NCBI GenBank assembly: GCA_963719365.1
Contig: OY970380.1
Coordinates: 590,903-654,902 of the forward strand
Direction: 5' to 3'
Length of the DNA stretch: 64,000 bases
Origin: Thermoanaerobaculia bacterium
GTDB taxonomy: Bacteria > Acidobacteriota > Thermoanaerobaculia > Gp7-AA8
The notes below the pieces were generated by a model. The model was not told the DNA's origin, did not search any database, and saw only the letters and a list, made by a program, of their open reading frames with translations. Below are positions 1 to 64,000 of this stretch, one piece after another; the stretch's first letter is position 1, and the number at the start of each line of letters is the position of its first letter. The position numbers and the translations under genes are program-made.

Positions 1-582
1 GCCGGGCGTGCCGGTGGTGGCGGCGTCGGGAGACTTCGGCGCTGCGGGCGGCGCGGCCTGTCGTTCGGGGACCCTCACTTCCGGGGAGATGTGAGACGGT
101 GTTGCAGGTTGGGCCGCAGCGGCGTGCGATGACGGGAGCGAGGGGAATATCAACCTTCCTGTGCGTTTCTTTGGCGTCGCGTCCGCGGGCGTTGTCTCCG
201 CTGCGCCGGCCTCGACGGGATGGAGCGGTTTCGGCTGATACGCTGCTTTTCCGAGTGCGCAGGGATCAATTTTCGTCGTCGTGTCGAAGTATTCGTTGAC
301 GAGATCGGCGACGACGCTGTCGTCGAGCATCGTGATCTTCGCTGTTCCAGCGGACGACGGCTGCACGCGCAGAACGCGGCCGGCGACGAGACAGCGCAGG
401 AACGTGGCCGCAGCAGGATCGCCAGACGGTTTGACGCCCGCGAGGCGCAGATGCGAGTCATGGCCATCGATTTTGACGATGACTTCATTTGGCGCGACGG
501 CGCCCACTCCGAGTGCGATAGTTGCGGCGTGCGAGACAGCGGCGAGTGATATCGACAGCACTGCGATCGCGATGGGCTTCAT
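1..582 (-). CDS. Hypothetical secreted protein, partial (3-prime end lies beyond window start)
   Basis: Minus-strand frame open from an ATG at 582-580 to position 1 with no stop. AGGAGA Shine-Dalgarno sits 7 nt upstream. N-terminus MKPIAIAVLSISLAAVSHA is a typical signal peptide. The ORF track omits it only because it is incomplete. Confidence 0.45.
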   Translation of the reverse strand, partial: MKPIAIAVLSISLAAVSHAATIALGVGAVAPNEVIVKIDGHDSHLRLAGVKPSGDPAAATFLRCLVAGRVLRVQPSSAGTAKITMLDDSVVADLVNEYFDTTTKIDPCALGKAAYQPKPLHPVEAGAAETTPADATPKKRTGRLIFPSLPSSHAAAAQPATPSHISPEVRVPERQAAPPAAPKSPDAATTGTPG

Positions 583-594
583 AACGGGTCTCCT

Positions 595-3387
595 TTAGAA
601 CGTCCATCGTACGCCCAACCGCGCGGAGAGTGCGGGTGTGCGTGCGATCGGTTTGAGATAGTCGGGGTTTGCGGACTTCGCCAGTGCGTTGTCGCTCTCC
701 TGAAAACTGTAGCGTTGATCGAGAAGAACGGGACGCTGCGTGTTCAAGACATTGAAAACATCGAGCAGGATATTGAGCTGGGAATTGTGGACGGGGAGGG
801 GATAGCCGAGGTGGAGGTCGGCGTCGTAGTTGCTGGGGGTGCGGCCTTCGGCGCCGCGGGACGTAAGGAAAAACTCGTAGCGGCGATAGGCGTCGGAATA
901 ACCGTAACGCGTAACGGGAGTACCGCTGCGCCAATACGCGGAAACGCCGACGGATAGCTTCCATGGCGTGTTGTACGTGCCGGACGCTTTCAATTGATGG
1001 CGGCGGTCGTTCGAGAGCGGGCCTTTGTTCGTGATCACGTTCAAGTTGCTGCCATTGGTGAAGAAGTCGTAGTAATCGTAGGCGGCGGAGATATTCGGAT
1101 CGGCGCCTACGTTCGTGAACGGCGCGTACTCGCCGTCGTAATTCCCTTCGAGGCGCGAGTAGATGTACGAGGCCATGCCCTGCCAATTGTTGGAGAGCGC
1201 CTTTGTCGCATCGAGCTGAATCCCTTTGTACGTGCGCTTCGGTTTCGGCGCGGCGAACTGCGTGGAGTAATCGAGCGTGAAAACCTTCTTCATGATTCCT
1301 TCGCCGGGATTGCCGATGCAGTACGTGCCATCATCGGCGCACAGGAAGTCTTCGATGACGCGTCCGTAGCTGCGATAGATCCCTTTGATGCCGACGGAGA
1401 CGAACGGCATGACCTCGCGCTCGGCACCGGCGATGAATTCGGTCAGGTATTGATTCTTGAGATTGGGGTCGGACGGCTCCGTGAAACCGCCGAGAATGGC
1501 TGACGCGGTGTCGGCATCTTTCTCGGCGTTGGCGTCGGGCGTGACGCTGGTCGGGCTGTAATTGATGATGCGCGGCTGCCGTTCGTAGGAGAACGAGCGG
1601 ATGACGAGATCCATCGGGATTTCTTCGTAATAGCGGCCGTAAGAGCCAAACAGCTTGGTCCGATTGTCACCGCTCGGATCCCAGATCAATCCTAGCCGCG
1701 GCGCGTAGTCTTTCTTGAGATCGATCTGCGTGACGCCAGAGGCATCGATGATGCGCTGACGGTCCCAGCGAAGTCCGGCATTGACCGTGACGTTCTTGAG
1801 CGTCCAGCGGTCCTGCACGTACGCGGACGTATTCTTGTGCTGCGGCGATGCATTCAATGCCGAGACGGGCGCATTGGCGACTGTGGCATCGGGCGTGGTC
1901 CAGTAGAAGTGGCTGTAAATCGGTTTGTTCGGGTTGTTGGGATTCTCGAAGATGTCGACCTGCTGCCCGCCTGACATCCGCTTGACGACATCGGCGGTCT
2001 CGTCTTGAAACTCGATGCCGGCTTTGAGCTCGTGTGCGCCGAGGAAGCGGGTGGCGGAGCCGCCGTAGAATTTGCGCTCGAACCGCTTGTCCTGAATCAG
2101 ACCGAAGCCGCCCGTTTGGAAAAAGTTGTTGCGCGCGTCGATGTACTCGATGACATCGCCGGCGGAGGTGGCCGGTCCGACGGAGTTGGTGTCGCGATGG
2201 CGCGCGCCTTGTGCGGAGAAGAGCCATTTCGAGCCAATGACGCCGTCGTAGCGGAGCGCGTAGTCGCGGCCACCGAAATCCTGGCGTCCGTCGTATGTCG
2301 AAGGATCGCCAATGAGCGTGTGATTCGCGTCGTTGATCGCGCCGGTGTCGGCGCGCGGATCCTGCAGCCAGGTGGCCGTGAAGGTGTGTTGCGGATTGGC
2401 GCTGAGCGTTAATTTCGCGGAGCCGAGGTTGCGGTGGCTGAGCGAGGAGGCCGAACTGCCCGCGAGCGGACCGTCGGAAAGCACATTGTCCTGCGTGTTG
2501 CGGACCTGATCGAGCGCGGCAAAGAACCAGAGCTTGTCTTTGATGAACGCGCCGCCGACGTCGGCGCCGTAATCCTTCCTCTTGAATCCGCCCGGAGTGC
2601 TGCCGACGACTTTCGAGGAGCTGGTCTGCAGCGAGTCGCTGTCGTAATAGCCAAAGACGTCGCCGGCGAACTGATTGCTGCCCGACTTCGTGATGACGTT
2701 GATGATGCCGCCGGTGGCGCGGCCGTATTCGGCTTCGTATCCGCCAGTCTTCACTTCGAGGGCCTGGATGAATTCGAAGTTGAGCTCTTTTCCCTGGAAT
2801 CCGTACTCGGAGCCGGTCGTGTTGACGCCATCGACGTAGAAGGCGTTCTCCGCGCCGGACGAGCCGTAGACAGAGATCAATTGCGTCTGCTTGTTGCTCG
2901 GATCGGTCCCGTCCGAGGAAACGCCCGGCGTGACTTGTACCACCGAGGAGTAGTTGCGCTGCGTCGGCAAGGACTCGATCACGGCGGCGCTGAGATTCGT
3001 GCCGAGCGTCGTCGACGTCTCATTCACCAGCGGCGCGGCTTCTCCGACGGTGATGGTCTGGCTCAAAGAAGGGGAGAGGCCGGCATCGAGCGTGGCCTCT
3101 TTTCCAAGCGCAACGACGACCGTGCTCGCCTTCGGAGCGAAGCCGGAGAGCGAGAACGTGACGGTGTAGGTTCCGGGCGGAAGCAGCGAGAGATGATAGA
3201 TGCCTTCGTAGTTGGTGACCGCCACGCGCGAGCCTTGCAACGCGGGGCTTTTTCCTTCGACGGTGACGCCGGGAAGGAGCGACATACTGGCGGAGACGCG
3301 GCCGCTGATAGAACCCGTTGTCTGCGCCAGCACCGGGAGCGCGGCGAGTAGAAACAGTACGACCGGGAGACGCCGGAGAGAGAGCAT
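595..3387 (-). CDS. TonB-dependent outer-membrane receptor with N-terminal carboxypeptidase-regulatory-like domain
   Basis: 930 aa with a signal peptide (MLSLRRLPVVLFLLAALPVLAQT). CarboxypepD_reg-like N-terminus (SISGRV...GVTVEG...TNYEGIYHLSLLPPGTYTVTFSLSGF). Long beta-barrel body ending in an aromatic C-terminal residue (RWTF). Confidence 0.85.
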   Translation of the reverse strand: MLSLRRLPVVLFLLAALPVLAQTTGSISGRVSASMSLLPGVTVEGKSPALQGSRVAVTNYEGIYHLSLLPPGTYTVTFSLSGFAPKASTVVVALGKEATLDAGLSPSLSQTITVGEAAPLVNETSTTLGTNLSAAVIESLPTQRNYSSVVQVTPGVSSDGTDPSNKQTQLISVYGSSGAENAFYVDGVNTTGSEYGFQGKELNFEFIQALEVKTGGYEAEYGRATGGIINVITKSGSNQFAGDVFGYYDSDSLQTSSSKVVGSTPGGFKRKDYGADVGGAFIKDKLWFFAALDQVRNTQDNVLSDGPLAGSSASSLSHRNLGSAKLTLSANPQHTFTATWLQDPRADTGAINDANHTLIGDPSTYDGRQDFGGRDYALRYDGVIGSKWLFSAQGARHRDTNSVGPATSAGDVIEYIDARNNFFQTGGFGLIQDKRFERKFYGGSATRFLGAHELKAGIEFQDETADVVKRMSGGQQVDIFENPNNPNKPIYSHFYWTTPDATVANAPVSALNASPQHKNTSAYVQDRWTLKNVTVNAGLRWDRQRIIDASGVTQIDLKKDYAPRLGLIWDPSGDNRTKLFGSYGRYYEEIPMDLVIRSFSYERQPRIINYSPTSVTPDANAEKDADTASAILGGFTEPSDPNLKNQYLTEFIAGAEREVMPFVSVGIKGIYRSYGRVIEDFLCADDGTYCIGNPGEGIMKKVFTLDYSTQFAAPKPKRTYKGIQLDATKALSNNWQGMASYIYSRLEGNYDGEYAPFTNVGADPNISAAYDYYDFFTNGSNLNVITNKGPLSNDRRHQLKASGTYNTPWKLSVGVSAYWRSGTPVTRYGYSDAYRRYEFFLTSRGAEGRTPSNYDADLHLGYPLPVHNSQLNILLDVFNVLNTQRPVLLDQRYSFQESDNALAKSANPDYLKPIARTPALSARLGVRWTF

Positions 3388-3411
3388 TGGGACCTCCTGT
3401 TGGAGGACAGT

Positions 3412-4686
3412 TTACGCGTAGCGCGCCAGTACGTCGCGCACCCGCGCCAGACCTGCTTCGATCTGCTGCGGCGAAACCGCGCCAACGCTGAGCCGCATCC
3501 AGCCGCTTTCGTTCGGCAGTCCGAACGCCTGGAACGGGACCACGGCGAAGCCCGCTTCGTCGAGCAGGAGCCGGCGGATCTGGCTGTTCGTCGTAATCGC
3601 ACCACGTCCGATCAAATCGAACTGCACGGAGAGGTAGATCGCTCCCTGCGGCGCGATGGCGCGCACAGGAATCCCTTCGCGGCGCATCGCTTCGAGTCCG
3701 TCGTACAGCAGGTCGAGTCGGAGCCGCAGCTCACGGATCATCCCCTCGTGGAATTCGTCGATGTCGGCCCGCCGGTCGAGGAACTTGGCGACGGCGATCT
3801 GCTCCGGACGGGGAGCCCAGGCACCGACGTGTCCGAGGATGTCGCGCATCCGGCCGGTGATCAGCGGCGGAGCAACGGTCCAGCCGACGCGTAGTCCTGT
3901 CGCGGCGAATGCCTTCGAAACTCCATCCACATAAATCGTGTACGGCGTTGCCTCGGGTACCAGCTTCGTCGGCGTGTAGTGATGGAATCCGCCGAACGTG
4001 AGCATCCAGTAGATCTGATCCCAGAGAAGCATCAACGCACGCTGGCCGGTTGCGGCGCGGCGTTCGTTTTCTTCGACGACGAGCCGGGCGATCCGCTCCA
4101 CTTCGTCGCGCGCCATCACGGTGCCGGTCGGATTGCCGGGCGTACAGATGCAGATCAGACGCGCATCGCGAACGTGCGGGCGAATGAGATCCGCAGTCGG
4201 AAGGAAGTTGGTCTCGGGCCCGACCGTGAGCTCGACCGCCTCGCCGCGCATCAGGTAGGTGTAGTGGTTGTTGTTCCAGGAAGGAATCGGGAAGACGACT
4301 TTGTCGCCGGGATCGACGATGGCAGCGTACGCCGCGAAGATTACCGGGCGCGCGCCGCCGGCAATGATCGTCGATTCGAGCGGGTACTTCAGGCCGAGGA
4401 CGTCGTCGTAGTAGCGGATGACGGCCTGGCGCAGTTCTTTGGTGCCGTCGGACGGCGGGTAATTCGTCTCGCCGGCCGTGAACGCCTCGGAGATCAGCGT
4501 CTCCAGCACGCGCGGGATGCGGAACTCTTTCGGCGAGAAATCGCCTACCGTCAGATTGCAGATGTCGCGGCCGGCTTCGCTGAGCTGACGGATTTCTGCG
4601 GAAATGCGGAGGATCTCGGAACCTGTGAGGCCGAGGGCGAGTTGCGAAAGGCTGCGTTCATCGCAGACGGGCAAGGTTGTCGTCAT
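3412..4686 (-). CDS. Class I/II PLP-dependent aminotransferase (aspartate/aromatic aminotransferase-like)
   Basis: PLP-lysine motif SKAFAATGLRVGW and full-length aminotransferase fold. Start placed at the internal Met (MTTTLPV...) at 4686. The ORF extends to 4764, which is an alternative start. Confidence 0.8.
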   Translation of the reverse strand: MTTTLPVCDERSLSQLALGLTGSEILRISAEIRQLSEAGRDICNLTVGDFSPKEFRIPRVLETLISEAFTAGETNYPPSDGTKELRQAVIRYYDDVLGLKYPLESTIIAGGARPVIFAAYAAIVDPGDKVVFPIPSWNNNHYTYLMRGEAVELTVGPETNFLPTADLIRPHVRDARLICICTPGNPTGTVMARDEVERIARLVVEENERRAATGQRALMLLWDQIYWMLTFGGFHHYTPTKLVPEATPYTIYVDGVSKAFAATGLRVGWTVAPPLITGRMRDILGHVGAWAPRPEQIAVAKFLDRRADIDEFHEGMIRELRLRLDLLYDGLEAMRREGIPVRAIAPQGAIYLSVQFDLIGRGAITTNSQIRRLLLDEAGFAVVPFQAFGLPNESGWMRLSVGAVSPQQIEAGLARVRDVLARYA

Positions 4687-4823
4687 CGGTGGGGGATTGT
4701 AGATCAGACGATGGGTGGAAACAGCGGCCTTTGACGATGAGGCAGATGGTTCAATCGCAAGCAATCCAGCGCCTCTTTCGAAACGCTACCCTCGGCTCAG
4801 CCCGCTGACCCTATAATCGTCGC

Positions 4824-6479
4824 GTGAGAAGCCTTCGTACCGCCTTCGCTCTCAGCCTGTCTCTCAGCCTGTTTCTTGTTGCAGCGTGCTCGAAAGAGCA
4901 GCCGTTGCCGCCGCAGACGGCTGTCGAGGATGATTCGACGCCTGTTGACGGCGGCACGGTCGTCCGGCGATTGCAGAGCGACATCAGCACGCTCAATCCC
5001 GTCCTCATCGAGAGCAAGTACGATCACTACGTTGCGGATTATCTGTTTCTTCCGTTGCTGCAGTTCGACGCCAATCTGATTCCAACGACCGCCGGCTCGC
5101 TGACCGACAAGTACGAAGTTTCCAAAGATGGGAAGCTGTACACATTCCATCTCAATCCGAAGGCGACCTTCTCCGACGGCACGCCCCTGCGAGCGAGCGA
5201 CGCCGTCTTTACTCTGAACAAGATCGTCGATCCGAAATCGGAGTCGGCGCAGTTCGCCGGCGCGTTCCAACTCCTCGATCCAGCCGGCACCAAAGCTGTG
5301 GACGACCATACGCTCGTCGTCGCCTTCAAACAGGCTCTCGCACCGCAGCTCGCCTCGTTCAACTTTGTGCACGTGGTTCCCGAGCACATTTACTCGCAGG
5401 GAGATTTCAAGACCGCCTTCGCCATGAGCGCAGTGAGCTCGGGGCCGTACAAGCTCGTTCGCCGCATTCCGGGCAAGGAGATTCTCCTCGAGCGCCGCAG
5501 CGATTACTGGGGTGTTGCGCCTCACATCCAGAACATCCTCTTCAAAGTCATCGGCGATGACACGACGTCATGGAACGCGCTGAAACGCGGCGACATCGAC
5601 GAAACGATCATCGGCTCCGATACCTGGATGAACGAGAGCCGCCGTCCCGATTTGCAGAAGGTGATCGACTTCCGGCGCTTCTACATGCTCAGCTACAACT
5701 ACATCGGCTGGAACGAGCACGATCCACTGCTAGCGGACAAGCGGGTCCGGCGTGCGCTGGCGATGTGCGTGGATATGCAGTCAGTCATCAACGGTCTCTA
5801 TCGCGGCACGGCGCGGGCGATGAGCGGCCCGTTCACTCCCGACCAGTGGTCGTACAACCCGGAAGTGCCCGTGATCCAGTTCAATCCCGACGGAGCGCGA
5901 CAGATCCTCGGCTCGATGGGATGGGCGGATACGGACGGCGACGGGATCCTCGACAAGGACCATAAACCGCTCTCCGTGGAGATGGTCATCGCCGCCGGAA
6001 GCCCCACCTCGGTTGCATTCGCGCAGCTCTATCAGGCCGAGCTTAAAAAAGTGGGCGTCGATCTGAAGATCTCGCCACTCGACGGCGGCACGCTCATCCA
6101 ACGCCTGATGAGCGGCAATTACACTTCCACGTATATGTCGTGGGATCTGGATCCGGACCCTGATCCCAACGCGATGTTTCACTCGTCGCAGCTCCCGCCC
6201 GCCGGCCAGAATATCGTCTACTACAAGAACCCCGCGGCCGACGCGCTGATCGATCAGGGACGCCACGAGCTCGACCACGCCAAACGCGTTTCCATTTATC
6301 GCCAGCTCCACGCGCTGCTCGCCGATGAACAGCCCTACACGTGGACGGTGCAGGTGTCGATCAAATGGGCGCTCTCGAAGCGGATCAAGAACGTGAAAGA
6401 GAGCAGGGGTTGGGGCCTGTACGACTGGTACCCAGGCCCGCTCGATTGGTGGATTCCGAAGTCGCAGCAGGGGAAGTAG
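4824..6479 (+). CDS. ABC transporter substrate-binding lipoprotein, family 5 (peptide/nickel, DppA/OppA-like)
   Basis: GTG start. Lipobox LVAAC after a hydrophobic signal sequence. 551 aa SBP_bac_5-like sequence. First gene of an SBP-permease-permease operon. Confidence 0.85.
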   Translation: MRSLRTAFALSLSLSLFLVAACSKEQPLPPQTAVEDDSTPVDGGTVVRRLQSDISTLNPVLIESKYDHYVADYLFLPLLQFDANLIPTTAGSLTDKYEVSKDGKLYTFHLNPKATFSDGTPLRASDAVFTLNKIVDPKSESAQFAGAFQLLDPAGTKAVDDHTLVVAFKQALAPQLASFNFVHVVPEHIYSQGDFKTAFAMSAVSSGPYKLVRRIPGKEILLERRSDYWGVAPHIQNILFKVIGDDTTSWNALKRGDIDETIIGSDTWMNESRRPDLQKVIDFRRFYMLSYNYIGWNEHDPLLADKRVRRALAMCVDMQSVINGLYRGTARAMSGPFTPDQWSYNPEVPVIQFNPDGARQILGSMGWADTDGDGILDKDHKPLSVEMVIAAGSPTSVAFAQLYQAELKKVGVDLKISPLDGGTLIQRLMSGNYTSTYMSWDLDPDPDPNAMFHSSQLPPAGQNIVYYKNPAADALIDQGRHELDHAKRVSIYRQLHALLADEQPYTWTVQVSIKWALSKRIKNVKESRGWGLYDWYPGPLDWWIPKSQQGK

Positions 6480-6573
6480 GTTCGCGTTTTGATTCACGCG
6501 GAGACACGGAGTTCGCGGACTTTCGATTCTCCGCTGCTCCGCGTCACCCCGTGAAACCGTCTAAACTCGCTGC

Positions 6574-7557
6574 ATGCTCACCTACGTCGTCCGCCGCCTG
6601 CTGTATGGCGTTCTGACGTTCTTCGGCATCACCGTCGCCATCTTCGTGCTCGTGCACAGCGTGCCGGGCGATCCTGTCCTGGTTTATATCGGGTCGCACG
6701 GGACGGGCGCGCTCTCGCACGCGGCACTCGACGAAATCCGGCGCGAACATCACCTCGACCTGCCGGTCGTGCAGCAGTACGGATGGTGGCTGCGCGGCAT
6801 CGTCACGTTCGACTTCGGCACGTCCTTCATCGTTCACCGTCCAGTCACGGAGCTAATCGCGGAGAAGCTGCCGAACACGTTCATCCTCAATCTGATCGCG
6901 TTTCTCGTCGCTGCGCTCATCGGCGTTCCAATCGGACTCTGGAGCGCAACGCGTTCCGGCCGGGCCTCCGAGCGAGCATCAGGTGTCGCCTTCTTTCTCC
7001 TCTATTCGTTGCCGAGCTTCTGGGTCGCGCTTCTGCTGATGCAGCTCTTCTCGGTCCACTTCCACGTCCTGCCGCTCTTCGGAATGACCTCCGACAATTA
7101 CCTCGACCGCGGCCTCACATCAAAACTTGCCGACCGCACGTTGCATCTCATCCTCCCGGTCGTCACGCTCGCATACGCGCAGATGGCGATCTACGCGCGC
7201 TTCTCGAAATCGGCGCTGACGGAAGTGATTCGCCAGGACTTCATCACCACCGCGCGCGCAAAAGGCGCCACCTCGGCCGCCGTGCTCTGGCATCACGCGC
7301 TGCGCAATGCTCTGATTCCGCTCATCACGCTTCTCGGACTCACGCTGCCGTATCTCGTTTCCGGAAGCGTCATCGTCGAAGAGATTTTTCAGTGGGACGG
7401 GATCGGACGTCTTTACTTCGACGCCATCTCCACACGCGACTATCCGACCATCCTCGGCCTCTCCGTCGCCACCGCGGTGGCCACGCTCTTCGCCAGTTTG
7501 CTCGCCAACATCCTCTACGCTGTTGCCGATCCGCGCATTCGCCTGGAGGGGAGATAG
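6574..7557 (+). CDS. ABC transporter permease (DppB/OppB family)
   Basis: 327 aa with multiple transmembrane segments. BPD_transp_1 signature region (AQMAIYARFSKSALTEVIRQDFITTARAKGAT). Confidence 0.85.
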   Translation: MLTYVVRRLLYGVLTFFGITVAIFVLVHSVPGDPVLVYIGSHGTGALSHAALDEIRREHHLDLPVVQQYGWWLRGIVTFDFGTSFIVHRPVTELIAEKLPNTFILNLIAFLVAALIGVPIGLWSATRSGRASERASGVAFFLLYSLPSFWVALLLMQLFSVHFHVLPLFGMTSDNYLDRGLTSKLADRTLHLILPVVTLAYAQMAIYARFSKSALTEVIRQDFITTARAKGATSAAVLWHHALRNALIPLITLLGLTLPYLVSGSVIVEEIFQWDGIGRLYFDAISTRDYPTILGLSVATAVATLFASLLANILYAVADPRIRLEGR

Positions 7558-7560
7558 CGC

Positions 7561-8412
7561 ATGTGGCGGATCACGTGGCGCCGTTTCCGCCGCAGCAAAT
7601 TGGCGCTCGTCGCGCTCGCATACGTCGGCATCGTGTCGCTGATCGCCCTCGGCGCGCCTTTTCTCGCGGCGTCGAAGTCATCGCCAATTCCGTTCGGACC
7701 GAATGAGATCGATATCGCAAACCGTCTTCAACCTCCCGACGCACATCATCGCCTCGGCACCGACGAGCTTGGACGCGATGTGCTGGCGCGCATGATTCAC
7801 GGCGCGCGCGTCTCGCTGACTGTCGGCCTCATCGCCACCGCCATGTCCGCACTCGCCGGCTCGTTCCTCGGCGCGATCGCAGGTTTCTATGGCGGTGCCA
7901 GCGACTGGATCGTTTCCCGCCTCATCGAGATCATCCTCTGCTTCCCGTTTCTCTTTCTCGTCCTCGCCATCGTCGCGTTTTTCGGGCCGTCGATCTGGAC
8001 GATCATGCTGGCGCTGGCTCTCACCAACTGGACGAGCGAGGCGCGCTACGTGCGCGGCGAAGTGATGCGCCTCCGCGAAATGGAGTTCGCGCACGCCGCC
8101 CGCGCGAGCGGAGCGCGCGACTACCGGATCATCTTCCGTCACCTGCTGCCAAACGCGCTCGCGCCAGTGCTGGTGTCGGCAAGTTTCGGCGTTGCCTACG
8201 CGATCGTCACCGAGTCCGCCCTCTCCTTCCTCGGCCTCGGCGTTCCGCTCCCGACTGCAACGTGGGGGAGCATCCTCTCCTCCGCGAAAGAGTTCGTCGA
8301 GTACGCGTGGTGGCTGATCGTCTTCCCCGGACTCGCGATCTTCATGACCGTCGCCGCATTCAACATCATCGGCGACCGGTTTCGCGATGCGCTCGATCCG
8401 CGGAGCGATTGA
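7561..8412 (+). CDS. ABC transporter permease (DppC/OppC family)
   Basis: 283 aa. N-terminal OppC-type segment followed by a BPD_transp_1 domain. Begins 4 nt after the previous permease. Confidence 0.85.
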   Translation: MWRITWRRFRRSKLALVALAYVGIVSLIALGAPFLAASKSSPIPFGPNEIDIANRLQPPDAHHRLGTDELGRDVLARMIHGARVSLTVGLIATAMSALAGSFLGAIAGFYGGASDWIVSRLIEIILCFPFLFLVLAIVAFFGPSIWTIMLALALTNWTSEARYVRGEVMRLREMEFAHAARASGARDYRIIFRHLLPNALAPVLVSASFGVAYAIVTESALSFLGLGVPLPTATWGSILSSAKEFVEYAWWLIVFPGLAIFMTVAAFNIIGDRFRDALDPRSD

Positions 8413-8901
8413 CTATCCCGCGGTCACCGGCAATCGCGCTTTGAGCGACGCGAGCACCGTTGGCGGGACGAGCCGGCCGACGTCGCCGCCGAGGCGGAAG
8501 ACTTCTTTGACGAGACGCGAGGAGACGTAGGTGTACTCGACCGCGGGAAGCATGAAGATCGTCTCCGACTGCGGATGAAGCTCGCGATTCATCAGCGCCA
8601 TCTGCAACTCGTATTCGTAATCCGAAACCGCCCGGATGCCGCGCACGACGACGGTGGCATCGACATGCCGCATGAAGTCGACCAGTAGTCCCGAGAACGA
8701 ATGCACCTCCACGTTTGGAATGTCCGAGGTGCAGCGGAGGATCAATTCCTTTCGTTCGGCGACGGAGAAGAGGGGAGACTTCCCTTCGTTCTCGAGCACC
8801 GCGACGAGGAAACGGTCGAAGAGCTGCGCACCGCGGCGGATGATGTCGAGGTGCCCGTTGGTCAGCGGATCGAACGAGCCCGGGTAGATGGCGTTGCGCA
8901 T
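8413..8901 (-). CDS. coaD: Phosphopantetheine adenylyltransferase
   Basis: MRNAIYPGSFDPLTNGHLDII...VVRGIR, including the HxGH-type nucleotidyltransferase motif (TNGH). 162 aa from the internal Met at 8901. The longer listed ORF adds a non-homologous extension. Convergent with dppC with zero spacing. Confidence 0.9.
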   Translation of the reverse strand: MRNAIYPGSFDPLTNGHLDIIRRGAQLFDRFLVAVLENEGKSPLFSVAERKELILRCTSDIPNVEVHSFSGLLVDFMRHVDATVVVRGIRAVSDYEYELQMALMNRELHPQSETIFMLPAVEYTYVSSRLVKEVFRLGGDVGRLVPPTVLASLKARLPVTAG

Positions 8902-8913
8902 TGCGGAATGGTA

Positions 8914-9070
8914 GCAGGGGGTGGGGCGTGGCGTGTGGGAACGCTGATCGATTGGCGAACGACCGAATGTTGAATGTTCGGTGTTGAATGTTCGGTGTTG
9001 AATGGAGCCGCGCCGCGCTTCTTCGCTGCGGGTTTCATCTCCCACACCCACACCCAACTCCCCACACCCC
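8914..9070. repeat. G-rich/C-rich long inverted repeat (G-arm, ~95-nt loop with 14-mer tandem repeats GTTGAATGTTCGGT, C-arm)
   Basis: G-arm GCAGGGGGTGGGGCGTGGCGTGTGGGA at 8914-8940. C-arm TCTCCCACACCCACACCCAACTCCCCACACCCC at 9038-9070. The C-arm shares the 15-mer ACACCCAACTCCCCA with the element at 16.7 kb. Confidence 0.6.
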
Positions 9071-9150
9071 AATAGTCAACCTCTTGACGATCGTCCATTC
9101 CGAAACTAAGATGACGTCATTCGAGTGAAACAGATTACGGGAGGGTGTGA

Positions 9151-9540
9151 GTGATGCGACAGCGGCTGGAGATCAAGCGCTCGAATTCCAATCACGACAA
9201 TCGTCTTCTGTCGGCGATTCGCAACTACCTGCCGGGTGCCTGGATCGCTCCGAAGAACAACGAGCTGATCACGCTCTACCGCCTCCGCTACAAGATGGCG
9301 CTTGATGAGCGGAAGTACGACGCCGCGCTCATCTTCCTGAACAAGATCCTCAAGCTCGATCCGCTGAACGCCGAGGCCAAGCTGTGCAAGGGCGAGATCT
9401 ACCATCGTTGCCTGCAGGACTACGCGAAAGCGATCGAGCAGTACAACAAAGTGCTGCGGATCAGCGGCGGACGAGACAGCGAGAGCATCCAGTTGCGCGC
9501 CCGCGCAGGCATGGCCGAGATCATGGAACTGCTGTCGTAG
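9151..9540 (+). CDS. Small TPR-like repeat protein (hypothetical)
   Basis: 129 aa. TPR-like helices (YDAALIFLNKILKLDPLNAEAKLCKGEIYHRCLQDYAKAIEQYNKVL). GGGAGGG ribosome-binding site upstream of the ATG. Confidence 0.55.
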   Translation: MMRQRLEIKRSNSNHDNRLLSAIRNYLPGAWIAPKNNELITLYRLRYKMALDERKYDAALIFLNKILKLDPLNAEAKLCKGEIYHRCLQDYAKAIEQYNKVLRISGGRDSESIQLRARAGMAEIMELLS

Positions 9541-9590
9541 CTGGCTTCCATCTCGAGACCAGCACCTACACTCTTGTCGGTGCGATTCTT

Positions 9591-9924
9591 CCAGTGCCGC
9601 TGACGCGGCACAAATCGCCGCAATCGATCTTCCAGGCGTGCTCGTAAAAAGCGCTCGCACGCCTGGCTACCTTCGGATGCCGCTGACGCGGCGCGAGCGC
9701 CATAGGCTCGCCGCCTTGGCCACGCCGTACCAGGTGTCCTCGAAGTCCTTACTCAGTGTTTCTCTAGTGCTTGCAGCCGGAGCCTTGGTGCGAAGTGGAC
9801 CCAACCCCGCACATCCGGGCTCGCCGCGTCAGCGGCCCCAGAGGGTAGCGAGGGGTGCGAGCGCTTTTTGCGAGCACCCCTCGAAACGCGTGATCTCGGA
9901 TTTGTGCCGCGTCAGCGGCACTGG
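9591..9924. repeat. Inverted duplication of a ~105-nt structured unit (two copies in opposite orientation, ~125-nt spacer)
   Basis: Unit L 9591-9697 and unit R 9822-9924 (reverse orientation). Each unit has two 14-mer hairpin modules GCCGCTGACGCGGC, one flanked by GT/AC to give the 7-bp-stem hairpin GTGCCGC-TGAC-GCGGCAC. Between them lies a conserved 25-nt core GTGCTCG[T/C]AAAAAGCGCTCGCAC that is 24/25 identical, while the 21-nt linkers are unrelated. Confidence 0.6.
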
Positions 9925-10034
9925 ACCTTCCGCGAAAATGCAGATTAGCGTTCGACGCTGGACGATTTCATACAGAGTACTTCTTATGATAAAGTACTCG
10001 GCATGTCAGCAGCGCGCCTACCGATCCCGCTCGA

Positions 10035-11033
10035 TCACGAAGTCGAGCGCCATTTCCAGCGCTTCACGCGCGGGGAGCCGGCGAACGGCTCGAGCGCGGC
10101 ACGGGCGCGGTTCGCGTAGTCGCGGGCGATGGCGCGCGTTTCGTCGAGCGTCTCGTACTTGCGCACCAGCGCCAGCATCTCGGCAGGATCGATCCCTTCG
10201 AACGACTTCATCGCGGCGATGAGAGCGATCTTCTCGCGCTCGGCTGGGGTGGCCCGAGGCATCGCCAGGATCAGGGGGAGGGTGAGCTTGCCTTCCTTGA
10301 GATCGGAGAGCGCGGGCTTGCCAAGGACTTCCGTGCTCGAGGTGAAATCGAGGATGTCGTCGATGAGCTGGAAACAGATGCCGAGGTTGACGCCGTACGA
10401 AAAGAGCGACTGGCCGATCGCTTCCGGCTGATCGACGAGATACGCAGGAATGCGGCAGCAGGCGCCGAACAGCAGCGCCGTCTTTCGCTCCACGATCGTG
10501 AAGTAATCGTCGACAGAAACATCCGCGCGTCCGTTGTGCTCGAGCGCCAGGATTTCTCCCTCGATCATTTTGATCGTCGTCGTCGAGAGAAGCCGCAGGA
10601 TATCGAGATTGCCATCGACCAGCGCCATCGACATCGAATGCATGAAGATGTAGTCGCCAACCAGGACCGTGAGGTTGTTGCCCCATCGATAGTTGATCGA
10701 AGTCCGCCCGCGCCGCACCTCGGCCTCGTCGATGATGTCGTCGTGAACGAGCGTGGCGTTATGAATGAATTCGACTACCGCGCCATACGTGACATCGCGG
10801 AGGCCTTCGTACCGCAGCATTTTCGCGACTAGCAGGAGAAGCGCGGGACGTAAGCGCTTGCCGCCGCCGGCGAGAATGTGCTCGCCAACGTCGTGAAGGG
10901 TCTTGATGCCCGACTCGAAGTTGCGCTTCAACTCGAGCTCGACGAGCTGGAGCTTCGGCGCGACGAGATCGAGGAGCCGGTCAGCGGGCGAGAACTGATC
11001 GACCGGCGCGCTGGTGATGGGAGGCGACGTCAC
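10035..11033 (-). CDS. ispB: Polyprenyl diphosphate synthase (octaprenyl/solanesyl-type)
   Basis: Two aspartate-rich motifs: LVHDDIIDEAEVRRGR and GICFQLIDDILDF. 332 aa. Confidence 0.85.
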   Translation of the reverse strand: MTSPPITSAPVDQFSPADRLLDLVAPKLQLVELELKRNFESGIKTLHDVGEHILAGGGKRLRPALLLLVAKMLRYEGLRDVTYGAVVEFIHNATLVHDDIIDEAEVRRGRTSINYRWGNNLTVLVGDYIFMHSMSMALVDGNLDILRLLSTTTIKMIEGEILALEHNGRADVSVDDYFTIVERKTALLFGACCRIPAYLVDQPEAIGQSLFSYGVNLGICFQLIDDILDFTSSTEVLGKPALSDLKEGKLTLPLILAMPRATPAEREKIALIAAMKSFEGIDPAEMLALVRKYETLDETRAIARDYANRARAALEPFAGSPRVKRWKWRSTS

Positions 11034-11066
11034 GGGGGACAGAATAAACGAATTGGTCAGGAAGCC

Positions 11067-11561
11067 TCAACCGCGATAGTTGGTGAACTGCAGCGGGATT
11101 CCGAAATCCTTTCCCTTCACGAGGGCGATGGCTTTCTGCAGATCATCTTTCGTGCGCCCGGTGACGCGGACCTGATCGCTCTGAATCGAAGCCTGAACCT
11201 TGATCTTGGCCTCTTTGATCGCTTTCACGATCGCCTTCGCTTTCTCGATCTCGATCCCCTGAACGATCTTCGCGCGCTGCCGCACGGTGCCGCCCATTGC
11301 TTGCTCGAGCACGCCGTAATCCATTGCTTTGAGCGCCACGCCGCGCTTCACCAGTTTCGATTCGAGGATGTCCTTGACGCTGCGCAGCTTTCCCTCGTCG
11401 TCGCTGGCGAGCACGATCTCTTCGGCGGCAAGCTCGATCGAGCTCTTGCTCCCTTTGAAATCGAATCGCTGGGCCAGCTCTTTCTGCGCCTGCTGCACCG
11501 CGTTCGACACTTCCTGCATTTCAGTTTTGGAAACGACATCGAATGAGAATTCCTGAGCCAC
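11067..11561 (-). CDS. yajQ: YajQ family nucleotide-binding protein (UPF0234)
   Basis: 164 aa. The full-length match MAQEFSFDVVSKTEMQEV...QFTNYRG is characteristic of YajQ. Confidence 0.85.
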   Translation of the reverse strand: MAQEFSFDVVSKTEMQEVSNAVQQAQKELAQRFDFKGSKSSIELAAEEIVLASDDEGKLRSVKDILESKLVKRGVALKAMDYGVLEQAMGGTVRQRAKIVQGIEIEKAKAIVKAIKEAKIKVQASIQSDQVRVTGRTKDDLQKAIALVKGKDFGIPLQFTNYRG

Positions 11562-11590
11562 GGGGCCTCCTGGTGGGGGAGTGACACAAC

Positions 11591-12193
11591 TTACTGTTCC
11601 ACCACTGCCACACCTGCCGGCGGCGTGAAGTGGAAAAAATCGGGCGCTGCGCTTCGTTTCGTGAAGCCGGAAAAATCGAACGTGGTTTCATTGCCTTCGC
11701 GATCCGAGTAGGCCACGCGCTCGATCGTGTGCGTTGCCGCGGCGATCGTGATCGTGACGTTGCGGATCATCGCAGACGGAGTGCGTGGCTGGAGCGTGGC
11801 GATGACGGAAGCTCCACGCGTCGTCTCGTGAACGACGAAGTTGCGGTTGCGCGCGGAAGGGTCGCCGATCACGAGAAATGGCAGCTCGCCGCGCTGCTTC
11901 TCATCAAGCGTGGTCATGGTCACCTGCTTCTCGGAGGCGATGTAAAGCCATGAGCGATTGCCATCGAACACAAAGACCTTCTGCTCCGGGTGAAGGTAGC
12001 TCCAACGCATCATCGGCAACTGTCCGAAAACGACCGTCCCACTCTCGACCTGTCCGTTCTTGAATCCTTTCGGCGTGAAGCGCTGACTGAACTGCGCTTC
12101 GGTGCCCGGCAATGAAGCCGCCGCGCGGTCGAGCTCGGCCGCGGACGCAGCAACGGTGATTGCGAGTGTGAAGAGAAGAGTTGCGATTTTCAT
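11591..12193 (-). CDS. LolA-like outer-membrane lipoprotein carrier family protein
   Basis: Signal peptide MKIATLLFTLAITVAASAA. LolA-like motifs (FSQRF...GQVESGTVVF...RWSYLHPEQKVFVFDGNRSWLY). Start at the internal Met at 12193. Confidence 0.6.
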   Translation of the reverse strand: MKIATLLFTLAITVAASAAELDRAAASLPGTEAQFSQRFTPKGFKNGQVESGTVVFGQLPMMRWSYLHPEQKVFVFDGNRSWLYIASEKQVTMTTLDEKQRGELPFLVIGDPSARNRNFVVHETTRGASVIATLQPRTPSAMIRNVTITIAAATHTIERVAYSDREGNETTFDFSGFTKRSAAPDFFHFTPPAGVAVVEQ

Positions 12194-12292
12194 GGTTGAG
12201 TGGGTAGTTGCTAAGTTGCTTGGTTGCTGGGTTGCTCGGGTCATTCAGTTCACCTTGCAACTCAGCAACCAAGCAACTCCAGCAACCGCGAA

Positions 12293-12652
12293 TCACAGCT
12301 TCTCGACTTCGATCGAAACGATTGCGGCGTTGACGACGAAGATGCGGTCGTTCTTGCTCCGATCGAGCGGGAAAAGGAAGAAGCCGTTGCGCTCGGGATT
12401 GTATTGAGCGACTCCACGAATGGTTTCACCGTCCGCAAATTCGACTGCGATCGTGCTGCCGGCCGGTTCTTCCACCTCGGACGTCGTGCGCGGAAAGAAG
12501 ATCGCCTTCAAGGCCGAAAACGGCACGTCTTCCGCGGCGCCGCCCTCGCGAGTGACGCGAACGATTTGCGAATCGATATCGGTCTCGACGAGCGAAACGC
12601 GCTCCGTCCGGCCGTCGCGATAACGCAGTACCACTGTGATCGAAGAATCCAT
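12293..12652 (-). CDS. Hypothetical protein (119 aa), translationally coupled to kdsD
   Basis: Its ATG overlaps the kdsD stop codon (TGATG). No recognisable domain. Lies between kdsD and the lolA-like gene. Confidence 0.5.
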   Translation of the reverse strand: MDSSITVVLRYRDGRTERVSLVETDIDSQIVRVTREGGAAEDVPFSALKAIFFPRTTSEVEEPAGSTIAVEFADGETIRGVAQYNPERNGFFLFPLDRSKNDRIFVVNAAIVSIEVEKL

Positions 12653-13656
12653 CAGAAGAGCTCCAGACCCCAGAGGTCGTGGAGGTGAATGATACCTTCG
12701 ACGCGGCCCGATGCATCGGCAATGAAGATCGATGTAATCTTCCGTTGTTCCATCATCTCCAGCGCCGCCAACGCGAGCTCCTTCCCATCGATCGTCACCG
12801 GATCCGGCTTCATGCAGTCCGCCGCGGTCTTCTTCAGCACATCGGTGTCGCGCTGGAGCAGGCGCCGAAGATCGCCATCCGAGATCGCGCCGGCGAGAAC
12901 GCCTTGATCGTCGACGACCGCCGTGATGCCGAAGCCCTTGTCAGACATCTCGTAGATGACGTCGTGCATCGGCGTGTTCAGCGGAACTGACGGCACCGAC
13001 TTGCCCGCGTGCATCAGATCGCTGACGCGCAGGAAGCGTTTGCCGAGTTTGCCGCCGGGATGCAGGAAAGCGAAATCCTCTTCCTTGAATCCCTTGCGCA
13101 GCAGAAGCGCCATTGCCAGCGCGTCGCCGAGGGCGAGCGTGGCCGTGGTCGATGCAGTGGGCGCAAGGCCGAGCGGACACGCTTCCTTTGATATTGCCGC
13201 GGAGAGATGAAAGTCGGCGGCGCGCGCCAGCGACGATTGCGGATTTCCGGTGATGGCAACGATCTCCGCTCCGATTCGCTTGATGCTCGGAAGCAGCCGC
13301 ACCAACTCCTCGGTCTCGCCCGAGTTCGAGATCGCGAGGACGACGTCGCCCCTCACGATCATGCCGAGGTCACCGTGAATTGCCTCGGCTGGATGAAGAA
13401 AAAACGAAGGCGTTCCGGTCGAAGCCAGCGTCGCGCTGATCTTTTTGCAGATGATGCCCGACTTGCCAAGCCCCATCGACACGACGCGGCCGCCGGTGGC
13501 GTTGATGGTCTCGACGACGTCGACGAACGTGTTGTCGAGGTGGTCGATGAGCCCGAGAATCGCCGCGGATTCGACCTCCAGCACGCGCCGCGCCTCAGCG
13601 AGCGCAGGGTGCAAATTGGTATCGGAGATCGCGGTGGACGTCCGCGGCTTAGGCAT
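12652..13656 (-). CDS. kdsD: Arabinose-5-phosphate isomerase (SIS + tandem CBS domains)
   Basis: SIS motif GRVVSMGLGKSGIICKKISATLASTGTPSFFLHPAEAIHGDLGM. C-terminal CBS pair. 334 aa. Confidence 0.85.
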   Translation of the reverse strand: MPKPRTSTAISDTNLHPALAEARRVLEVESAAILGLIDHLDNTFVDVVETINATGGRVVSMGLGKSGIICKKISATLASTGTPSFFLHPAEAIHGDLGMIVRGDVVLAISNSGETEELVRLLPSIKRIGAEIVAITGNPQSSLARAADFHLSAAISKEACPLGLAPTASTTATLALGDALAMALLLRKGFKEEDFAFLHPGGKLGKRFLRVSDLMHAGKSVPSVPLNTPMHDVIYEMSDKGFGITAVVDDQGVLAGAISDGDLRRLLQRDTDVLKKTAADCMKPDPVTIDGKELALAALEMMEQRKITSIFIADASGRVEGIIHLHDLWGLELF

Positions 13657-13701
13657 GCGCGGAGATGGTATGCGACGCGACGCGCGGTGTCACCTCGGCG
13701 T

Positions 13702-14628
13702 TTACGTCCTCGACGCCAACTCCTGCGGCAGCAGTAGTGCGAGCAGCGTTTCGCACACTGGCGTCGCGACTCCTGCGGCGAGGCCGAGGCGGACGACGGC
13801 GCCGAGTTGGGCATCGAGCTCGGAGCGGCGGCCTTCCATCAGGTCGCGTTGCAGGGATGAGGTTGCGTCCGGCGGGAGACCGTCGAAACGGGCCAGCGTT
13901 CGATCGACCGCGGTTTCGCCGCCGAGGTCGACGCCGTGGGCGAGGGCGACACTGACAATCTCGCGGATGGCGGTGGCGGCAAGTGCGCGCGTTTCAAGCA
14001 TCGAACGCCACACGCCGACCGGCACTCGCGTCGCCGCGCCGATCCCGCTCATCGGCGCGATGAAAACGAACTTCGACCAGAGCGCGTGGTGAATGTCCGG
14101 CGGAATGTCGGCCTGCACGCCGGCGCGGAGACAGGCTTCGCGAAGACGCTCGGCGCGTTTGCTGACGTGGTTATCGAGCTCGCCGAACATCACGAACGGC
14201 TCCGCGCCGATGTGGCGGATGTGGCCCGGCGCGGCGATGAAACTGACGATGCCGCACAAGCCGCCGAGGACGTGCTCGCGGCCGACGACGTTGGCGATTT
14301 GATCGGACGCGTCGATGCCGTTCTCGAGCGGAACGACGATCGTGTCGTCGCCGATCATCGGCCGTATCAACTCTGCCGCCGCGGGCACCTGCCAGGTCTT
14401 GACGGTGACGAAGATCGCATCAACCGGACCGACAGTCGCGGGATCGTCTGTAGCGTTCGGATGTTCGATGACGAAGTCGCCTCTGATGCTATCGACGCGC
14501 AGTCCCGTTGTCCGCAACGCCGCGAGCGTCGCTCCTCGGGCGATGAAAACCACATCCTCGCCGCCGTGCGCGAGTTTGCCTCCGAAGTAGCCGCCCACAC
14601 CGCCGGCGCCAATGATCGCGATTCGCAT
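13702..14628 (-). CDS. panE: 2-dehydropantoate 2-reductase (ketopantoate reductase)
   Basis: Rossmann N-terminus MRIAIIGAGGVGGYFGG. ApbA/PanE-like body. Start at the internal Met at 14628; the 5-prime ORF extension is non-homologous. Confidence 0.8.
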   Translation of the reverse strand: MRIAIIGAGGVGGYFGGKLAHGGEDVVFIARGATLAALRTTGLRVDSIRGDFVIEHPNATDDPATVGPVDAIFVTVKTWQVPAAAELIRPMIGDDTIVVPLENGIDASDQIANVVGREHVLGGLCGIVSFIAAPGHIRHIGAEPFVMFGELDNHVSKRAERLREACLRAGVQADIPPDIHHALWSKFVFIAPMSGIGAATRVPVGVWRSMLETRALAATAIREIVSVALAHGVDLGGETAVDRTLARFDGLPPDATSSLQRDLMEGRRSELDAQLGAVVRLGLAAGVATPVCETLLALLLPQELASRT

Positions 14629-14630
14629 GA

Positions 14631-14927
14631 TCAGACCAGCTTGAAAATCTCGCGGTGGCCGCCTTCGACGAGATCCATGTAGCCGGCCATCGCTTCGCGA
14701 ACGTCCTCGCGCTTGGAGTAGTCGGCCATGTGGTTCTCGAAGTCGGCGAGCGAGGCAAATTCGGCCTCGAGCACGACCGTCCAGTAATTGGCGACGGCAT
14801 CGACCATGACGCGGCAATTGCTGAAGCGATCTTCGCTTTCCATCGACGGAATGGTGCGCTTGAACTTGGCGGCAAGCTCGCCGGCTTTCCCCGGTTTACA
14901 TCGAAAAACATCGCGAACGAGATACAT
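14631..14927 (-). CDS. Small ferredoxin-fold (Dabb/ABM-like) protein, hypothetical
   Basis: 98 aa (MYLVRDVFRCKPGKAGELAAKFK...). Weak resemblance to stress-responsive dimeric alpha+beta barrel proteins. Confidence 0.4.
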   Translation of the reverse strand: MYLVRDVFRCKPGKAGELAAKFKRTIPSMESEDRFSNCRVMVDAVANYWTVVLEAEFASLADFENHMADYSKREDVREAMAGYMDLVEGGHREIFKLV

Positions 14928-15068
14928 GGTTTTGCCTCCAGCCGCGGGCCGTGCGCATTCTATGTTTTCGTGTAAAATCCCGCACCTTCGCGGGGACGCG
15001 TGCGGCCTTCGCGGCGCATTTCTTGCGTCGATACAGCATCAAAATCTGATCCGTCGAGAGGACGACTC

Positions 15069-16616
15069 ATGACCGATATCCTGACGCTTCCCGTAGAGCC
15101 GAAGTCTGTGGTGTCGAATCCGTCGCCCGATGAGCTGCGGCGCTACACGGAAGAGATGCCGAACTGCCGCAAGACCGAGTTCGGCAACGTGAATGTGGCC
15201 ACGCGCGTGGTGTCGCGATCGAAGGGCTCGACGTTCGTCGCCACCGACACGCCGGAGAATCATTCCGATCAGACGATCAGCCTCGCGGAGTACGAGCGCA
15301 TCGCGAAGATCCAGAACGACTACATCCGAACGCGCGAGATGCTGGTGATCGATGGGTTCATCGGCAACGATCCGCAGTTTCGCGTGCCGGCGCGGCTGAT
15401 CATCGAGAAGGCCAACGCGAACATCGCCGCGATGCAGCAACATCTCTACTATCCCGCCACGCCGGCGGAGCTCGATAGCTTCGAGCCTGCCGTCACGGTG
15501 ATCTACACGCCGAATCTGAAGGCCGAGGGGTATCCGGAAGAGCGGCTCATCGCGGTCGACCTCGATCACTACATCACCCGCGTCTTCAACTCCGACTACT
15601 TCGGCGAGTCGAAGAAGGGCGGGCTGCGGATGTGGAACAAGATCGTCTACGAGCGCGGCGGACTGGCGCTTCACGCGGGGTGCAAAGTCATTCCGGTCGA
15701 TGGCGAGAACAAAGTCGCGCTCATCGTCGGATTGTCGGGCACTGGCAAGACGACCACGACGTTCACGAAGCAGAACAATTCGCAGCCGGTGCAGGATGAC
15801 TTCTGCGCGTTGATGCCGGGCGGCAAGGTTTACGCGACCGAAAACGGCTGCTTCGCGAAGACGTTCGGCCTCAATCCGAAAGACGAGCCGACGATCTTTC
15901 ATGCGTGTGCGTCTCCGCATGCGTACCTCGAGAATGTGTCGCAGAATGACAGTGGCAAGATCGATTACTTCGATACGTCGTACACGCCAAACGGCCGCGC
16001 GGTAATCCGCATGGGCGATGTTGCGGGCGCGTTCGACGCGCGCGAAGTGAACAAGGTCGATTTCCTGCTAATCCTCAATCGCAACGAGAACATCATTCCC
16101 GCGGTGGTCAAACTGGAAGGTCCGCTGGCCGCTGCGTACTTCATGCTCGGCGAGACGAAGGGGACGAGTGCGGGTGGCGCCGCCGAGGCGGGAAAATCGC
16201 TGCGTGTTCCGGGAACGAATCCATTTTTTCCGCTGCTGCACGCGTTCCAGGGCAACCGGATGATGGAACTGATGAACGAGAGTCCGATGGACGTCTATCT
16301 CATGAACACCGGTCGCATCGGCGGCGACGAGAAAGACGAGCGCTCGAAGAAGGTGAAGATTCAGCACTCATCGGCGGTCGTGAAAGCGATCGCCGAGGGA
16401 ACGATCACGTGGCAGAAGGACCCGGATTTCGGGTACCTCGTTGCCTCGGAAGTGCCGGGCATCGACGATGCCGATTACCTTCAGCCGAAGTCGATGTACG
16501 AACGGCAGGGGAGGCTCGATGAGTACAACCAGCTCGTCGAAAAGTACAACACGGACCGGCGAGCGTATCTGCGTAAGTGGAAGGGTTTGAACGAAGAGAT
16601 CGTGAACGCGATTTAG
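15069..16616 (+). CDS. pckA: Phosphoenolpyruvate carboxykinase (ATP)
   Basis: Kinase-1a motif GLSGTGKTTTTF. PEPCK-ATP body. Start at MTDILTL at 15069. Confidence 0.9.
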   Translation: MTDILTLPVEPKSVVSNPSPDELRRYTEEMPNCRKTEFGNVNVATRVVSRSKGSTFVATDTPENHSDQTISLAEYERIAKIQNDYIRTREMLVIDGFIGNDPQFRVPARLIIEKANANIAAMQQHLYYPATPAELDSFEPAVTVIYTPNLKAEGYPEERLIAVDLDHYITRVFNSDYFGESKKGGLRMWNKIVYERGGLALHAGCKVIPVDGENKVALIVGLSGTGKTTTTFTKQNNSQPVQDDFCALMPGGKVYATENGCFAKTFGLNPKDEPTIFHACASPHAYLENVSQNDSGKIDYFDTSYTPNGRAVIRMGDVAGAFDAREVNKVDFLLILNRNENIIPAVVKLEGPLAAAYFMLGETKGTSAGGAAEAGKSLRVPGTNPFFPLLHAFQGNRMMELMNESPMDVYLMNTGRIGGDEKDERSKKVKIQHSSAVVKAIAEGTITWQKDPDFGYLVASEVPGIDDADYLQPKSMYERQGRLDEYNQLVEKYNTDRRAYLRKWKGLNEEIVNAI

Positions 16617-16620
16617 TGTT

Positions 16621-16737
16621 TTGGGAGTGGGGAGTTGGGCGTGGGGTGTGGGAGCGGAGGCAGTTTGCTTCCGACAACGGCCCCGGGCGCAATTCAACCC
16701 CACCCCCTACACCCAACTCCCCACCGCCCAACGCTCG
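16621..16737. repeat. G-rich/C-rich long inverted repeat immediately 3-prime of pckA (terminator-like)
   Basis: G-arm TTGGGAGTGGGGAGTTGGGCGTGGGGTGTGGGAGCG. C-arm CAACCCCACCCCCTACACCCAACTCCCCACCGCCC. The core GTGGGGAGTTGGG pairs with its complement. Confidence 0.6.
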
Positions 16738-16794
16738 ACAATCCCTCAAACCCACGGTACCCTGTGACCGTTCTGGCCCATCGGAGGACGTGGG

Positions 16795-17355
16795 ATGCGA
16801 CTCGGGGCGCTTGTTCCGGCAATGATCCTGGTCAGTGCGTTCGCGGCAACGTCGCGGGCGGATCACTCTCCGGCTGTCCAGTCGAATCCGCCCGCCACGA
16901 GTCCTGATCTCGAGCATCGCGCCAACGCCGGAAAGTTGCGCATCCGGGCACCGCGCGGATTGCGACGTTCGGTGTCCGATCTCGATTCGCGCGTCCTGGC
17001 TTCGCTGCTGGCGCTTCAGTCGCGCGGCGATTTCGATTTTGAAGTGCGCGCCGGCGACGCTTCCTGTGATGGTAAAACGTGCGCCGTGTCGCTGGCTGTG
17101 AAGCTGCCGGAAGCGCTGCCGCCGATGCGTCTGGCAATCGCGGTGGCCAACGCGAAGGGCGAGTTGTCCGAGGTGAAACACGCTGATTGCATGACCTCGA
17201 ACTGCACGGTCCACCTCGTGCTCGAGCGCGGCCGGAACACGATTTCCGTCGGCGCCACAGACGGTCTGCTTCAGACAACCGGTTTCGTGCTGACGACGGT
17301 CGTGGCCTCGCCGAACCTCGAAGCGAGCACGCGCGGACGCAGCGAGTGGTTCTGA
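16795..17355 (+). CDS. Hypothetical secreted protein
   Basis: 186 aa. Signal peptide MRLGALVPAMILVSAFAATSRA. No recognised domain. Confidence 0.5.
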   Translation: MRLGALVPAMILVSAFAATSRADHSPAVQSNPPATSPDLEHRANAGKLRIRAPRGLRRSVSDLDSRVLASLLALQSRGDFDFEVRAGDASCDGKTCAVSLAVKLPEALPPMRLAIAVANAKGELSEVKHADCMTSNCTVHLVLERGRNTISVGATDGLLQTTGFVLTTVVASPNLEASTRGRSEWF

Positions 17356-17358
17356 ACG

Positions 17359-17489
17359 AAGTGGTTAGTAGACAAGTGGATTAGTCGATTAGACGACCCA
17401 CCCGGCTAACAAGGCTATTCTGGCCATCCTGATCTCTGGTCTCTAATCCTTCTCTAATCCACTGATCACTAGTCCACTAATCCACTGCC
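17359..17489. repeat. Purine-arm/pyrimidine-arm inverted repeat (GATTAG/CTAATC tandem motif)
   Basis: AGTGGATTAGTCGATTAG at 17376-17393. Reverse-complementary CTAATCCACT copies at 17448-17486. Fills the gap between the convergent hypothetical gene and lptFG. Confidence 0.55.
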
Positions 17490-17490
17490 T

Positions 17491-19938
17491 CTACGTCTCC
17501 ACATTCAAAAACAAATACACCGCTGCAATCGCGAAGAGGATATTCGCGCTCCAGGCCGACAGCAGCGCGGGCAGGTTTCCTACCTCTCCAAATTTCGTGA
17601 AGACGGCGAAGACCATCCAGTAGACGATGCCGAGGACGAGGCCGACGCCAACGCCGTAGAGGGCGCCGCGTTTTCCGATCCGGAAGGCGAACGGCAACGC
17701 GATCAGGGCCATCACCAGGCTGATGAACGGCCACGACGTTTTCGTGTAGAGCTTCACTGACAGCTCTTCCGCGGCGTAGCCAGATTTTCGGATCGTTTCG
17801 ATGTAGCGCCGCAATTGTCCGAACGTCATCTGATCCGGAGCTCGCGCTTCGGTCGCGAAATCCTCGGGACGTTCGCTGTAATAAAGCCGGAGTGGTCGCG
17901 TGATCGGCGCGTACGTCGATGTGCCGTTATCGCCGAACGAGCGCATCCAGCCGTTCGAGAAAACCCAGCCAACGCCGTCCCATTTCGCGTGCTCCGCGTA
18001 GACACGCCGCGTCAAACGGAACTTCGTCGGATGAAACTCGAAGACCTGAACCTGCGAGAGCTCGTGCTCGTTGCGATCGTAGGCCAGGAAGTTGATGAGG
18101 TAACGGCCCTTGCCGAGAAACCAGAGTTTCTGCTGGTGAATCGTCGAGACGGTGGTGATGGCGGTGCGTTTCGCTTTGATCTTGTTGCGCAGCTCCTCGA
18201 CGCGCTGATTCGAGTACGGCAGAACGTAATCGAGCTGGAGGTAGACCAGGAAGCTGATGACGATGGCAATTCCGACGATCGGTAGCGCGGCGCGATACAG
18301 CGACATCCCGCTCGACTTGAACGCCGTGACTTCGTTGTTCTTCGAGAAGAGGCCGAACGTGACGAGTGTGGCCACGAGCACCGAGATCGGAATCGTGTAG
18401 TTGAGGATGCCGAAGACGCCGAACCGGTAGTACGAAAGCACGGTCTGAAAAGGGATGTGGTTGGCGCGGATGTCGCCGCTCAGATCGGTGTAGTCGAAGA
18501 TGATGAAGAGTGCCGCGGTGGAGATCAGCACCATCATCAGGATCTTGAGAAACTCGCGGATGATGTAGCGGTCGAGCGTGTTCGGAAACGTGATGTCGAA
18601 GCGGCTGAGGATCGCCGGCTCTTCGCCAGCGACGACCGGTCCGGTGTTTTTGCTTTTGCGCGACTTGATCGCCTGCACGATGCGCTTGATGATTCCGGTA
18701 TCCGAGCGCCGCGCGCCGGTATCGCGGTTGGCGCGGATGAGCAGGTAGATGCCGAGCGCCAGGAGGATGAAGTTCGGCGTCCACATCGCCAGCGCCGGAC
18801 CGACCTTCCCGGTGTCGGCGAGATGCTCGCCGTTGTTGATCATCACGTAGTAGATGAGGATGATCGCGATACTCAACGAGAAACCTGAGCTTCTGCCGCC
18901 GCGCCGGTTCGTGATGCCGAGCGGAAGCCCCAGGATGCCGAAGACGATGCAGGCGAATGGAATCGCGAACATCTTGTTCATCTCGACCTTCGCTGCAAGG
19001 TACGTCTCGCGCGCGTCCGCATCGCGCGAGTACTGCGCCCATCGAGCCTGCTCCATTAGCTCGCGGAACGTCATCTCACGCAGCGAGCGCTGGTAGCCGC
19101 CATTGGCGTCGGAGTACTTGTCGGGCAAACGCATCCGCTGCGAGGCGTTGCTGTTGAGATCATAGCGGTCGGGTTTCTTCGGATCCCACAGATGGCTCTC
19201 GGCCGTCTTCAGGTTGAGCCAGACCTGATTGCTCGGTTTCATCACCGAAAGGTTGCCGCTTTCGGCGACGATGATCTTGTTGCTGGAGCGCTGCGGCAGG
19301 AGCGTCTGCGGCGTGGCCGCTTCTTTTTTCGCGGTCTGGATCTGCTGCGCGATCGTGACCGGGCCGCTGCTCGTGCCGGTGCGCGTCTCTTCCGCCGTCC
19401 GGCTGTCGGCTACGAAAACGCCTTTCCACTGCAGCGTCTTCGGATCGACATCGTTCACGTAAATCGTGAGGTTTTCGTACTCGTCGTAGAAGACCCGAGG
19501 CTTGAGCTCCTTTTCGATCTGCGAGGTGAAGATGTCCGATCGCAGCGCCTGCAGCTCGGAGTTGCCGCGCGGCAGAACGAAATTCATCAAGTAAAGGTTG
19601 AGGAAGAAGACCAGGACGCTGAAGAGGAACACCGGCCGGTAGATGGTGCGCGTGGAGATGCCGAGGGCGCGCATGGCGATGATCTCGGAGTCGGATGAGA
19701 GACGTCCGATGGCGATCAGGATTCCGAACAGCAGCGACATCGGCACCGTCAGCACGACGATGTGCGGGAGCGAAAGGTAAAGCAGACGCGCCACGGTCGT
19801 CGCCGGGAGCGACCGCTTGATGATCATGCCTGCGAAGTCGAAGAGGTTCTTCATCAGGATGATGAATGTGTAGAAGGAGAAGCCGAGCAAGGTCGGCCCG
19901 AGCATCTCCTTGAAGATGTAGCGCGTGAGGATCTTCAT
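17491..19938 (-). CDS. Fused LptF/LptG-type LPS export permease (two YjgP/YjgQ domains in one 815-aa polypeptide)
   Basis: N-terminal YjgP/YjgQ domain (MKILTRYIFKEMLGPTLLGF...). Second domain begins DRYIIREFLKILMMVLISTAALFIIFDY... Each half has its own periplasmic insert and transmembrane helices. Confidence 0.8.
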   Translation of the reverse strand: MKILTRYIFKEMLGPTLLGFSFYTFIILMKNLFDFAGMIIKRSLPATTVARLLYLSLPHIVVLTVPMSLLFGILIAIGRLSSDSEIIAMRALGISTRTIYRPVFLFSVLVFFLNLYLMNFVLPRGNSELQALRSDIFTSQIEKELKPRVFYDEYENLTIYVNDVDPKTLQWKGVFVADSRTAEETRTGTSSGPVTIAQQIQTAKKEAATPQTLLPQRSSNKIIVAESGNLSVMKPSNQVWLNLKTAESHLWDPKKPDRYDLNSNASQRMRLPDKYSDANGGYQRSLREMTFRELMEQARWAQYSRDADARETYLAAKVEMNKMFAIPFACIVFGILGLPLGITNRRGGRSSGFSLSIAIILIYYVMINNGEHLADTGKVGPALAMWTPNFILLALGIYLLIRANRDTGARRSDTGIIKRIVQAIKSRKSKNTGPVVAGEEPAILSRFDITFPNTLDRYIIREFLKILMMVLISTAALFIIFDYTDLSGDIRANHIPFQTVLSYYRFGVFGILNYTIPISVLVATLVTFGLFSKNNEVTAFKSSGMSLYRAALPIVGIAIVISFLVYLQLDYVLPYSNQRVEELRNKIKAKRTAITTVSTIHQQKLWFLGKGRYLINFLAYDRNEHELSQVQVFEFHPTKFRLTRRVYAEHAKWDGVGWVFSNGWMRSFGDNGTSTYAPITRPLRLYYSERPEDFATEARAPDQMTFGQLRRYIETIRKSGYAAEELSVKLYTKTSWPFISLVMALIALPFAFRIGKRGALYGVGVGLVLGIVYWMVFAVFTKFGEVGNLPALLSAWSANILFAIAAVYLFLNVET

Positions 19939-19962
19939 CAGCAGGCTGAGTCTATCGCGGTG

Positions 19963-20127
19963 TTTCAGAGATCAGGGATCAGAGACTAGAGATCTGGAAA
20001 CGACAGACGGTCGCTGATCGTCGCTGATCTCTGGTCTGTGACTTCCACGGGGCGTGCCGAGTCACCGGAGGTTGGTCGAGACGAGCGATCAGGGATTCGA
20101 TTCCTGACCGCTGATCTCGGATCCCTT
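19963..20127. repeat. Pair of purine/pyrimidine-arm hairpins (GATCAG tandem motif)
   Basis: CAGAGATCAGGGATCAGAGACTAGAGATC at 19963-19997 versus GCTGATCGTCGCTGATCTCTGGTCTGTG at 20012-20040. A second hairpin GCGATCAGGGATTCGATTCCTGACCGCTGATCTC lies at 20079-20127. Confidence 0.5.
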
Positions 20128-20168
20128 GCCTCTGCTTTTCACCTTTCCACAGGGTCTCGTAAGATAGA

Positions 20169-21127
<959 letters not shown>

Positions 21128-21140
<13 letters not shown>

Positions 21141-22255
21141 GCCACCCTCCTCGGCACCGCCACTTCCGCCAGCGCCTGGTCGAGGTCGTCGATCAGATCG
21201 CGCACGTCTTCGAGACCGATCGACAGTCGAATGAGTCCATCCGCAATTCCGACCCGGCGCCGCACCTCGGGCTCGACGGACGCGTGCGTCATGGTCGGCG
21301 GATGACAGAAGAGACTCTTCACGCTGCCGAGGCTCTCGGCGAGAGTCCAGAGGCGAAGGCGTTTCGTGAAGGCGATCGTGTCCGCGACGTCCGCATCGAG
21401 CTCGAACGAGACGATGGCGCCGAATCCTGGATAGTGAATTCGCGCGATCTGTTCCTGCGCCCGCAGATACGCCACCACCTCGGACGCGTTCTGACAGTGC
21501 CTGGCCATCCGCAGCCCGAGCGTTTTCACACCGCGAAGGATGAGAAAACAATCCTGCGGCCCCGGCACGGCGCCGATCGCGTTCTGGAAAAACTTCAGGT
21601 CGTCGAAAAGCCCTTCATCGTCGGTGATCACCGCCCCGCCGAGCGCGTCGCTGTGACCGTTGATGTACTTCGTCGTCGAGTGGAGAACGATGTCCGCGCC
21701 GAGCGCGATCGGCTGCTGCAGCACGGGCGTGGCGAAGGTGTTGTCGACGACGGTGCGGATTCCGGCGCGGCGCGCGATGGCGCTGCACGCCGCGATGTCA
21801 GTGACCTTCAGCAGCGGATTCGACGGCGTTTCCAGCCAGAGCAATTTCGTCTCCGGCCGGATCGCTGCTTCGACTGCAGCGAGATCGCTGGTATCGACAA
21901 ACGTGAAGTCGATCCCGAACTTGGCGAAGTACTTCGTGAAAATGCGCCAGGCGCCGCCGTAGAGATCCTGCGTCGAGACGACGTGATCGCCTGTGCGCAG
22001 CAGCGACAAGACGTTGTGAATTGCGGCCATGCCGCTGGCAAACGCGAGCCCGTATCGCGCGCCCTCGAGCGCGGCGAGACATTCTTCGAGCGCGCGCCGC
22101 GTCGGATGCTCGGTGCGCGCATAGCCGAAGCCGCGGTGAACGCCGGGCTCGAGCTGGCCAAAGGTTGACGTCTGGTAAATCGGAACAGTGACGGCGCCGG
22201 TCGCCTCGTCATTGGGCTGACCGGCGTGGATTGCAAGCGTATCGAAGCGGTACAT
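21128..22255 (-). CDS. Cys/Met-metabolism PLP-dependent enzyme (cystathionine gamma-synthase / O-acylhomoserine sulfhydrylase family)
   Basis: 375 aa. MYRFDTLAIHAGQ N-terminus. PLP-lysine region STTKYINGHSDALGG. Operon partner of hom. Confidence 0.85.
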
Positions 22256-22430
22256 GTCGTTCCCCTCCTGCCGCGCGGCTGGCGGCGGAAATTCGCTGCT
22301 GACGTGTCGGGGAGAAAATCTTTAGGAGGGACCCGGGTCGGGGAAGCAGTCAGTCTACGCGTCCGCGCCCGGGCGGCGCATCACCATTCGGCGCATCGAC
22401 ATCATGGTGTGGCGAGACATGTTGGGGCGG

Positions 22431-22492
22431 GAGGATAGCACGCGAAGACGCGAAGGCACGAAGAAAAACAATTAGAACCATTCGCGTCTTCG
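22431..22492 (-). terminator. GC-rich hairpin 20 nt downstream of the GNAT gene stop (no U-tract)
   Basis: GCGAAGACGCGAAGG...CCATTCGCGTCTTCGC forms a 13-bp stem around a 22-nt AT-rich loop. It could instead belong to the hom/metB leader. Confidence 0.3.
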
Positions 22493-22512
22493 CGGCTTCG
22501 CGTGAAACGCTT

Positions 22513-23310
22513 CTAATCAAACACTCTCTTCATCGACACCTTCGTATAGACCAACTCGAATCCGCGTCGGAGCACATTCCGATGCGATGCGCTTCCCGGC
22601 AGCGTCGAGACGAATGCGAGCTCGCATCCCTCCCCGCTTGCCTCGGCCAGCCGGCGCGCGACGAGGGCATTTTGCACGCCGCGTCCGCGAAACTCCGGGA
22701 GCGTGGCCGCGCCGAAGAGTCCGACGACGCCGAGGTCGCGGACGCTGACGGATGCGGCTGCGCCACATGCGATTCCATCGATCGACGCGAGATAACAACG
22801 GCCGCCCTCAGCCGCCGTGAATGCATCGCCAATCTCGCGCAGCATCTCCTCGTCGACTCCCTCGGTCGCAAATCCAGCCGCGCAGACGCGTGCCCACGTC
22901 GAAGCTTCGTTACGATCGATGAGGTGAACCTCGATCGCTGGATCGGTGGGATTCGAAACGATCGCATCGATTCTCTGCACGAAGGCATTCTCGAACTCGA
23001 AGAATTGGTAGCGACGCGACGACAACTCCGCGAGCAGGATCGGATCGCTCCACGGTGTGATGTGAATCGAGCATGCGGCGCCGCGCGAACGAAAGAAGTC
23101 TTCGATGCGGTCGACGTCGGCAACCGTCACCGGCTCACCGATTCCTACGCCGATGGCCTGTGTGATCGGCGAGTCAGGCGTGAAGAAAATCGCTTTGCCG
23201 CCGGCGACATCGAGAACCTCGCCGCCGGCTCTTGCGAACGCGTTTGCTGCGCCAACGCGCGCCTGAAACGATTCGAGCCGATGCGCCAGCGCTGCGTCGC
23301 CGACGATCAT
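22513..23310 (-). CDS. GNAT family N-acetyltransferase
   Basis: 265 aa. Acetyl-CoA binding motif RGRGVQNALVARRL in the C-terminal half. Confidence 0.6.
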   Translation of the reverse strand: MIVGDAALAHRLESFQARVGAANAFARAGGEVLDVAGGKAIFFTPDSPITQAIGVGIGEPVTVADVDRIEDFFRSRGAACSIHITPWSDPILLAELSSRRYQFFEFENAFVQRIDAIVSNPTDPAIEVHLIDRNEASTWARVCAAGFATEGVDEEMLREIGDAFTAAEGGRCYLASIDGIACGAAASVSVRDLGVVGLFGAATLPEFRGRGVQNALVARRLAEASGEGCELAFVSTLPGSASHRNVLRRGFELVYTKVSMKRVFD

Positions 23311-24137
23311 TCGCTCTCGATCCGCCGCAGCAACTCGCGAAGCGCCTCAGCGATCTCGCTCTTATCCACATTCGCTTTGCGGAAGCTGAGGTTGACGCTG
23401 AACGGCAGCGACTTGTCCTTCACCTGCCAGGTGAAATTCTTCGGACGTCCGGCTGTCTTCGCGGCCGGCTTTGCGGTCTGTTTGCGGACTTCATCACGCG
23501 TCAATTCGCCGGCACCGAAACGGCGGACGACATCCTCCATCGCCTCTTCGTCGCCGGCGCGGGCGATCTGCACGAGGATCGACTTGTTGGAAATGCCGGC
23601 CTCGCGGCACATCGCGCGAATGCGGTCGGGGATCTCGTTGATCGACAGCGTCTCCGTGATCGTCGTGCGCGATTTGCCGATGACGTGCGAGATCTTCTCG
23701 TGCGTGTAGCCGAACTTCTGCTGCAACGCGAGAAAGCCTTCCGCTTCTTCAAACGCGGTCAGGTCCTTGCGCTGAATGTTCTCAATCAGTGCGATCTCGA
23801 GCTGCTCTTTGTCGTCGACGTCGAGCTCGATCGCGGGGATCTCGTCGAGTCCGGCCAGCGATGCCGCGCGGAAACGGCGCTCGCCGGAGATGATCTGGTA
23901 GCGATTGGGACCGGCGTTGCGGACGAGAATCGGTTCGAGCACGCCCTTCTCTTTGATCGACGCCGCCAGCTCTTCGATGTTTCCGAGTTGCGTGCGTGGC
24001 TGCTCGGCATTCGGCTCGATCAGCTCCAGCGGAATCATCGATCCGATGTGACGCCCGGAGCGGCGCGTCAGCTCTTCGACGAAATGCGCGTCGTGGCGCA
24101 TGGAGGAACGCTCGGGCAAGCCGCGTTTCATGCTCAT
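23307..24137 (-). CDS. parB: Chromosome partitioning protein ParB/Spo0J
   Basis: ParB box ISGERRFRAASLAGL. HTH region. 276 aa. Overlaps the GNAT gene by 4 nt. Confidence 0.9.
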   Translation of the reverse strand: MSMKRGLPERSSMRHDAHFVEELTRRSGRHIGSMIPLELIEPNAEQPRTQLGNIEELAASIKEKGVLEPILVRNAGPNRYQIISGERRFRAASLAGLDEIPAIELDVDDKEQLEIALIENIQRKDLTAFEEAEGFLALQQKFGYTHEKISHVIGKSRTTITETLSINEIPDRIRAMCREAGISNKSILVQIARAGDEEAMEDVVRRFGAGELTRDEVRKQTAKPAAKTAGRPKNFTWQVKDKSLPFSVNLSFRKANVDKSEIAEALRELLRRIESE

Positions 24138-24146
24138 GAAGTAACC

Positions 24147-24902
24147 TCAGACACGGGACAGGATCTCCTCACTCAGCGAGTAGTACTCCATCGCGCCGCT
24201 CGATCGCGGCGCAAAGGTAAAGATCGATTCTTTGTACGCCGGACTCTCTTCGAGCCGGATCGATTTCGTGATCACGGTGTTGAAAAGGCGCTCGCCAAAA
24301 ACCTGGCCGATCTGCTCGTGGATGTCGCGCGCCAGCGTGGTGCGCTTGTCGTGCATCGTGATGACGACGCCGAGGAGTTGGAGGTTCGGGTTGGGACGCG
24401 CTTTGATTTTTTCGATCGTTTCCAGCAGATCGTCGGTGCCTTCGAGCGCGAAGTACGACGATTGAATCGGCACCAGCACGTGGCTCGACGCCACCATCGC
24501 GTTGACGGTGATCATGCCGAGCGTCGGCGGCGTGTCGATGAAGATGTAGTCGTACTCGGTCGACGCTGCCACCATTTTGTCTTTGAGCCGGAACGGTCCG
24601 TCGAGCTCGCCGATCAATTTCGATTCGAGTTTGGCCAGCGCGATTTTCGACGGCGCGAGAAAAAGGTTCGGCAACGGCGTCGGGACGATCACGTCGTTGA
24701 GGCCAAGCTCTTCGCTGACGAGCACATCGAACATCGACCGCGAAATGCTGCGCGGATCGACGTAGCTCATCGTGCTGTTCGCCTGCGGATCGAGGTCGAT
24801 CAGCAGCGTTTTGAAGCCCTTGTTGGCGACGGCTGCGGCGAGGTTGATGGTGGTGGTCGTCTTGCCGACCCCGCCTTTTTGATTGGCGACTGTGATGATC
24901 AT
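24147..24902 (-). CDS. parA: Chromosome partitioning ATPase ParA/Soj
   Basis: Deviant Walker A motif ANQKGGVGKTTT. 251 aa. Confidence 0.9.
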   Translation of the reverse strand: MIITVANQKGGVGKTTTTINLAAAVANKGFKTLLIDLDPQANSTMSYVDPRSISRSMFDVLVSEELGLNDVIVPTPLPNLFLAPSKIALAKLESKLIGELDGPFRLKDKMVAASTEYDYIFIDTPPTLGMITVNAMVASSHVLVPIQSSYFALEGTDDLLETIEKIKARPNPNLQLLGVVITMHDKRTTLARDIHEQIGQVFGERLFNTVITKSIRLEESPAYKESIFTFAPRSSGAMEYYSLSEEILSRV

Positions 24903-24920
24903 TGAACGGGCTCGATTGTA

Positions 24921-25039
24921 GCGGACGGGAGTCGCTTATCGGGAGTCGGGAGTCGGAGAAATTCAAAGTTCATCGAAATCCGGTCAGGACGTTGAACTTC
25001 GTTCTCCGACCCCCGACTCCCGACAACCGACTCCCCCAC
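24921..25039. repeat. G-rich/C-rich long inverted repeat (GGGAGTC tandem motif)
   Basis: G-arm GGGAGTCGCTTATCGGGAGTCGGGAGTCGGAGAA. C-arm TTCTCCGACCCCCGACTCCCGACAACCGACTCCC, near-perfectly complementary. ~40-nt loop. Lies between the DUF151 gene stop and the parA start. Confidence 0.65.
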
Positions 25040-25041
25040 TC

Positions 25042-25542
25042 TCACATCTTGTACTTGCCCAGCTCCTCGGTATCCAACTGTTCGAACCACGTTTTCGCTT
25101 TTTCGTCCTGATCCTCGTCATCGGGCGTGATGGTCTGGGCCATATCGAGGACGGATTGGGCGACGTAGATCGGCGCTTCGGTGCGGAGTGCGAGGGCGAT
25201 GGCGTCGCTTGGACGGGCGTCGAGCTCGAGGGTGCGGTCCTCGCCGGAACGGTTCACGATCACGCGGATCTGTGCGAAGAAGGTCGAATCGCGAAGGTCG
25301 TTGATCACGATGCGGGTGACGCGCGCACCAAGCTCACCGATGGCGGTGCGCAGTAGATCGTGCGTCATCGGACGCGGCGTCTCAACGTTTTCGAGCTGCA
25401 GAGCGATGGCGTTCGCTTCGAAAATGCCGACCCAGATCGGAAGAAAAAACTTCTCCTCCTCATCTTTCAAAACCACGATCGGCGAATTGGATACGGGGTC
25501 GAGCATCAGACCCTTGATCGACATCGGTACGAGCTGACTCAT
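25042..25542 (-). CDS. Bifunctional nuclease family protein (DUF151/BFN domain)
   Basis: 166 aa. LDPVSNSPIVVLKDEEEKFFLPIWVGIFEANAIALQLENVETPRPMTHDLL matches the BFN family. Confidence 0.75.
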   Translation of the reverse strand: MSQLVPMSIKGLMLDPVSNSPIVVLKDEEEKFFLPIWVGIFEANAIALQLENVETPRPMTHDLLRTAIGELGARVTRIVINDLRDSTFFAQIRVIVNRSGEDRTLELDARPSDAIALALRTEAPIYVAQSVLDMAQTITPDDEDQDEKAKTWFEQLDTEELGKYKM

Positions 25543-26840
25543 GCGACGGCCTCCCCACGTAACGTGTGATGCTGCGCTTGCTCGATGCGCACGCCCAGCA
25601 TACTCCCCGGACGCGTCGATGGGTCGCCGCTGAAATTCACCACCCAGTTGTCGTCGGTGCGGCCGGTCAGCATCGTTGGATCGTGCTTGCTCGGACCTTC
25701 GACGAGCACCGGCAGAATGCGGCCGCGATACGAATCGAGATGCTCATGTTTGTACAGCTCGTGAATTTCGAAGAGACGATTGAGCCGTTCTGACGCGACG
25801 GCATCGTCGACCGCCGTTCCGAGTTTCAGCGCTGGCGTGCCGGGACGCGGCGAGTACTTGAATGCGAAGAGTGATCCGTAGCCGACTTCGTTCATCAGCG
25901 AAAGCGTCTGCTCGAAATCGTCCACAGTCTCGCCAGGAAACCCAACGATGAGATCAGTCGAAAAACTGATCTCCGGGATGGCCGCACGGATCCGCGCGAT
26001 GGTGTCGAGATAGTGCTCGCGCGTGTAGAGGCGCTTCATCCGCCGCAGAACTTTCGATGATCCCGATTGCACCGGCAGGTGGAGGTAGCGCGAGATGTTT
26101 TCGTGATCCCGCATTGCCGCGATCATCGAATCACTCACCTCGGCGGGATGCGAAGTCATGAAGCGCAGGCGCGCCACGCGATCGATCTCCGCGACGGCGC
26201 CGAGTAGCGCGCCAAAGTCACGTCCGCTGATCGGGCAGCGATACGCGTTGACGGTTTGGCCGAGCAACTCGATCTCGACGCGGCCGCTCTCGACGGCGGC
26301 GCGCACTTCGCGCAGCACATCATCGAACGGACGCGACACCTCGCGGCCGCGCGTCGTCGGCACGATGCAGAACGTGCAGTTCTTGTTGCAGCCTTCGATG
26401 ATCGTGACCTGAGCCTTCGTTGCCGACGGTCGATCGACGGTCAGATAGTCGTAGTTCCGATCCTCGGGGAAGTCGATGGCGACGCGCCGCTCCCCGGCCA
26501 GGATCTGATCGATGTGGCCGACGTTGCCCGGCCCCATCACGAAATCGACCCACGGCGCGCGATGCAGGATGGCCTCCCCTTCCTGCTGCGCCACGCAGCC
26601 GCAAACACCGATGCGCAGATCCTCGCGCGCCGCCTTCATCTCGCGAAGACGCCCGAGGTGCGAGAAGACTTTCTGTTCGGACTTGTCGCGAATCGAACAG
26701 GTGTTGAGCAGAATGAGATCCGCCGCGCTCTCGCTCTCCACGCGCTTGTAGCCGCGCAGCTTGAGGCTGCCGGAGAGCCGCTGGCTGTCGAGATCGTTCA
26801 TCTGACAGCCCCACGTTTCGATGAAGAAGGTTTTGGTCAT
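25539..26840 (-). CDS. miaB: tRNA-i6A37 methylthiotransferase (radical SAM MTTase)
   Basis: UPF0004 N-terminus with WGCQMN. Radical-SAM CxxxCxxC motif (CNKNCTFC). TRAM C-terminus. 433 aa. Confidence 0.85.
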   Translation of the reverse strand: MTKTFFIETWGCQMNDLDSQRLSGSLKLRGYKRVESESAADLILLNTCSIRDKSEQKVFSHLGRLREMKAAREDLRIGVCGCVAQQEGEAILHRAPWVDFVMGPGNVGHIDQILAGERRVAIDFPEDRNYDYLTVDRPSATKAQVTIIEGCNKNCTFCIVPTTRGREVSRPFDDVLREVRAAVESGRVEIELLGQTVNAYRCPISGRDFGALLGAVAEIDRVARLRFMTSHPAEVSDSMIAAMRDHENISRYLHLPVQSGSSKVLRRMKRLYTREHYLDTIARIRAAIPEISFSTDLIVGFPGETVDDFEQTLSLMNEVGYGSLFAFKYSPRPGTPALKLGTAVDDAVASERLNRLFEIHELYKHEHLDSYRGRILPVLVEGPSKHDPTMLTGRTDDNWVVNFSGDPSTRPGSMLGVRIEQAQHHTLRGEAVA

Positions 26841-27322
26841 GGCAACTTCGGTTGCAGTTTCTCCAACGCGTCGCGCGCGTCGGCTAGTTCCTTCCTGGCT
26901 GTTTCGAGTTGCAACTTCGTCTGCTCGAACCGCGCGGCGATCGTTTTGTCGCGATAGTTCGGATCGTTCTCTGCGTAATACGACTGCTCCAATCGATCGA
27001 GCTCTTTGTCGAGATCGCTGACTTTGACTTGCGCGGCATCGGCGCGCTTCTGTGCGTCGGCGCGGGCATGAATCAACTTGCTCTGATCGGCCATCGCGGG
27101 CGGCATCGGCACCGGCGGCGTCTCCGGTCTCGCAGCGGCCTTTGCGCCCGCAGGCGCCGAGCTTTTCACCGACGACTTCTTCACGTCGGCGTTCGTGATC
27201 GCTTTCTTCGTCGTTTTCTTCTTCGGGCCGCCGTTCTCTTTCGCGGCTTTCACGAGCGGCGAGTCCTCTGCGTGGCCGGCGACGGCAACGAGAAGAACGG
27301 CGAGAGCGAGAAACTTTTTCAT
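26837..27322 (-). CDS. Hypothetical secreted coiled-coil protein
   Basis: 161 aa. Signal peptide MKKFLALAVLLVAVAGHA. Lys/Ala-rich region followed by a coiled-coil C-terminus. Confidence 0.5.
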   Translation of the reverse strand: MKKFLALAVLLVAVAGHAEDSPLVKAAKENGGPKKKTTKKAITNADVKKSSVKSSAPAGAKAAARPETPPVPMPPAMADQSKLIHARADAQKRADAAQVKVSDLDKELDRLEQSYYAENDPNYRDKTIAARFEQTKLQLETARKELADARDALEKLQPKLP

Positions 27323-27702
27323 GGGGCTGATGTGCCGGCGCGGCCGTATCGATCTTCGAGGCGGACCACGTCGTCGAGCTCGGGCGTGGAGACCTCCGCG
27401 AGGTCCGTATCCTCCTGCGCTTCCATCCGATGAATCATCCGCGGCGGAATGTGAAACGCCTCGCCGCCGCGCAACCGGATGTCGCGGCGATCGCCATCGA
27501 CTTCGATCGTCAGCTTCAGATCGCCAGCCACAACAAAGAGCGTCTCTTCTTTGATTTCGTGGTACTGCAAGCTGAGGCTCTCGCCCCGGTTGATGTGCAG
27601 GATCTTGCCGACATAACGATCCGTCTTCGCGAAGATCAACTCATATCCCCATGGTTTGGAGACGCGCTTAACTGGCAGGTGATCGAAGAGATGCTCGTTC
27701 AT
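27319..27702 (-). CDS. Cupin domain protein (mannose-6-phosphate isomerase type II-like fold)
   Basis: 127 aa from the internal Met at 27702. Cupin motifs G(x)5HxH(x)3,4E(x)6G region ...LQYHEIKEETLFVVAG... and HIPPRMIHRMEA. Confidence 0.65.
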   Translation of the reverse strand: MNEHLFDHLPVKRVSKPWGYELIFAKTDRYVGKILHINRGESLSLQYHEIKEETLFVVAGDLKLTIEVDGDRRDIRLRGGEAFHIPPRMIHRMEAQEDTDLAEVSTPELDDVVRLEDRYGRAGTSAP

Positions 27703-27704
27703 TT

Positions 27705-29495
27705 TCAAGGCGTCTTGTTGATGAGACCTTCCGGGAAACGCATGGCCACGCTCTCGATGATGAACTCCTCGATCTCCTGCGCGGTCTTCTTCGTCAGCGC
27801 GACCTCGGCGATGCGCTTGCAATCGCGGTAGCGCACGGAGCGCACGATGTTTTTGATCACCGGAATCGACGAGGGATTCATCGAGAAAATCTCCAGGCCG
27901 AGGCCGAGAAGCACGATGGCGAAGAGCGGATCGGCACCCATCTCGCCGCACAGCGAAACCGGGATGTTCGCCTTGTGGCCGGCGTCGATCACCATCTTCA
28001 GCAACCGCAAAAGCGCCGGATGGAGCGGCTCGTACAGATAGCTCACGTTCTCATTCGAGCGATCGATCGCCAGCGAGTATTGAATGAGATCGTTCGTGCC
28101 GATAGCGAAGAAGTCCGCCTCGGTGGCAAGGATGTCGGCGATGATCGCGGCGGACGGCACTTCGATCATGATGCCGATCGGCAGCTCCGGGTTGTGCGCG
28201 ATCCCCTCGGCGTCCAACTCCGCGCGCAGCTCGCGCACGAGCGTCTTCACCTGCCGCAGCTCCTGCACGCTGGTGACGACCGGAAACATGATCTTGATTT
28301 TCCCGAACGCCGATGCGCGCAGCAGCGCGCGCAACTGCGTGCGAAACATGTCGCGATGTTTCATGCAAAGCCGCAGGCCGCGCAGCCCGAGCACCGGATT
28401 GTTTTCCTTGCTGCCGATGACTTCCTTGGCGAGCTTGCGGCCGCCGAGGTCGAAGGTTCGGATCACACACCACTGCGGCGCCGTGGCCTCGGCCAGCGCG
28501 CGATAAAGCTGAAAGTGCTCTTCTTCGTTCGGCAGCAACGGGCTTTTCGAAATGTAGAGAAACTCGGATCGATAGAGGCCGATACCTTCAGCGCCAAAGC
28601 GGATCGCATCCTTCAACTCTTCAACCAGCTCGATGTTCGCCTGCAGCGTGATGCGCCGGTCGTCCTTGGTCAGCGCGACGAGATCGCGATTCTCAAGCAG
28701 CCGCCGTTCCGCCTCTTCGTGACGGATCACGCGCGACTGGTACTCGGCGATCATCGCCTGCGTCGGATTGACGAGCACGAGGCCCTCGTATCCGTCGAGG
28801 ATCACCATCTCGTCGTTGTCGACGATCTTGGTCAGACGCGGAACGCCGATGACGGCCGGCATGAAGAGCGACTTCGCGATGATCGATGTATGCGACGTTC
28901 GCCCGCCCGCTTCGGTCGCGAATCCAACGATCGGCCGGCGATTGAAGTGAATCGTGTCCGACGGCGTGAGGTCGTCGGCGAGGATGATCACGTCGTGCGT
29001 GATCTCGGAAACGTCGTGGTGCGACACGCCTTGCAGGTTCTTCTGCACGCGATCGGCAACATCTTTCACATCGGCGACGCGCTCGCGAAGATAGACGTCG
29101 TCAAAGCTGCGGAAGCGCGCCTGCAGTTCTTCCTGCACCTCGGCAAGCGCCCACTCGGCGTTGACCTGCTCGGCCTCGATCTTCTGCACGACTTTGTCCG
29201 CGAATGAGGGATCGCTGACCATCATCGCGTGCGCCTCGAAGATCGACGCGTATTCGTCGCCCATCGAGCGCTTCACTTTCTGTTTGAGATCGAGCAACTG
29301 GCTCTGCGTCTTCTCGATCGCTTCGAGAAAACGATTGACCTCGGACGGCACTTCGTCGTCGCGGATCGGCACGCGATAGACCGCGGCCTCGAGCCGTTCG
29401 ACGATCACCGCGCGGCCGATGGCGATGCCGGGCGAAACGCCAATCCCTTTGTAGGTTCGGATGCTCGTACGGCTTGGTGAGGTGGTGGTGGGCAT
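27705..29495 (-). CDS. ptsI: Phosphoenolpyruvate-protein phosphotransferase (PTS enzyme I)
   Basis: Active-site His region GGRTSHTSIIAKSL. PEP-utilising TIM-barrel C-terminus. 596 aa. Confidence 0.9.
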   Translation of the reverse strand: MPTTTSPSRTSIRTYKGIGVSPGIAIGRAVIVERLEAAVYRVPIRDDEVPSEVNRFLEAIEKTQSQLLDLKQKVKRSMGDEYASIFEAHAMMVSDPSFADKVVQKIEAEQVNAEWALAEVQEELQARFRSFDDVYLRERVADVKDVADRVQKNLQGVSHHDVSEITHDVIILADDLTPSDTIHFNRRPIVGFATEAGGRTSHTSIIAKSLFMPAVIGVPRLTKIVDNDEMVILDGYEGLVLVNPTQAMIAEYQSRVIRHEEAERRLLENRDLVALTKDDRRITLQANIELVEELKDAIRFGAEGIGLYRSEFLYISKSPLLPNEEEHFQLYRALAEATAPQWCVIRTFDLGGRKLAKEVIGSKENNPVLGLRGLRLCMKHRDMFRTQLRALLRASAFGKIKIMFPVVTSVQELRQVKTLVRELRAELDAEGIAHNPELPIGIMIEVPSAAIIADILATEADFFAIGTNDLIQYSLAIDRSNENVSYLYEPLHPALLRLLKMVIDAGHKANIPVSLCGEMGADPLFAIVLLGLGLEIFSMNPSSIPVIKNIVRSVRYRDCKRIAEVALTKKTAQEIEEFIIESVAMRFPEGLINKTP

Positions 29496-29500
29496 TGGTG

Positions 29501-29585
29501 CTCTTAGCTCTGAGCTGTTAGCTCTTAGGCCCGCCCGCCCTGCTGGTGATTCCCAAGAGCTAACAGCTAAGAGCTAAGAGCTACC
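29501..29585. repeat. Inverted repeat occupying the ptsH-ptsI intergenic spacer (AGCTCTTAG/CTAAGAGCT tandem motif)
   Basis: CTCTTAGCTCTGAGCTGTTAGCTCTTAGG versus CCCAAGAGCTAACAGCTAAGAGCTAAGAGCTACC. A ~29-bp imperfect stem between two co-transcribed genes. Confidence 0.6.
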
Positions 29586-29588
29586 TGC

Positions 29589-29858
29589 TCATTCTACTTC
29601 ATCGAATTTCGCGTTGATGAGCGCTTCGATCGCGTGGACCGCGTCGGCCTCGTCCTCGCCGTTCGCTTTGATCGTGATCATCGTCCCGCGGCCGGCGGCG
29701 AGCAGCAGGATGCCGAGGATGGATTTGCCGTCGACTTCCTCGTCACCTTTGCGGATCTTGATGTCGCACTTGAAGCGCGCCGCGACGTGGACAAGCTTCG
29801 CCGCAGCGCGGGCGTGAAGTCCGAGCTTGTTCTTGATCTCGATCTCGTGCTCGATCAC
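29589..29858 (-). CDS. ptsH: Phosphocarrier protein HPr
   Basis: 89 aa. His15 region NKLGLHARAAAKLV. Confidence 0.9.
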   Translation of the reverse strand: MIEHEIEIKNKLGLHARAAAKLVHVAARFKCDIKIRKGDEEVDGKSILGILLLAAGRGTMITIKANGEDEADAVHAIEALINAKFDEVE

Positions 29859-30331
29859 GAAGCGGCTCCGGCACGGCGATCCGCCGCCAACAGATCCGAG
29901 GCCACGCGGATCGATTTCGCGCCACGCTCGCTGATGGCATGCGCGAGATCGGTGAGGTCGTGGCCATCCTGATGAAGCGTCGCGAACTTCACGATCATCG
30001 GCAGGTTCACACCGGTGATGATCTCGATGCGGTCTTTCTCAAGGAACGACAGGCTGATGTTGCTCGGCGTGCCGCCAAACATGTCGGTGAAGATGATGAC
30101 GGAATCGGAGCCGACGCGCGCGAGGGCGAGCCGGATTTTCTCGCGGGCTTCATCGACACTGTCGGTCCATTCGAGCGGCACGGCCTCGATCACGCCGAGG
30201 TTCTCCTCGATTTTCTGAGCGGCGCTAAGCAGTTCGTTCGCGAGATTTCCGTGAGTCACGATGAGAGCAGCAATCAAACAAGTCTCCTCTTGCAGCGGGC
30301 GAATGATAGGTGGGCGCGACCCGCGGAGCAA
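29855..30331 (-). CDS. PTS EIIA component, mannose/fructose family
   Basis: LIVTHGNLANELL matches the PTS_EIIA_4 phosphorylation-site motif. 4-nt overlap with ptsH. The exact start is uncertain. Confidence 0.7.
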   Translation of the reverse strand: MLRGSRPPIIRPLQEETCLIAALIVTHGNLANELLSAAQKIEENLGVIEAVPLEWTDSVDEAREKIRLALARVGSDSVIIFTDMFGGTPSNISLSFLEKDRIEIITGVNLPMIVKFATLHQDGHDLTDLAHAISERGAKSIRVASDLLAADRRAGAAS

Positions 30332-30344
30332 ACGAGGCGAGTGA

Positions 30345-31019
30345 TCATCGCGTTTCTCTGGCGCGAACTGCGCTTACGATCGCGGACACCACTGCGGGGA
30401 TATCGAGATCGGATGTATCGACGACTGTGTACGAATCGTCGTAGCGGAGAGGCGAATCGGCGCGATTGGAATCCTGGTCGTCGCGCGCAACCGTGGCAGC
30501 GAGGATCGAGTCGTAATCGACATCCTCCCCTTTCGCGGCCAGTTCATCATGCCGCCGTTGCGCGCGCACCTCGGGCCGGGCCGTCAGAAAAAACTTGAAC
30601 GGCGTTTCGGGGAAGACCTTTGTGCCGATATCGCGTCCTTCGAGCACGCCACCTTTGCGGCGGCCGAGGTCTTGCTGCAGTTTGACGAGAACGCGCCGCA
30701 CGGCCGGGACCGCGGAGACATTGCTCGCGGCCATGCTCATCTCCGGCGTGCGGATCAGCGACGTCACATCCTCATCGTTGAGAAGAACGTGCGGTGTGTC
30801 GCCGGCGATGAAATCGATGCGGACGCGTTGCGCCAACTCCTCGAGCGCGGCGGCATCGCGCGTGTCGATTCCTTCGCGAGTGGCAGCGAATGCAAGCGCG
30901 CGGTACATCGCGCCGGTGTCGATGTGCGGAATGCCGAGCTCGCGCGCCACCATGCGGCTCGTGGTCGTCTTGCCGACGCCGGACGGTCCGTCGATGGCGA
31001 TGATCAGCGGCGCGGGCAT
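30345..31019 (-). CDS. cmk: Cytidylate kinase
   Basis: P-loop IAIDGPSGVGKTTTSR. 224 aa. Confidence 0.9.
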   Translation of the reverse strand: MPAPLIIAIDGPSGVGKTTTSRMVARELGIPHIDTGAMYRALAFAATREGIDTRDAAALEELAQRVRIDFIAGDTPHVLLNDEDVTSLIRTPEMSMAASNVSAVPAVRRVLVKLQQDLGRRKGGVLEGRDIGTKVFPETPFKFFLTARPEVRAQRRHDELAAKGEDVDYDSILAATVARDDQDSNRADSPLRYDDSYTVVDTSDLDIPAVVSAIVSAVRARETR

Positions 31020-31028
31020 GAGTGAGGA

Positions 31029-32042
31029 TCAGCCGCGGCGGGCACTGCTTCGCGGAGGACGGGCGGGCGCGCGGCGAGCGGGTGCCTTCTTGCTGCCGGC
31101 CGGTTTCTTGGACGCCGCGATCTTCGGGCGCGGCGTGGCGGGACGCGGTGATGGTGTTCTTCGCGTCGAGGTGCGCGGAGCCGCTGCGCGCGCTGCCGCG
31201 GGCCGTGCTTTCGGACGCGCCGCGCGTTTCGCGCCAGCCGCCGCCGGCTTCTTGTGCGAGACCGGACGTGGCGTTGCGCGCCGCGCTTTGACCGGCTTCT
31301 TCATCTCTTTCATCGTCTCCAGCATCTTTACTTCCTGCTTCGTCAGCTCGCGCCACACACCGGGCGTGAGTTTCGGATCGGAGATCGGACCGATGGCGAC
31401 GCGGCGCAGTTTGGAGACAGGATGGCCGATGGCCTGAAACATTTTGCGGATCTGCTGCGTGCGTCCTTCGCGCAGTTTCACTTCGAACCAACTGTTGCCT
31501 TCGTCGTCGCGCTTGCCGGTGGTGCGCATGCGCTCGATGTCACACGGCAACGTGCGCTTGCCGTCGATGGTGATGCCGCGGCGGAGTTTTTCGATCATCC
31601 GCTCATCGGGCACGCCGCGCACTTTGACGCTGTAGGTCTTGACCGATCCGTGCGTCGGATGCGAGACCTTGAACGCCAGCTCACCGTCATTCGTCAGCAG
31701 CACCAATCCCTCGGAATGAAAATCGAGACGGCCGACGGGATAGATGCGCTCGCGGATGCCGCGCACGAGATCGATGACGGTGCGGCGGCCTTGCGGATCC
31801 TCGACCGTCGTCATCACTTCCTTCGGCTTGTACAAAAGGATGTAGCGATGCGGCTCGGCTTTGGTAATCAACTTGCCGTCGACCTTGATGTGATCGCGGT
31901 CAGGGTCAGCGCGCGTTCCGAGCTCGGTGACGACACGCCCGTTCAGCGTGACGCGTCCCTCCCGGATCATCGCTTCGGCTTCACGTCGCGACGAGACGCC
32001 GGCGTGGGCGATGATCTTCTGCAAGCGCTCTTGTTGCATCAC
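31029..32042 (-). CDS. rluB: 23S rRNA pseudouridine synthase (RsuA/RluB family) with Lys/Arg-rich C-terminal tail
   Basis: S4 domain (RLQKIIAHAGVSSRREAEAMIREGRVTLNG). Catalytic motif VGRLDFHSEGLVLLTNDG. Confidence 0.85.
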   Translation of the reverse strand: MMQQERLQKIIAHAGVSSRREAEAMIREGRVTLNGRVVTELGTRADPDRDHIKVDGKLITKAEPHRYILLYKPKEVMTTVEDPQGRRTVIDLVRGIRERIYPVGRLDFHSEGLVLLTNDGELAFKVSHPTHGSVKTYSVKVRGVPDERMIEKLRRGITIDGKRTLPCDIERMRTTGKRDDEGNSWFEVKLREGRTQQIRKMFQAIGHPVSKLRRVAIGPISDPKLTPGVWRELTKQEVKMLETMKEMKKPVKARRATPRPVSHKKPAAAGAKRAARPKARPAAARAAAPRTSTRRTPSPRPATPRPKIAASKKPAGSKKAPARRAPARPPRSSARRG

Positions 32043-32818
32043 TCTTGTTTATCGTTGACGACTTCGGATTGTACCTCGTTCGTTGAAGGCTGCGCGTCGT
32101 CATCGCTGCGCACTTCATCGATCGTCGCTTCGACCGGCGATTCGATCGCTGCATTCTCATCGCCGGCATTCAACTCTGCGTTGAGGGCATCGTCGATCTG
32201 CTCGCCCTGTTCGAGCGGCACTTCGACACCTTCGGCAATGTGCGTCGTCTCGATGGCGAGGACGAGATCATCGTTGATCTGCTCGCCGATGAGGTCTCCG
32301 AATTCTTCGAGGCGCGGCATGTCGCGAATGTCGTTGAGTCCGAAGTGAACGAGGAACTCGCGCGTCGTGCGATAGAGAAACGGGCTGCCGACGACGTTCT
32401 TTCGTCCAGCCACGCGAATCATGCGCCGCTCCAGCAGCGTACGAATGGTCTGGTTTGAATTGACGCCGCGGATCTCCGACACTTCCGGCGCGGTGATCGG
32501 CTGACGATACGCGACGATGGCCAGCGTCTCGAGCGCCGCGATGGAGAGACGGTTCTCGCCTTTCTTCGCAAAGTACTTCTTGAGGATCGGATCGTGCTCG
32601 GCGCGCGTGGCGAAGCGCCAGCCGCCCGCGGTCTGTTCGAGCATGAAGCCGCCGAGGCTGGCGTCGAGCGCGCGTTTGATCTCTTCAAGCTGCTCGACCA
32701 CCGCTTCCCTCCCCTCGCCCGCAAACGCCTCAGCAAGCTCGTCGAGCTTCACCGGCTCATTGCTGACGAAGAGAATGGCCTCGAGGGCCGCGCGTAATTC
32801 TGTTGGTTCCATTGCCAT
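32039..32818 (-). CDS. scpB: Segregation and condensation protein B
   Basis: LEAILFVSNEPVKLDELAEAF ScpB N-terminal winged helix. 259 aa. Confidence 0.85.
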   Translation of the reverse strand: MAMEPTELRAALEAILFVSNEPVKLDELAEAFAGEGREAVVEQLEEIKRALDASLGGFMLEQTAGGWRFATRAEHDPILKKYFAKKGENRLSIAALETLAIVAYRQPITAPEVSEIRGVNSNQTIRTLLERRMIRVAGRKNVVGSPFLYRTTREFLVHFGLNDIRDMPRLEEFGDLIGEQINDDLVLAIETTHIAEGVEVPLEQGEQIDDALNAELNAGDENAAIESPVEATIDEVRSDDDAQPSTNEVQSEVVNDKQE

Positions 32819-32846
32819 CGAAAGTCGTTTTCCCTGTGTGTGGTTC

Positions 32847-33686
32847 TTACGAATTGTCGAACATCTCGAACACCGACTCTTCGAGCGTCTTGTCGGTTCC
32901 CGCGATCAGGATCTCGCCGAAATTCTCGCTTTGCTTGAGCGAGATGCCGCCGAGCCGTACCAGCTCGAGCGTGCCGAGGAAGATCGCGATCAGCTCGTTG
33001 CGATCGCGTCCTTCGAGAAACCACTGCAAACGAATCGGCGATTTTTCCTGAACCTTCGAATACAGCTCGCGCATCTTGTCGCTGATCTTGTGAACCGTGC
33101 GGCGCAGCTCGATGGCCTGCGGGTGATTCTGTTTGTAGCGATTGAGCGCGGATCGGAACGCATCGATCAGATCGAAGAGGCCGACCTCGCTCATGTCGAT
33201 CTCGGTCGCATCAGTGCCCGGCAGCGTAGTCGCCGGCCGCGGCCAGACGCCCATGCGAAGAACGTCGAGCTCCGCGAACGATTCGGCGACGGCTTTGAAG
33301 CGCTGATACTCGAGCAGACGATCGACGAGCTCCTGGCGCGGATCTTCGGCCTCGCCATCGGTCTCGTCGTGCGGCAGCAGCATCTTCGACTTGATGTGAA
33401 TGAGCAGCGCCGCCATGTAGATGTAGTCGGCGGCGACGTCGAGGCTCAGCTCCTCCATCGCATCGAGGTAGGCCGTGTATTGCTCGGTGACGAGCGCGAT
33501 GGGGATGTCGTAGATGTCGATCTTGTGCTGCTTGATGAGATGCAGCAGCAGATCGAGCGGACCGTGAAACGACGGCAGCGTGACTTTCAGCGCGCCGCCG
33601 CTCTCCTCCTGTTCATCGGGAGGACGGTCGTCGGCCGGCTGTGCAACCGCCGGCCGCTCTGTCTGTTCGTCCGTCATCGTGGTCAT
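32847..33686 (-). CDS. scpA: Segregation and condensation protein A
   Basis: FHGPLDLLLHLIKQHKIDIYDIPIALVTEQY ScpA signature. Start at the internal Met at 33686; 4-nt overlap with trpS. Confidence 0.8.
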   Translation of the reverse strand: MTTMTDEQTERPAVAQPADDRPPDEQEESGGALKVTLPSFHGPLDLLLHLIKQHKIDIYDIPIALVTEQYTAYLDAMEELSLDVAADYIYMAALLIHIKSKMLLPHDETDGEAEDPRQELVDRLLEYQRFKAVAESFAELDVLRMGVWPRPATTLPGTDATEIDMSEVGLFDLIDAFRSALNRYKQNHPQAIELRRTVHKISDKMRELYSKVQEKSPIRLQWFLEGRDRNELIAIFLGTLELVRLGGISLKQSENFGEILIAGTDKTLEESVFEMFDNS

Positions 33687-34689
33687 CGCAACTCGGAGTA
33701 ATTGAGTTTGATTGCATCGCGCACGAGCTCCATCGTCTGCTGGGCGCGCTCGCGCGCTTTGCGGTTGCCCGCGCGCAGCACATCCCAGACGATCGAAGGA
33801 TCGCGGTCGATGGCCTCGCGCTTCTCGCGGATCGGACGCAGCGACTCGATCATGATTTCCGCGAGCAACTTCTTGTCGTCGACGCAGCCGATCTGCGCGG
33901 TGCGGCATTCGTGGTCGACGCGCGCGATCGTCTCCTCGTTCGAGAAGAGCTTGTGGAACTGGAAGAGGTTGCAGACGTCGGGCCGGCCCGGATCCTTGCG
34001 GCGGATACGCTCGGGATCGGTGAACATCGTCATGACCAGCGCGCGGATGTCGTCGGCACTGGCGGAGAGCGGAATCGTGTTGCCGTACGACTTCGACATC
34101 TTCCGTCCGTCCAGTCCCGGAACTTTCGGCGTCTCGGTCAGCAGCACCTGCGGCTCGGGGAAAACGTCGCCGTAGAAATTGTTGAAGCGCCGCACGATCT
34201 CGCGCGAGATCTCGAGATGCGAAGCCTGGTCCTCACCCACCGGAACGAAGTTCGCCCTATAGATAATGATGTCGGCCGTCTGCAACAGCGGATAGCCGAG
34301 GAAGCCGTAGGTATTCAGCTCCTTGTCCTGAAGCTGATCCTGCTGATCCTTGAATGTCGGCACACGCTCCAGCCACGGCAGCGGCGTGACCATCGACAAA
34401 ATCAGATGCAGCTCGGCGTGTTCCTTCACCTCGGACTGGACGAAGATTGTCGCCTTTGCCGGATCGAGCCCGGCCGCGAGCCAGTCGGCAACAGCATCGA
34501 ACGTCGCCTGCGTGATCTTCGACGTGTCGGCATAGTCCGACGTCAGCGCGTGCCAGTCGGCAACGAAGTAGTAGCAGTCGTAAAGATCCTGCAGACGGAC
34601 CCAGTTTCTGACCGCGCCGAAGTAGTTGCCGAGGTGGACGCGGCCCGTTGGTCGGAGGCCGCTGAGGACGAATTGGGATGATTGGGGCG
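33683..34689 (-). CDS. trpS: Tryptophanyl-tRNA synthetase
   Basis: Class I motifs TGRVHLGNY (HIGH) and KMSKS. Start assigned to a TTG about 11 codons before HIGH, giving ~335 aa. The open frame continues without a stop for another 117 Pro-rich codons upstream to an ATG at 35041, which is an alternative start. Confidence 0.8.
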
Positions 34690-35377
34690 ATGAATTCAAT
34701 GCTGACTCGCGGCTCAGGGGAAAGGGGGGGAAATTTGGAGGCGGAGTGTAGCAGAAGGAAAAGAGCTGCGGTGGGGGATTATGATGAAGGTTCTGTACGG
34801 TGCGTCTGTAAACTATGGCCGCGTCACGCAGGGAGCGAGAGGGGAATAGTGCGGGCTGCTGGAAGCGGCGAAAGGGGACGTCCACGATCATCACACGACA
34901 CGGGCATCCGTGCGCCCGTTGCTGATCACTCTGGAAGGCCAGCAGAAGGCGCCTCCCGCGAAAGGGACCGGGCGCGGTCTGTGGGGAAATCGAGTACGCG
35001 ATCGATACGCGCTCTTCGTGACGAATGGAACCGATAGACATTGCCGGCTAGCGCCCGATGCGCTGCCGTTGACTCGGCGCCGATCATCTACCTCCTCGAG
35101 GACATCCCGTTCCGGCGTGCTTCGAATGATCTTCGAAGCCCACGCCGCGGCCAGGTCCGTCGCGTCACGACGATACGATTGCCGAGCTGACGGTCCGCGG
35201 GGCGAGGAAGTGCTGGCGGAGATACGCAGCTTCTCGAATCTTGGCAGGTGGTCGACATGGACGCCATCGCCGAAGCGCGGCGCGGATGCGCGGTTTGTTC
35301 GTCTCAAGCCGCCGACGGGTCAGGTCGCAAGCGCACTGGACAACGAGACGGGAAGAGAGAGGGAGGGGGGGTGCGAA

Positions 35378-35471
35378 AGGGGTCAGGTCGAAACCGAAAC
35401 CGACGACAGCTTGAATCGAGAGGAATGTTCGTAGCGAGGCGTCGTCAGTTTCGGTTTCGACCTGACCCCTT
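35378..35471. mobile_element. REPIN-like hairpin (REP doublet), left flank of RAYT gene
   Basis: AAGGGGTCAGGTCGAAACCGAAACCGACGAC, a 30-nt loop, then GTCGTCAGTTTCGGTTTCGACCTGACCCCTT. A near-identical copy in opposite orientation lies at 36532-36625. Confidence 0.75.
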
Positions 35472-35541
35472 TCGCGCTATACTTTGCTTCCCACGCGAGA
35501 CCGGTCCTCGGTCTTATTCGATTGCTCTTCTCCGAAGCGCT

Positions 35542-36558
35542 GTGCCTCGTCCTCTACGACTCGAGTTTCCGGGCGCCCTCTGGCATGTCACCAACCGTGG
35601 TGTAGAACGGCGATCGATCTACGCAGATGATCACGATCGCCTTCACTTTCTTCACCTATTGGAAAAGGTGATCGGTGCCTACCGCTGGCAAGTGCTCGCA
35701 TATGTGTTGATGTCGAATCATTACCATCTGTTCTTCCGAACGCCGGACACGAACCTATCGCGAGGGATGAAGGATCTGGATGGTGACTACGCTTCGTTCT
35801 TCAACGCACGTCACCGGCGTGCAGGACATCTGTTTCAGGGACGGTTCAAGAGTCACCTTGTCGATGGCGAGACCTATCTCCTCGAGGTCGCTCGTTACAT
35901 CGTTCTCAATCCGGTTCGCGCACGCATGGTGGAGACGCCTGGGGAATGGCGATGGAGCAGTTATCGCGCGACAGGCGGTCTTGCCGCGGTTCCCCGCTGG
36001 CTCGACCCTGGACCGATCCTCGACGTCTTCCATGCCGATGACTGGAACGTGGCCATGCATGGATATCGCGAGTTCGTGGCCGCGGCGATCGGGCACGATG
36101 CCTCGCCTTGGGAGGGGTTGGTTGCCGGGACGTTTCTTGGAGGGAAGGAGTTTCTGCAGCGAATGGAAATCGAGGTGAAGAGGTTGAGGCAGGAGCCCGA
36201 TGTGATGAAATCTCCGCGCGCGCAGGAACTGCGGGAGCTCTCCGTCGCTTCGACCTCCGATCTCGGACCGCTGACGATCGAGTCGGTGAGACAAGCAATT
36301 GAGTCAATGAGGATCACTGACTGTTGGCCACCCCCTCCTGGCTCGGATGCGCGCCTGCTCTTCGCGTTGCTCTCGGCCCGGCACACTCAATCGTCTCGCG
36401 CAGAGATTGGCCGTCTTCTGGGCATCACCGCACCCGGCGCGCTTCGCGTGATCCGGTCGGGCGAAACGCGGGAAACGAGAGATCCCGAATTTGCGAAGCT
36501 ACTGCTCGACGTTAAGGAATTGCTGCCGCGGAAGGGGTCAGGTCGAAACCGAAACTGA
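35542..36558 (+). CDS. REP-associated tyrosine transposase (RAYT; IS200/IS605 Y1 HuH family, COG1943) with C-terminal HTH extension
   Basis: HuH motif NHYHLF. Catalytic Tyr region [14 protein letters not shown]. Canonical N-terminus (M)[19 protein letters not shown], implying a GTG start at 35542 (ATG alternatives lie upstream). The 3-prime codons run into the right REPIN. Confidence 0.8.
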
Positions 36559-36625
36559 CGACACTTCGCTACGAATGTTCCGCTCGATACAGGCGTCGTC
36601 AGTTTCGGTTTCGACCTGACCCCTT
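36532..36625. mobile_element. REPIN-like hairpin, right flank of RAYT gene
   Basis: Same arms as 35378-35471, with an inverted loop sequence. Contains the RAYT stop codon. Confidence 0.75.
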
Positions 36626-36644
36626 CGAGGGAAGGGAGGGGGCG

Positions 36645-38036
36645 TCACGCCGCGAGAATCGGATCGTGCCACGAGCCGCCGGGAAGGATCCGTTGCGCTT
36701 CCTCCGGTCCCCAGGTGCCTGGCTCGTATTCGTGGACGGGGATGTCGTGGCCGATGATCGGGTCCACGACGCGCCATTCGGCTTCGACCATGTCTTCGCG
36801 GGCGAAGAGCGTGGCGTCGCCTTTCATGGCGTCGCCGAGCAGCCGTTCGTACGGTCCGAGCTGACCGACCACGTTGCTGACGGCCAGGAGCTCGACGTTC
36901 TGCCCAGTCATCCCCTCCCCCGGTATTTTCGAGCGCACGCCGAGGGCGATGGCGACATCGGGGCCGAGGCGGAATCGGACGTAGTTGGCGTTGTCGGGAG
37001 TGAGCGTGTCGCCGCGAAGATCGATCAGCGGCGGTTGCTCGAGCTCGACGAGCACCTCGGTGCAAGTCGACCGGCAGCGATTTCCCGCGCGGATGTAGAA
37101 GGGAACGCCGGCCCAACGCCAGAGTCGCGATGTCGAGCCGCAACGCCGCGAAGGTCTCGACTTTGAATCGGGAGCGACGCCTGTCTCGTCGCGGTAGCCG
37201 CGAAACTGGCCGAGGACGACGTGGCTCGGGTCGATCGGCCGGATGGCATCGAGAACCTGGCGCGCTCGTCGCGAATCGCTTCGGCGTCCCGCGCTGCGGC
37301 GCCTCCATCGCCAGGTAGCTGACGACCTGGAGCAGATGGTTCTGCACGACGTCGCGGATGGCGCCCGTCTCGTCGTAGAACGCGCCGCGGCCCTGAATCC
37401 CGAAATTCTCGGCCATCGTGATCTGCACGCTCTCACGAAGTTGCGGTTCCAGACCGGCTCGAGAAACGAGTTGGCGAAACGGAAGTAGAGGAGGTTCTGT
37501 ACCGGCTCCTTGCCGAGGAAATGGTCGATGCGGAAGATGGCCGTCTCGTCGAAGACCGTGAGCAGTGCTGGGTTGAGCTCGAGTGCTGACTCCAGGTCGC
37601 GACCGAACGGCTTCTCGACGACGACGCGCGCGCCTTTGGCGCAGCCGGAGCGCGCCGAGCTGCGTCGGCCACGGTCGCGAACATGCTCGAGCGGAATGGC
37701 CAGGTAGTGCAGAGGGCTGCTCGGCGCTCCCGAGCGCCTGCCGGAGACGATCGAAGGTGGCAGCGTCGCGATAATCGCCGTCGACGTAGTGCAGCAGCGA
37801 GACGAGCTTCGCGAAGGCCGCTTCGATCGACGCCGCCGCCGTGTTCAGCGAGGCTGTTCCTCCCCCGCTCGCGCAACTGGTCGAGCGTCCAGCCGGCCTT
37901 GGCCACGCCGATCACCGGCACGTTCAGGGTGCCCGCGCTTGATCATCGCCTGCAGCGCAGGAAAGATCATCTTGTAGGCGAGATCGCCGGTGGCCCCAAA
38001 AAAGACGAGCGCATCGGATTGCGGGGCTGCGGTCAT
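36645..38036 (-). pseudogene. zwf: Glucose-6-phosphate dehydrogenase, disrupted by at least 3 frameshifts
   Basis: N-terminus MTAAPQSDALVFFGATGDLAYKMIFPAL. Middle segment [39 protein letters not shown]-terminus ...[14 protein letters not shown]...GPEEA. The pieces fall in three different frames that abut one another. Confidence 0.75.
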
Positions 38037-38139
38037 GAGGAGTGCTCCGGAAGATTTCGCATCGGGCGCGAAGGATAGCGCTATCACGAAAAACGGCCAC
38101 CTCGCGGGTGGCCGTTTTTGGTCGAACTGTTGTTTTCGT

Positions 38140-40233
38140 TTACCAGATCCGGACGCGATCCTCGGGCGCGATGTAGTTCGGTCGCCCGGCTTCACGTCGA
38201 ACGCGGCGTACCAGGCGTCGATGTTGCGCACGGCGCGTTGACGCGGATCTGTCCGGGCGAGTGCGGGTCGGTGACCAGCTGCTGGCGCAGCGCGTCGTCG
38301 CGGATCTTGCCGCGCCAGACCTGCGCCCAGCCCAGGAAGAAGCGCTGGTCGCCGGTCAGGCCGTCGATCACCGGCGCCGGCTTGCCGTTCAGCGAGAGCT
38401 GGTAGGCGTCGAGCGCCAGCAGTCAGGCCGCCGAGGTCGCCGATGTTCTCGCCCATGGTCAGCTCGCCGTTGATGTGCGCGCCCGGGCAGCGGGCTCGAT
38501 AGGCGTCGTACTGCGCGCCGAGCTTGGCGGCCTGCGCCTCGAACTTGCGCCGCGTCCTCGGGCGTCCACCAGTCGCGCAGCATGCCGTCGCCGTCGGACT
38601 TGCGGCCCTGGTCGTCGAAGCCGTGGCCGATCTCGTGGCCGATCACGCCGCCGATGCCGCCGTAGTTGACCGCCGGGTCGGCGTTCGGATCGAAGAACGG
38701 CGGCTGCAGGATCGCGGCCGGGAAGACGATCTCGTTCTTGCATCGGGTTGTAGTAGGCGTTGACGGTCTGCGGCGTCATGCCCCACTCGGTCTCGGTCGA
38801 CCGGCTTGCCGAGCCGGCTGCGACGGTAGTGCCCAGTCGAAGCTGCGCGGCGCGCTCGACGTTGCCGAAGAGGTCGCCGCTGATCGACCTCGAGGCCGCG
38901 AATAGTCGCGCCACTTGTCGGGATAGCCGATCTTGACGGTCGAAGCGTGCGAGCTTCTTCGAGCGCCTCGCGCCTTGGTCGCCGGCGCTCATCCAGTCCA
39001 GCGTTCTCGATGCGGCGCGTCCATGCGCCGTGCGCAGGTTGCCGACCAGGGCGTCCATCTTCGCCTTGGACTCCGGCGGGAAGTAGCGCGCGACGTAGAC
39101 TCGGCCGAGCGCCTCGCCGATCGCGCCGTCGACGACGCCGACGCCGCGCTTCCAGCGCTCGCGCTGCTCCGGCTGGCCGTGCAGGGTCTTGCGCGGAACT
39201 CGAAGCTGCGCGTCGACGAAGCGCTTGGACAGGAGGGCGCGGCGTCGTCGGCGACGTGGAAGGCCTGCCAGGCCTTCAGGGTCTCGACCGGCGTCTCGGC
39301 GAAGATCGCGGCGATCTTCGGGAAGGCGCGTGTTCTGCGCGACGATCACCCGCTCGGCGCCTGCCGAGTCCGGCGGCCCCAGGTAGCGCGTTCCAGTCGA
39401 AGCCCGGGGCGCTGCTTCTCGAGCTCGGCGACGGTCATCGGGTTGTAGGTCTTGTCGCGGTCGCGGCTCTCGGCCGGGTCCAGTGCGCCTCGGCGATCTT
39501 GGTCTCGAGCGCGACCACGATCGGCCGCGCTCTTCTCGGGCTCGGCCCAGCCGATGAGTCCGAGCATGTCGGCGACGTAGGCCTGGTAGCGCTCTTTCTG
39601 CGGCTTGAATTGGCCTCCAGGTAGAAGTCGCGGTCGGGCAGGCCGAGGCCGGCCTGCGAGATGTAGAGCGTGTACTTGTCGGGATTCTTGGCGTCGTCGC
39701 TGACACCCGCGCCAAAGAAGGCGCTGCCGAATCCGCGTCGGAGCTGCCCATGATGCGGGCGATGTCATCGCGCGTCTGCGCCTTCTTGATCTTGTCGAGA
39801 TGGGCTGGATCGGCTTGGCGTCGAGCTTCTCCGCGCGGCCTCATCGAAGTACGGCGGTAGACGGCGGCGACTTTCGCCTCGTCGAAGCCGGGCTTCAAGG
39901 TCTTGTCTGGCGGCCCAGCTCGAGCAGCGTATGAACGCGCGCCTCGGACAGATCGCCGAGGACTGCGAAGGTGCCGTATCCGGTCTTGTCGGCCGGGATC
40001 TGCGTCGTCGCTGCCCACTTGCCGTTAACGTACTTGAAGAAATCGTCGCCCGGTTTCACCGAACGGTCCATGCCGTCAAGGTCAACGCCCCAGGTTCCGT
40101 ACCGCTGCGCAGCGATAGGCGCCGCGGGCGCGGCAGGTTTCGCGTCTTCGGCAAACGCGGTAAAAGCAATGGTGGATGCGAACAGACTAAGTGCGATCAC
40201 ACTGATCGTGCGATCAAGACGTCTCATGCTCAT
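38140..40233 (-). pseudogene. M13 family zinc metalloendopeptidase (PepO/neprilysin-like), multiple frameshifts
   Basis: Signal peptide plus N-terminal [58 protein letters not shown] zinc motif. [10 protein letters not shown] and C-terminal NIDAWYAAFDVKPGD...YIAPEDRVRIW. These are scattered over all three minus-strand frames. Confidence 0.7.
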
Positions 40234-40361
40234 GCGTATTGTCCCTTCAGGTTGGATGGAGCGGTTTTGGAACGGCAGAATAACAAACCTGCGAGTGAAA
40301 ACCGGTCAATGACACAGTACGTTCACCGAGGTGGGTTTCATTGGCTCACTGTCGAGCACGC

Positions 40362-41317
40362 TCATTGACGTTCGTCGTAGCGCGTGCCGGCGACGGCCTC
40401 GGCCGGGACGGCCTGCTCGATCGCGGTGAACTCGTCGCTGCTCAAGTGGATCGTGAGCGCGCCGAGGGACTCTTCGAGCTGGAGTCGGGTGCGGGCACCG
40501 ATCACGGGAACGACGTTCTCGCCGCGAGCCATCACCCAGGCAATCGCGAGCTGGGTGGGCGTTACGTTGTGCGCCGCGGCAATGTTGTTGAGAGCCTCGA
40601 TCAGCTGCCGGTTCTGCGCGAGATTCTCGTCGCGGAAGCGCGGCATGTGAGCGCGGAAGTCGCTCTTCCCTTGCGGCAACGATCCGCTCAGCAATCCGCG
40701 AGACAGAACGCCGTACGCCGTAACGCCGATCCCGAGCTCACGCAGCAGCCGGAAAGATCTCCCGCTCCGGATTCCGGCTGATGAGCGAGTACTCGATCTG
40801 CAGGTCCGAGATCGGATGGACCGCGCGCGCGCGGCGGATCGTCTCGACGCCGACCTCCGAGAGGCCGATGGCGCGGACGTAACCCGCCTTCACGAGATCG
40901 GCGATCGCTCCAATGGTGTCCTCGATCGGCACGTCTGGATCGAGACGAGCGGGCCGGTAGATGTCGATGTAATCAACGTTGAGACGTTTCAGTGTGTAGC
41001 CAGAAAGTTCTTGACGGCGGCCGGGCGCCCGTCGACGCCGAGCCACGCAGAATCCGGACCGCGGAGCGCACCGAACTTGACGGAGAGCATCACTTCGTCG
41101 CGCCGGTCGCTCGGATCGCGCGTGCGATCAGCATCTCGTTGTGGCCCATCCCATAGAAATCGCCGGTGTCGATCAGAGTGATGCCGCTGTCGATGGCCTG
41201 CTGGATCGTGGCGACGCCCTCATTCTCATCCGCAGAGCCATACATCCCGGACATGCCCATGCAGCCGAGAGCGATGGGGAAGACTTCAAGGGATCCGAGG
41301 TGGCGGGAGTTCGTCAT
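40362..41317 (-). pseudogene. Aldo/keto reductase, split into three frames
   Basis: N-terminus LGCMGMSGMYG...[18 protein letters not shown]. Middle segment [19 protein letters not shown]-terminus VPVIGARTRLQLEESLGAL. Each piece is in a different frame. Confidence 0.7.
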
Positions 41318-41401
41318 CGGGCAACCATAGGACGGATTGACAAGAACTTCAAAAGCATTTCACGCGGAGACGCGGAGGACGCGAAGAAAACCTCCGTGAA
41401 C

Positions 41402-41677
41402 TTACATAAGGGATTTCAGAACCTTCTCATATTCGTCATGTGGACCAATCCAAAACCAGACCACTTCATCGCTCGCCAGCAGTAGGCCGACTGCTCGATA
41501 ACTGCGTCCCACGCGTGCGGAGACAAGACGTTTCGAGCCATGAACACGTTTGAAATGCAAGCCCGGATGACGCGGATTCTTCTGAAATAGCCGATAGGCA
41601 GCGCGAGCCCGCGAGCGTATCTCGGCTGGCAACGCAGAGAATTCTTGGCGAAACTCAGGAGCTGTATGCGATTTCAC
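41402..41677 (-). CDS. Type II toxin, RelE/ParE superfamily
   Basis: 91 aa. ...HFKRVHGSKRLVSARVGRSYRAVGLLLASDEVVWFWIGPHDEYEKV matches the RelE/ParE-like C-terminal pattern. 4-nt overlap with the upstream antitoxin gene. Confidence 0.65.
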   Translation of the reverse strand: MKSHTAPEFRQEFSALPAEIRSRARAAYRLFQKNPRHPGLHFKRVHGSKRLVSARVGRSYRAVGLLLASDEVVWFWIGPHDEYEKVLKSLM

Positions 41678-41898
41678 AACGTCTCGGGATCAAGCGGTTG
41701 TGTTCGACCGCGACGATGATCCTCAAGCGCTTTGTCGGCCATTCGCTCGATCACTTCGGACGGCTGCGCGAATAACTCGTCCCACTTGCGATCTGCGTCG
41801 ATCTCTGCCAGCAGCCAGGCGCCGATTGCTTCCTGATCTTCTTCGGGAAGCTCTTTCGCAGCGGCGTAGGCCTCATCGAGAAGGTTGCTCATCGACAC
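41674..41898 (-). CDS. Putative antitoxin (addiction-module component, small acidic helical protein)
   Basis: 74 aa, acidic (LDEAYAAAKELPEEDQEAIGAWLLAEIDAD...). Sits immediately upstream of, and overlapping, the RelE/ParE-like gene. Confidence 0.5.
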   Translation of the reverse strand: MSMSNLLDEAYAAAKELPEEDQEAIGAWLLAEIDADRKWDELFAQPSEVIERMADKALEDHRRGRTQPLDPETL

Positions 41899-41901
41899 AT
41901 T

Positions 41902-43944
41902 CTAGTCCTTTGCCGTCGCGGACATTGGCGTGCCGAGGAGCTTTTGGACGATCTTTTCGGCGGGGGCGAGGCCGTCGTTTGCCAGGATCTCGATTGCCAG
42001 GTCGCGCGCTTTTTCCATCAGCTTGATGTCGCGGACGATGTTGCCGAAGCGGAAGCGCATGGCGCCGGATTGGCGGGTGCCGAGGGACTCGCCGGCGCCG
42101 CGGAGGCGGAGGTCGAAGCCGGCCAAATCGAAGCCGTTCAATGTTTTTGCGAACTGCGTGAGGCGGTCTTTTTCGATGCCGACACGAGCACGCAGTACGA
42201 CTGCCTCGCGCCGCGGCCGACGCGGCCTCGGAGCTGGTGCAATTGCGAGAGGCCGAAACGGTCGGCATCGATGATCAGCATCATCGACGCGTTGGCGACG
42301 TCGATGCCGACTTCGATAACGGTCGTCGCGACGAGGATGTCGATCTCGCCGCGCTGAAGCGCGCATCGTCTCTTCCTTTTCGGCGCGGCATGCGGCCGTG
42401 AAGCATGGCCACGCGCCGGTTCGGGAAGCGCTTCGCCGTCGCCTCGAATCCGAGCGTCAGCGGTTTGAGGTCGGATTTCTCCGACTCCTCGATAATCGGA
42501 TAGACGATGTAGACCTGGCGCCCCGGGCGATCTCGGTGTCGATGAAGTAGATCACGCGTTCGATTTGCGTGACGCCGAACGCAGCGCGGTTTGATCTTCT
42601 GCCGGCCCGGCGGCAACTCGTCGATGACGGTGAGTCGAGGTCGCCGTACATCGCCAGCGCCAGCGAGCGCGGGATCGGCGTTGCGGTCATCACCAGAATG
42701 TCGGGCGTGTCGCCCTTCGCGAAAAGCCGCTGCCGCTGCTCAACGCCGAAGCGATGCTGCTCGTCGACGATGGCCAGTCCGAGGATTGAAGAACGACGCG
42801 ACTTCGAGGAGAGCGTGTGTGCCGATGACGAGTTGAATCACGCCGTCGCGAAGGCCGGCCAGAAGCGATGCGCCGCTCGCCCGGGGTCAGCGACCGGTAG
42901 CTCGTCGCGACGAGCGACTGGTCAACTAGTTGACGGATGCGTTTGGTAGTGCTGCTCGACCAGGATTTCCGTCGGCGCCAGCAGCGCAACCTGGTAGTCC
43001 GTTCGCACATGATGATCGCAGCGATCAGCGCGACGATCGTCTTGCCGCTGCCGACGTCGCCTTCGAGCAACCGGTACATCGGCTTGTCGGATTGCAGGTC
43101 GCCCGCGATTTCTCGGACCACCCGCTTCTGCGCGTTCGTCAATCGGAACGGCAGGATCCGCTTGACCTCGGCGCGATGGCGTCGTCGAGCACGATCTTCC
43201 GCGTCTTCGTCACCACTTCTTCGCTGGCGCGGCGCACGCGCAGCGCGAGCTGCAACGTGAAGAACTCCTGCAGGATGATGCGGACGTGCGCGCGCGAACG
43301 GCGTCCGAGGAATGCCTCGTCGAGCTGTGGTGGATGGTGGATCTGTTCCAACGCCGGCGCGAGATCGATAACGCCGAGGCGCTTGCGCAAGGCGGGATCG
43401 AGCGGGTCCTCGATGGATGGAAGCGCCGCCAGCGCGCCCGTAATGATCTGCCGCAACGCTTTCGGCGGGATGTTGCCCACCTTCGAATAGATCGGAACGA
43501 TGGCGCCGTCGGCTTCGTCGTCGCCTTCGAATTTTTCCCAATCCGCGCTCTCGACTTGGAGCTGACCGTATGCCGAGAGTTTCGGAGTCCCGAACACGGC
43601 CAGCCGGTCGCCGCGCTTGATCTGATCGGCGAGAAAGCCTTGATTGAACCAGACCAGCTTCACCGCGCCGGTCCCATCCTCCAGCACCGCTTCGAACACC
43701 TTCATCCGACGCCGTGGAGTGATATGCAGGTTCGCGTTCATCACCTTCCCGCGCAGGAGAACCGGCTTGTCCACATGACCGCCGAGGTCGACGATGCGGA
43801 CGGGGTGGCGGCGGTCTTCGTAGCGATACGGCAGGTTGTAGATCAGATCGCCGGCAGTCGCGAATCCCGCCTCTTCGAGTTGCTGGCGCGGCTCGGTCCT
43901 GCGCCGGGCAGCGCGCGGACGGGCGTGTCGGCGGTGATGGTCAC
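41902..43944 (-). pseudogene. recG: ATP-dependent DNA helicase RecG, disrupted by at least 4 frameshifts
   Basis: Wedge domain fragment (43139-43774). Helicase motif [17 protein letters not shown]-terminal helicase [18 protein letters not shown]...LHGRM. C-terminus RLRGAGESLGTRQSGAMRFRFGNIVRD. All pieces are present but in different frames. Confidence 0.75.
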
Positions 43945-43992
43945 GCGGCTATTTTGATGCAGGCAGGTCGAATCTACGCCGAGTAGACAGAA

Positions 43993-44340
43993 CTAGTCGA
44001 ACTGCGCCTTCATCGCGATCAGTCCGATCTTCAGCGCGTCGTTGTTGTGGATCGTCACCGGCGTGCCTGTTGGGATGCGCTGATCGTTGACGTAGGTGCC
44101 GTTGACGGTGCCGACTTCCTCGAGGATGCAGTAGTCGTTGCCGCTGCGGATGATCTTGGCGTGGCGGCGCGAAACGGAGCGGTTCAAATCTACAGGCGTT
44201 AGATCGATGTCGGGCAGAATGCCGGTGACCGGATCGGCGCGTCCGATCGTCGTTTCGTCGGCCTTGCTGAATGGAAAGGCGGCGCCGGTGGTGACGTCGA
44301 TCAAACGATGGCGATCCGTTTTTTCCGGCACAGCGCTCAC
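43993..44340 (-). CDS. FHA domain protein
   Basis: 115 aa. TIGRADPVTGILPDIDL...SRRHAKIIRSGNDYCILEEVGTVNGTYVNDQRI is an FHA fold. Confidence 0.7.
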   Translation of the reverse strand: MSAVPEKTDRHRLIDVTTGAAFPFSKADETTIGRADPVTGILPDIDLTPVDLNRSVSRRHAKIIRSGNDYCILEEVGTVNGTYVNDQRIPTGTPVTIHNNDALKIGLIAMKAQFD

Positions 44341-44769
44341 CGTGGAGTCGAGGAGCCGTGCTCGCTGTGAACCTCGCGGCCGACGAGGCGCTCCAACAGC
44401 GTGTTGGCCTCGCGCAGCCGCTTCGAGTATTTCCTAATGATACGAACGGCAACTTCGGGGTTCCTGCGCAGCATCTCGTCGAAGCGCGCCCCGTTGATGA
44501 CGACGGTGCGGACGTCCGTTGCGGCGATGGCGTCGGCCGTGCGCGGAACGCTCTCGAGCACCGCCATCTCGCCGAAGAAGTCGCCCTTCTCGAGGTGCGA
44601 CAGCGTGTGCGACTCGCCGTTGATGTGCTTGATGATGTTCACCTCACCCTCCTGGATGATGAACATCTCGGTGCCGGCTTCCCCTCGCGGAAGATCACGT
44701 CACCGGCAGCGTAAATCGACGAAGAGGAGTCCTTCACGAGTTCCTTCCCGCCGGTCGTTTTGAAAACGG
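44337..44769 (-). pseudogene. Cyclic-nucleotide-binding domain protein with a single -1 frameshift
   Basis: C-terminal piece FIIQEGEVNIIKH...GEMAVLE. N-terminal piece MKTVFKTTGGKELVKDSSSSIYAAGDVIFREG. The junction CGCGAGGGGAAGCC would read through (REGEAGTEMFII) if the G-run were one G longer. Confidence 0.65.
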
Positions 44770-44772
44770 TTT

Positions 44773-45680
44773 TCATCGCTGGACCGCCGGTTGCGCAAAC
44801 GTGAGCGTGAGGTCCCGGGTACTGACGCGGACGGGTACGCCGATCGGCAACAGGAGGTTGTCTCCCTGATGGCCGAACGGCAGATCGCGTATGACCGGAA
44901 TGTTGCTGGAGGCGAAAAATTCGTGCAGCAGCGCCTCGATCTCAGCGTCGCTCCCGCACCCTTTCAGCTTCCCGATGACCACAGCTCGGATTTTTTTCAG
45001 TCTACCGGACAGCCGTAAGTGGGTCAACATACGATCGATGCGATAGACCGGCTCGTCGACATCTTCGAAGAACCAGATTCCATCTTCGATCCAGAAGTCG
45101 TACGGCGTACCGGTCAGCGCGGTCGTCAGCGACAGGCAGCCACCAAACAAGACGCCATCGGCTTCGCCATCGATGACGACTCGGGCCCGCTCGAAACGAT
45201 GAACAAGAGGCGCATCGCCGGCGAGCATCGACCAGAACCACTCCTCGATCGCCGGCGACAGCCCCGGTGCCCAATCGGAGTTGAGCATCGGTTAATGAAA
45301 CGAGGCGATGCCACACTTGACGGCGACGGCCTGGTGAAGCGCGGTGATGTCGCTGAAGCCACGATTGGACGGGGGTTGGCGGGGATGGCGTCGTAGTCAA
45401 CGCCGTCGAGGATGCGCATGGCGCCGTAGCCGCCGCGAGCGAAGAAGAAGGCATCGAAGTCGTCAGACCTCAAGTAACGGTTCAACTTGCAAGGCGTCCG
45501 CATCGTCGCCGGCGAGATAACCGCGGTGGCGATGATCGATGTTCCAGCGAGCGTAACGCGCAGTCCTCGCTGCTCGAGCGTTCGCGCCGCCGCTTCGATG
45601 CGCGGTAGTTCGGAAGGGGATGACATGGCGAGGACGACGACGCTGCCATTTCGCGGCAGCGCGCGGGGGCGTATGAGCAC
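44773..45680 (-). pseudogene. LD-carboxypeptidase (peptidase S66, LdcA-like), 2 frameshifts
   Basis: N-terminus SVVVLAMSSPS...RGYLAGDDADALQ...ARGGYGAMRIL. C-terminus WFWSML...HEFF in a different frame. Confidence 0.7.
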
Positions 45681-45774
45681 GAGCGGAGAGAAGCAAGGGC
45701 GATGCTAGGACGTTTGTGAGAGCAGCCGGTGTGCTAAGCGCCGCTCGTTGTCGCCGCGAATGGCAGAAAGTGTC

Positions 45775-45965
45775 AGGGGGGCGGGTGTGGGGTGTCGGGA
45801 GTGGGGGGTGGGAACCGCGCAGCGTTAGTCGCGTGGTGCGGAGTGTGAGCTAGGTGGCTTGAAGTGCGAGCCGGGGCGTCCTTTGCGCGTTGGATGGCCC
45901 GGCAGTACGATGCGTGTCGGCGTGTTTTTACTCCCACCCCCGACACCCCACACCCTACCCCCCGG
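45775..45965. repeat. G-rich/C-rich long inverted repeat, upstream-side bracket of rnpB
   Basis: G-arm GGGGGCGGGTGTGGGGTGTCGGGAGTGGGGGGTGGG. C-arm CTCCCACCCCCGACACCCCACACCCTACCCCCC. ~115-nt loop. Confidence 0.65.
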
Positions 45966-45975
45966 AAAACAAAAT

Positions 45976-46362
<387 letters not shown>

Positions 46363-46394
46363 ATCGAACGTAACAGGATTGATGTTTGGCCATT

Positions 46395-46607
46395 CCGGGG
46401 TGTGGGGGTGGGGATTGGGGTGTCGGAGAAAAACCGAACCCGCTCCCCGGTTCGCGACGAGGTTGTGACCAATCACCTGATCGCGGGCGTGAGAAGCTTG
46501 CGCTGCGACGATCATATAGAGGGAAAACCATCGACCAATGAATCGTGATCCGAGACTCGCAGAAGGTCTTGGCTCCCACCCCCGACCCCCTACACCCCAC
46601 ACCCTCG
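46395..46607. repeat. G-rich/C-rich long inverted repeat, downstream-side bracket of rnpB
   Basis: G-arm CCGGGGTGTGGGGGTGGGGATTGGGGTGTCGGAG. C-arm GGCTCCCACCCCCGACCCCCTACACCCCACACCC. ~140-nt loop. Confidence 0.65.
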
Positions 46608-46674
46608 TCAACAAATACATCCCCTTAAATTGTTGCTGTTTCAGTCGCTTACAATCAATGTCGGCGCGCCGACA

Positions 46675-47109
46675 TCAAAATACGTTTCGGTTTTTTGGGT
46701 CGGAAAACCACGCCAGCCACTCCTCGTTCGGGGCTCGCTCCTCCCCTTGCGGCAGCGACTCCAGCTCGTTCATGAAGCTGCCGGGATCGATGATCGCGAC
46801 TTCCCGCCGTTTGATCCGCGAAGAGAGCGCGCGATTGGCGGTGACGACTTTCCAGCCGCTGCCGGTCGCGACCCGCTTGATAATCAGATCGTCCGCCGAT
46901 CGCGCGCCGCTGAAGATCACGCTCACGCTGCCGAGGTTCTTGCCGAAGTGCTCGGGCTCGGGGCCGTCGAAGTAGCACCCGACCTTCGTTCGATTGACGC
47001 GGGCAGCGAACGCGCCGAGCGTCCGCACGAGTTGCCGCTTCGCGTCCGCCGTATCGCGCGCTGCTCCGGCGCGGCCGAGGAGGTTGTTGCCGTCGATCAC
47101 CCAGCTCAT
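46675..47109 (-). CDS. NYN/PIN-like domain protein (YacP-like), tentative
   Basis: 144 aa. MSWVIDGNNLLG N-terminus resembles NYN-domain proteins. Weak call. Confidence 0.4.
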   Translation of the reverse strand: MSWVIDGNNLLGRAGAARDTADAKRQLVRTLGAFAARVNRTKVGCYFDGPEPEHFGKNLGSVSVIFSGARSADDLIIKRVATGSGWKVVTANRALSSRIKRREVAIIDPGSFMNELESLPQGEERAPNEEWLAWFSDPKNRNVF

Positions 47110-47670
47110 GCTGCCCGGCGACTGCGCAAACGCTGATAAACGAAGAAGAAGATCAGCGGCATCCCGATAGGGTAATGATCACCAGCCACGGGAGGAAGAT
47201 GGCGATGATCGCATTCACGAACGCGAACGCGTCCTCGATCAGCGAGAAGAGAGGATCGGATTGCCGAGCCCTGCGGTCGAGAGCGTGCTGGCGCCGCGGA
47301 CACTCGCTTTGGTCAGGCGCGAGCCGAGGGCGGCACTCCCCGCGATCACGGATGCGAGGATCACGGCGCCGTGCGGGATTTTGTCCGAAACCGCAGCCCA
47401 GGCAACCAGAGCGCCGGCGAGTGGGCGAATGATCGTGTGGATGACATCCCAAGCGTGATCGACCGTCGGGACTTTGTCAGCCACGAACTCGACGAGATAG
47501 AGGACCGCCAGGACGATCAACACCGGCGTCGAGGCGAAGAAGCGCGCCAGTTCATCGTGGAAGATCGCCGGCTGCCATCGCGACACGAGTCCGAAAACCA
47601 GCAGCGTGGCGTAGGCGTTGATGCCTGCGCCGAGGCCGAGTCCAGCCGAGGTCAGGAGCGAAGCGATCAT
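47106..47670 (-). pseudogene. Integral membrane protein (DUF4126-like), probable frameshift near 47240
   Basis: 143-aa hydrophobic N-terminal piece (47239-47670). Hydrophobic continuation ...DPLFSLIEDAFAFVNAIIAIFLPWLVIITL in another frame. Confidence 0.4.
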
Positions 47671-49023
47671 CAGCGTGGGATCTTGACGACGACCGGCGCC
47701 TTACTCAGACCGGACGGCATCGACTTCGAAGCGGTAATCGCCTCGGCACTCGTGTCGAAGCGGCCCCAGAAAACGCGGTAGCAAGGGCGTCCGCGGTAGC
47801 TGATGGGAACGAACCAGGCCTTGCTGCCGGCCTCACTCAAAGCTCGCGTGATTGACGCAGTCTCGCAGACGAGCTCGAACTGGACGGTGTAGGTGCCCCC
47901 CTTCTGCGCTGCGAAGTCCTTCGCCATGTTGTCGTACTTCGCGCGGGTAGCGTCGTTCGCCGGAGCAGTCGTGCTGGGAGTGTTCGTGATTGTCGGTGCG
48001 CCCGCGGCTGTGCGCTCGAGGTGGGTGCCGCTGGACGCCGCGGATGCTGGCGACGGAACCGGCGTGATCCCGTTCGCGGCCGTTCGAGGAACGACGGCTG
48101 GCTTTGTGGCGAGCGGCTGCTTTGGCGGAGCTGCCTTTGCTGCAAGTTGGGATGGTGCCGACGCAGTCGTGGTGGCAATTTGAGATGGCGACGTCTTTGG
48201 CGCTGTCGTCGTAGCAGGAGCCTGCTTCGGTGCGGAGGCTGTATTCGCTGGCGGTAGCGTTGACGTCGTCGCTGTGCTGGTCTTTGCCACGAGCGGGGGC
48301 ATCGGAACAGTGGATGTTGTTGCCACGGTCGGCGGCGTGGACGCCGCCGGGCCAGCCGGCGGGACGCCGGCGTTGCGAGCTTCGCTCTCTTCACCGGGAC
48401 GATCACTTCGGCGGGGGCGTTGCGGTCTTGCCACCATTGCCAAGCTGGGTAGGCGGCTCCGCCGAGGAGCAGAAGGACGAGGATCGTGATCCACAGCCCG
48501 GCCCTGCTCTTCCGCGGCGGCTTCGAGGCGGGTGCTGCGATCGAGTCGGAACCGCGTCCTTTGCTCGCACTGGCACGGCGGCGCGGCGGGCGGCCTCGAT
48601 CTGTGCTTCGTCGAAGCCCCACTGCGGCTCGGCTCCGAGTGCGGTCGCACTGACGCTTGCCGGCAGGAGTGGCGCAATCTCGGTTCCGGAATGATCGTCA
48701 TCATCGGGCTCATCCCAGACTGACTTAGACGTCGCTGGCGAGGGCGCAGGTGAATGCACCGGTGACGGCGTTATCGGAGTCGCCTGCACGGCGTCCCATG
48801 CTTCGCGGTCCACTTCCGGAATTTCCATCGTCGCATCCTCGGGGGACAAGCCCGCAATCTTCTTCCTGGGGAGCATCGGCAACTGGCGGCGGCGCGACGT
48901 CATCGAGAGTAAAGTCGGGATTTTCGACGTCCCAGGGCGTGGCAGACGCCGCCCAGAAACCTCATGTTCTGCTGGAGGTATATCCAGACGAGTTACCAGC
49001 TTCAGCAGTCGGAGAGCCTCCAA
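47670..49023 (-). pseudogene. SPOR-domain (peptidoglycan-binding) membrane protein, frameshifted
   Basis: C-terminal SPOR domain TYTVQFELVCETASITRALSEAGSKAWFVPISYRGRPCYRVFWGRF. Pro/Thr/Ala-rich linker. Transmembrane segment LWITILVLLLLGGAAY in a second frame. Acidic cytoplasmic N-terminal piece in a third frame. Confidence 0.6.
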
Positions 49024-49069
49024 CAGTTTGTAGACATTGAAGATATCCTTGCCGGACTGCGCCGCAACA

Positions 49070-49681
49070 TCAGCGGCCGTGTTGCTTCCCGTCGATCTTC
49101 GCGACGATCTGTTCCGCGTCTTCGTTCAGGCCGAGGCGGCGGAAGGCATCGTCGAAGTCCGGCGACTTCTCGAAGATCGCGTTGCCGCTCTCCATCGCCT
49201 GCTCGGACTTCGTTCGATCGGTATCCGTCACCACCAGCTCCACGATGATCTGCGCCAGCGGGAAGAGTGTCCCCTCCTCGCGTTTCGGCAGGTAATCCTC
49301 CACGATCGTGTACGAACCGCTCTTCCAGCCGATGATCGAACGAAGGATGCCGATGACCTGGACGCGGCGAGCCCAGGTCAGCTCCTTTCGGGTGATGAAG
49401 CCGAGGCCTAGGAGCGCGTCGCCGAGCGTCTCGCTTTCCTTGCGCTTGGCGAGCGCCTGCTTGACATGCTCGCGCGTGACCTTGTTGGCGCGCAGCAGGA
49501 TTTCGTCAACGGCGTCGGTGCGATCGTTGGTCGACGCGGAGAGGACGTCGCCGTTTTTGAAGTAGACGATCTTGATGATGCCGTCGCTCTCGAAACGGAT
49601 CGCGCCGGTGAACTGCTCGCTTCCGAGCTCGACGAGCCGCTGAATCAGATCGATCTCGCCGATTTCGCCTTCGAAGCTCAT
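49070..49681 (-). CDS. DUF4388 domain protein (possibly the N-terminal part of one frameshifted gene continuing into the SPOR protein)
   Basis: LIQRLVELGSEQFTGAIRFESDGIIKIVYFKNGDVLSAS is typical of DUF4388. After the stop, the reading continues in another frame with no intergenic gap (…KIDGK | …DIFNVYKLLEALRLLK…). Confidence 0.55.
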   Translation of the reverse strand: MSFEGEIGEIDLIQRLVELGSEQFTGAIRFESDGIIKIVYFKNGDVLSASTNDRTDAVDEILLRANKVTREHVKQALAKRKESETLGDALLGLGFITRKELTWARRVQVIGILRSIIGWKSGSYTIVEDYLPKREEGTLFPLAQIIVELVVTDTDRTKSEQAMESGNAIFEKSPDFDDAFRRLGLNEDAEQIVAKIDGKQHGR

Positions 49682-49888
49682 TCGTCCCCGCCCTTTAATC
49701 TAGGCGTGATCGATTATCGCATGCTGTTTTGGGGGGTGGGTGGAGGCGTCGTGCAGGGGACGCTGCCGCCGCCGATCACGGGAAGTCACAATTCGTTCGA
49801 CATCTGATCATCAACCACCGACGCCCGGCCAGACCCCAATCAGGCCTTCCCTCCCTCCCGCCGTCCTCTGCGATCCGGCCCCCCCTAC

Positions 49889-51706
49889 TCAGGCGTGCAG
49901 CTCGTCGTACAGCGTCTGGCCCACCTTGCGTCCGAGCACATTCATCAGGTCCTGCGCGGAAGCTTGTTTGACGCCGGAGACGCTGCCGAAGCGCTCGATC
50001 AGGAGCCGCCGGCGCTTTTCACCGATGCCGGGCATGTCGTCGAGCGCGCTGTGCAGACCTCTTCGAGCGGCGCCGGCGATGGGAGGAGACGGAGAAGCGA
50101 TGCGTCTCGTCGCGCACCATTTGCAGCAGTTGGAGCGCGGGATCGCGCGTTCCAGGCGGATCGGCTCCTCGCGATCGGGAACATAGATCTCCTCCTCGCG
50201 CTTCGCCAGGCCGGCGATCGGGATCTCTTCGATGCCGAGTTTGTTCAGCGCCGCCAGCGCAGCGTTGAGCTGTCCGCGGCCGCCGTCGATGAGGATCATG
50301 TCCGGCAGTGACTTGTTCTCGTCCATAAGCCGCCGATACCTGCGATCGACTGCCTCGGCCATCGAACGAAAGTCGTCCGCTCCTTCGACCGTCTTGATGT
50401 TGAACACCCGGTACTGCTTCTTGTCGAACTTGCCACGGTCGAGAACGACCATGCCGGCGACGGAATCAGTTCCCTGGATATTCGAGATGTCGAACGATTC
50501 GATGCGATTCATCTCTCTGTCGTAGCCCAGCACCTGCCCAAGTTTCTGTGCAGCGATCTGCAGCCGGTCCTGCGTCGATTTGCGGAAGCGCGACTCATGC
50601 GACAGACGCGCGTTGCGGTTGACGAGTTCCATCCGATCGACGCCTCTCCCGCGCTGCGGAACGCGCACTCCACCTTGCGGCCGGCCTGTTCGGTGAGCCA
50701 CGCGGTCAGCAGGTCGCACTCCTCGACCTCGAACGGGATCAACACCTCGGGCGGAATGAACAGATTGTCCTGGTAGTAGCGCTGCAGGACCTCGCCGAGG
50801 AAGTACGTCGGCTGGTAGTCGTCGACCTTCTCCCAGAACAGCTCGCGCCGGTCGACGACGTTGCCGTCGCGGATGACGAAGAGCTGCACGGCGACGTCGC
50901 TCCCCTCTTCGTACAAACCCCAGACGTCGGCATCCTCATCATCCGCCGAGGACACCTGCTGCTCGGCCTGGATGCGCTCGACGGTACGAACGAGATCGCG
51001 GTAGTACGTCGCCATTTCGAAGTTCTCGCTCTCAGCGGCGCTGATACATCCGCCGCGTCAGCCGGTCCTGCAGTTCCTTCGTCTTGCCGCCGAGAAAGAG
51101 GACGACGTCGTCGACCATGTCGCGATAGAGGTCCGGCGTCGTCAGGCCGACAACGCACGGCCCGAGGCATTGGTGCATGTCGGAGTAGAGGCAGGGCCGC
51201 GGAAATGCGTTCTTGCCGAGCGTGATTTCGAGATCGCAGCTCCGCAGCTTGAACTGGTCGGCGACGAGCTTCAGCAACCGCCGCGCGGTACCGGCGAAGA
51301 ACGGGCCGTAAAACAGATCGCCCTTCTTCCGATCGAGCCGCCGCGTGAAGACGACCCGCGGGTAATCCTCGGACATCGTGACCTTGATGTACGGGTAACT
51401 CTTGTCATCGCGAAGCAGGATGTTGTAGCGCGGCTGGTTCGATTTGATGAGGTTGTTCTCGAGGAGGATGGCCTCGAGCTCGTTGTTCGTCGTCACGAAA
51501 TCGATGGTGTCGATCTCGTTGATTAGCGACATGGTCTTGCTGTCGCGCGCCCCGCGTCCGACCAGATACGAGCCGACGCGGCTCTTCAGATTCCTCGCCT
51601 TCCCAACGTAGATGACCTCACCCTCGGCATTCTTGTGCATGTAGACGCCGGGGCGGTCGGGCAGCTCTTTCAGCCGGGTTTTGAGCCGTTCGAAGCGGTC
51701 GGACAT
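49889..51706 (-). pseudogene. uvrC: Excinuclease ABC subunit C, disrupted by at least 3 frameshifts
   Basis: GIY-YIG N-terminus PGVYMHKNAEGEVIYVGKARNLKSRVGSY. UvrBC-interaction region AAESENFEMATYY. C-terminal RNase H-like plus HhH region (IPIAGLAKREEEIY...GIGEKRRRLLIERFGS). The total span of 1818 nt equals an intact uvrC. Confidence 0.8.
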
Positions 51707-51963
51707 GAGCAGAAGTGGAACAAGTTACGGGTGCGATTGTCATCCCGACGGAGGGTCATTCTGCTGACTGGTCAAGTAGTTGACGAGTCAGCGGGGCGGA
51801 GACGAGCCAGAGGAGTGCGGACGTCTCGTCCGCGGCGGCGAGGCGTCCTCGCCTCGGCGTTGGGGAGCTGGAAGGCTGATGTCACCCTGCCGGATCATCG
51901 GGCGACCCCCCATCACCGATGGGCGAGGACGCCCATCGGCCGCAGGCGAGACGCCTGCACTCC

Positions 51964-52589
51964 TTAAGTCAGGACGCGAGTCTGCCCAGAAATCCCCCGC
52001 TGCTTCGCGAAATCGAGCGTCCACTCGTGGCCGCCGTCGAAGACGCAGGTCTCGACCGTGGTCACGGCGCAGGAACCGAAGGTCGTTCTGCAGCTTTGCC
52101 TCGGTGTACCACTCCTCGCGCGTCCCCCGTCCGATCAGGACCGGAGGCAACGTCGGACTCGAGGAACGACCTCCGGCGGAATGTCGCCGCCAAGGGCGAT
52201 GAGTCCTGTCGCGGCCGAGCGGGCGGCGGCGCGATACGCCATGGCCACGCCTTGCGAGAATCCGAGGAACACGAGTTGCTGCGGTTGCGGAAACTGCTCG
52301 ACGACGCCGGACGTAGGCAAGGTTGTCATCGATGGCCAGTTCCCGATCTGGCTCGTCATCCACGACGCCACGATCGCTCCCGTCCGATGCATATAAAAAG
52401 GATGGAGCGCCTGCACAGCGACGGTCGTCCACGTCTCGATCCCGGGATCTGCTGCAACTCGGCGTTCTGCACCTCGGCGTTTTCGCCGTAACCATGAAAG
52501 CCGATCAGCAGATGTTCCGCCGGACCGCGCCGAGCGATGTAGCGGCCATGAACGGTTGCGGGAATCGTGTGGACTTCAAGGTCGGTCAT
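51964..52589 (-). pseudogene. Phospholipase/carboxylesterase family alpha/beta hydrolase, at least 3 frameshifts
   Basis: N-terminus LLIGFHGYGENAE. Nucleophile elbow LVFLGFSQGVAMAY. C-terminus VFDGGHEWTLDF. Each piece is in a different frame. Confidence 0.6.
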
Positions 52590-52618
52590 TCGCGAATCGT
52601 AGCTACAATGCGCCCCGC

Positions 52619-53361
52619 GTGTCGCGCCTGACTCTGGTCGTCCCCTGCTACAACGAAGAGCGACGGCTCGATGTGGAAGCGTTTCGTGATCTTTCGGTCG
52701 CAGGCCACGACGTCGATTTCCTCTTCGTCAACGATGGCAGCCGCGACGGAACGCTGCGTCTTCTGCAGATTCTCCGCGATTCCGATCCGCGGCGTTTCGC
52801 CGTCCTCGACCTCGAGAAAAACAGCGGCAAAGCGGAGGCGGTGCGACGCGGCTTCCTGGCCGCGCTGGACAAAGCCCGGACTACGTCGGCTTCTGGGACG
52901 CCGACCTCGCCACTCCCCTCGCCGAGCTTCCCGGCTTTCTCGAGATCCTCACGACGCGCCCATCGATCCACCTCGTCATGGGCGCCCGCGTCCGGCTCCT
53001 CGGGCGCGAGATCAGCCGCCGCCCGGCCCGCCATTATTCGGCCGCGTCGGCGCGACGCTCATCTCATCGAGTCTCGGTCTGGCGGTCTACGACACGCAAT
53101 GCGGCGCGAAAGTCTTTCGCAGCAGCGACACATTGCGCGACGTTTTCTCCGCCCTTCCTCTCCCGCTGGATCTTCGACGTCGAGATCATCGCCCGCTACA
53201 TCGTCCGCTGGGGCCGCGATGCCGTGGCCGGTTCCGTCTACGAGTTACCGGTCATGCGCTGGCACGACGTCACCGGCTCGAACGTGAAGTCGCACGACTT
53301 CCTGCGCGCGCTGGCCGATCTCTGGAAGATCAGGCGGGCGTATCGGAAGAGGAAAGCGTGA
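52619..53361 (+). pseudogene. Family 2 glycosyltransferase (polyprenol-phosphate glycosyltransferase-like), 2 frameshifts
   Basis: LTLVVPCYNEE...FVNDGSRDGT. DxD region. GLAVYDTQCGAKVFR. C-terminus WIFDVEIIARY...VYELPV. Spread over three plus-strand frames. Confidence 0.65.
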
Positions 53362-53485
53362 AGCCGGGTCACTGGCCGAATTCTCACGCGAAGGCGCGAA
53401 GGCGCGACGACCAAACGGCAGACTCTTGAACGCTTAGTTCTTCACGCCTCGGTCTTACGCGTGAGACACTTTCCCGCGTCACGGC

Positions 53486-55657
53486 TCACGGCAACGCGAT
53501 CGACTCCGTTCCAACGTTGAAGAAGGAATCGACGGCGCGGACGATCACGAACTTGCCGGCGGCGGCGCTTCGTTTGATGCGGTAGGTCTCGTTGGGAGAG
53601 TCGCCGATGCCATCGACGGGGGTGAGGCGGATCCACTTTTCGGCGTCGCCGAGTACTCGACTTTCCCGATTGGTGAGCGCTTGTCCGACACGTGGATGAC
53701 GACCTCGTCGCCTTCGTTCGTTGCCGTGATCGAGGGCGGCGTGTTGTCCACGACGAGCTGGATTCCTTCTTTGACGTCGGTGTAGGGACTGTCGGGATTG
53801 TCCTGCGCGTCGCTGACGGACAGGCGCAATTCGTAGTTGCCGTCGGGAAGCTGCGAGGTATCGAAGTTCATCGACGACTCGTCGAAGTTCTCGCGCAGGC
53901 GAAGCCATTTCTCGCTCCCCACTTTGCGGAACGAGAGCGTGTAGCGAAGGGCGTCGCCGTTGTCGTCGTGCGCGCGCCAGGTCACCGTGCGGAAACCGCG
54001 GCGATAGACTTTCTTGCCTTGCTCGTTCCGGTCGCGCGGCGTGTCGAGGCTCGTGAAGATGCCGTATTCGTCGGGATTCGTGGCCTCGACGACCTGCGGC
54101 GACTGCGGGTAACTGCCGGTGATGTAGACAACCGCCGGCTCCTGCACGACAACCGTATCGATCACCGGCGCGACGTTGCGATTCATGAACGCAAGCGTGA
54201 CCTCGTCGACCGAAACGTTGGCCGCGGGTTTCGGCATTGTCAACTTCCACTGCACGTAGCGTCCGGCCGGAACATCGACCGGGCCGTCAGTGGCAGTTGA
54301 TGCGGCGCTCCATCCACTCCAGGTCGCGTCAGGTGTGCGCGTGTTGCCGGAGCGGAATGCGATGGCGATGTGACCTTCGCCGAGGTTGTCGCCGTCGATG
54401 CGGTAGTGCCCGAAACGGGAGAAGCGCTCGACATCTTTCGCAGCCGACCGGAACTCCGCTTTCGACGACGGACCATTCTCCATGCGGTAGACCGCCCCGC
54501 TGTTCGTCGTTGTGATCAGAGTCTGCCCGGCGACCGTCGAGATCGAGACGACCTGCTTGTCGGGAACACTGCCGACGAGCGAAACCTCGCCGTCATTTAA
54601 CTGGTAGATGCGGCCTTGCGGGCCGGTGGCGAGGAGGATTGATCCGTTCGGACCGCCGGTGATGCTGTACGCCATCTCGTGCTCGAACTTGCGAACGAGC
54701 TCCACAAAACCGTCGGGATTGATTTTGTAGATTTCGCCGCTGCCGGCGGAACCGGCGGACGAGTCGTCGATGCCGATGCTGACTTCGACGCTGCCGGTTG
54801 GCTCTTCCTTTTTCTGTTCGCCGGATGACGCGCTCGCGGACGTTGACGACGCGGCCGCCGTCGTCGTCGCGGGCTTGGCAGGCGCAGCTTTCACCGGCGC
54901 TGCCGAGGGCAGGACGTTGCTTGCCGCCAACGCCCAGCCGATGCCGTTTGCATCGACGTAAATCGAAGAGATCTCGGACAGCGGCGAGTCGTACAGCGCG
55001 TGCGCGCCGCCGTCGGGACGGATCTCGTAAATGCGTCCTTTCGCCGAACCGCCGGCGAGCAACGTCCCGTCTTTCTTCACCGCCAGACAACGAAGATGCG
55101 TCTCCGGCGAGTCGAAGAGAACCTTCCCTTCGCCTTTCGGTGTCACGCGAAAAAGTTTGCCGTCGACGCCAGTGGCCACGGCGAGGTCGCCGTTCGGGAG
55201 GAACTCCATCGGCCCAGATGTAGGCCTGCTTCGGATCGTAAAAGACGGTCGCCTTTCCGTCGTTCGGATCGACGCGGTAGACCTTTCCGTTCGGCGAGCT
55301 TCCAACAAACACCGCCCCATCATGAAATGCCACCGCATAAACCTCGGGCTCCGGCGCCGTGTAGATCGCCTTCAGCTCGGTGCCGCGAAGGCGGTAGACC
55401 TTCCCTTCGTTGCCGGTGCCGAAAAAGTGATCGCCGTTCGGCGCGCCGGCCTGCGAGAGAACGAAGGGATCAGTGAACGTGGCCACTTTCTTCAGCGAAG
55501 GCCCGGGACGAAGCTCGCCGCGCGAGGTGACGGCAAAGCCTTCGATGTCGCCGGCAAGGAAGTCTTCGGCGTTGCGAACCCGCCAGAATTGCGGCGCAAC
55601 AGCGAAGAGGGAGGAAGCTGTGAACAGCGTGACTGCGAGCGCGACGAATCGGCGCAT
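53486..55657 (-). pseudogene. Large secreted protein with beta-propeller-like repeats, frameshifted
   Basis: Signal peptide MRRFVALAVTLFTASSLFAVA. Repeated ...DG.L..A....GK.YRV/I... propeller-like units. The frame breaks near 55200 and 53640. Confidence 0.5.
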
Positions 55658-55693
55658 TGAATTTCCTTTGCTACAAGAATGTGAGGCCGGGAT

Positions 55694-55865
55694 GGGAGAC
55701 AAGGGATTAGAGACAAGAGATCAGAGCAACCTTGCGAGTTCTGAGTTCTCCGATTGCTGCTCGTAATAGTACGTTGGGAAAATGAGTGACCCTGCGCATT
55801 TCGACGGAGATCCGAGCATTCAGGTCACTGATCCGTGGTCTCTGGTGTCTCTGATCTCTGCTTTC
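55694..55865. repeat. Purine-arm/pyrimidine-arm long inverted repeat (AGAGATCAGAG motif)
   Basis: GGGAGACAAGGGATTAGAGACAAGAGATCAGAGCAACC at 55694-55731 versus CTGATCCGTGGTCTCTGGTGTCTCTGATCTCTGC at 55826-55865. ~95-nt loop. Lies between two minus-strand genes. Confidence 0.55.
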
Positions 55866-57688
55866 AAATTGCAGGCTTCACATCCAGATCGATCTTCACG
55901 ACGCCATCGACGATGTAGCCGAGCGGATGGGCGATGTGTTGTGCGGCATGGTAGCGGACGGGAGCTTGTGGTCCGTTCGATGTATCGCTGCTGACGATCG
56001 CGCGCATGGTCGGCGGAAGATTCGGGAGGTAGACGCCGGCCGTGACCGCGCCGTCGGTCTGTTCGTAGAGGCCGAGGGTGAGCTCGGTGGAGGGGCGAGC
56101 GGCGAAGAACGGCGATCACCTGATCGAGACTGCGCGGATCGGGCGGGACGAGCATGAAGTCGACTTGATTCAGAACCGAGCCGCTGCCTACGAGAAGGTA
56201 CGCGGTGCCTGCTGCCTGATCGTCGGGGATCTTCACGTCGAACGTGTCGACGAACGCCTCGCCGCGGTACGGCTTGAGCACGGCCCGAACTTTCACTGTG
56301 TCGCCGGCGTGGATCCGTCCATTCGACGGCATTTCCAGCGAAGCCTCGAGCATCTTGGCGATCTTGAGGTCGTCGGTGTGGCGGAAGTGAATCTTCACCG
56401 ACTCGATGTCGGCGGAGTGAAACTCGTTCGACATCACGTAGCCGGCGACGACCGCGAGATACGACGGGATGGCCTGCCGCGCTTGCGCACCCGCCCAACC
56501 TTCGCGAAGCACGATCGGCTCGGGATAGCCCTTGATCTTGATTTCGGATTCGAGCATCACCGTTCGCTCGCCCGCGGCGCGTTGCGCGCTGGCGACGACG
56601 GTGTCGGCGGCCATGGCCAGGATTAGCGGCGTGAGCTGCGAATGGCGCAGAACATCGACGTGATACTTCTGCGCGACGCCGCTTCCTTCGACTTCGAGGT
56701 CGACCGGGATCATGTCGGCCTTCTCCCCCATCACGCCCATGATGCCGACCGCGCGGTCCTGCCGGAACGCGCCAACGACCGCGCCGGTGTTGGCGAATTT
56801 GAACGAACTGGCCAGACTCGGCATTACGCCAACGATCTCCGACTTCGCCATCGGGAACGCGACGACGCCCATGTCGAGGAAGGGATGGCCGAACGCATAG
56901 ACGCGATCACCATCGATGTAGGTGACGGTTCCTGTTGCCGCGACGTTGAAGTCGCCGCGAAGAAGTACCGCGCCGATTGCGTCGCCGGCGGCGAACTCTT
57001 TGTTTGCCGGAATCACATTCGTGGTCGATGTCGATGACGCGCCCGCGGGCACGGGCATGAAGCCCATCGGATCGAGGTACTTGCCGAAGCGGCCGAGGGT
57101 GTCAGGCGCAAAGCTCGACATCGAGAGAGGAACGGCGATCGGCTTGGCGCCGCCGAGTGACGATGCGGGTGACGCACCGGCGAGGCCGCTCATCATCAGC
57201 TCGAACTTCTCCGCTGTCTTGTGTTGAATCATGGCGTCGAGAAACTCGGCGCCGGTCATGCGCGGCGTTGCGGCGGCTAGCACGCCCATCGGCGCACCGT
57301 CGACCTGCGCGATCTTGAGCATTTCATCGATCGGCGTGATTCCTGCGATCGATTCCTTCGCGAACTGCCACGAGTACGCGAGAGCGCCGATCACTTTTCC
57401 GTCGATGTAGATCGGCGATCCGCTCATTCCGGCGATGACGCCGGCGCGATCGACGACGGGGCTGGATACTTTCGCGAGGATCAAATCCTGGCCGGGCGCG
57501 ATGTTCTGCAGGACGCCGGTAATCTCGACGTCGAAGCGCTCGAGCCTGGTGCCATCGAACACGGTTTCGCCGTATCCGTGCATGCCCTTACGGACCTGCG
57601 AGAGCGGCATCGTTGTCGTAGCGGCCGAGGCCGTTGAAGCGACAAGAGTCAACAGCGCGACGGAAAGGGAGAGGACGATTCGCTGCAC
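55864..57688 (-). pseudogene. S55 (SpoIVB-like) serine peptidase, one frameshift near 56100
   Basis: Signal peptide (GTG start, MQRIVLSLSVALLTLVASTASA). GMSGSPIYIDGKVIGALAY serine-protease motif. The last ~85 codons continue in another frame (…FFAARPSTELTLGLYEQTDG…VKIDLDVKPAI). Confidence 0.6.
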
Positions 57689-57730
57689 GCGAGGTCTAAC
57701 AGTGTCGTTCCTCGGCGCTATTTCGTTTTG

Positions 57731-57767
57731 TTGGGGTGTCGCGGTTCGGGGGTCGGGCGTCGGAGAG
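57731..57767. repeat. G-rich arm of a split inverted repeat enclosing the vapBC module
   Basis: TTGGGGTGTCGCGGTTCGGGGGTCGGGCGTCGGAGAG. Its reverse-complementary partner lies ~700 bp away at 58474-58507. Confidence 0.5.
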
Positions 57768-57805
57768 CTCGTCTCCGATTCCTCACATTCGCGAACGCGC
57801 ATTGC

Positions 57806-58224
57806 TCACGGTAGCCTCTCGAAACCGGCTTGCGTGAAGTGTTGATCGAACGCAAGCGCCGTCGTGATGGCAAGCCTGCCCATCAGCACGAAGGAAATAC
57901 AGTCGGTGAGTGAGTAGGTCTTGTCTTGATGGGTCTGAAGGTACTCCCATGCCAATTGGAATAGATCGTCGTCGACGTGCACGAGATTGACGGATGGCTC
58001 TGAATGAGGCGGTTGCCGACTTCGACTGCCTTGTCGTGAAGGCCTCGGCTGTTGAGGAACGTGACGACCTCGTCAAAGACGTAGGAGGTTGTTACGAGCT
58101 CTGGAAGGCGGACGCGAAAGGTGCGCCAATGGGCAATCGCGGATTGGTGGTGTTGGTCGTTTGCCAGCTCAAGCGCCAAGAGATAGCCGGTGTCCAGAAA
58201 TACGGCTTCATGCCTCGCTGACAT
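57806..58224 (-). pseudogene. vapC: PIN-domain toxin VapC with one frameshift near 57980
   Basis: N-terminus [26 protein letters not shown]...[15 protein letters not shown]-terminus in another frame [58 protein letters not shown]. Confidence 0.65.
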
Positions 58225-58417
58225 ACTGGTCGTGACGGACGGAAGCGTCTGAGACACCGCTTGTGACTGGAGCCTCGCCGAGTTGCAGGATGGGGTCCAG
58301 TTCATTAACTGGTACGACGAGAAGGCAGTGGTCACCCCTACGAATCTCGACTTCCGTGATGCCGGGAAGAAGGTCTTTCGGGATGAGAACGCCAGCGTCC
58401 GTGACAGGTGCCTTCAT
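58208..58417 (-). CDS. vapB: AbrB/MazE/SpoVT-type antitoxin VapB
   Basis: 69 aa. [28 protein letters not shown] swapped-hairpin motif. 17-nt overlap with vapC. Confidence 0.55.
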
Positions 58418-58473
58418 AGCGTTGATTCTAGCAGCACCTTCCTGGGGCGCCTAACGACCCTCACAACGATTCG

Positions 58474-58507
58474 TCTCCGCCCCCCGACTCCCGACGAGCG
58501 ACTCCCT
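58474..58507. repeat. C-rich arm partner of the 57731 G-rich arm
   Basis: TCTCCGCCCCCCGACTCCCGACGAGCGACTCCCTC is 28/32 identical to the C-arm at 25001-25039. Overlaps the histidine kinase stop codon. Confidence 0.5.
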
Positions 58508-59808
58508 CAAACATCCGGAATCCAGCACGTAACCGCAACCCCTCCCCCATTCCTTCGCGCGATCCGAACATTTCCTCCATGCGCATCGACGATCTCGCCC
58601 GCCAGCGCCAGCCCCAGTCCCGTCCCCTCGGGTTTCGTCGAATAGAACGGCAGCAGCGCGTGGCTCAGCGTCTCATCATCCATTCCTCGGCCGCGATCCT
58701 GGACGGTGAGCACGCTTGCTTCGCTGCGGCGAACGACGCTGACCACAATGTCTGTCTCTTCGCTTCCGGCCTCGCGTGCGTTCTTGACGAGGTTGAGAAG
58801 CACCTGCTCGATCTGCGTTCGATCGAACAAACATTCATCCGCTGGCAGCGGCTCGGCGATCACGAACGACGCGAGTGGGTGAACCGCATTGAGCAGTTCG
58901 CGCCAGACCACAGGCTCGCGGCGCGGCTTCGGCAACCGGGCCAGATGTGCGTAGCCGTCGATGAATTGCTGCAAAGAGGCGAGGCGCTCCTCGATTGCGG
59001 CGTTGATCTCAGCGAGGCGATCGCCGTCGCCCGGCCGGTCTCGCACGACGTTCGCGGAATGGAAGAGCGAGTGGATCGGCGCGAGCGAGTTGTTCAGCTC
59101 GTGATTGACGACGCGGATCGCGCGCTTCCAGACGTCCAGCTCCTGCCGGCGTAGATCCTGCGTCAGCCGCGCGATGAGATAGAGGACGTGTTCACGCGTG
59201 TTGAGATAAAACGTTCGCTGGCTGAGTTGGAAGGTCTCGCCATCGACGGTGAAGAGCGCGCCGCCAGTTGCACGCAACGCCTCGCGCAGTGCGGGAACTT
59301 GCTCAGCGAGCTCGTCGAGGCGGCGGCCTTCGATGCGATCGCCTGCGCCGAAAAGGTCGCGGGCGGCCCGGTTCACGAAGACAATGCGGCCGTGGCCGCT
59401 CGTCAAAATCATCGACAGCGGCGATGCCTGCAAGACGGTTTCGAACAGCAGCTCACGCTGCACCGACTCGTTGCGCTGGTCGCGCAGGATGTTGCCGATC
59501 TCGTTGTAGATAGCGACGAGGTCGGCGATCTCGTCGTGCCCGGTGACGTGCAGTCGCAGGCTGAAGTCATCGTCGGCAAATCCGCGCACGCCGTCGACGA
59601 GCGCGCTGAGGTTCCGTCGGATGCGCCGCATCGGTGCGCGCATCGTGATGGCCGCGATGATCAGGCCGAGAAACAGGAGCGACACGCCAAAGAACGCGGC
59701 GGCGCGCGGAGAGGCGTGAAAGAAAATGTTCGCGCCGAGGTCTGCCGCGATTGCGATGACAGCGATCGTGGCGATGAGATGGAGCGCGATCGTTCTCGTG
59801 AGGCGCAT
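58507..59808 (-). CDS. Sensor histidine kinase (two N-terminal TM helices, PAS-like region, HisKA, HATPase_c)
   Basis: H-box VVNHELNNSLAPIHSL. G-box region GTGLGLALAGEIV. 433 aa. Confidence 0.85.
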   Translation of the reverse strand: MRLTRTIALHLIATIAVIAIAADLGANIFFHASPRAAAFFGVSLLFLGLIIAAITMRAPMRRIRRNLSALVDGVRGFADDDFSLRLHVTGHDEIADLVAIYNEIGNILRDQRNESVQRELLFETVLQASPLSMILTSGHGRIVFVNRAARDLFGAGDRIEGRRLDELAEQVPALREALRATGGALFTVDGETFQLSQRTFYLNTREHVLYLIARLTQDLRRQELDVWKRAIRVVNHELNNSLAPIHSLFHSANVVRDRPGDGDRLAEINAAIEERLASLQQFIDGYAHLARLPKPRREPVVWRELLNAVHPLASFVIAEPLPADECLFDRTQIEQVLLNLVKNAREAGSEETDIVVSVVRRSEASVLTVQDRGRGMDDETLSHALLPFYSTKPEGTGLGLALAGEIVDAHGGNVRIARRNGGGVAVTCWIPDV

Positions 59809-59896
59809 GGGTCAGGTCTAAAGTCTAAAGTGCCGAGGACGATCGTCGCTAAGGCGATCAGGCTGGTTCGGCACTTTAGACTTTAGACCTGACCCC
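59809..59896. mobile_element. REPIN-like hairpin related to the RAYT-flanking REPINs, filling the response regulator-kinase junction exactly
   Basis: GGGTCAGGTCTAAAGTCTAAAGTGCCGA, a 31-nt loop, then TCGGCACTTTAGACTTTAGACCTGACCC. Shares the terminal GGGGTCAGGTC/GACCTGACCCC with the elements at 35.4 and 36.5 kb. Contains the NtrC-like stop codon and abuts the kinase ATG. Confidence 0.7.
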
Positions 59897-61301
59897 TTGG
59901 CCGCCGCTCCAGCACGATGCCTAGTCGCTGCATTTTTCGATACAGCGCCTGGCGCGAGACGCCGAGCGCTTTGGCGGCGTCGGAGACGTTGCCGCCGCCA
60001 TCGCGAAGCAGATTCTCGATCTGCTCTTTCTCGCCGTGAACGGGAGCGGCGGCGAGCGGTCGATCGGTTGAGAGGCCGAGGTCGGCTGCGGAGAGAACGT
60101 CTGCAGCCGCTGTGACGGTGGCGCGCTGAATGCGGTTCTGCAGCTCGCGGATGTTGCCCGGCCAGTCGTAGGCGACGAGCGCCTCGCGCGCATCGGCGCT
60201 GAGCCGCCATCCGCGGCTCGAGCTTTTTCGCGCGGCGACGAGGAACGACTCCGCGACCGGCAGCACATCCTCGCGGCGTTCGCGCAACGGCGGCACATGA
60301 ATCTCGATCACGTTGAGGCGGAAGAAAAGATCTTCGCGAAACGCTCCGCTGCGAACGCCTTGTGCGAGATCGGCGTTCGTCGCGCAGAGAAGACGGACAT
60401 CGACGCGGCGCGTGTCGCTGCTGCCGAGCCGTTCGAACTCGCCGTTCTGCAGGACCCGCAGCAATTTCGCCTGCCCGGCTGATGACAAGTTCCCGATCTC
60501 ATCGAGGAACAATGTTCCGCCGTTCGCAGTCTCGAACCTTCCGATGCGCAGCCGTTTCGATCCCGTGAACGCCCCCGCCTCGGCGCCAAACAATTCGCTC
60601 TCAAGTAACTCATCGGGCAACGCGCCGGCGTTGACCTTGATAAATGGAGCCTTGCGACGCCGCGAGTTGGCGTGAATCAAGTCCGCGATCTTTTCCTTGC
60701 CGGTTCCGTTCGGTCCGGTGATCAGCACCGGCACGTCGGCGCCGGCGACTTGCAGAGCCAGCGTGACGATGCGATGCATGGCCGTGCTTTCGTAAACGAC
60801 GCCGCAAAGATCGACGCTCGCGGCCAGTGCGGAGCGAGAGCGCCGTACGTCGCGCTCGCCGCGCCGTTCGGTCAGCGCGTTGCCGACGATGGCGAGCAGT
60901 TTGTCGTCGTTCCACGGTTTGGCGAGGTAGTCGATCGCCCCTTCCTTCACCATCTGCACGGCCGTCTCGAGCGCGGTCCAGGCGGTGAGAAGAATGACCG
61001 GCATGCCGGGATCGATCGCGCGAACGGTGCGGAAGAGCGCCAGGCCCTGTTCGCCGCCTGTTGCGCCGGGCGTGAAGTTCATGTCCTGGACGACGACGTC
61101 GGCATCACCGCGGCGGATCACTTCCTCAGCATCGGCTGGATTCGAAACGGCGATGGCGTCGATGCCGTGAATGTCGAACAGCAGCAACAGGGCTTTGGCA
61201 ACCGCTGGCTGATCTTCTACGATCAGGACCGTTCCGTCGATGCGGCCCTGTCCGTGCGTCGAAGCCATGCTCAGCGCCTGTTGCTGCTGCGTTCCAATCA
61301 A
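59883..61301 (-). CDS. Sigma-54-dependent response regulator (NtrC family: REC, AAA+ sigma-54 interaction, HTH_8)
   Basis: REC domain with conserved Asp. Walker A GPNGTGKE. GAFTGS motif ESELFGAEAGAFTGS. C-terminal Fis-type HTH. 472 aa. Confidence 0.9.
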   Translation of the reverse strand: MIGTQQQQALSMASTHGQGRIDGTVLIVEDQPAVAKALLLLFDIHGIDAIAVSNPADAEEVIRRGDADVVVQDMNFTPGATGGEQGLALFRTVRAIDPGMPVILLTAWTALETAVQMVKEGAIDYLAKPWNDDKLLAIVGNALTERRGERDVRRSRSALAASVDLCGVVYESTAMHRIVTLALQVAGADVPVLITGPNGTGKEKIADLIHANSRRRKAPFIKVNAGALPDELLESELFGAEAGAFTGSKRLRIGRFETANGGTLFLDEIGNLSSAGQAKLLRVLQNGEFERLGSSDTRRVDVRLLCATNADLAQGVRSGAFREDLFFRLNVIEIHVPPLRERREDVLPVAESFLVAARKSSSRGWRLSADAREALVAYDWPGNIRELQNRIQRATVTAAADVLSAADLGLSTDRPLAAAPVHGEKEQIENLLRDGGGNVSDAAKALGVSRQALYRKMQRLGIVLERRPRGQV

Positions 61302-61302
61302 C

Positions 61303-62505
61303 TCATGCTCCGCGCGTGGCGATCACCGGCGAGAAGCGTGTCGCGCGCATCGCCGGAATCAGTGTAGCGATGATTCCCTGCAACCAAAGCAGGACGACGG
61401 CAGCGGCGACGAATCGCCAATCGAGTTTCGCTCCAGCCGTCTTCGTAACGAGCAGCACGTTCAGTCCGTACGCTGCGGCCACGCCAAGAATCAAACCAGC
61501 ATTCGTCACGATCCAATTTTCCAGCAGGAAGTAACGGAGAACGGCTCCTTTGGTTGCACCGAGGGCGCGGCGGGTGCCGATCTGCTTGCGGCGCTCGGTG
61601 ACGGAGAACGCGGTCACGCCGACGATGCCGAGGCCGGTGACGAGGATGATCAGAACGATGACCAGCGACATCGCCGTGCGCACGATCCTCCCCTGCACGA
61701 AGTAGTTGTCCTTGATCTCGCTGATCGTTTTCATGTCGATGTTGCGTCCGTTGTTTGCCTGCAGCATGCGTTTCTCGATCAACGGCGTGGTCTGCTTCAT
61801 CGAGCCAGGCGCGACGCGGACGAGGTACTGGGCGCCGCGGCGCGATACATGTCCGGCGTAGAAGATCGCGTATTCATGGATCGGCCATCCGTACGGGTTG
61901 TAGAACGGATCGAAGGTGCCGACGACGTTGACGATGGTGTTGTCGGAATCCTTGAGCTGCCGGCCAACGGCACTCTTCCCTTTGAACACGAGCCGTTCGA
62001 GATCGCGCGAGATGATGGCGGTGCTCGGCGCTTTCGAGTTCGGATCGTCGTCGATGTCGGTGTCGCGGATGTTCCGTCCGGAAACGAGATGGACTCCGAG
62101 CGCATCGAGGATGCCCGGCGTGTTGTAGTACATCTGCGTGCGAAACTTGCTGCCGTCGCCGTCGCCGGCCGCGACTTCGCCGGAGCTGCCGCCGCCCTGC
62201 CACGGCAGGAAATTCGTGTTGGCCACCGCGACGACGCCGGGCGTGGCCTGGATCGCGCGAAGGTCGGCGTTGACCGCGGCGACGCGGTACGGAAGATCCT
62301 TGAATCCCGGCGCGAACGGCTTGGTGCGGACCCAGACGATGTTGTCGTCGTCGAAGCCCGAGGTCTTCGTCATCTTCACGCTTTCATCGCGGATCATCGT
62401 GATCGCGTTCGTCACGACGGCGAGCGTGATGGCGATCTGCACGACGATGAGCAGAAAGCGGACTTTGTTGCGTTTCAGGGCGCGGATGATCGGTCCAAAT
62501 TCCAT
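61303..62505 (-). CDS. ABC transporter permease, FtsX/MacB-like (N-terminal TM, large periplasmic domain, 3 C-terminal TM)
   Basis: 400 aa. MEFGPIIRALKRNKVRFLLIVVQIAITLAVV. C-terminal FtsX domain. Confidence 0.8.
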   Translation of the reverse strand: MEFGPIIRALKRNKVRFLLIVVQIAITLAVVTNAITMIRDESVKMTKTSGFDDDNIVWVRTKPFAPGFKDLPYRVAAVNADLRAIQATPGVVAVANTNFLPWQGGGSSGEVAAGDGDGSKFRTQMYYNTPGILDALGVHLVSGRNIRDTDIDDDPNSKAPSTAIISRDLERLVFKGKSAVGRQLKDSDNTIVNVVGTFDPFYNPYGWPIHEYAIFYAGHVSRRGAQYLVRVAPGSMKQTTPLIEKRMLQANNGRNIDMKTISEIKDNYFVQGRIVRTAMSLVIVLIILVTGLGIVGVTAFSVTERRKQIGTRRALGATKGAVLRYFLLENWIVTNAGLILGVAAAYGLNVLLVTKTAGAKLDWRFVAAAVVLLWLQGIIATLIPAMRATRFSPVIATRGA

Positions 62506-62521
62506 GGTCGTCTCCTTTCGG

Positions 62522-63838
62522 TCAGATCTTGAGTTGCACGGCAGGCTGCACGGAACAGATGCGCCAGGCGGGATAGAGGCCGGCCAGAAGTCCGGCTCCG
62601 AGGGACAGGAAAAGCGCGGCCAGGATCATTTCGCTGTCGAGTGCGATGACCGAGGTCGCCGAAATGAACTTGCCGATGAGCTTCATCGCGCCGATGGAGA
62701 GCAGCATGCCGAGGGCGCCACCGGCAAGGCCGACGAGCTCACATTCGGTGATGTGCTGCAGAAAAACATTGATGCGCGTTGCGCCAAGCGCTCTTCTCAC
62801 CGACACCTCGGGAGCGCGAGCGAGAAACTTCCCGAGTAGCAATCCGGTCAGGTTGAGCGCGCAGATGGCGAGAAAGAGGATCGAGATCGCCGCCATGGCG
62901 TTGACCTGCGGCGTGATCACGCCGAACTCCCCCATCAAATCGCGAAGCGACGTGACGCGATTCATGAGCGGGCGCTCGAAGCGGCCATGTTTCTTTTCTT
63001 CGAGGACGTAGCCGTCGACGAAGCGGTGGTATTGCTCCGCATCGGCAGGCGAGCGCAACTCGACCCAGAGCTGCACCCAATCCGTGTCGGAGTTGAGAAA
63101 GTCTTCGAAGGTGTTGCCGGCCGATTTCCAGCCGTCGCTGTTGCCGTTCGAGCGGATCTGCATGCCCGGCGTCAGCGAGAACGGCAGGTAGACCGACTCT
63201 GGTTGGGCGATGAAGTTTCCATTCAGGTCGTACATCCTGATGAACGGGCGCCACGGCTTCAGCACACCGACGACGGTGAATTCGCGGTCTTCGATGCGCA
63301 CCCGTTTGCCGACGGAGTTGACGCCGCCAAACAGCTTCTGATTCATGGCGTCATCGATGACGACGACCTGCTCCGCCTTCGCGTCCGCGCGCTTGTCCCA
63401 CGGTCCGCCGTACGCAAAGGGAACGTCGAACATCGTGAAGAAGTCAGTGAAACAGAGCCGGGTGTCCTCGCTGGACGGACGAGCGACACGCGGATCGGGA
63501 TAGACCGTCATCACCGATCGGAACGAAGCTGTCTGCCGCAACGGGATGTTCGAGCGCATGAGAGCCAGGGCGTCGCGGTAACTGACCTGCGGCGGCATGG
63601 TCGGGCCTGTGCTGTTTTGCCCAGCGGGATACGGCGTGTGCGGATCCCAGTTGTCCATGCGCACATAAAAGAGGTTGCTGCTTTTTCCCGGCAGCGGATC
63701 GCGCGCGAACATGTGCCGCACGGTCGTGAACGTGGTGGAAGCGCAGATGCCGAGGGCGATGCCGCCGATGATGACGGCCGTCAGAACCGGATTGCGGCGG
63801 AGACTCTTGATGGCGATGCGAACGTTGTAGAGGAGCAT
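62522..63838 (-). CDS. ABC transporter permease, FtsX/MacB-like (second copy)
   Basis: 438 aa. IAIKSLRRNPVLTAVIIGGIALGICAS. C-terminal FtsX domain. Confidence 0.8.
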   Translation of the reverse strand: MLLYNVRIAIKSLRRNPVLTAVIIGGIALGICASTTFTTVRHMFARDPLPGKSSNLFYVRMDNWDPHTPYPAGQNSTGPTMPPQVSYRDALALMRSNIPLRQTASFRSVMTVYPDPRVARPSSEDTRLCFTDFFTMFDVPFAYGGPWDKRADAKAEQVVVIDDAMNQKLFGGVNSVGKRVRIEDREFTVVGVLKPWRPFIRMYDLNGNFIAQPESVYLPFSLTPGMQIRSNGNSDGWKSAGNTFEDFLNSDTDWVQLWVELRSPADAEQYHRFVDGYVLEEKKHGRFERPLMNRVTSLRDLMGEFGVITPQVNAMAAISILFLAICALNLTGLLLGKFLARAPEVSVRRALGATRINVFLQHITECELVGLAGGALGMLLSIGAMKLIGKFISATSVIALDSEMILAALFLSLGAGLLAGLYPAWRICSVQPAVQLKI

Positions 63839-63841
63839 CGT

Positions 63842-64000
63842 CGCCTCACTTCGCCGACTTCAGCGCGCCGCCGAAAAGTGCGGGCGGCCGTTCGACGTCA
63901 ATCACGCGTCCGTCGAAGAGATGGATCTCGCGCGATGCGCGCGCAGCGCACTCGGGACTGTGCGTGACCATGACGATGGTCGTGCCGCGGCGGTTGATCT
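63842..64000 (-). CDS. ABC transporter ATP-binding protein, C-terminal fragment (5-prime end beyond window)
   Basis: The minus-strand frame encodes ...INRRGTTIVMVTHSPECAARASREIHLFDGRVIDVERPPALFGGALKSAK-stop, an H-loop/C-terminal ABC ATPase region. Stop lies 4 nt before the permease start. Confidence 0.7.

Follow-up and report, generated by a model that had tools for sequence, protein, structure and literature searches.

What are the six long inverted repeats, each a G-rich arm followed by a complementary C-rich arm, that occur in a 64,000-nt stretch of a Thermoanaerobaculia contig (hereafter the window)? An initial, sequence-only reading took them for a family prone to form G-quadruplexes (G4s), either mobile or acting as terminators or insulators.

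The repeats and their neighbours in the window

All six loci were recovered where they had been reported (Table 1); as claimed, every copy is intergenic, no U-tract follows the arms and the loops are unrelated to one another. Arm pairing in Table 1 is given as gapped complementarity. The window holds 11 hairpins scoring ≥14 and nine scoring ≥17, against 0.37 and 0.03 expected from dinucleotide-preserving shuffles. As RNA, the six loci are predicted to fold into long hairpins with energies between -67 and -125 kcal/mol; relative to shuffles, their z-scores run from -3.3 to -14.

Table 1. Hairpins and associated features in the window, in order of position
Feature	Coordinates	Strand	Details
Locus 1	8914-9070	.	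G-arm ~8914-8943, C-arm ~9039-9070; complementarity 19/23, weakest of six
Class member	12205-12288	.	non-G-rich, (GTTGCTN)n arms
Locus 2	16620-16731	.	arms 16620-16652 and 16699-16731; complementarity 28/33
Class member	17362-17490	.	degenerate (GTGGATTA)n arms
Class member	22439-22504	.	(ACGCGAAG)3 arms; 8 nt past GNAT gene stop codon
Locus 3	24927-25035	.	arms 24927-24960 and 25002-25035, (GGGAGTC)n; complementarity 31/34
Class member	29500-29581	.	(GCTCTTA)4 arms; in ptsH-ptsI gap
REPIN-like hairpin	35373-35475	.	GGGGTCAGGTC head and (GAAACC)2; left flank of RAYT gene
RAYT-like Y1 (IS200-type) transposase gene	35530-36558	plus	PF01797, 7.6e-11
REPIN-like hairpin, second copy, inverted	36531-36626	.	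right flank of RAYT gene
Locus 4	45776-45962	.	arms 45776-45805 and 45933-45962; complementarity 27/30
RNase P RNA, bacterial class A	45976-46357	minus	241.5 bits, E = 2.4e-77
Locus 5	46397-46604	.	arms ~46397-46430 and 46571-46604; complementarity 27/33
Locus 6, G-rich arm	57731-57767	.	upstream of S55-peptidase-like gene; 29/37 complementary to C-rich arm
Cassette within locus 6 spacer	57806-58417	minus	VapB-like ORF 58208-58417; PIN-like ORF 57806-58335
Locus 6, C-rich arm	58474-58507	.	adjoins stop codon of histidine kinase gene (58507-59808, minus)
Third REPIN-like hairpin	59809-59895	.	GGGTCAGGTC head and (TCTAAAG)2

The suggested kinship of arms across loci is borne out. By sequence the loci fall into the pairs 1 and 2, 3 and 6, and 4 and 5; ACACCCAACTCCCCA is common to the C-arms of loci 1 and 2, at exactly 9049 and 16708, and the C-arms at 25001 and 58474 are identical at 30/33 positions (28/32 by the earlier count). 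Since the order of unit variants is also the same in loci 3 and 6, this match points to copying between loci. Spacers measure 95 nt in locus 1, 46 nt in locus 2 (units GGGAGTG/GGGGTGT), 41 nt in locus 3, 127 nt in locus 4 and ~140 nt in locus 5. That of locus 1 encloses a tandem (TGTTGAATGTTCGG)2.6 array at 8968-9004, and a (GAATGTT)n half array of this locus matches hairpins at a different junction in relatives. The locus 6 spacer, said to contain whole genes, does hold two ORFs, but the PIN-like one is split by a frameshift; VapB-like and PIN-like are labels given by eye from the translations, and neither ORF had a match in Pfam or NCBIfam.

Placement at gene 3' ends holds for five of the six loci and fails for locus 1, which lies between the divergent coaD (8413-8901, minus) and a TPR gene (9151-9540, plus). 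Locus 2 begins 4 nt past the stop codon of PEPCK (16614-16616), and locus 3 occupies the gap from the stop of a bifunctional-nuclease (BFN) gene (25042) to the start of parA (24902). Loci 4 and 5 stand one on each side of the RNase P RNA, the synteny of which extends to 54 metagenome loci. On the minus strand, locus 4 starts ~13 nt past the RNA 3' end, while locus 5 lies between the stop codon of an NYN-domain gene (46675) and a conserved GGAATG...CTGTTAC block directly upstream of the RNA.

At least seven further long intergenic hairpins of identical build, missed by the earlier reading, have arms that are not G-rich and consist of other short tandem units, for example GCTCTTA, ACGCGAAG and GTTGCTN. 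They too fit closely between genes: the hairpin at 12205 takes up the space between the stop of a DUF6982 gene (12293) and the start of lolA (12193), that at 17362 the space between two convergent stop codons (17355, 17491), and that at 29500 begins 7 nt past the ptsH stop codon and ends 4 nt ahead of the ptsI start codon.

A hairpin class and its turnover across relatives

A census of the window and 160 related loci (2.29 Mb) yielded 152 hairpins with tandem-repeat arms, built from dozens of unit sequences. Units are 7 nt long in 111 hairpins, while 31 have 8-nt units and nine have 9-nt units; the modal arm has four units, also among arms lacking G-runs, and the longest arms reach 82 nt. None of the 152 has a U-tract. 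Within the clade, hairpins occur at 7.5-9.4 per 100 kb; Thermoanaerobaculia that are more distant have 0.2 per 100 kb. This agrees with the earlier proposal of long hairpins specific to the lineage, their arms conserved and their interiors variable. The six loci are only the G-rich members of this larger intergenic class, which belongs to one uncultured lineage of soil Acidobacteria. For these lineage-specific extragenic palindromes we use a name of our own, palindromic minisatellites.

Some unit families are dispersed, with homologous arms at different loci (TTCACGCGRAG, to which the hairpin at 22439 belongs, GAATGTT and GTGGATTA); the last, found at 17362 in the window, also makes a hairpin at an unrelated locus in relative L165. 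A unit is common to two hairpins in 10.5% of pairs within a locus versus 3.5% between loci.

Comparison of orthologous junctions reveals turnover. The same gene junction may carry in a relative a hairpin of unrelated units or none at all: many relatives have 3-25 nt between ptsH and ptsI, and elsewhere this gap holds hairpins of at least seven unit types; presence/absence and unrelated units also mark the BFN|parA, PEPCK 3' (where relatives have hairpins built of other units) and RNase P 3' junctions. Interiors can change while arms persist, as in the orthologues of locus 3 (L001, L004, L037, L050), where conserved arms enclose unrelated loops, and at the locus 6 junction in L100 and L104, where the hairpin is present and interiors differ. 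Among the spacer contents are a toxin-antitoxin-like cassette, a MITE-like element and a nested hairpin. Upstream of RNase P, relatives form a decay series from full hairpin to 3' array only to remnant. The conserved arms and variable loops noted earlier are borne out, and arms appear to have been copied between loci. Both target-site duplications and a conserved flank motif were looked for at the hairpins and neither was found, which gives no indication of a classical cut-and-paste element.

Within hairpins, departures of units from their array consensus are mirrored by the partner arm in 257 cases versus 117, and mismatches on the sense strand show no excess of G:U over A:C (51 versus 59). 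Both observations are points for upkeep at the DNA level.

Weighing RNA-level, transposase-linked and G-quadruplex accounts

The hairpins might instead be dedicated, bidirectional, U-tract-independent intrinsic terminators or 3'-end protectors, the long stem being selected for its function in RNA; with a G-rich 5' arm and a C-rich 3' arm, each further unit would give the hairpin another chance to break into the RNA-DNA hybrid and free the transcript. In favour of this proposal, hairpins start a median of 10 nt past a stop codon, and a stop codon lies within 40 nt of 98/152, compared with 6.7% by random placement; such proximity is, however, expected anyway when a ~90-nt element enters a tiny gap. 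At least 24 of the 47 relatives with downstream sequence have a hairpin 3-33 nt past the RNase P RNA 3' end, of at least 12 unrelated unit types, and canonical terminators (hairpin plus T-tract) are no more frequent in the window than in shuffles. The 5' arm has more G than C in 130 hairpins versus 20, on both strands. Because a purely neutral DNA process does not predict this strong, strand-symmetric polarity, it hints at a constraint at the level of RNA or transcription. The RNA:DNA hybrid is predicted to be slightly weaker over the 3' arm (-11.65 versus -12.45 kcal/mol; weaker in 98/152).

Gene orientation weighs on the other side. Per-junction occupancy, from crude GC3-based gene calls at loci that are partly orthologous and hence not independent counts, is 5.9% for convergent, 7.8% for co-directional and 9.9% for divergent junctions, the last no lower than elsewhere (9.9% versus 7.6%, p = 0.37). 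Divergent placement was verified by Pfam at a GT2|hydrolase junction (~10 loci), at PadR|UvrC and at locus 1. Many hairpins sit in apparent operons such as ptsH-ptsI, where 1-12 nt separate their end from the following start codon and leave no room for a promoter. Relatives that lack a hairpin at the same junction, arms extending well past the needs of termination, and the absence of a G:U excess on the sense strand also tell against this proposal. We regard dedicated terminators as rather unlikely; the earlier terminator or insulator idea lacks support at the level of the class, given the similar occupancy of all junction types and the divergent cases, but retains local merit after RNase P RNA. 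Hairpin-only ('I-shaped') terminators without a U-tract have been proposed for high-GC Actinobacteria and are contested in the literature. They resemble the present hairpins in stability, position past stop codons, lack of a U-tract and GC-rich genomic setting, and differ in having much shorter stems without tandem units; to our knowledge, they have not been reported at divergent junctions.

A second possibility is that the hairpins are strict REPINs, which are non-autonomous and depend on RAYT transposases for their mobility, each unit type forming its own REPIN population. The window does encode a RAYT-like protein, which scores 77.7 bits against NF047646 (under the cut-off of 80) and has homologues named RayT by their sources. 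On either side of its gene lie inverted hairpins that are built like the class and belong to a different sequence family, and homologous genes in five related contigs are flanked likewise. Copies of the RAYT-linked family also occur away from RAYT genes, at 17191 in L163 and in the window at 59809, between a sigma-54 activator gene stop (59883) and a histidine kinase gene start; in L163 and L165, the RAYT gene has arms near-identical to those of this latter hairpin at its flanks. Several other unit families are dispersed over loci and genomes. However, the RAYT-linked family combines a conserved GGGGTCAG(G/A)(T/C)C head with exactly two inner units, and that head is missing from the G/C arms and from most other hairpins. 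Unit types number in the dozens per clade, far above the RAYT families seen, sharing of units within a locus is modest, and no RAYT gene was seen with G/C or heptamer arrays as flanks. We consider mobilisation of every unit type by RAYTs improbable.

It is very unlikely that the loci are G-quadruplex or i-motif regulatory elements in which a G4 of the G-arm competes with the hairpin and so controls transcription or translation. The arms of loci 1, 2, 4 and 5 do contain a canonical motif (four or more runs of at least three G), and account for seven of the eight such motifs in the window; that of locus 2 is present on both strands. In vitro, G4s are formed by similar G-rich heptamer repeats from Xanthomonas and Nostoc (PMC4692102). 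Against this, no canonical motif is present in the (GGGAGTC)n arms of loci 3 and 6, so the four or more G-runs ascribed to all G-arms hold for four loci; only 4/152 hairpins have as many, and the 135/152 with at most one are alike in position, size, polarity and four-unit mode. G-rich units are exchanged for non-G-rich ones at orthologous junctions, and the duplex with the C-arm is predicted to be highly stable (at the folding energies given above). G-richness does not define the class; a few G-rich unit types bring G4 potential with them as a by-product.

That the loci are chance matches of low complexity or artefacts of assembly deserves next to no credence: several window genes are split by frameshifts, suggesting assembly indel errors, but hairpins greatly outnumber those in shuffles and the same kind recurs at orthologous positions in over 100 assemblies that are independent and come from different projects.

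Precedents and a proposed DNA-level explanation

Among known systems, paired GGGAATC heptamer repeats in Xanthomonas come closest. Rehm et al. 2015 (PLoS One, PMC4692102) described G-rich heptamers with the unit GGGAATC in Xanthomonas and GGGGA(C/T)T in Nostoc; like the present class, they form intergenic tandem arrays with a mode of about four units. In Xanthomonas, 70-75 array pairs per genome are in convergent orientation, that is, form inverted repeats; the G-rich strand is the coding strand, arrays follow directly after stop codons, and length and sequence vary extensively at the same junction between close relatives, all as seen here (PMC4692102). Each Xanthomonas genome is dominated by a single G-rich consensus unit, and G4 formation was the explanation offered for the four-unit mode (PMC4692102), whereas our class, hosted by Acidobacteriota, combines the same build and mode with dozens of unrelated, mostly non-G-rich units, includes units of 8 and 9 nt and is not under-represented between divergent genes. 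Heptamer direct repeats also lie between genes of cyanobacteria (STRR) and of Beggiatoaceae (TAACTGA; MacGregor 2015, PMC4679880), and share with the present class the 7-nt periodicity, the location near gene ends and the lineage-specific abundance. REP/REPIN elements and their RAYTs (Bertels and Rainey 2011, PMC3116915; PMC3337134; PMC5581495) are likewise extragenic, with inverted arms around a spacer, hairpins of ~70-110 nt, dispersed families and orthologous positions that persist across species, and the RAYT gene flanked by such hairpins in the window and its relatives extends the likeness. The differences are the conserved head, missing from the G/C arms and most members, and the arms themselves, which are variable-length tandem arrays here and one conserved REP sequence in REPINs.

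We give a probability of roughly 0.5 to the explanation that the six loci are G-rich members of REP/REPIN-like palindromic minisatellites maintained mainly at the DNA level. Each element comprises about four tandem units of 7-9 nt, a non-palindromic spacer of ~10-45 nt and a mirror-image array, the unit sequence differing from locus to locus and lineage to lineage. Replication slippage would grow and shrink the arrays, template switching or palindrome correction would copy one arm from the other, and whole arms would occasionally be copied between loci. The spacer at the palindrome tip may be a fragile or permissive spot at which DNA is replaced or captured. Such elements would settle in any intergenic gap, whatever the orientation of the genes.

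Once transcribed, palindromic minisatellites would place hairpins of 22-80 bp directly behind stop codons and behind RNase P RNA. Enterobacterial REP/BIME elements, which are mRNA 3' stabilisers and weak terminators, are likewise intercistronic or 3'-end palindromes without a U-tract that occur inside operons; their stems are short and of one conserved sequence per family, unlike those of the present class. They offer a plausible model for the transcribed hairpins, which, by analogy, probably act as barriers, independent of any U-tract, against read-through or 3' exonucleases. The frequent hairpin after RNase P RNA and the canonical-terminator count in the window are points for such a secondary role. 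Occupancy of ~50% at the RNase P 3' flank, ~50% at PEPCK 3' and ~20% at ptsH|ptsI, against an average of ~8%, could reflect selection for a 3'-end function. In this lineage, the hairpins of minisatellites have possibly been reused as barriers at transcript 3' ends.

Six G-rich loci and a wider class of tandem-armed hairpins

With a probability of roughly 0.5, we read the six G-rich/C-rich inverted repeats of the window (loci 1 to 6) as the G-rich part of a class of extragenic palindromes that is specific to the lineage and consists of mirrored short tandem arrays. All six are present where the sequence-only reading had placed them, in DNA of ~62% G+C without tRNA genes. When each G-arm was aligned, with gaps, to the reverse complement of its C-arm, loci 1 to 6 matched at 19/23, 28/33, 31/34, 27/30, 27/33 and 29/37 positions, respectively, and their predicted folds are long hairpins of -67 to -125 kcal/mol (z-scores -3.3 to -14). 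A gapless hairpin scan of the window returned 11 hits at scores of 14 or above, against 0.37 in dinucleotide-preserving shuffles. The proposed kinship of arms across loci was borne out: the C-arms at 25001 and 58474 are identical at 30/33 positions, and the C-arms of loci 1 and 2 have in common the 15-mer ACACCCAACTCCCCA, found at 9049 and 16708 only. Related arms form the sub-pairs {3,6}, {4,5} and {1,2}, 30/33 being the best match within these 64 kb of genome, and the arms of loci 3 and 6 carry their unit variants in identical order. TRF assigned a period of 7 to the arms of loci 2-5, and all six loci are convergent, the G-rich array coming first on both strands.

Two elements of the initial description held in part. 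Firstly, the arms of loci 1, 2, 4 and 5 contain a canonical G-quadruplex (G4) motif, but those of loci 3 and 6, made of (GGGAGTC)n, contain none. Secondly, five of the six loci do lie at gene 3' ends, the exception being locus 1, between divergent coaD and a TPR gene. The spacer of locus 1 encloses a (GAATGTT)n array with one arm only, after which come GAATGG and the start of a spacer. Because about ten metagenome loci carry a similar but full (GAATGTT)n hairpin, or its orthologues, between divergent glycosyltransferase and hydrolase genes, locus 1 has the look of a nested or chimeric element.

Repeat searches of the window returned additional long intergenic hairpins which match the six loci in size and layout but lack G-rich arms, as well as several decayed or half forms. 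All of these non-G-rich cases pair a short tandem array with its mirror image; the G/C loci are therefore best regarded as one flavour of a broader class.

Coordinates of features in the window and, where named, in numbered related loci
Feature	Coordinates	Strand	Source
Locus 1	8914-9070
Locus 1 spacer array	8960-9010
Locus 2	16620-16731
Locus 3	24927-25035
Locus 4	45776-45962
Locus 5	46397-46604
Locus 6	57731-57767/58474-58507
VapB-like and PIN-like ORFs, locus 6 spacer	57806-58417
(GTTGCTN)n hairpin	12205-12288		window repeat search
(ACGCGAAG)3 hairpin	22439-22504		window repeat search
(GCTCTTA)4 hairpin	29500-29581		window repeat search
Degenerate (GTGGATTA)n hairpin	17362-17490		window repeat search
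Three hairpins with GGGGTCAGGTC head	35373, 36531, 59809		window repeat search
(GAATGTT)n hairpin	L082 8123-8227
MITE-like insertion in (GAATGTT)n hairpin spacer	L084 7964-8226; L087 984-1245; L089 7965-8226
RNase P RNA, bacterial class A	45976-46357	minus
RAYT ORF	35530-36558	plus
Hairpins flanking RAYT gene	35373-36626
186-aa ORF	16795-17355
Hexamer region upstream of parA	24903-24920
Near-perfect palindrome, 336 bp	9590-9925
ATGTCGGCGCGCCGACAT palindrome, 18 bp	46655-46672
GGCGAGACGCC / CGGGCGTCC repeats	51811-51964; L001 5859-6409; L007 18904-19352
Split UvrC	49889-51706
Split LD-carboxypeptidase	44773-45680
Split glucose-6-phosphate dehydrogenase	36645-38456

Relatives were collected in two sets. 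The MiaB-like methylthiotransferase encoded beside locus 3 retrieved 80 syntenic loci (best match 95% identical), all from uncultured Acidobacteriota and most labelled Thermoanaerobaculia, while a UvrC fragment retrieved 80 further loci from soil metagenomes. A composition-only scan of relatives for G-then-C pairs was too noisy in GC-rich coding DNA. An automated scan for hairpins with tandem-repeat arms, covering the window and the 160 loci (2.29 Mb), yielded 152, with a period of 7 nt in 111, 8 nt in 31 and 9 nt in 9. Stems have a median length of 28 nt (range 16-82) and spacers one of 25.5 nt, individual spacers reaching 700 nt. The units number in the dozens: at least seven unrelated ones occur within the 64-kb window, and only 10.5% of hairpin pairs within a locus have a unit in common. 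Four units is the modal arm, G-poor arms included, although the detection threshold disfavours arms of two units or fewer and leaves the lower tail uncertain. Only 4/152 hairpins have four or more G-runs per arm, and 135/152 have one or none. The class reaches 7.5-9.4 hairpins per 100 kb in the window, in the UvrC-retrieved loci and in loci where MiaB shares at least 67% identity with that of the window, and falls to 0.2 per 100 kb in distant loci of the same taxonomic class (MiaB ~50% identity). TTCACGCGRAG, GAATGTT and GTGGATTA hairpins form dispersed families, found at non-orthologous loci in different genomes.

In the 5' arm, G prevails over C (130 hairpins against 20, the six loci all following this rule) and purines over pyrimidines (111 against 34); the element being palindromic, the polarity is the same on both strands. 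Unit variants that depart from the array consensus recur in mirror image at the paired position of the partner arm (257 cases against 117), and the arms are therefore copies of each other and not two independently slipping arrays. Growth of the hairpins from their centre was considered and rejected, since arm mismatches were not skewed to the outer or inner ends and no pairing continued past the called arm ends.

Turnover at fixed junctions and replacement of spacers

Orthologous junctions differ in whether they carry such a hairpin and in the unit of which it is made. The ptsH|ptsI gap measures 3-25 nt in many relatives and ~27 nt, with a small 7-8-bp hairpin, in four; elsewhere it spans 80-120 nt and is filled entirely by a long hairpin whose unit depends on the lineage (GCTCTTA, GTCGGCT, AACGATG, CGGTGCC, AGGCCCT, GAGTCCT or AGGCCTT). 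The locus 3 junction (BFN|parA) and the 3' end of PEPCK (locus 2) show turnover of the same kind. RNase P RNA keeps its synteny in 54 metagenome loci, and in at least 24 of the 47 with downstream sequence a tandem-armed hairpin starts 3-33 nt past its 3' end, the units being of at least 12 unrelated kinds. A decay series upstream of RNase P in close relatives runs from a full (ACGCGGAG)n hairpin, through its 3' array only, to a 10-nt remnant.

At locus 3, 35 arm pairs are nearly unchanged in five orthologues and the spacers are unalignable. The locus 6 junction carries a G-rich hairpin with a spacer of ~100 nt in one relative (L100), and degenerate G/C outer arms enclosing an inner (CACAGAG)n hairpin in another (L104). 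In the window, the locus 6 spacer encodes a VapB-like ORF and a PIN-like ORF with a frameshift, as judged from translations read by eye; neither has a Pfam or NCBIfam match. Three loci have a MITE-like element inserted in the spacer of their (GAATGTT)n hairpin. Arms are thus kept where spacers become unalignable or invaded, which marks the spacers as the place of sequence replacement or capture and accounts for the unrelated loops of 40 nt to 0.7 kb described at the outset.

Several observations adjoin these cases. The VapB-like start codon is preceded, at ~8 nt, by a TAGAAT -10-like hexamer. The MITE-like element is palindromic, ~170 nt long and bounded by GTCATTCCGAGC...GGATGAC ends, with related ends in L006, L027 and L039. 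Between PEPCK and the convergent lptF/G, the window holds a 186-aa ORF without family match and with a hairpin on each side; the ORF is missing from most relatives, in which PEPCK directly faces lptF/G. The hairpin after this ORF has the unit (ACGCGGAG)n in the closest relative (L001), unrelated to the (GTGGATTA)n of the window.

Other palindromes are also present. Between convergent genes lies a near-perfect palindrome of 336 bp, in which nested arms of 27 nt (100% complementarity) and 64 nt (86%) surround a 128-nt centre; since these arms are not tandem repeats, it does not belong to the class. The 18-bp palindrome ATGTCGGCGCGCCGACAT, conserved just past the NYN-domain gene, recurs in distant Thermoanaerobaculia loci (L051, L070, L075, L077, L136 and L141) and upstream of RNase P in L081-L089; it may bind a protein or serve as a small terminator. 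A family of GC-rich palindromic repeats of the GGCGAGACGCC / CGGGCGTCC type occurs in the window and two relatives, with three tandem copies of ~216 nt each in L001. Each of the genes for UvrC, LD-carboxypeptidase and glucose-6-phosphate dehydrogenase is broken up into neighbouring ORFs that lie in different frames, probably because of indel errors in the assembly, unless they are pseudogenes.

Gene context and the terminator question

The main rival explanation, that the hairpins are primarily terminators, appears rather unlikely to us. It would explain the hot junctions and perhaps the polarity, and the siting of five of the six loci and of at least 24 RNase P 3' flanks agrees with it. Locus 1 and the junction statistics of the class do not: the share of gene pairs with a hairpin between them is 5.9% when convergent, 7.8% when co-directional and 9.9% when divergent, the last figure being indistinguishable from the 7.6% of other junctions (p = 0.37) on crude GC3-based gene calls over partly orthologous loci. 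The caller was refined after junctions such as ptsH|ptsI in L044 had been mis-called, and key divergent cases were checked with Pfam (glycosyltransferase|hydrolase, PadR|UvrC, AMP-ligase|PLP-enzyme and locus 1). Divergent positions, positions within operons and the frequent absence of the hairpin from relatives all fit a primary terminator role poorly.

Proximity to genes does not help to decide the matter. Hairpins begin a median of 10 nt past a stop codon, with a stop within 40 nt in 98/152 against 6.7% for random placement, and many end a few nucleotides ahead of the next start codon. This nearness is not evidence of function, since it is expected of any 90-nt element in an otherwise tiny gap; we rejected the argument that hairpins mark terminators by abutting stop codons as circular, for such an element must abut the flanking codons.

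The form of the hairpins is also atypical. A canonical Rho-independent terminator combines a short GC-rich stem and a 3-8-nt loop with a U-tract directly 3' of the stem, whereas the class has stems of 16-82 nt, a median spacer of 25.5 nt and, in agreement with the sequence-only reading, no U-tract: a T-run of four or more follows the 3' arm in just 10/304 census flanks, whose mean T fraction is 0.22 against 0.17 for whole sequences. Canonical hairpin-plus-T-tract terminators were not in excess of shuffles in the window (21 vs 17.9, 13 vs 17.4 and 13 vs 15.7). Sense-strand G:U and A:C mismatches numbered 17 vs 25 in a first set and 51 vs 59 in a larger one and gave no sign of selection for pairing in one transcript, a test with little power for 28-bp stems. 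The predicted RNA:DNA hybrid over the 3' arm is weaker by only 0.8 kcal/mol per 9-mer, which is weak evidence. Literature searches returned nothing specific on terminators of Acidobacteria.

All relatives keep a TACAAT/TAGAAT hexamer ~12 nt upstream of the parA start, seen in the window and in the orthologous gaps of L001-L050. It points to a parA transcript that is leaderless or has a very short leader, with a putative promoter that abuts the locus 3 hairpin.

Relation to known repeat systems and origin of the class

The same window holds a mobile system of comparable build. One ORF matches the IS200-like Y1 transposase domain and scores 77.7 bits with the NCBIfam model for REP-associated tyrosine transposases (RAYTs), just below the cut-off of 80; close homologues of it carry the name RayT in their source records. 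A 100-nt hairpin with a GGGGTCAGGTC head and doubled GAAACC borders the gene on either side, in two inverted copies, and RAYT homologues in five related contigs (L161-L165), one of them from the same MAG as L001, have flanking hairpins that share this head and double other units of 6-7 nt. Further copies of the family lie away from the gene. This is a REPIN-RAYT arrangement (PMC3116915). The class shares the REPIN build of two inverted arms and a spacer in an extragenic hairpin of ~100 nt. The RAYT genes of the window and L161-L165 are flanked only by the GGGGTCAG(G/A)(T/C)C-head family, and none by G/C or heptamer-array arms; because they lack this head, we keep the G/C arms and most class members out of the REPIN family. 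Shared architecture within one lineage is nevertheless a strong hint at the kind of object the class hairpins are. In L001, two direct copies of the RAYT-linked hairpin flank an apparent small toxin-antitoxin cassette instead. MITEs, in turn, carry a target-site duplication and a conserved terminal motif, and the class hairpins yielded neither: flanking direct repeats were no longer than in random controls, and flanks had no positional motif.

As to how such a class might arise, arrays would change by slippage, one arm would be copied from the other via template switching, and the palindrome tip would act as a hotspot of breakage and repair. Enterobacterial REP/BIME elements offer a model for a barrier role independent of a U-tract, and by analogy transcribed class hairpins may impede read-through or 3' exonucleases. 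The best support for this role is the ~50% occupancy just past RNase P RNA and PEPCK. A bolder view, which we offer as quite speculative, is that the class is self-renewing structural DNA without a dedicated transposase. A mutational engine (slippage, fold-back arm copying and breakage/repair at the palindrome tip) would keep writing mirrored 7-9-nt arrays at intergenic sites, alter their units and take foreign DNA into the spacer. On this view the strand-symmetric G-first polarity would stem from transcription, and the resulting hairpins would be put to use by the cell as transcript barriers that need no U-tract. Were this so, the surplus of heptamer repeats in bacterial genomes, noted for long but unexplained, could be approached through a mechanism.

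The closest precedent of the class is the paired G-rich heptamer repeats of Rehm et al. 2015 (PMC4692102). The (GGGAATC)n arrays of Xanthomonas, 70-75 of them paired in convergent orientation, are intergenic and near stop codons on the coding strand, have a modal length of four units, vary between close relatives, and form G4 in vitro; the four-unit mode was taken as a G4 signature, and no function was found (PMC4692102). A literature search for GGGAATC returned primer matches only. Tandem 7-nt arms (111/152 in the class) and convergent G-first arrays (six of six loci; 130 vs 20) are common to both. However, the Xanthomonas/Nostoc type has a G-tract in each unit, so that four units make a G4 motif, and one dominant unit per genome, whereas the present class, from a different phylum, has four or more G-runs in only 4/152, many unrelated and mostly G-poor units, and 8- and 9-nt periods as well. 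The former is under-represented between divergent ORFs, and the latter shows no such depletion (9.9% vs 7.6%).

Intergenic heptamer repeats are over-represented in many bacteria, and their paired form in Xanthomonas has been read through a G-quadruplex lens (PMC4692102). This clade of Acidobacteria offers a natural control, as it combines the same build, four-unit mode, G-first polarity and gene-adjacent position with dozens of non-G4 units. The explanation is therefore to be sought in the palindromic tandem build and not in G-tracts, and a G4 reading of the G-rich arms, for all the motifs in four of the six loci, is disfavoured and highly improbable. In practice, class hairpins disrupt assemblies made from short reads and can lead predictors of G4 and of terminators astray. 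With turnover at fixed junctions, decay, nesting and capture of spacer cassettes, and a true RAYT-REPIN system alongside, the clade is well suited to asking how extragenic palindromes arise and are maintained, why the repeat unit is 7 nt, and whether a GC-rich lineage, without an excess of canonical terminators in the window, uses hairpins as transcript barriers.

Follow-up and report, generated by a model that had tools for sequence, protein, structure and literature searches.

A 19-kb block of a deposited Thermoanaerobaculia genome carries dense frameshifting damage that very probably belongs to the assembly and not to the organism. In the window, a 64,000-nucleotide stretch of contig OY970380.1 (assembly GCA_963719365.1, positions 590,903 to 654,902), approximately 95–105 indels of one or two bases, seen in this assembly alone, lie between 37,067 and 56,100 (~19 kb) and break nearly every gene there, damaging 13 protein-coding genes and the RNase P RNA gene rnpB; the ~42 kb of flanking DNA is free of such indels. 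Taken together, the privacy of the indels, synteny, unrelaxed selection, the damage to rnpB, a near-identical intact contig and the distribution of the broken products among assemblies argue strongly that these are uncorrected consensus errors of the deposited assembly and that the organism's own genes are intact. The window comes from a single 5,889,301-bp contig of an uncultured soil Thermoanaerobaculia bacterium, apparently from a long-read-only metagenome assembly; the size of the contig, the way contigs are named and related MAGs suggest a Nanopore/Flye/Medaka pipeline. The features of the block and its edges are as follows; frameshifts per gene were counted by frameshift-aware protein-to-DNA alignment to intact orthologues.

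35,248–36,626, forward strand: RAYT-like Y1 transposase, left neighbour of the block, reading in one frame and flanked by REPIN-like hairpin doublets (35,373–35,475 and 36,531–36,626)
36,645–38,036, reverse strand: zwf (glucose-6-phosphate dehydrogenase), 13 frameshifts (37,067–37,933)
38,142–40,233, reverse strand: M13 metallopeptidase, 28 frameshifts, insertions prevailing at 38,422–39,518
40,325–41,317, reverse strand: aldo/keto reductase (AKR), 5 frameshifts
41,402–41,898, reverse strand: ParE-like toxin (41,402–41,677) and antitoxin (41,674–41,898), no frameshift in either
41,904–43,944, reverse strand: recG, 14 frameshifts, dN/dS 0.08–0.10 once restored
43,995–44,776, reverse strand: cNMP-binding and FHA domains in one 261-aa protein, 2 frameshifts (~44,675 and ~44,352)
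44,775–45,680, reverse strand: ldcA (S66 LD-carboxypeptidase), 3–4 frameshifts, all deletions
45,976–46,357, reverse strand: rnpB (RNase P RNA), 7 or more private indels
46,675–47,109, reverse strand: NYN/YacP-like protein, no frameshift, a private +3 insertion near 47,005
47,108–47,670, reverse strand: DUF4126 membrane protein, 2 events (+5 at ~47,250 and −1 at 47,168)
47,672–49,681, reverse strand: DUF4388/PatA_N protein, Pro/Thr-rich linker and SPOR-like tail, 5 frameshifts
49,891–51,706, reverse strand: uvrC, 4 frameshifts, dN/dS 0.06
51,974–52,589, reverse strand: esterase (Abhydrolase_2-like), 7 frameshifts
52,619–53,371, forward strand: family-2 glycosyltransferase (GT2), 3 frameshifts
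53,488–55,657, reverse strand: beta-propeller protein, 2 indels (53,648 and 55,211)
55,866–57,610, reverse strand: S55 (SpoIVB-like) peptidase, one frameshift made of two single-base deletions (56,098 and 56,100)
57,806–58,224, reverse strand: vapC (PIN toxin), −1 frameshift near 57,995
58,208–58,417: vapB

The original prediction of a frameshifted block between clean flanks was confirmed by three approaches. A codon-usage Viterbi path switched frame on the same strand every 100–300 bp from 36.65 to ~45.6 kb and more sparsely to ~56 kb, and its switches in the flanks coincided with gene boundaries only; two doubtful flank switches (14.6 kb and 21.15 kb) fall between complete, distinct Pfam domains. 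Frameshift-aware protein-to-DNA alignment found no internal frameshift in eight flank genes. At the DNA level, the window held 72–75 private frameshifting indels, each backed by 80–100% of 4–35 aligned relatives, compared with 0–3 in each of 12 relatives passed through the same pipeline, and none occurred in 30.4–34.7 kb or 58.5–64 kb. Against the total of ~95–105, the roughly 30 frame changes first estimated were about threefold too few. The artefactual indels begin at 37,067 and end with those at 56,098–56,100; all are 1–2 nt in size except one of +5 and one of +3. Their density is uneven, at ~14/kb (37.1–40.0 kb), ~7/kb (41.9–43.9 kb), ~2.5/kb (46.6–51.7 kb), ~8/kb (51.9–53.2 kb) and ~0.9/kb (53.5–56.1 kb).

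With its frames restored, the zwf product is 91% identical to P0179, the stitched M13 peptidase has no internal stop, and the lone stop in the ldcA alignment is an artefact of the modelling, placed between neighbouring deletions; the repaired DUF4126, cNMP-FHA and NYN proteins were not found in the database searched, which counts against the artefact reading. Genes that had been listed as intact fared variably. The ParE-like toxin, its antitoxin and the NYN protein are indeed without frameshifts, the last being 144 aa long here and 143 aa in all relatives, but rnpB, FHA and DUF4388 are damaged. FHA is the C-terminal domain of the broken 261-aa cNMP-FHA protein, and DUF4388 forms the N-terminal end of a broken protein that is a single chain of ~670 aa in relatives, so neither is an intact gene in its own right. 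The window's rnpB measures 382 nt and scores 241.5 bits, against 392–393 nt and 264–267 bits in four relatives.

The block occupies an orthologous, syntenic locus in ~30 related Thermoanaerobaculia contigs, and relatives show it colinear with the flanks on either side (30.6–34.7 kb plus 38.1–53.9 kb in one, L004, and 46.6–64 kb in another, L082). This bears on the proposal that the block is a pseudogenised segmental duplicate delimited by REP-like repeats and that recG, uvrC and zwf have intact paralogues elsewhere. Although a REPIN/RAYT element does lie ~440 bp to the left of the first indel, the right end has no repeat, the block contains the single-copy rnpB, and contiguity with both flanks at the ancestral position in many relatives shows that it is the orthologue rather than an additional copy. 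Colinearity and unrelaxed selection refute this alternative, to which we assign a negligible likelihood.

Next, we considered selection and substitutions. After frame restoration, dN/dS was 0.03–0.30 in the block and 0.05–0.12 in the flanks, a comparison suggested at the outset that shows no relaxation of selection. As first noted, nonsense substitutions are lacking: with frames restored, the stitched block genes contain no real in-frame stop. At alignment columns that do not vary among the relatives, private substitutions amount to ~0.8% in the block, with no excess there and no correlation with indel density. The indels are private to this record and bear no evolutionary signature.

These observations weigh against real pseudogenisation in situ, in which an indel-specific burst would have cost the organism, as a whole or in a subpopulation, the function of zwf, recG, uvrC, ldcA and rnpB. 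Several points speak for such a loss: the products of all nine broken ORFs tested are present in the deposited record, the frameshift of the neighbouring vapC is genuine, and, in contrast to classic sequencing error, the indels tend to spare homopolymers. However, there are no nonsense mutations, substitutions are not in excess, dN/dS is unchanged and even the essential RNase P RNA is damaged. Given bacterial mutation spectra, ~100 natural indels should be accompanied by many hundreds of neutral substitutions, and their absence makes a real burst unlikely. Pseudogenes accumulate during genome decay, as in Mycobacterium leprae and recent obligate symbionts. The block resembles such genomes in that many adjacent genes, DNA-repair genes included, are interrupted by frameshifts, but it differs in having no nonsense codons, relaxed dN/dS, excess substitutions or larger deletions, in being local, in extending to RNase P RNA and in having a near-identical intact copy. 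We consider pseudogenisation very improbable. A still more improbable variant holds that the indels are real and reflect a very recent, localised, indel-only burst over 19 kb in a subpopulation, for example through error-prone gap-filling or repair synthesis; if true, recG, uvrC, zwf and RNase P RNA would have lost function before substitutions built up, and the assembler would have caught a dying or relic lineage.

Independent representations of the locus were then compared with the window. ENA ERZ25039542 contig_25498 (38.6 kb) is a second contig for the same locus and represents it cleanly. Over window positions 53,488–58,972 (~5.5 kb), the two are 99.87% identical, with 3 mismatches and 4 gap positions; the latter are exactly the window-private indels, and all genes on contig_25498 are intact. 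Near-identical DNA thus contradicts all four of the indels testable in this way and reproduces only the lesion in vapC. The repaired beta-propeller protein is 100% identical to the product of the intact 723-aa gene on contig_25498, and the repaired S55 peptidase (582 aa) has its exact database match on the same contig. Between 37 and 53.4 kb, the references are relatives of 80–94% identity, and the case there consists of comparison and selection, with no identical second copy. Broken products, which would be expected in other assemblies had the lesions been real, showed a similarly restricted distribution. All nine tested occur solely on the deposited 5.89-Mb contig, and none was found in the Logan assembly of run ERR11594404, which contained four of six flank products (Fisher p ~0.011) and whose contigs, only 2–3 kb long, match the flanks at 99.96–100%; both contig_25498 and the Logan run may not be independent of the window's own read set. 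Together with the private indels and intact selection, contig_25498 favours what had been the leading reading from the start, a technical origin in long-read sequence with poor support.

The indels themselves depart from the homopolymer-centred damage that had been proposed. Of the 44 single-base deletions, 77% fall outside any run, as do 79% of the 33 insertions (random expectation ~58% and ~52%), so that the indels are, if anything, depleted in homopolymers. Insertions and deletions are grouped in runs (z = −2.3), and insertions prefer the junction beside wobble positions (16 of 27, compared with 31% in simulation); both tendencies agree with a consensus based on a small or mixed set of reads. 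The damage to rnpB indicates that the errors are indifferent to coding status. Features of the damage also count against consensus error: non-homopolymer indels are atypical of polished Nanopore consensus, and substitution errors, which a raw-read-like consensus might show, are not detectably raised.

How the errors arose is less certain than that they are errors, and both the platform and a cause in coverage or strain mixing are our inference. We put at about even the chance of one specific version, in which the consensus at 37.07–56.10 kb was drawn from reads too scant or too mixed and was left unmended by polishing. In this version, two closely related strains would overlap at the locus, contig_25498 being the clean representation of it; reads would have been divided between the strains or blended from both, leaving the main contig's copy poorly polished. 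Identity to contig_25498 rises from 89% to 99.9% at 53.4 kb, and error density falls approximately ninefold there. In this the block resembles strain-heterogeneity artefacts: a second 38.6-kb contig exists at the locus, 99.87% identical in part and ~89% elsewhere, and error density shifts exactly where identity to it shifts. In such artefacts, a locus appears twice, in the main contig and in an alternative strain contig sharing its reads; a common assembly and divided reads may likewise apply here.

Another technical route, possible but less probable, is a hybrid or scaffolded assembly in which accurate contigs broke at REP elements and the gap between them received raw or barely corrected long-read sequence, or else polishing that skipped approximately two 10-kb chunks. 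The sharp left edge near a REPIN is in keeping with this, as are the indel-only damage with its local runs of insertions or deletions and an extent of ~19–21 kb, which would correspond to a read or about two polishing chunks. Yet error density varies ~15-fold and follows divergence from the second-strain contig, which a uniform fill would not do, and the run that reproduces the flanks gives contigs of 2–3 kb, with no sign of long accurate short-read contigs. The expectation of sharp boundaries at repeats was likewise not upheld: the left REPIN (36,531–36,626) lies ~440 bp ahead of the first indel and is at best near the edge, and the right edge is gradual, with errors dwindling by 56.1 kb and no repeat there.

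Frameshift errors of long-read assemblies are the target of frameshift-aware tools such as proovframe (bioRxiv 10.1101/2021.08.23.457338), and indel and frameshift errors in Nanopore MAGs have been discussed (PMC9262707). Like Nanopore or PacBio CLR errors, the damage is indel-only and cuts genes into adjoining pieces in different frames without loss of sequence; homologue-guided, frameshift-aware alignment yields full-length proteins, and the source is a multi-megabase MAG contig. Unlike them, it is confined to one 19-kb block instead of being genome-wide, is not homopolymer-centred and reaches a local density of ~14/kb.

The block is almost certainly an assembly artefact worth flagging and not a discovery. 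A public, near-complete 5.89-Mb MAG contig carries 13 corrupted genes, recG, uvrC, zwf and ldcA among them, along with a corrupted rnpB. Automated annotation turns these into truncated or pseudogene calls; the anticipated fragmentation has already materialised, with nine of nine tested fragment products in protein databases. Anyone inferring metabolism or repair pathways from this genome would falsely score the corrupted functions as lost. As an example for quality control, the block illustrates that errors in long-read MAGs can be very local, homopolymer-avoiding and coincident with second-strain overlap, and being local and outside homopolymers, they can escape genome-wide quality metrics and homopolymer-aware polishers.

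Finally, vapC, which had been counted among the broken genes of the block, proved to be a separate case. Its frameshift is identical base for base in two other assemblies and is therefore genuine and outside the artefact. It also serves as a positive control, in that a real frameshift shows up in both of the other assemblies.

A block of ~19 kb (37,067–56,100), in which many 1–2-nt indels interrupt the coding frames while ~42 kb of flanking sequence is clean, is almost certainly an assembly artefact with no real biological feature behind it. A codon model was trained on 13 long ORFs from the flanks, and a seven-state Viterbi path was computed over the window. Along this path, the same-strand frame changed every 100–300 bp from 36.65 to ~45.6 kb and more rarely up to ~56 kb, whereas frame changes in the flanks fell solely at gene boundaries. 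Two doubtful flank switches separate genes with different Pfam domains: at 14.6 kb, a complete PanE from an ABM monooxygenase, and at 21.15 kb, a complete Cys/Met PLP enzyme from a homoserine dehydrogenase. A profile of the longest open stretch was dropped because spurious ORFs are long at the 62% GC of the window, making it uninformative.

The nearest relatives are uncultured soil Thermoanaerobaculia (Acidobacteriota), with protein identities of 84–94% for a RecG fragment and 96–97% for the S55 peptidase. Pfam scans of their intact orthologues (M13 peptidase, AKR, RecG, S66 LdcA, NYN, DUF4126, DUF4388, UvrC, GT2, S55 and beta-propeller protein), together with matches of the window's own zwf fragments to G6PD_N and G6PD_C, bore out the gene identities of the original prediction. 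Frameshift-aware protein-to-DNA alignment gave the following counts.

Frameshifts per gene in the block and in the flanks
zwf: 13 frameshifts
M13 peptidase: 28 frameshifts
AKR: 5 frameshifts
recG: 14 frameshifts
cNMP-FHA: 2 frameshifts
ldcA: 3–4 frameshifts
DUF4126: 2 frameshifts
DUF4388-SPOR: 5 frameshifts
uvrC: 4 frameshifts
esterase: 7 frameshifts
GT2: 3 frameshifts
beta-propeller: 2 frameshifts
S55: 1 frameshift (two single-base deletions)
eight flank genes: 0 internal frameshifts

The broken block and its clean flanks are thus confirmed by both methods, and the damage is heavier than predicted: with rnpB and intergenic DNA included, we found ~95–105 events, starting at 37,067 and ending, as far as the artefact goes, at 56,098–56,100, roughly threefold more than the ~30 frame changes estimated earlier. 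Among the genes initially listed as intact, only the RelE/ParE-like toxin, its antitoxin and NYN are frameshift-free. FHA and DUF4388 proved to be fragments, the former of a single 261-aa cNMP_binding–FHA protein in relatives and the latter the N-terminal part of a protein of ~670 aa that has a tail resembling SPOR, and rnpB is damaged by at least seven private indels (382 nt and 241.5 bits versus 392–393 nt and 264–267 bits in four relatives). Even in NYN (46,675–47,109), three private bases are inserted near 47,005, giving 144 aa versus 143 aa in every relative; this is probably a consensus error too, though in frame.

Blastn alignments of 17–60 related loci were projected onto window coordinates, and an indel counted as private if four or more relatives were aligned and at least 80% of them agreed on a state other than that of the window. 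The block contained 72–75 private frameshifting events; in the same projection, the flank at 30.4–34.7 kb had only private indels of +3 and +9, and that at 58.5–64 kb had none. Twelve relatives run as focal sequence through this pipeline gave 0–3 private frameshifting events apiece. The relatives are also colinear across the flank–block–flank junctions, one locus (L004) covering 30.6–34.7 kb plus 38.1–53.9 kb and another (L082) 46.6–64 kb; it follows that recG, uvrC and rnpB are present in the block as their ancestral, orthologous copies. This colinearity with both flanks refutes, as far as one window allows, the pseudogenised segmental duplicate that had been named as the second possibility.

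On a larger scale, many related genomes have the segment at 4.86–53.4 kb in the opposite orientation, with L008 and L084–L105 joining the 4.8-kb to the 53.4-kb side; the window's arrangement at ~4.8 and ~53.4 kb is common to L004, L082, L083 and L142 (contig_25498, a second contig covering the locus). An accessory segment at 34,715–41,400, encoding RAYT, zwf, M13 peptidase, AKR and the ParE-like toxin–antitoxin pair, is missing at this site in L006–L017 and partial in L002–L005 and L143.

Had some 100 indels arisen naturally, neutral substitutions numbering many hundreds would be expected with them, as well as some stop codons, and neither this substitution load nor the stop codons were seen in the block. 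After frame restoration, the translations of M13, recG, esterase and the other genes had no internal stops, the one stop in the ldcA alignment lying between two adjacent deletions modelled as a single event; in-frame nonsense is thus absent, as first noted. The dN/dS comparison with flanking genes proposed at the outset gave 0.03–0.30 for the block against the nearest relatives (recG 0.08–0.10, uvrC 0.06, S55 0.06) versus 0.05–0.12 for the flanks. Private substitutions at relative-invariant columns amount to ~0.8% in the block and do not follow indel density; one 500-bp bin, for example, has seven indels and no private substitutions. The block carries no evolutionary footprint. Programmed frameshifting or recoding was rejected because the ~100 events share no motif and also affect RNA and intergenic DNA. 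Biological alternatives are effectively excluded.

Exact protein look-ups placed the window genes on a single 5,889,301-bp contig at NCBI and ENA. All nine broken ORF products tested are on this public record, on which ground an altered or planted sequence was rejected, and none of the nine occurs in the Logan assembly of run ERR11594404, compared with four of six flank products that do (Fisher p ~0.011). Two short contigs of that assembly match the flanks at 99.96% (61,568–64,000) and 100% (57,125–59,838). Restoring one Leu codon at 56,098–56,100 repairs S55 to a 582-aa protein that is an exact database entry on ERZ25039542 contig_25498 (38,633 bp), while the broken 596-aa product is found on the 5.89-Mb record only. 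Across window positions 53,488–58,972, contig_25498 is 99.87% identical, with three mismatches and four gap positions. The gaps coincide exactly with indels private to the window (53,648, 55,211, 56,098 and 56,100); on contig_25498, every gene from S55 via UvrC, RecG and AKR to M13 is intact.

A search with the stitched M13 peptidase found no same-strain intact copy, the best match being 78% identical. Exact-protein look-ups for NYN, FHA, antitoxin, RelE, UvrC-N and DUF4126-N were empty; since several of these proteins were later found in the collection, the empty results are due to gaps in the index or to another choice of start codon rather than to absence. Repaired DUF4126, cNMP-FHA and long-start NYN are not in the protein collection, which carries no weight either way. 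In an otherwise clean ENA contig (L143, 7491–9444), gene calling splits DUF4388-SPOR into two ORFs of 417 and 159 aa, which may be due to an error of that contig's own in a Pro/Thr-rich low-complexity linker.

The vapBC locus served as a positive control. The vapC gene (57,806–58,224; vapB, 58,208–58,417) has a -1 frameshift near 57,995, and its repair restores a full-length PIN domain. This lesion, originally counted as part of the damage, is identical base for base in a Logan contig (L141) and in contig_25498, whereas the testable indels of the block do not recur in other assemblies. Because both other assemblies reproduce it, the lesion is genuine, and vapC is probably a real toxin pseudogene separate from the artefact.

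The error spectrum departs from the predicted homopolymer damage: of the 44 single-base deletions, 34 are not in a run, and the same holds for 26 of the 33 insertions, whereas composition and simulations of random indels predict ~58% and ~52%. At 44,675, the G-run example first cited, repair within the run is possible but not required. Insertions and deletions are clustered in runs of like type (runs test, z = -2.3), with insertions dominating 37.65–37.93 kb and 38.42–39.52 kb and deletions most of the remainder. Insertions are over-represented at the junction adjoining wobble positions (16/27 versus 31% simulated), and several look, suggestively, like both alleles kept at sites varying among relatives. 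Deletions fall on variable columns in 29 of 44 cases versus a 38% background, a mixed-strain test that we did not rely on, as mismatches close to a deletion are taken up when the gap is placed. In simulations, third-position calls went up from 33% to 42%, a null against which the codon-position excess of deletions (20/38) was not significant.

The technical cause first favored was thus right in outline. A 5,889,301-bp contig from soil points to long-read assembly as the presumable source. Same-clade MAGs were produced by Microflora Danica, a Nanopore-only project that used Flye --meta --nano-hq for assembly and one Medaka round for polishing (PMC12313526), and the window may share that origin. 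Identity between contig_25498 and the window is ~89% over 38.1–53.35 kb and 99.87% over 53.49–58.97 kb, switching in the GT2/beta-propeller intergenic region (window 53,354–53,488; contig_25498, 5488–5815), where contig_25498 has an extra gene for an 80-aa FitA-like RHH protein; either recombination or a strain switch would explain this point. Past it, error density drops ~ninefold, from ~8/kb (51.9–53.2 kb) to ~0.9/kb. Two related strains may overlap here, leaving the main contig's path with little or mixed read support that a single polishing round would be unable to correct. We give strain overlap about an even chance of being the specific cause; other possible technical variants are a gap filled with a stretch about as long as a read, or polishing that skipped chunks. 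The finding is of use in flagging a quality problem in a public genome.

The sharp boundaries at repeats proposed earlier hold at best loosely, and on the left side alone, where the RAYT gene and two REPIN-like hairpin doublets (35,373–35,475; 36,531–36,626) read cleanly and the first indel lies 440 bp beyond the REPIN, within zwf. On the right, errors thin out and end at 56.1 kb, where there is no repeat. The RAYT-like Y1 transposase (35,248–36,626) is bracketed by these doublets, which have GGGTCAGGTCGAAACCGAAAC... arms, and GGGTCAGGTC/GACCTGACCC hairpins resembling REPIN occur in other intergenic regions (59,802–59,902, 29,500–29,581 and 9,630–9,885). A C-rich intergenic repeat family of the CCCACACCC/CCCGAC type (~36–50 nt each) is found at 9,031, 16,690, 24,997, 45,924, 46,566 and 58,474; two of its members bracket rnpB, with a G-rich inverse copy upstream, and 45,776–45,805 is also listed.
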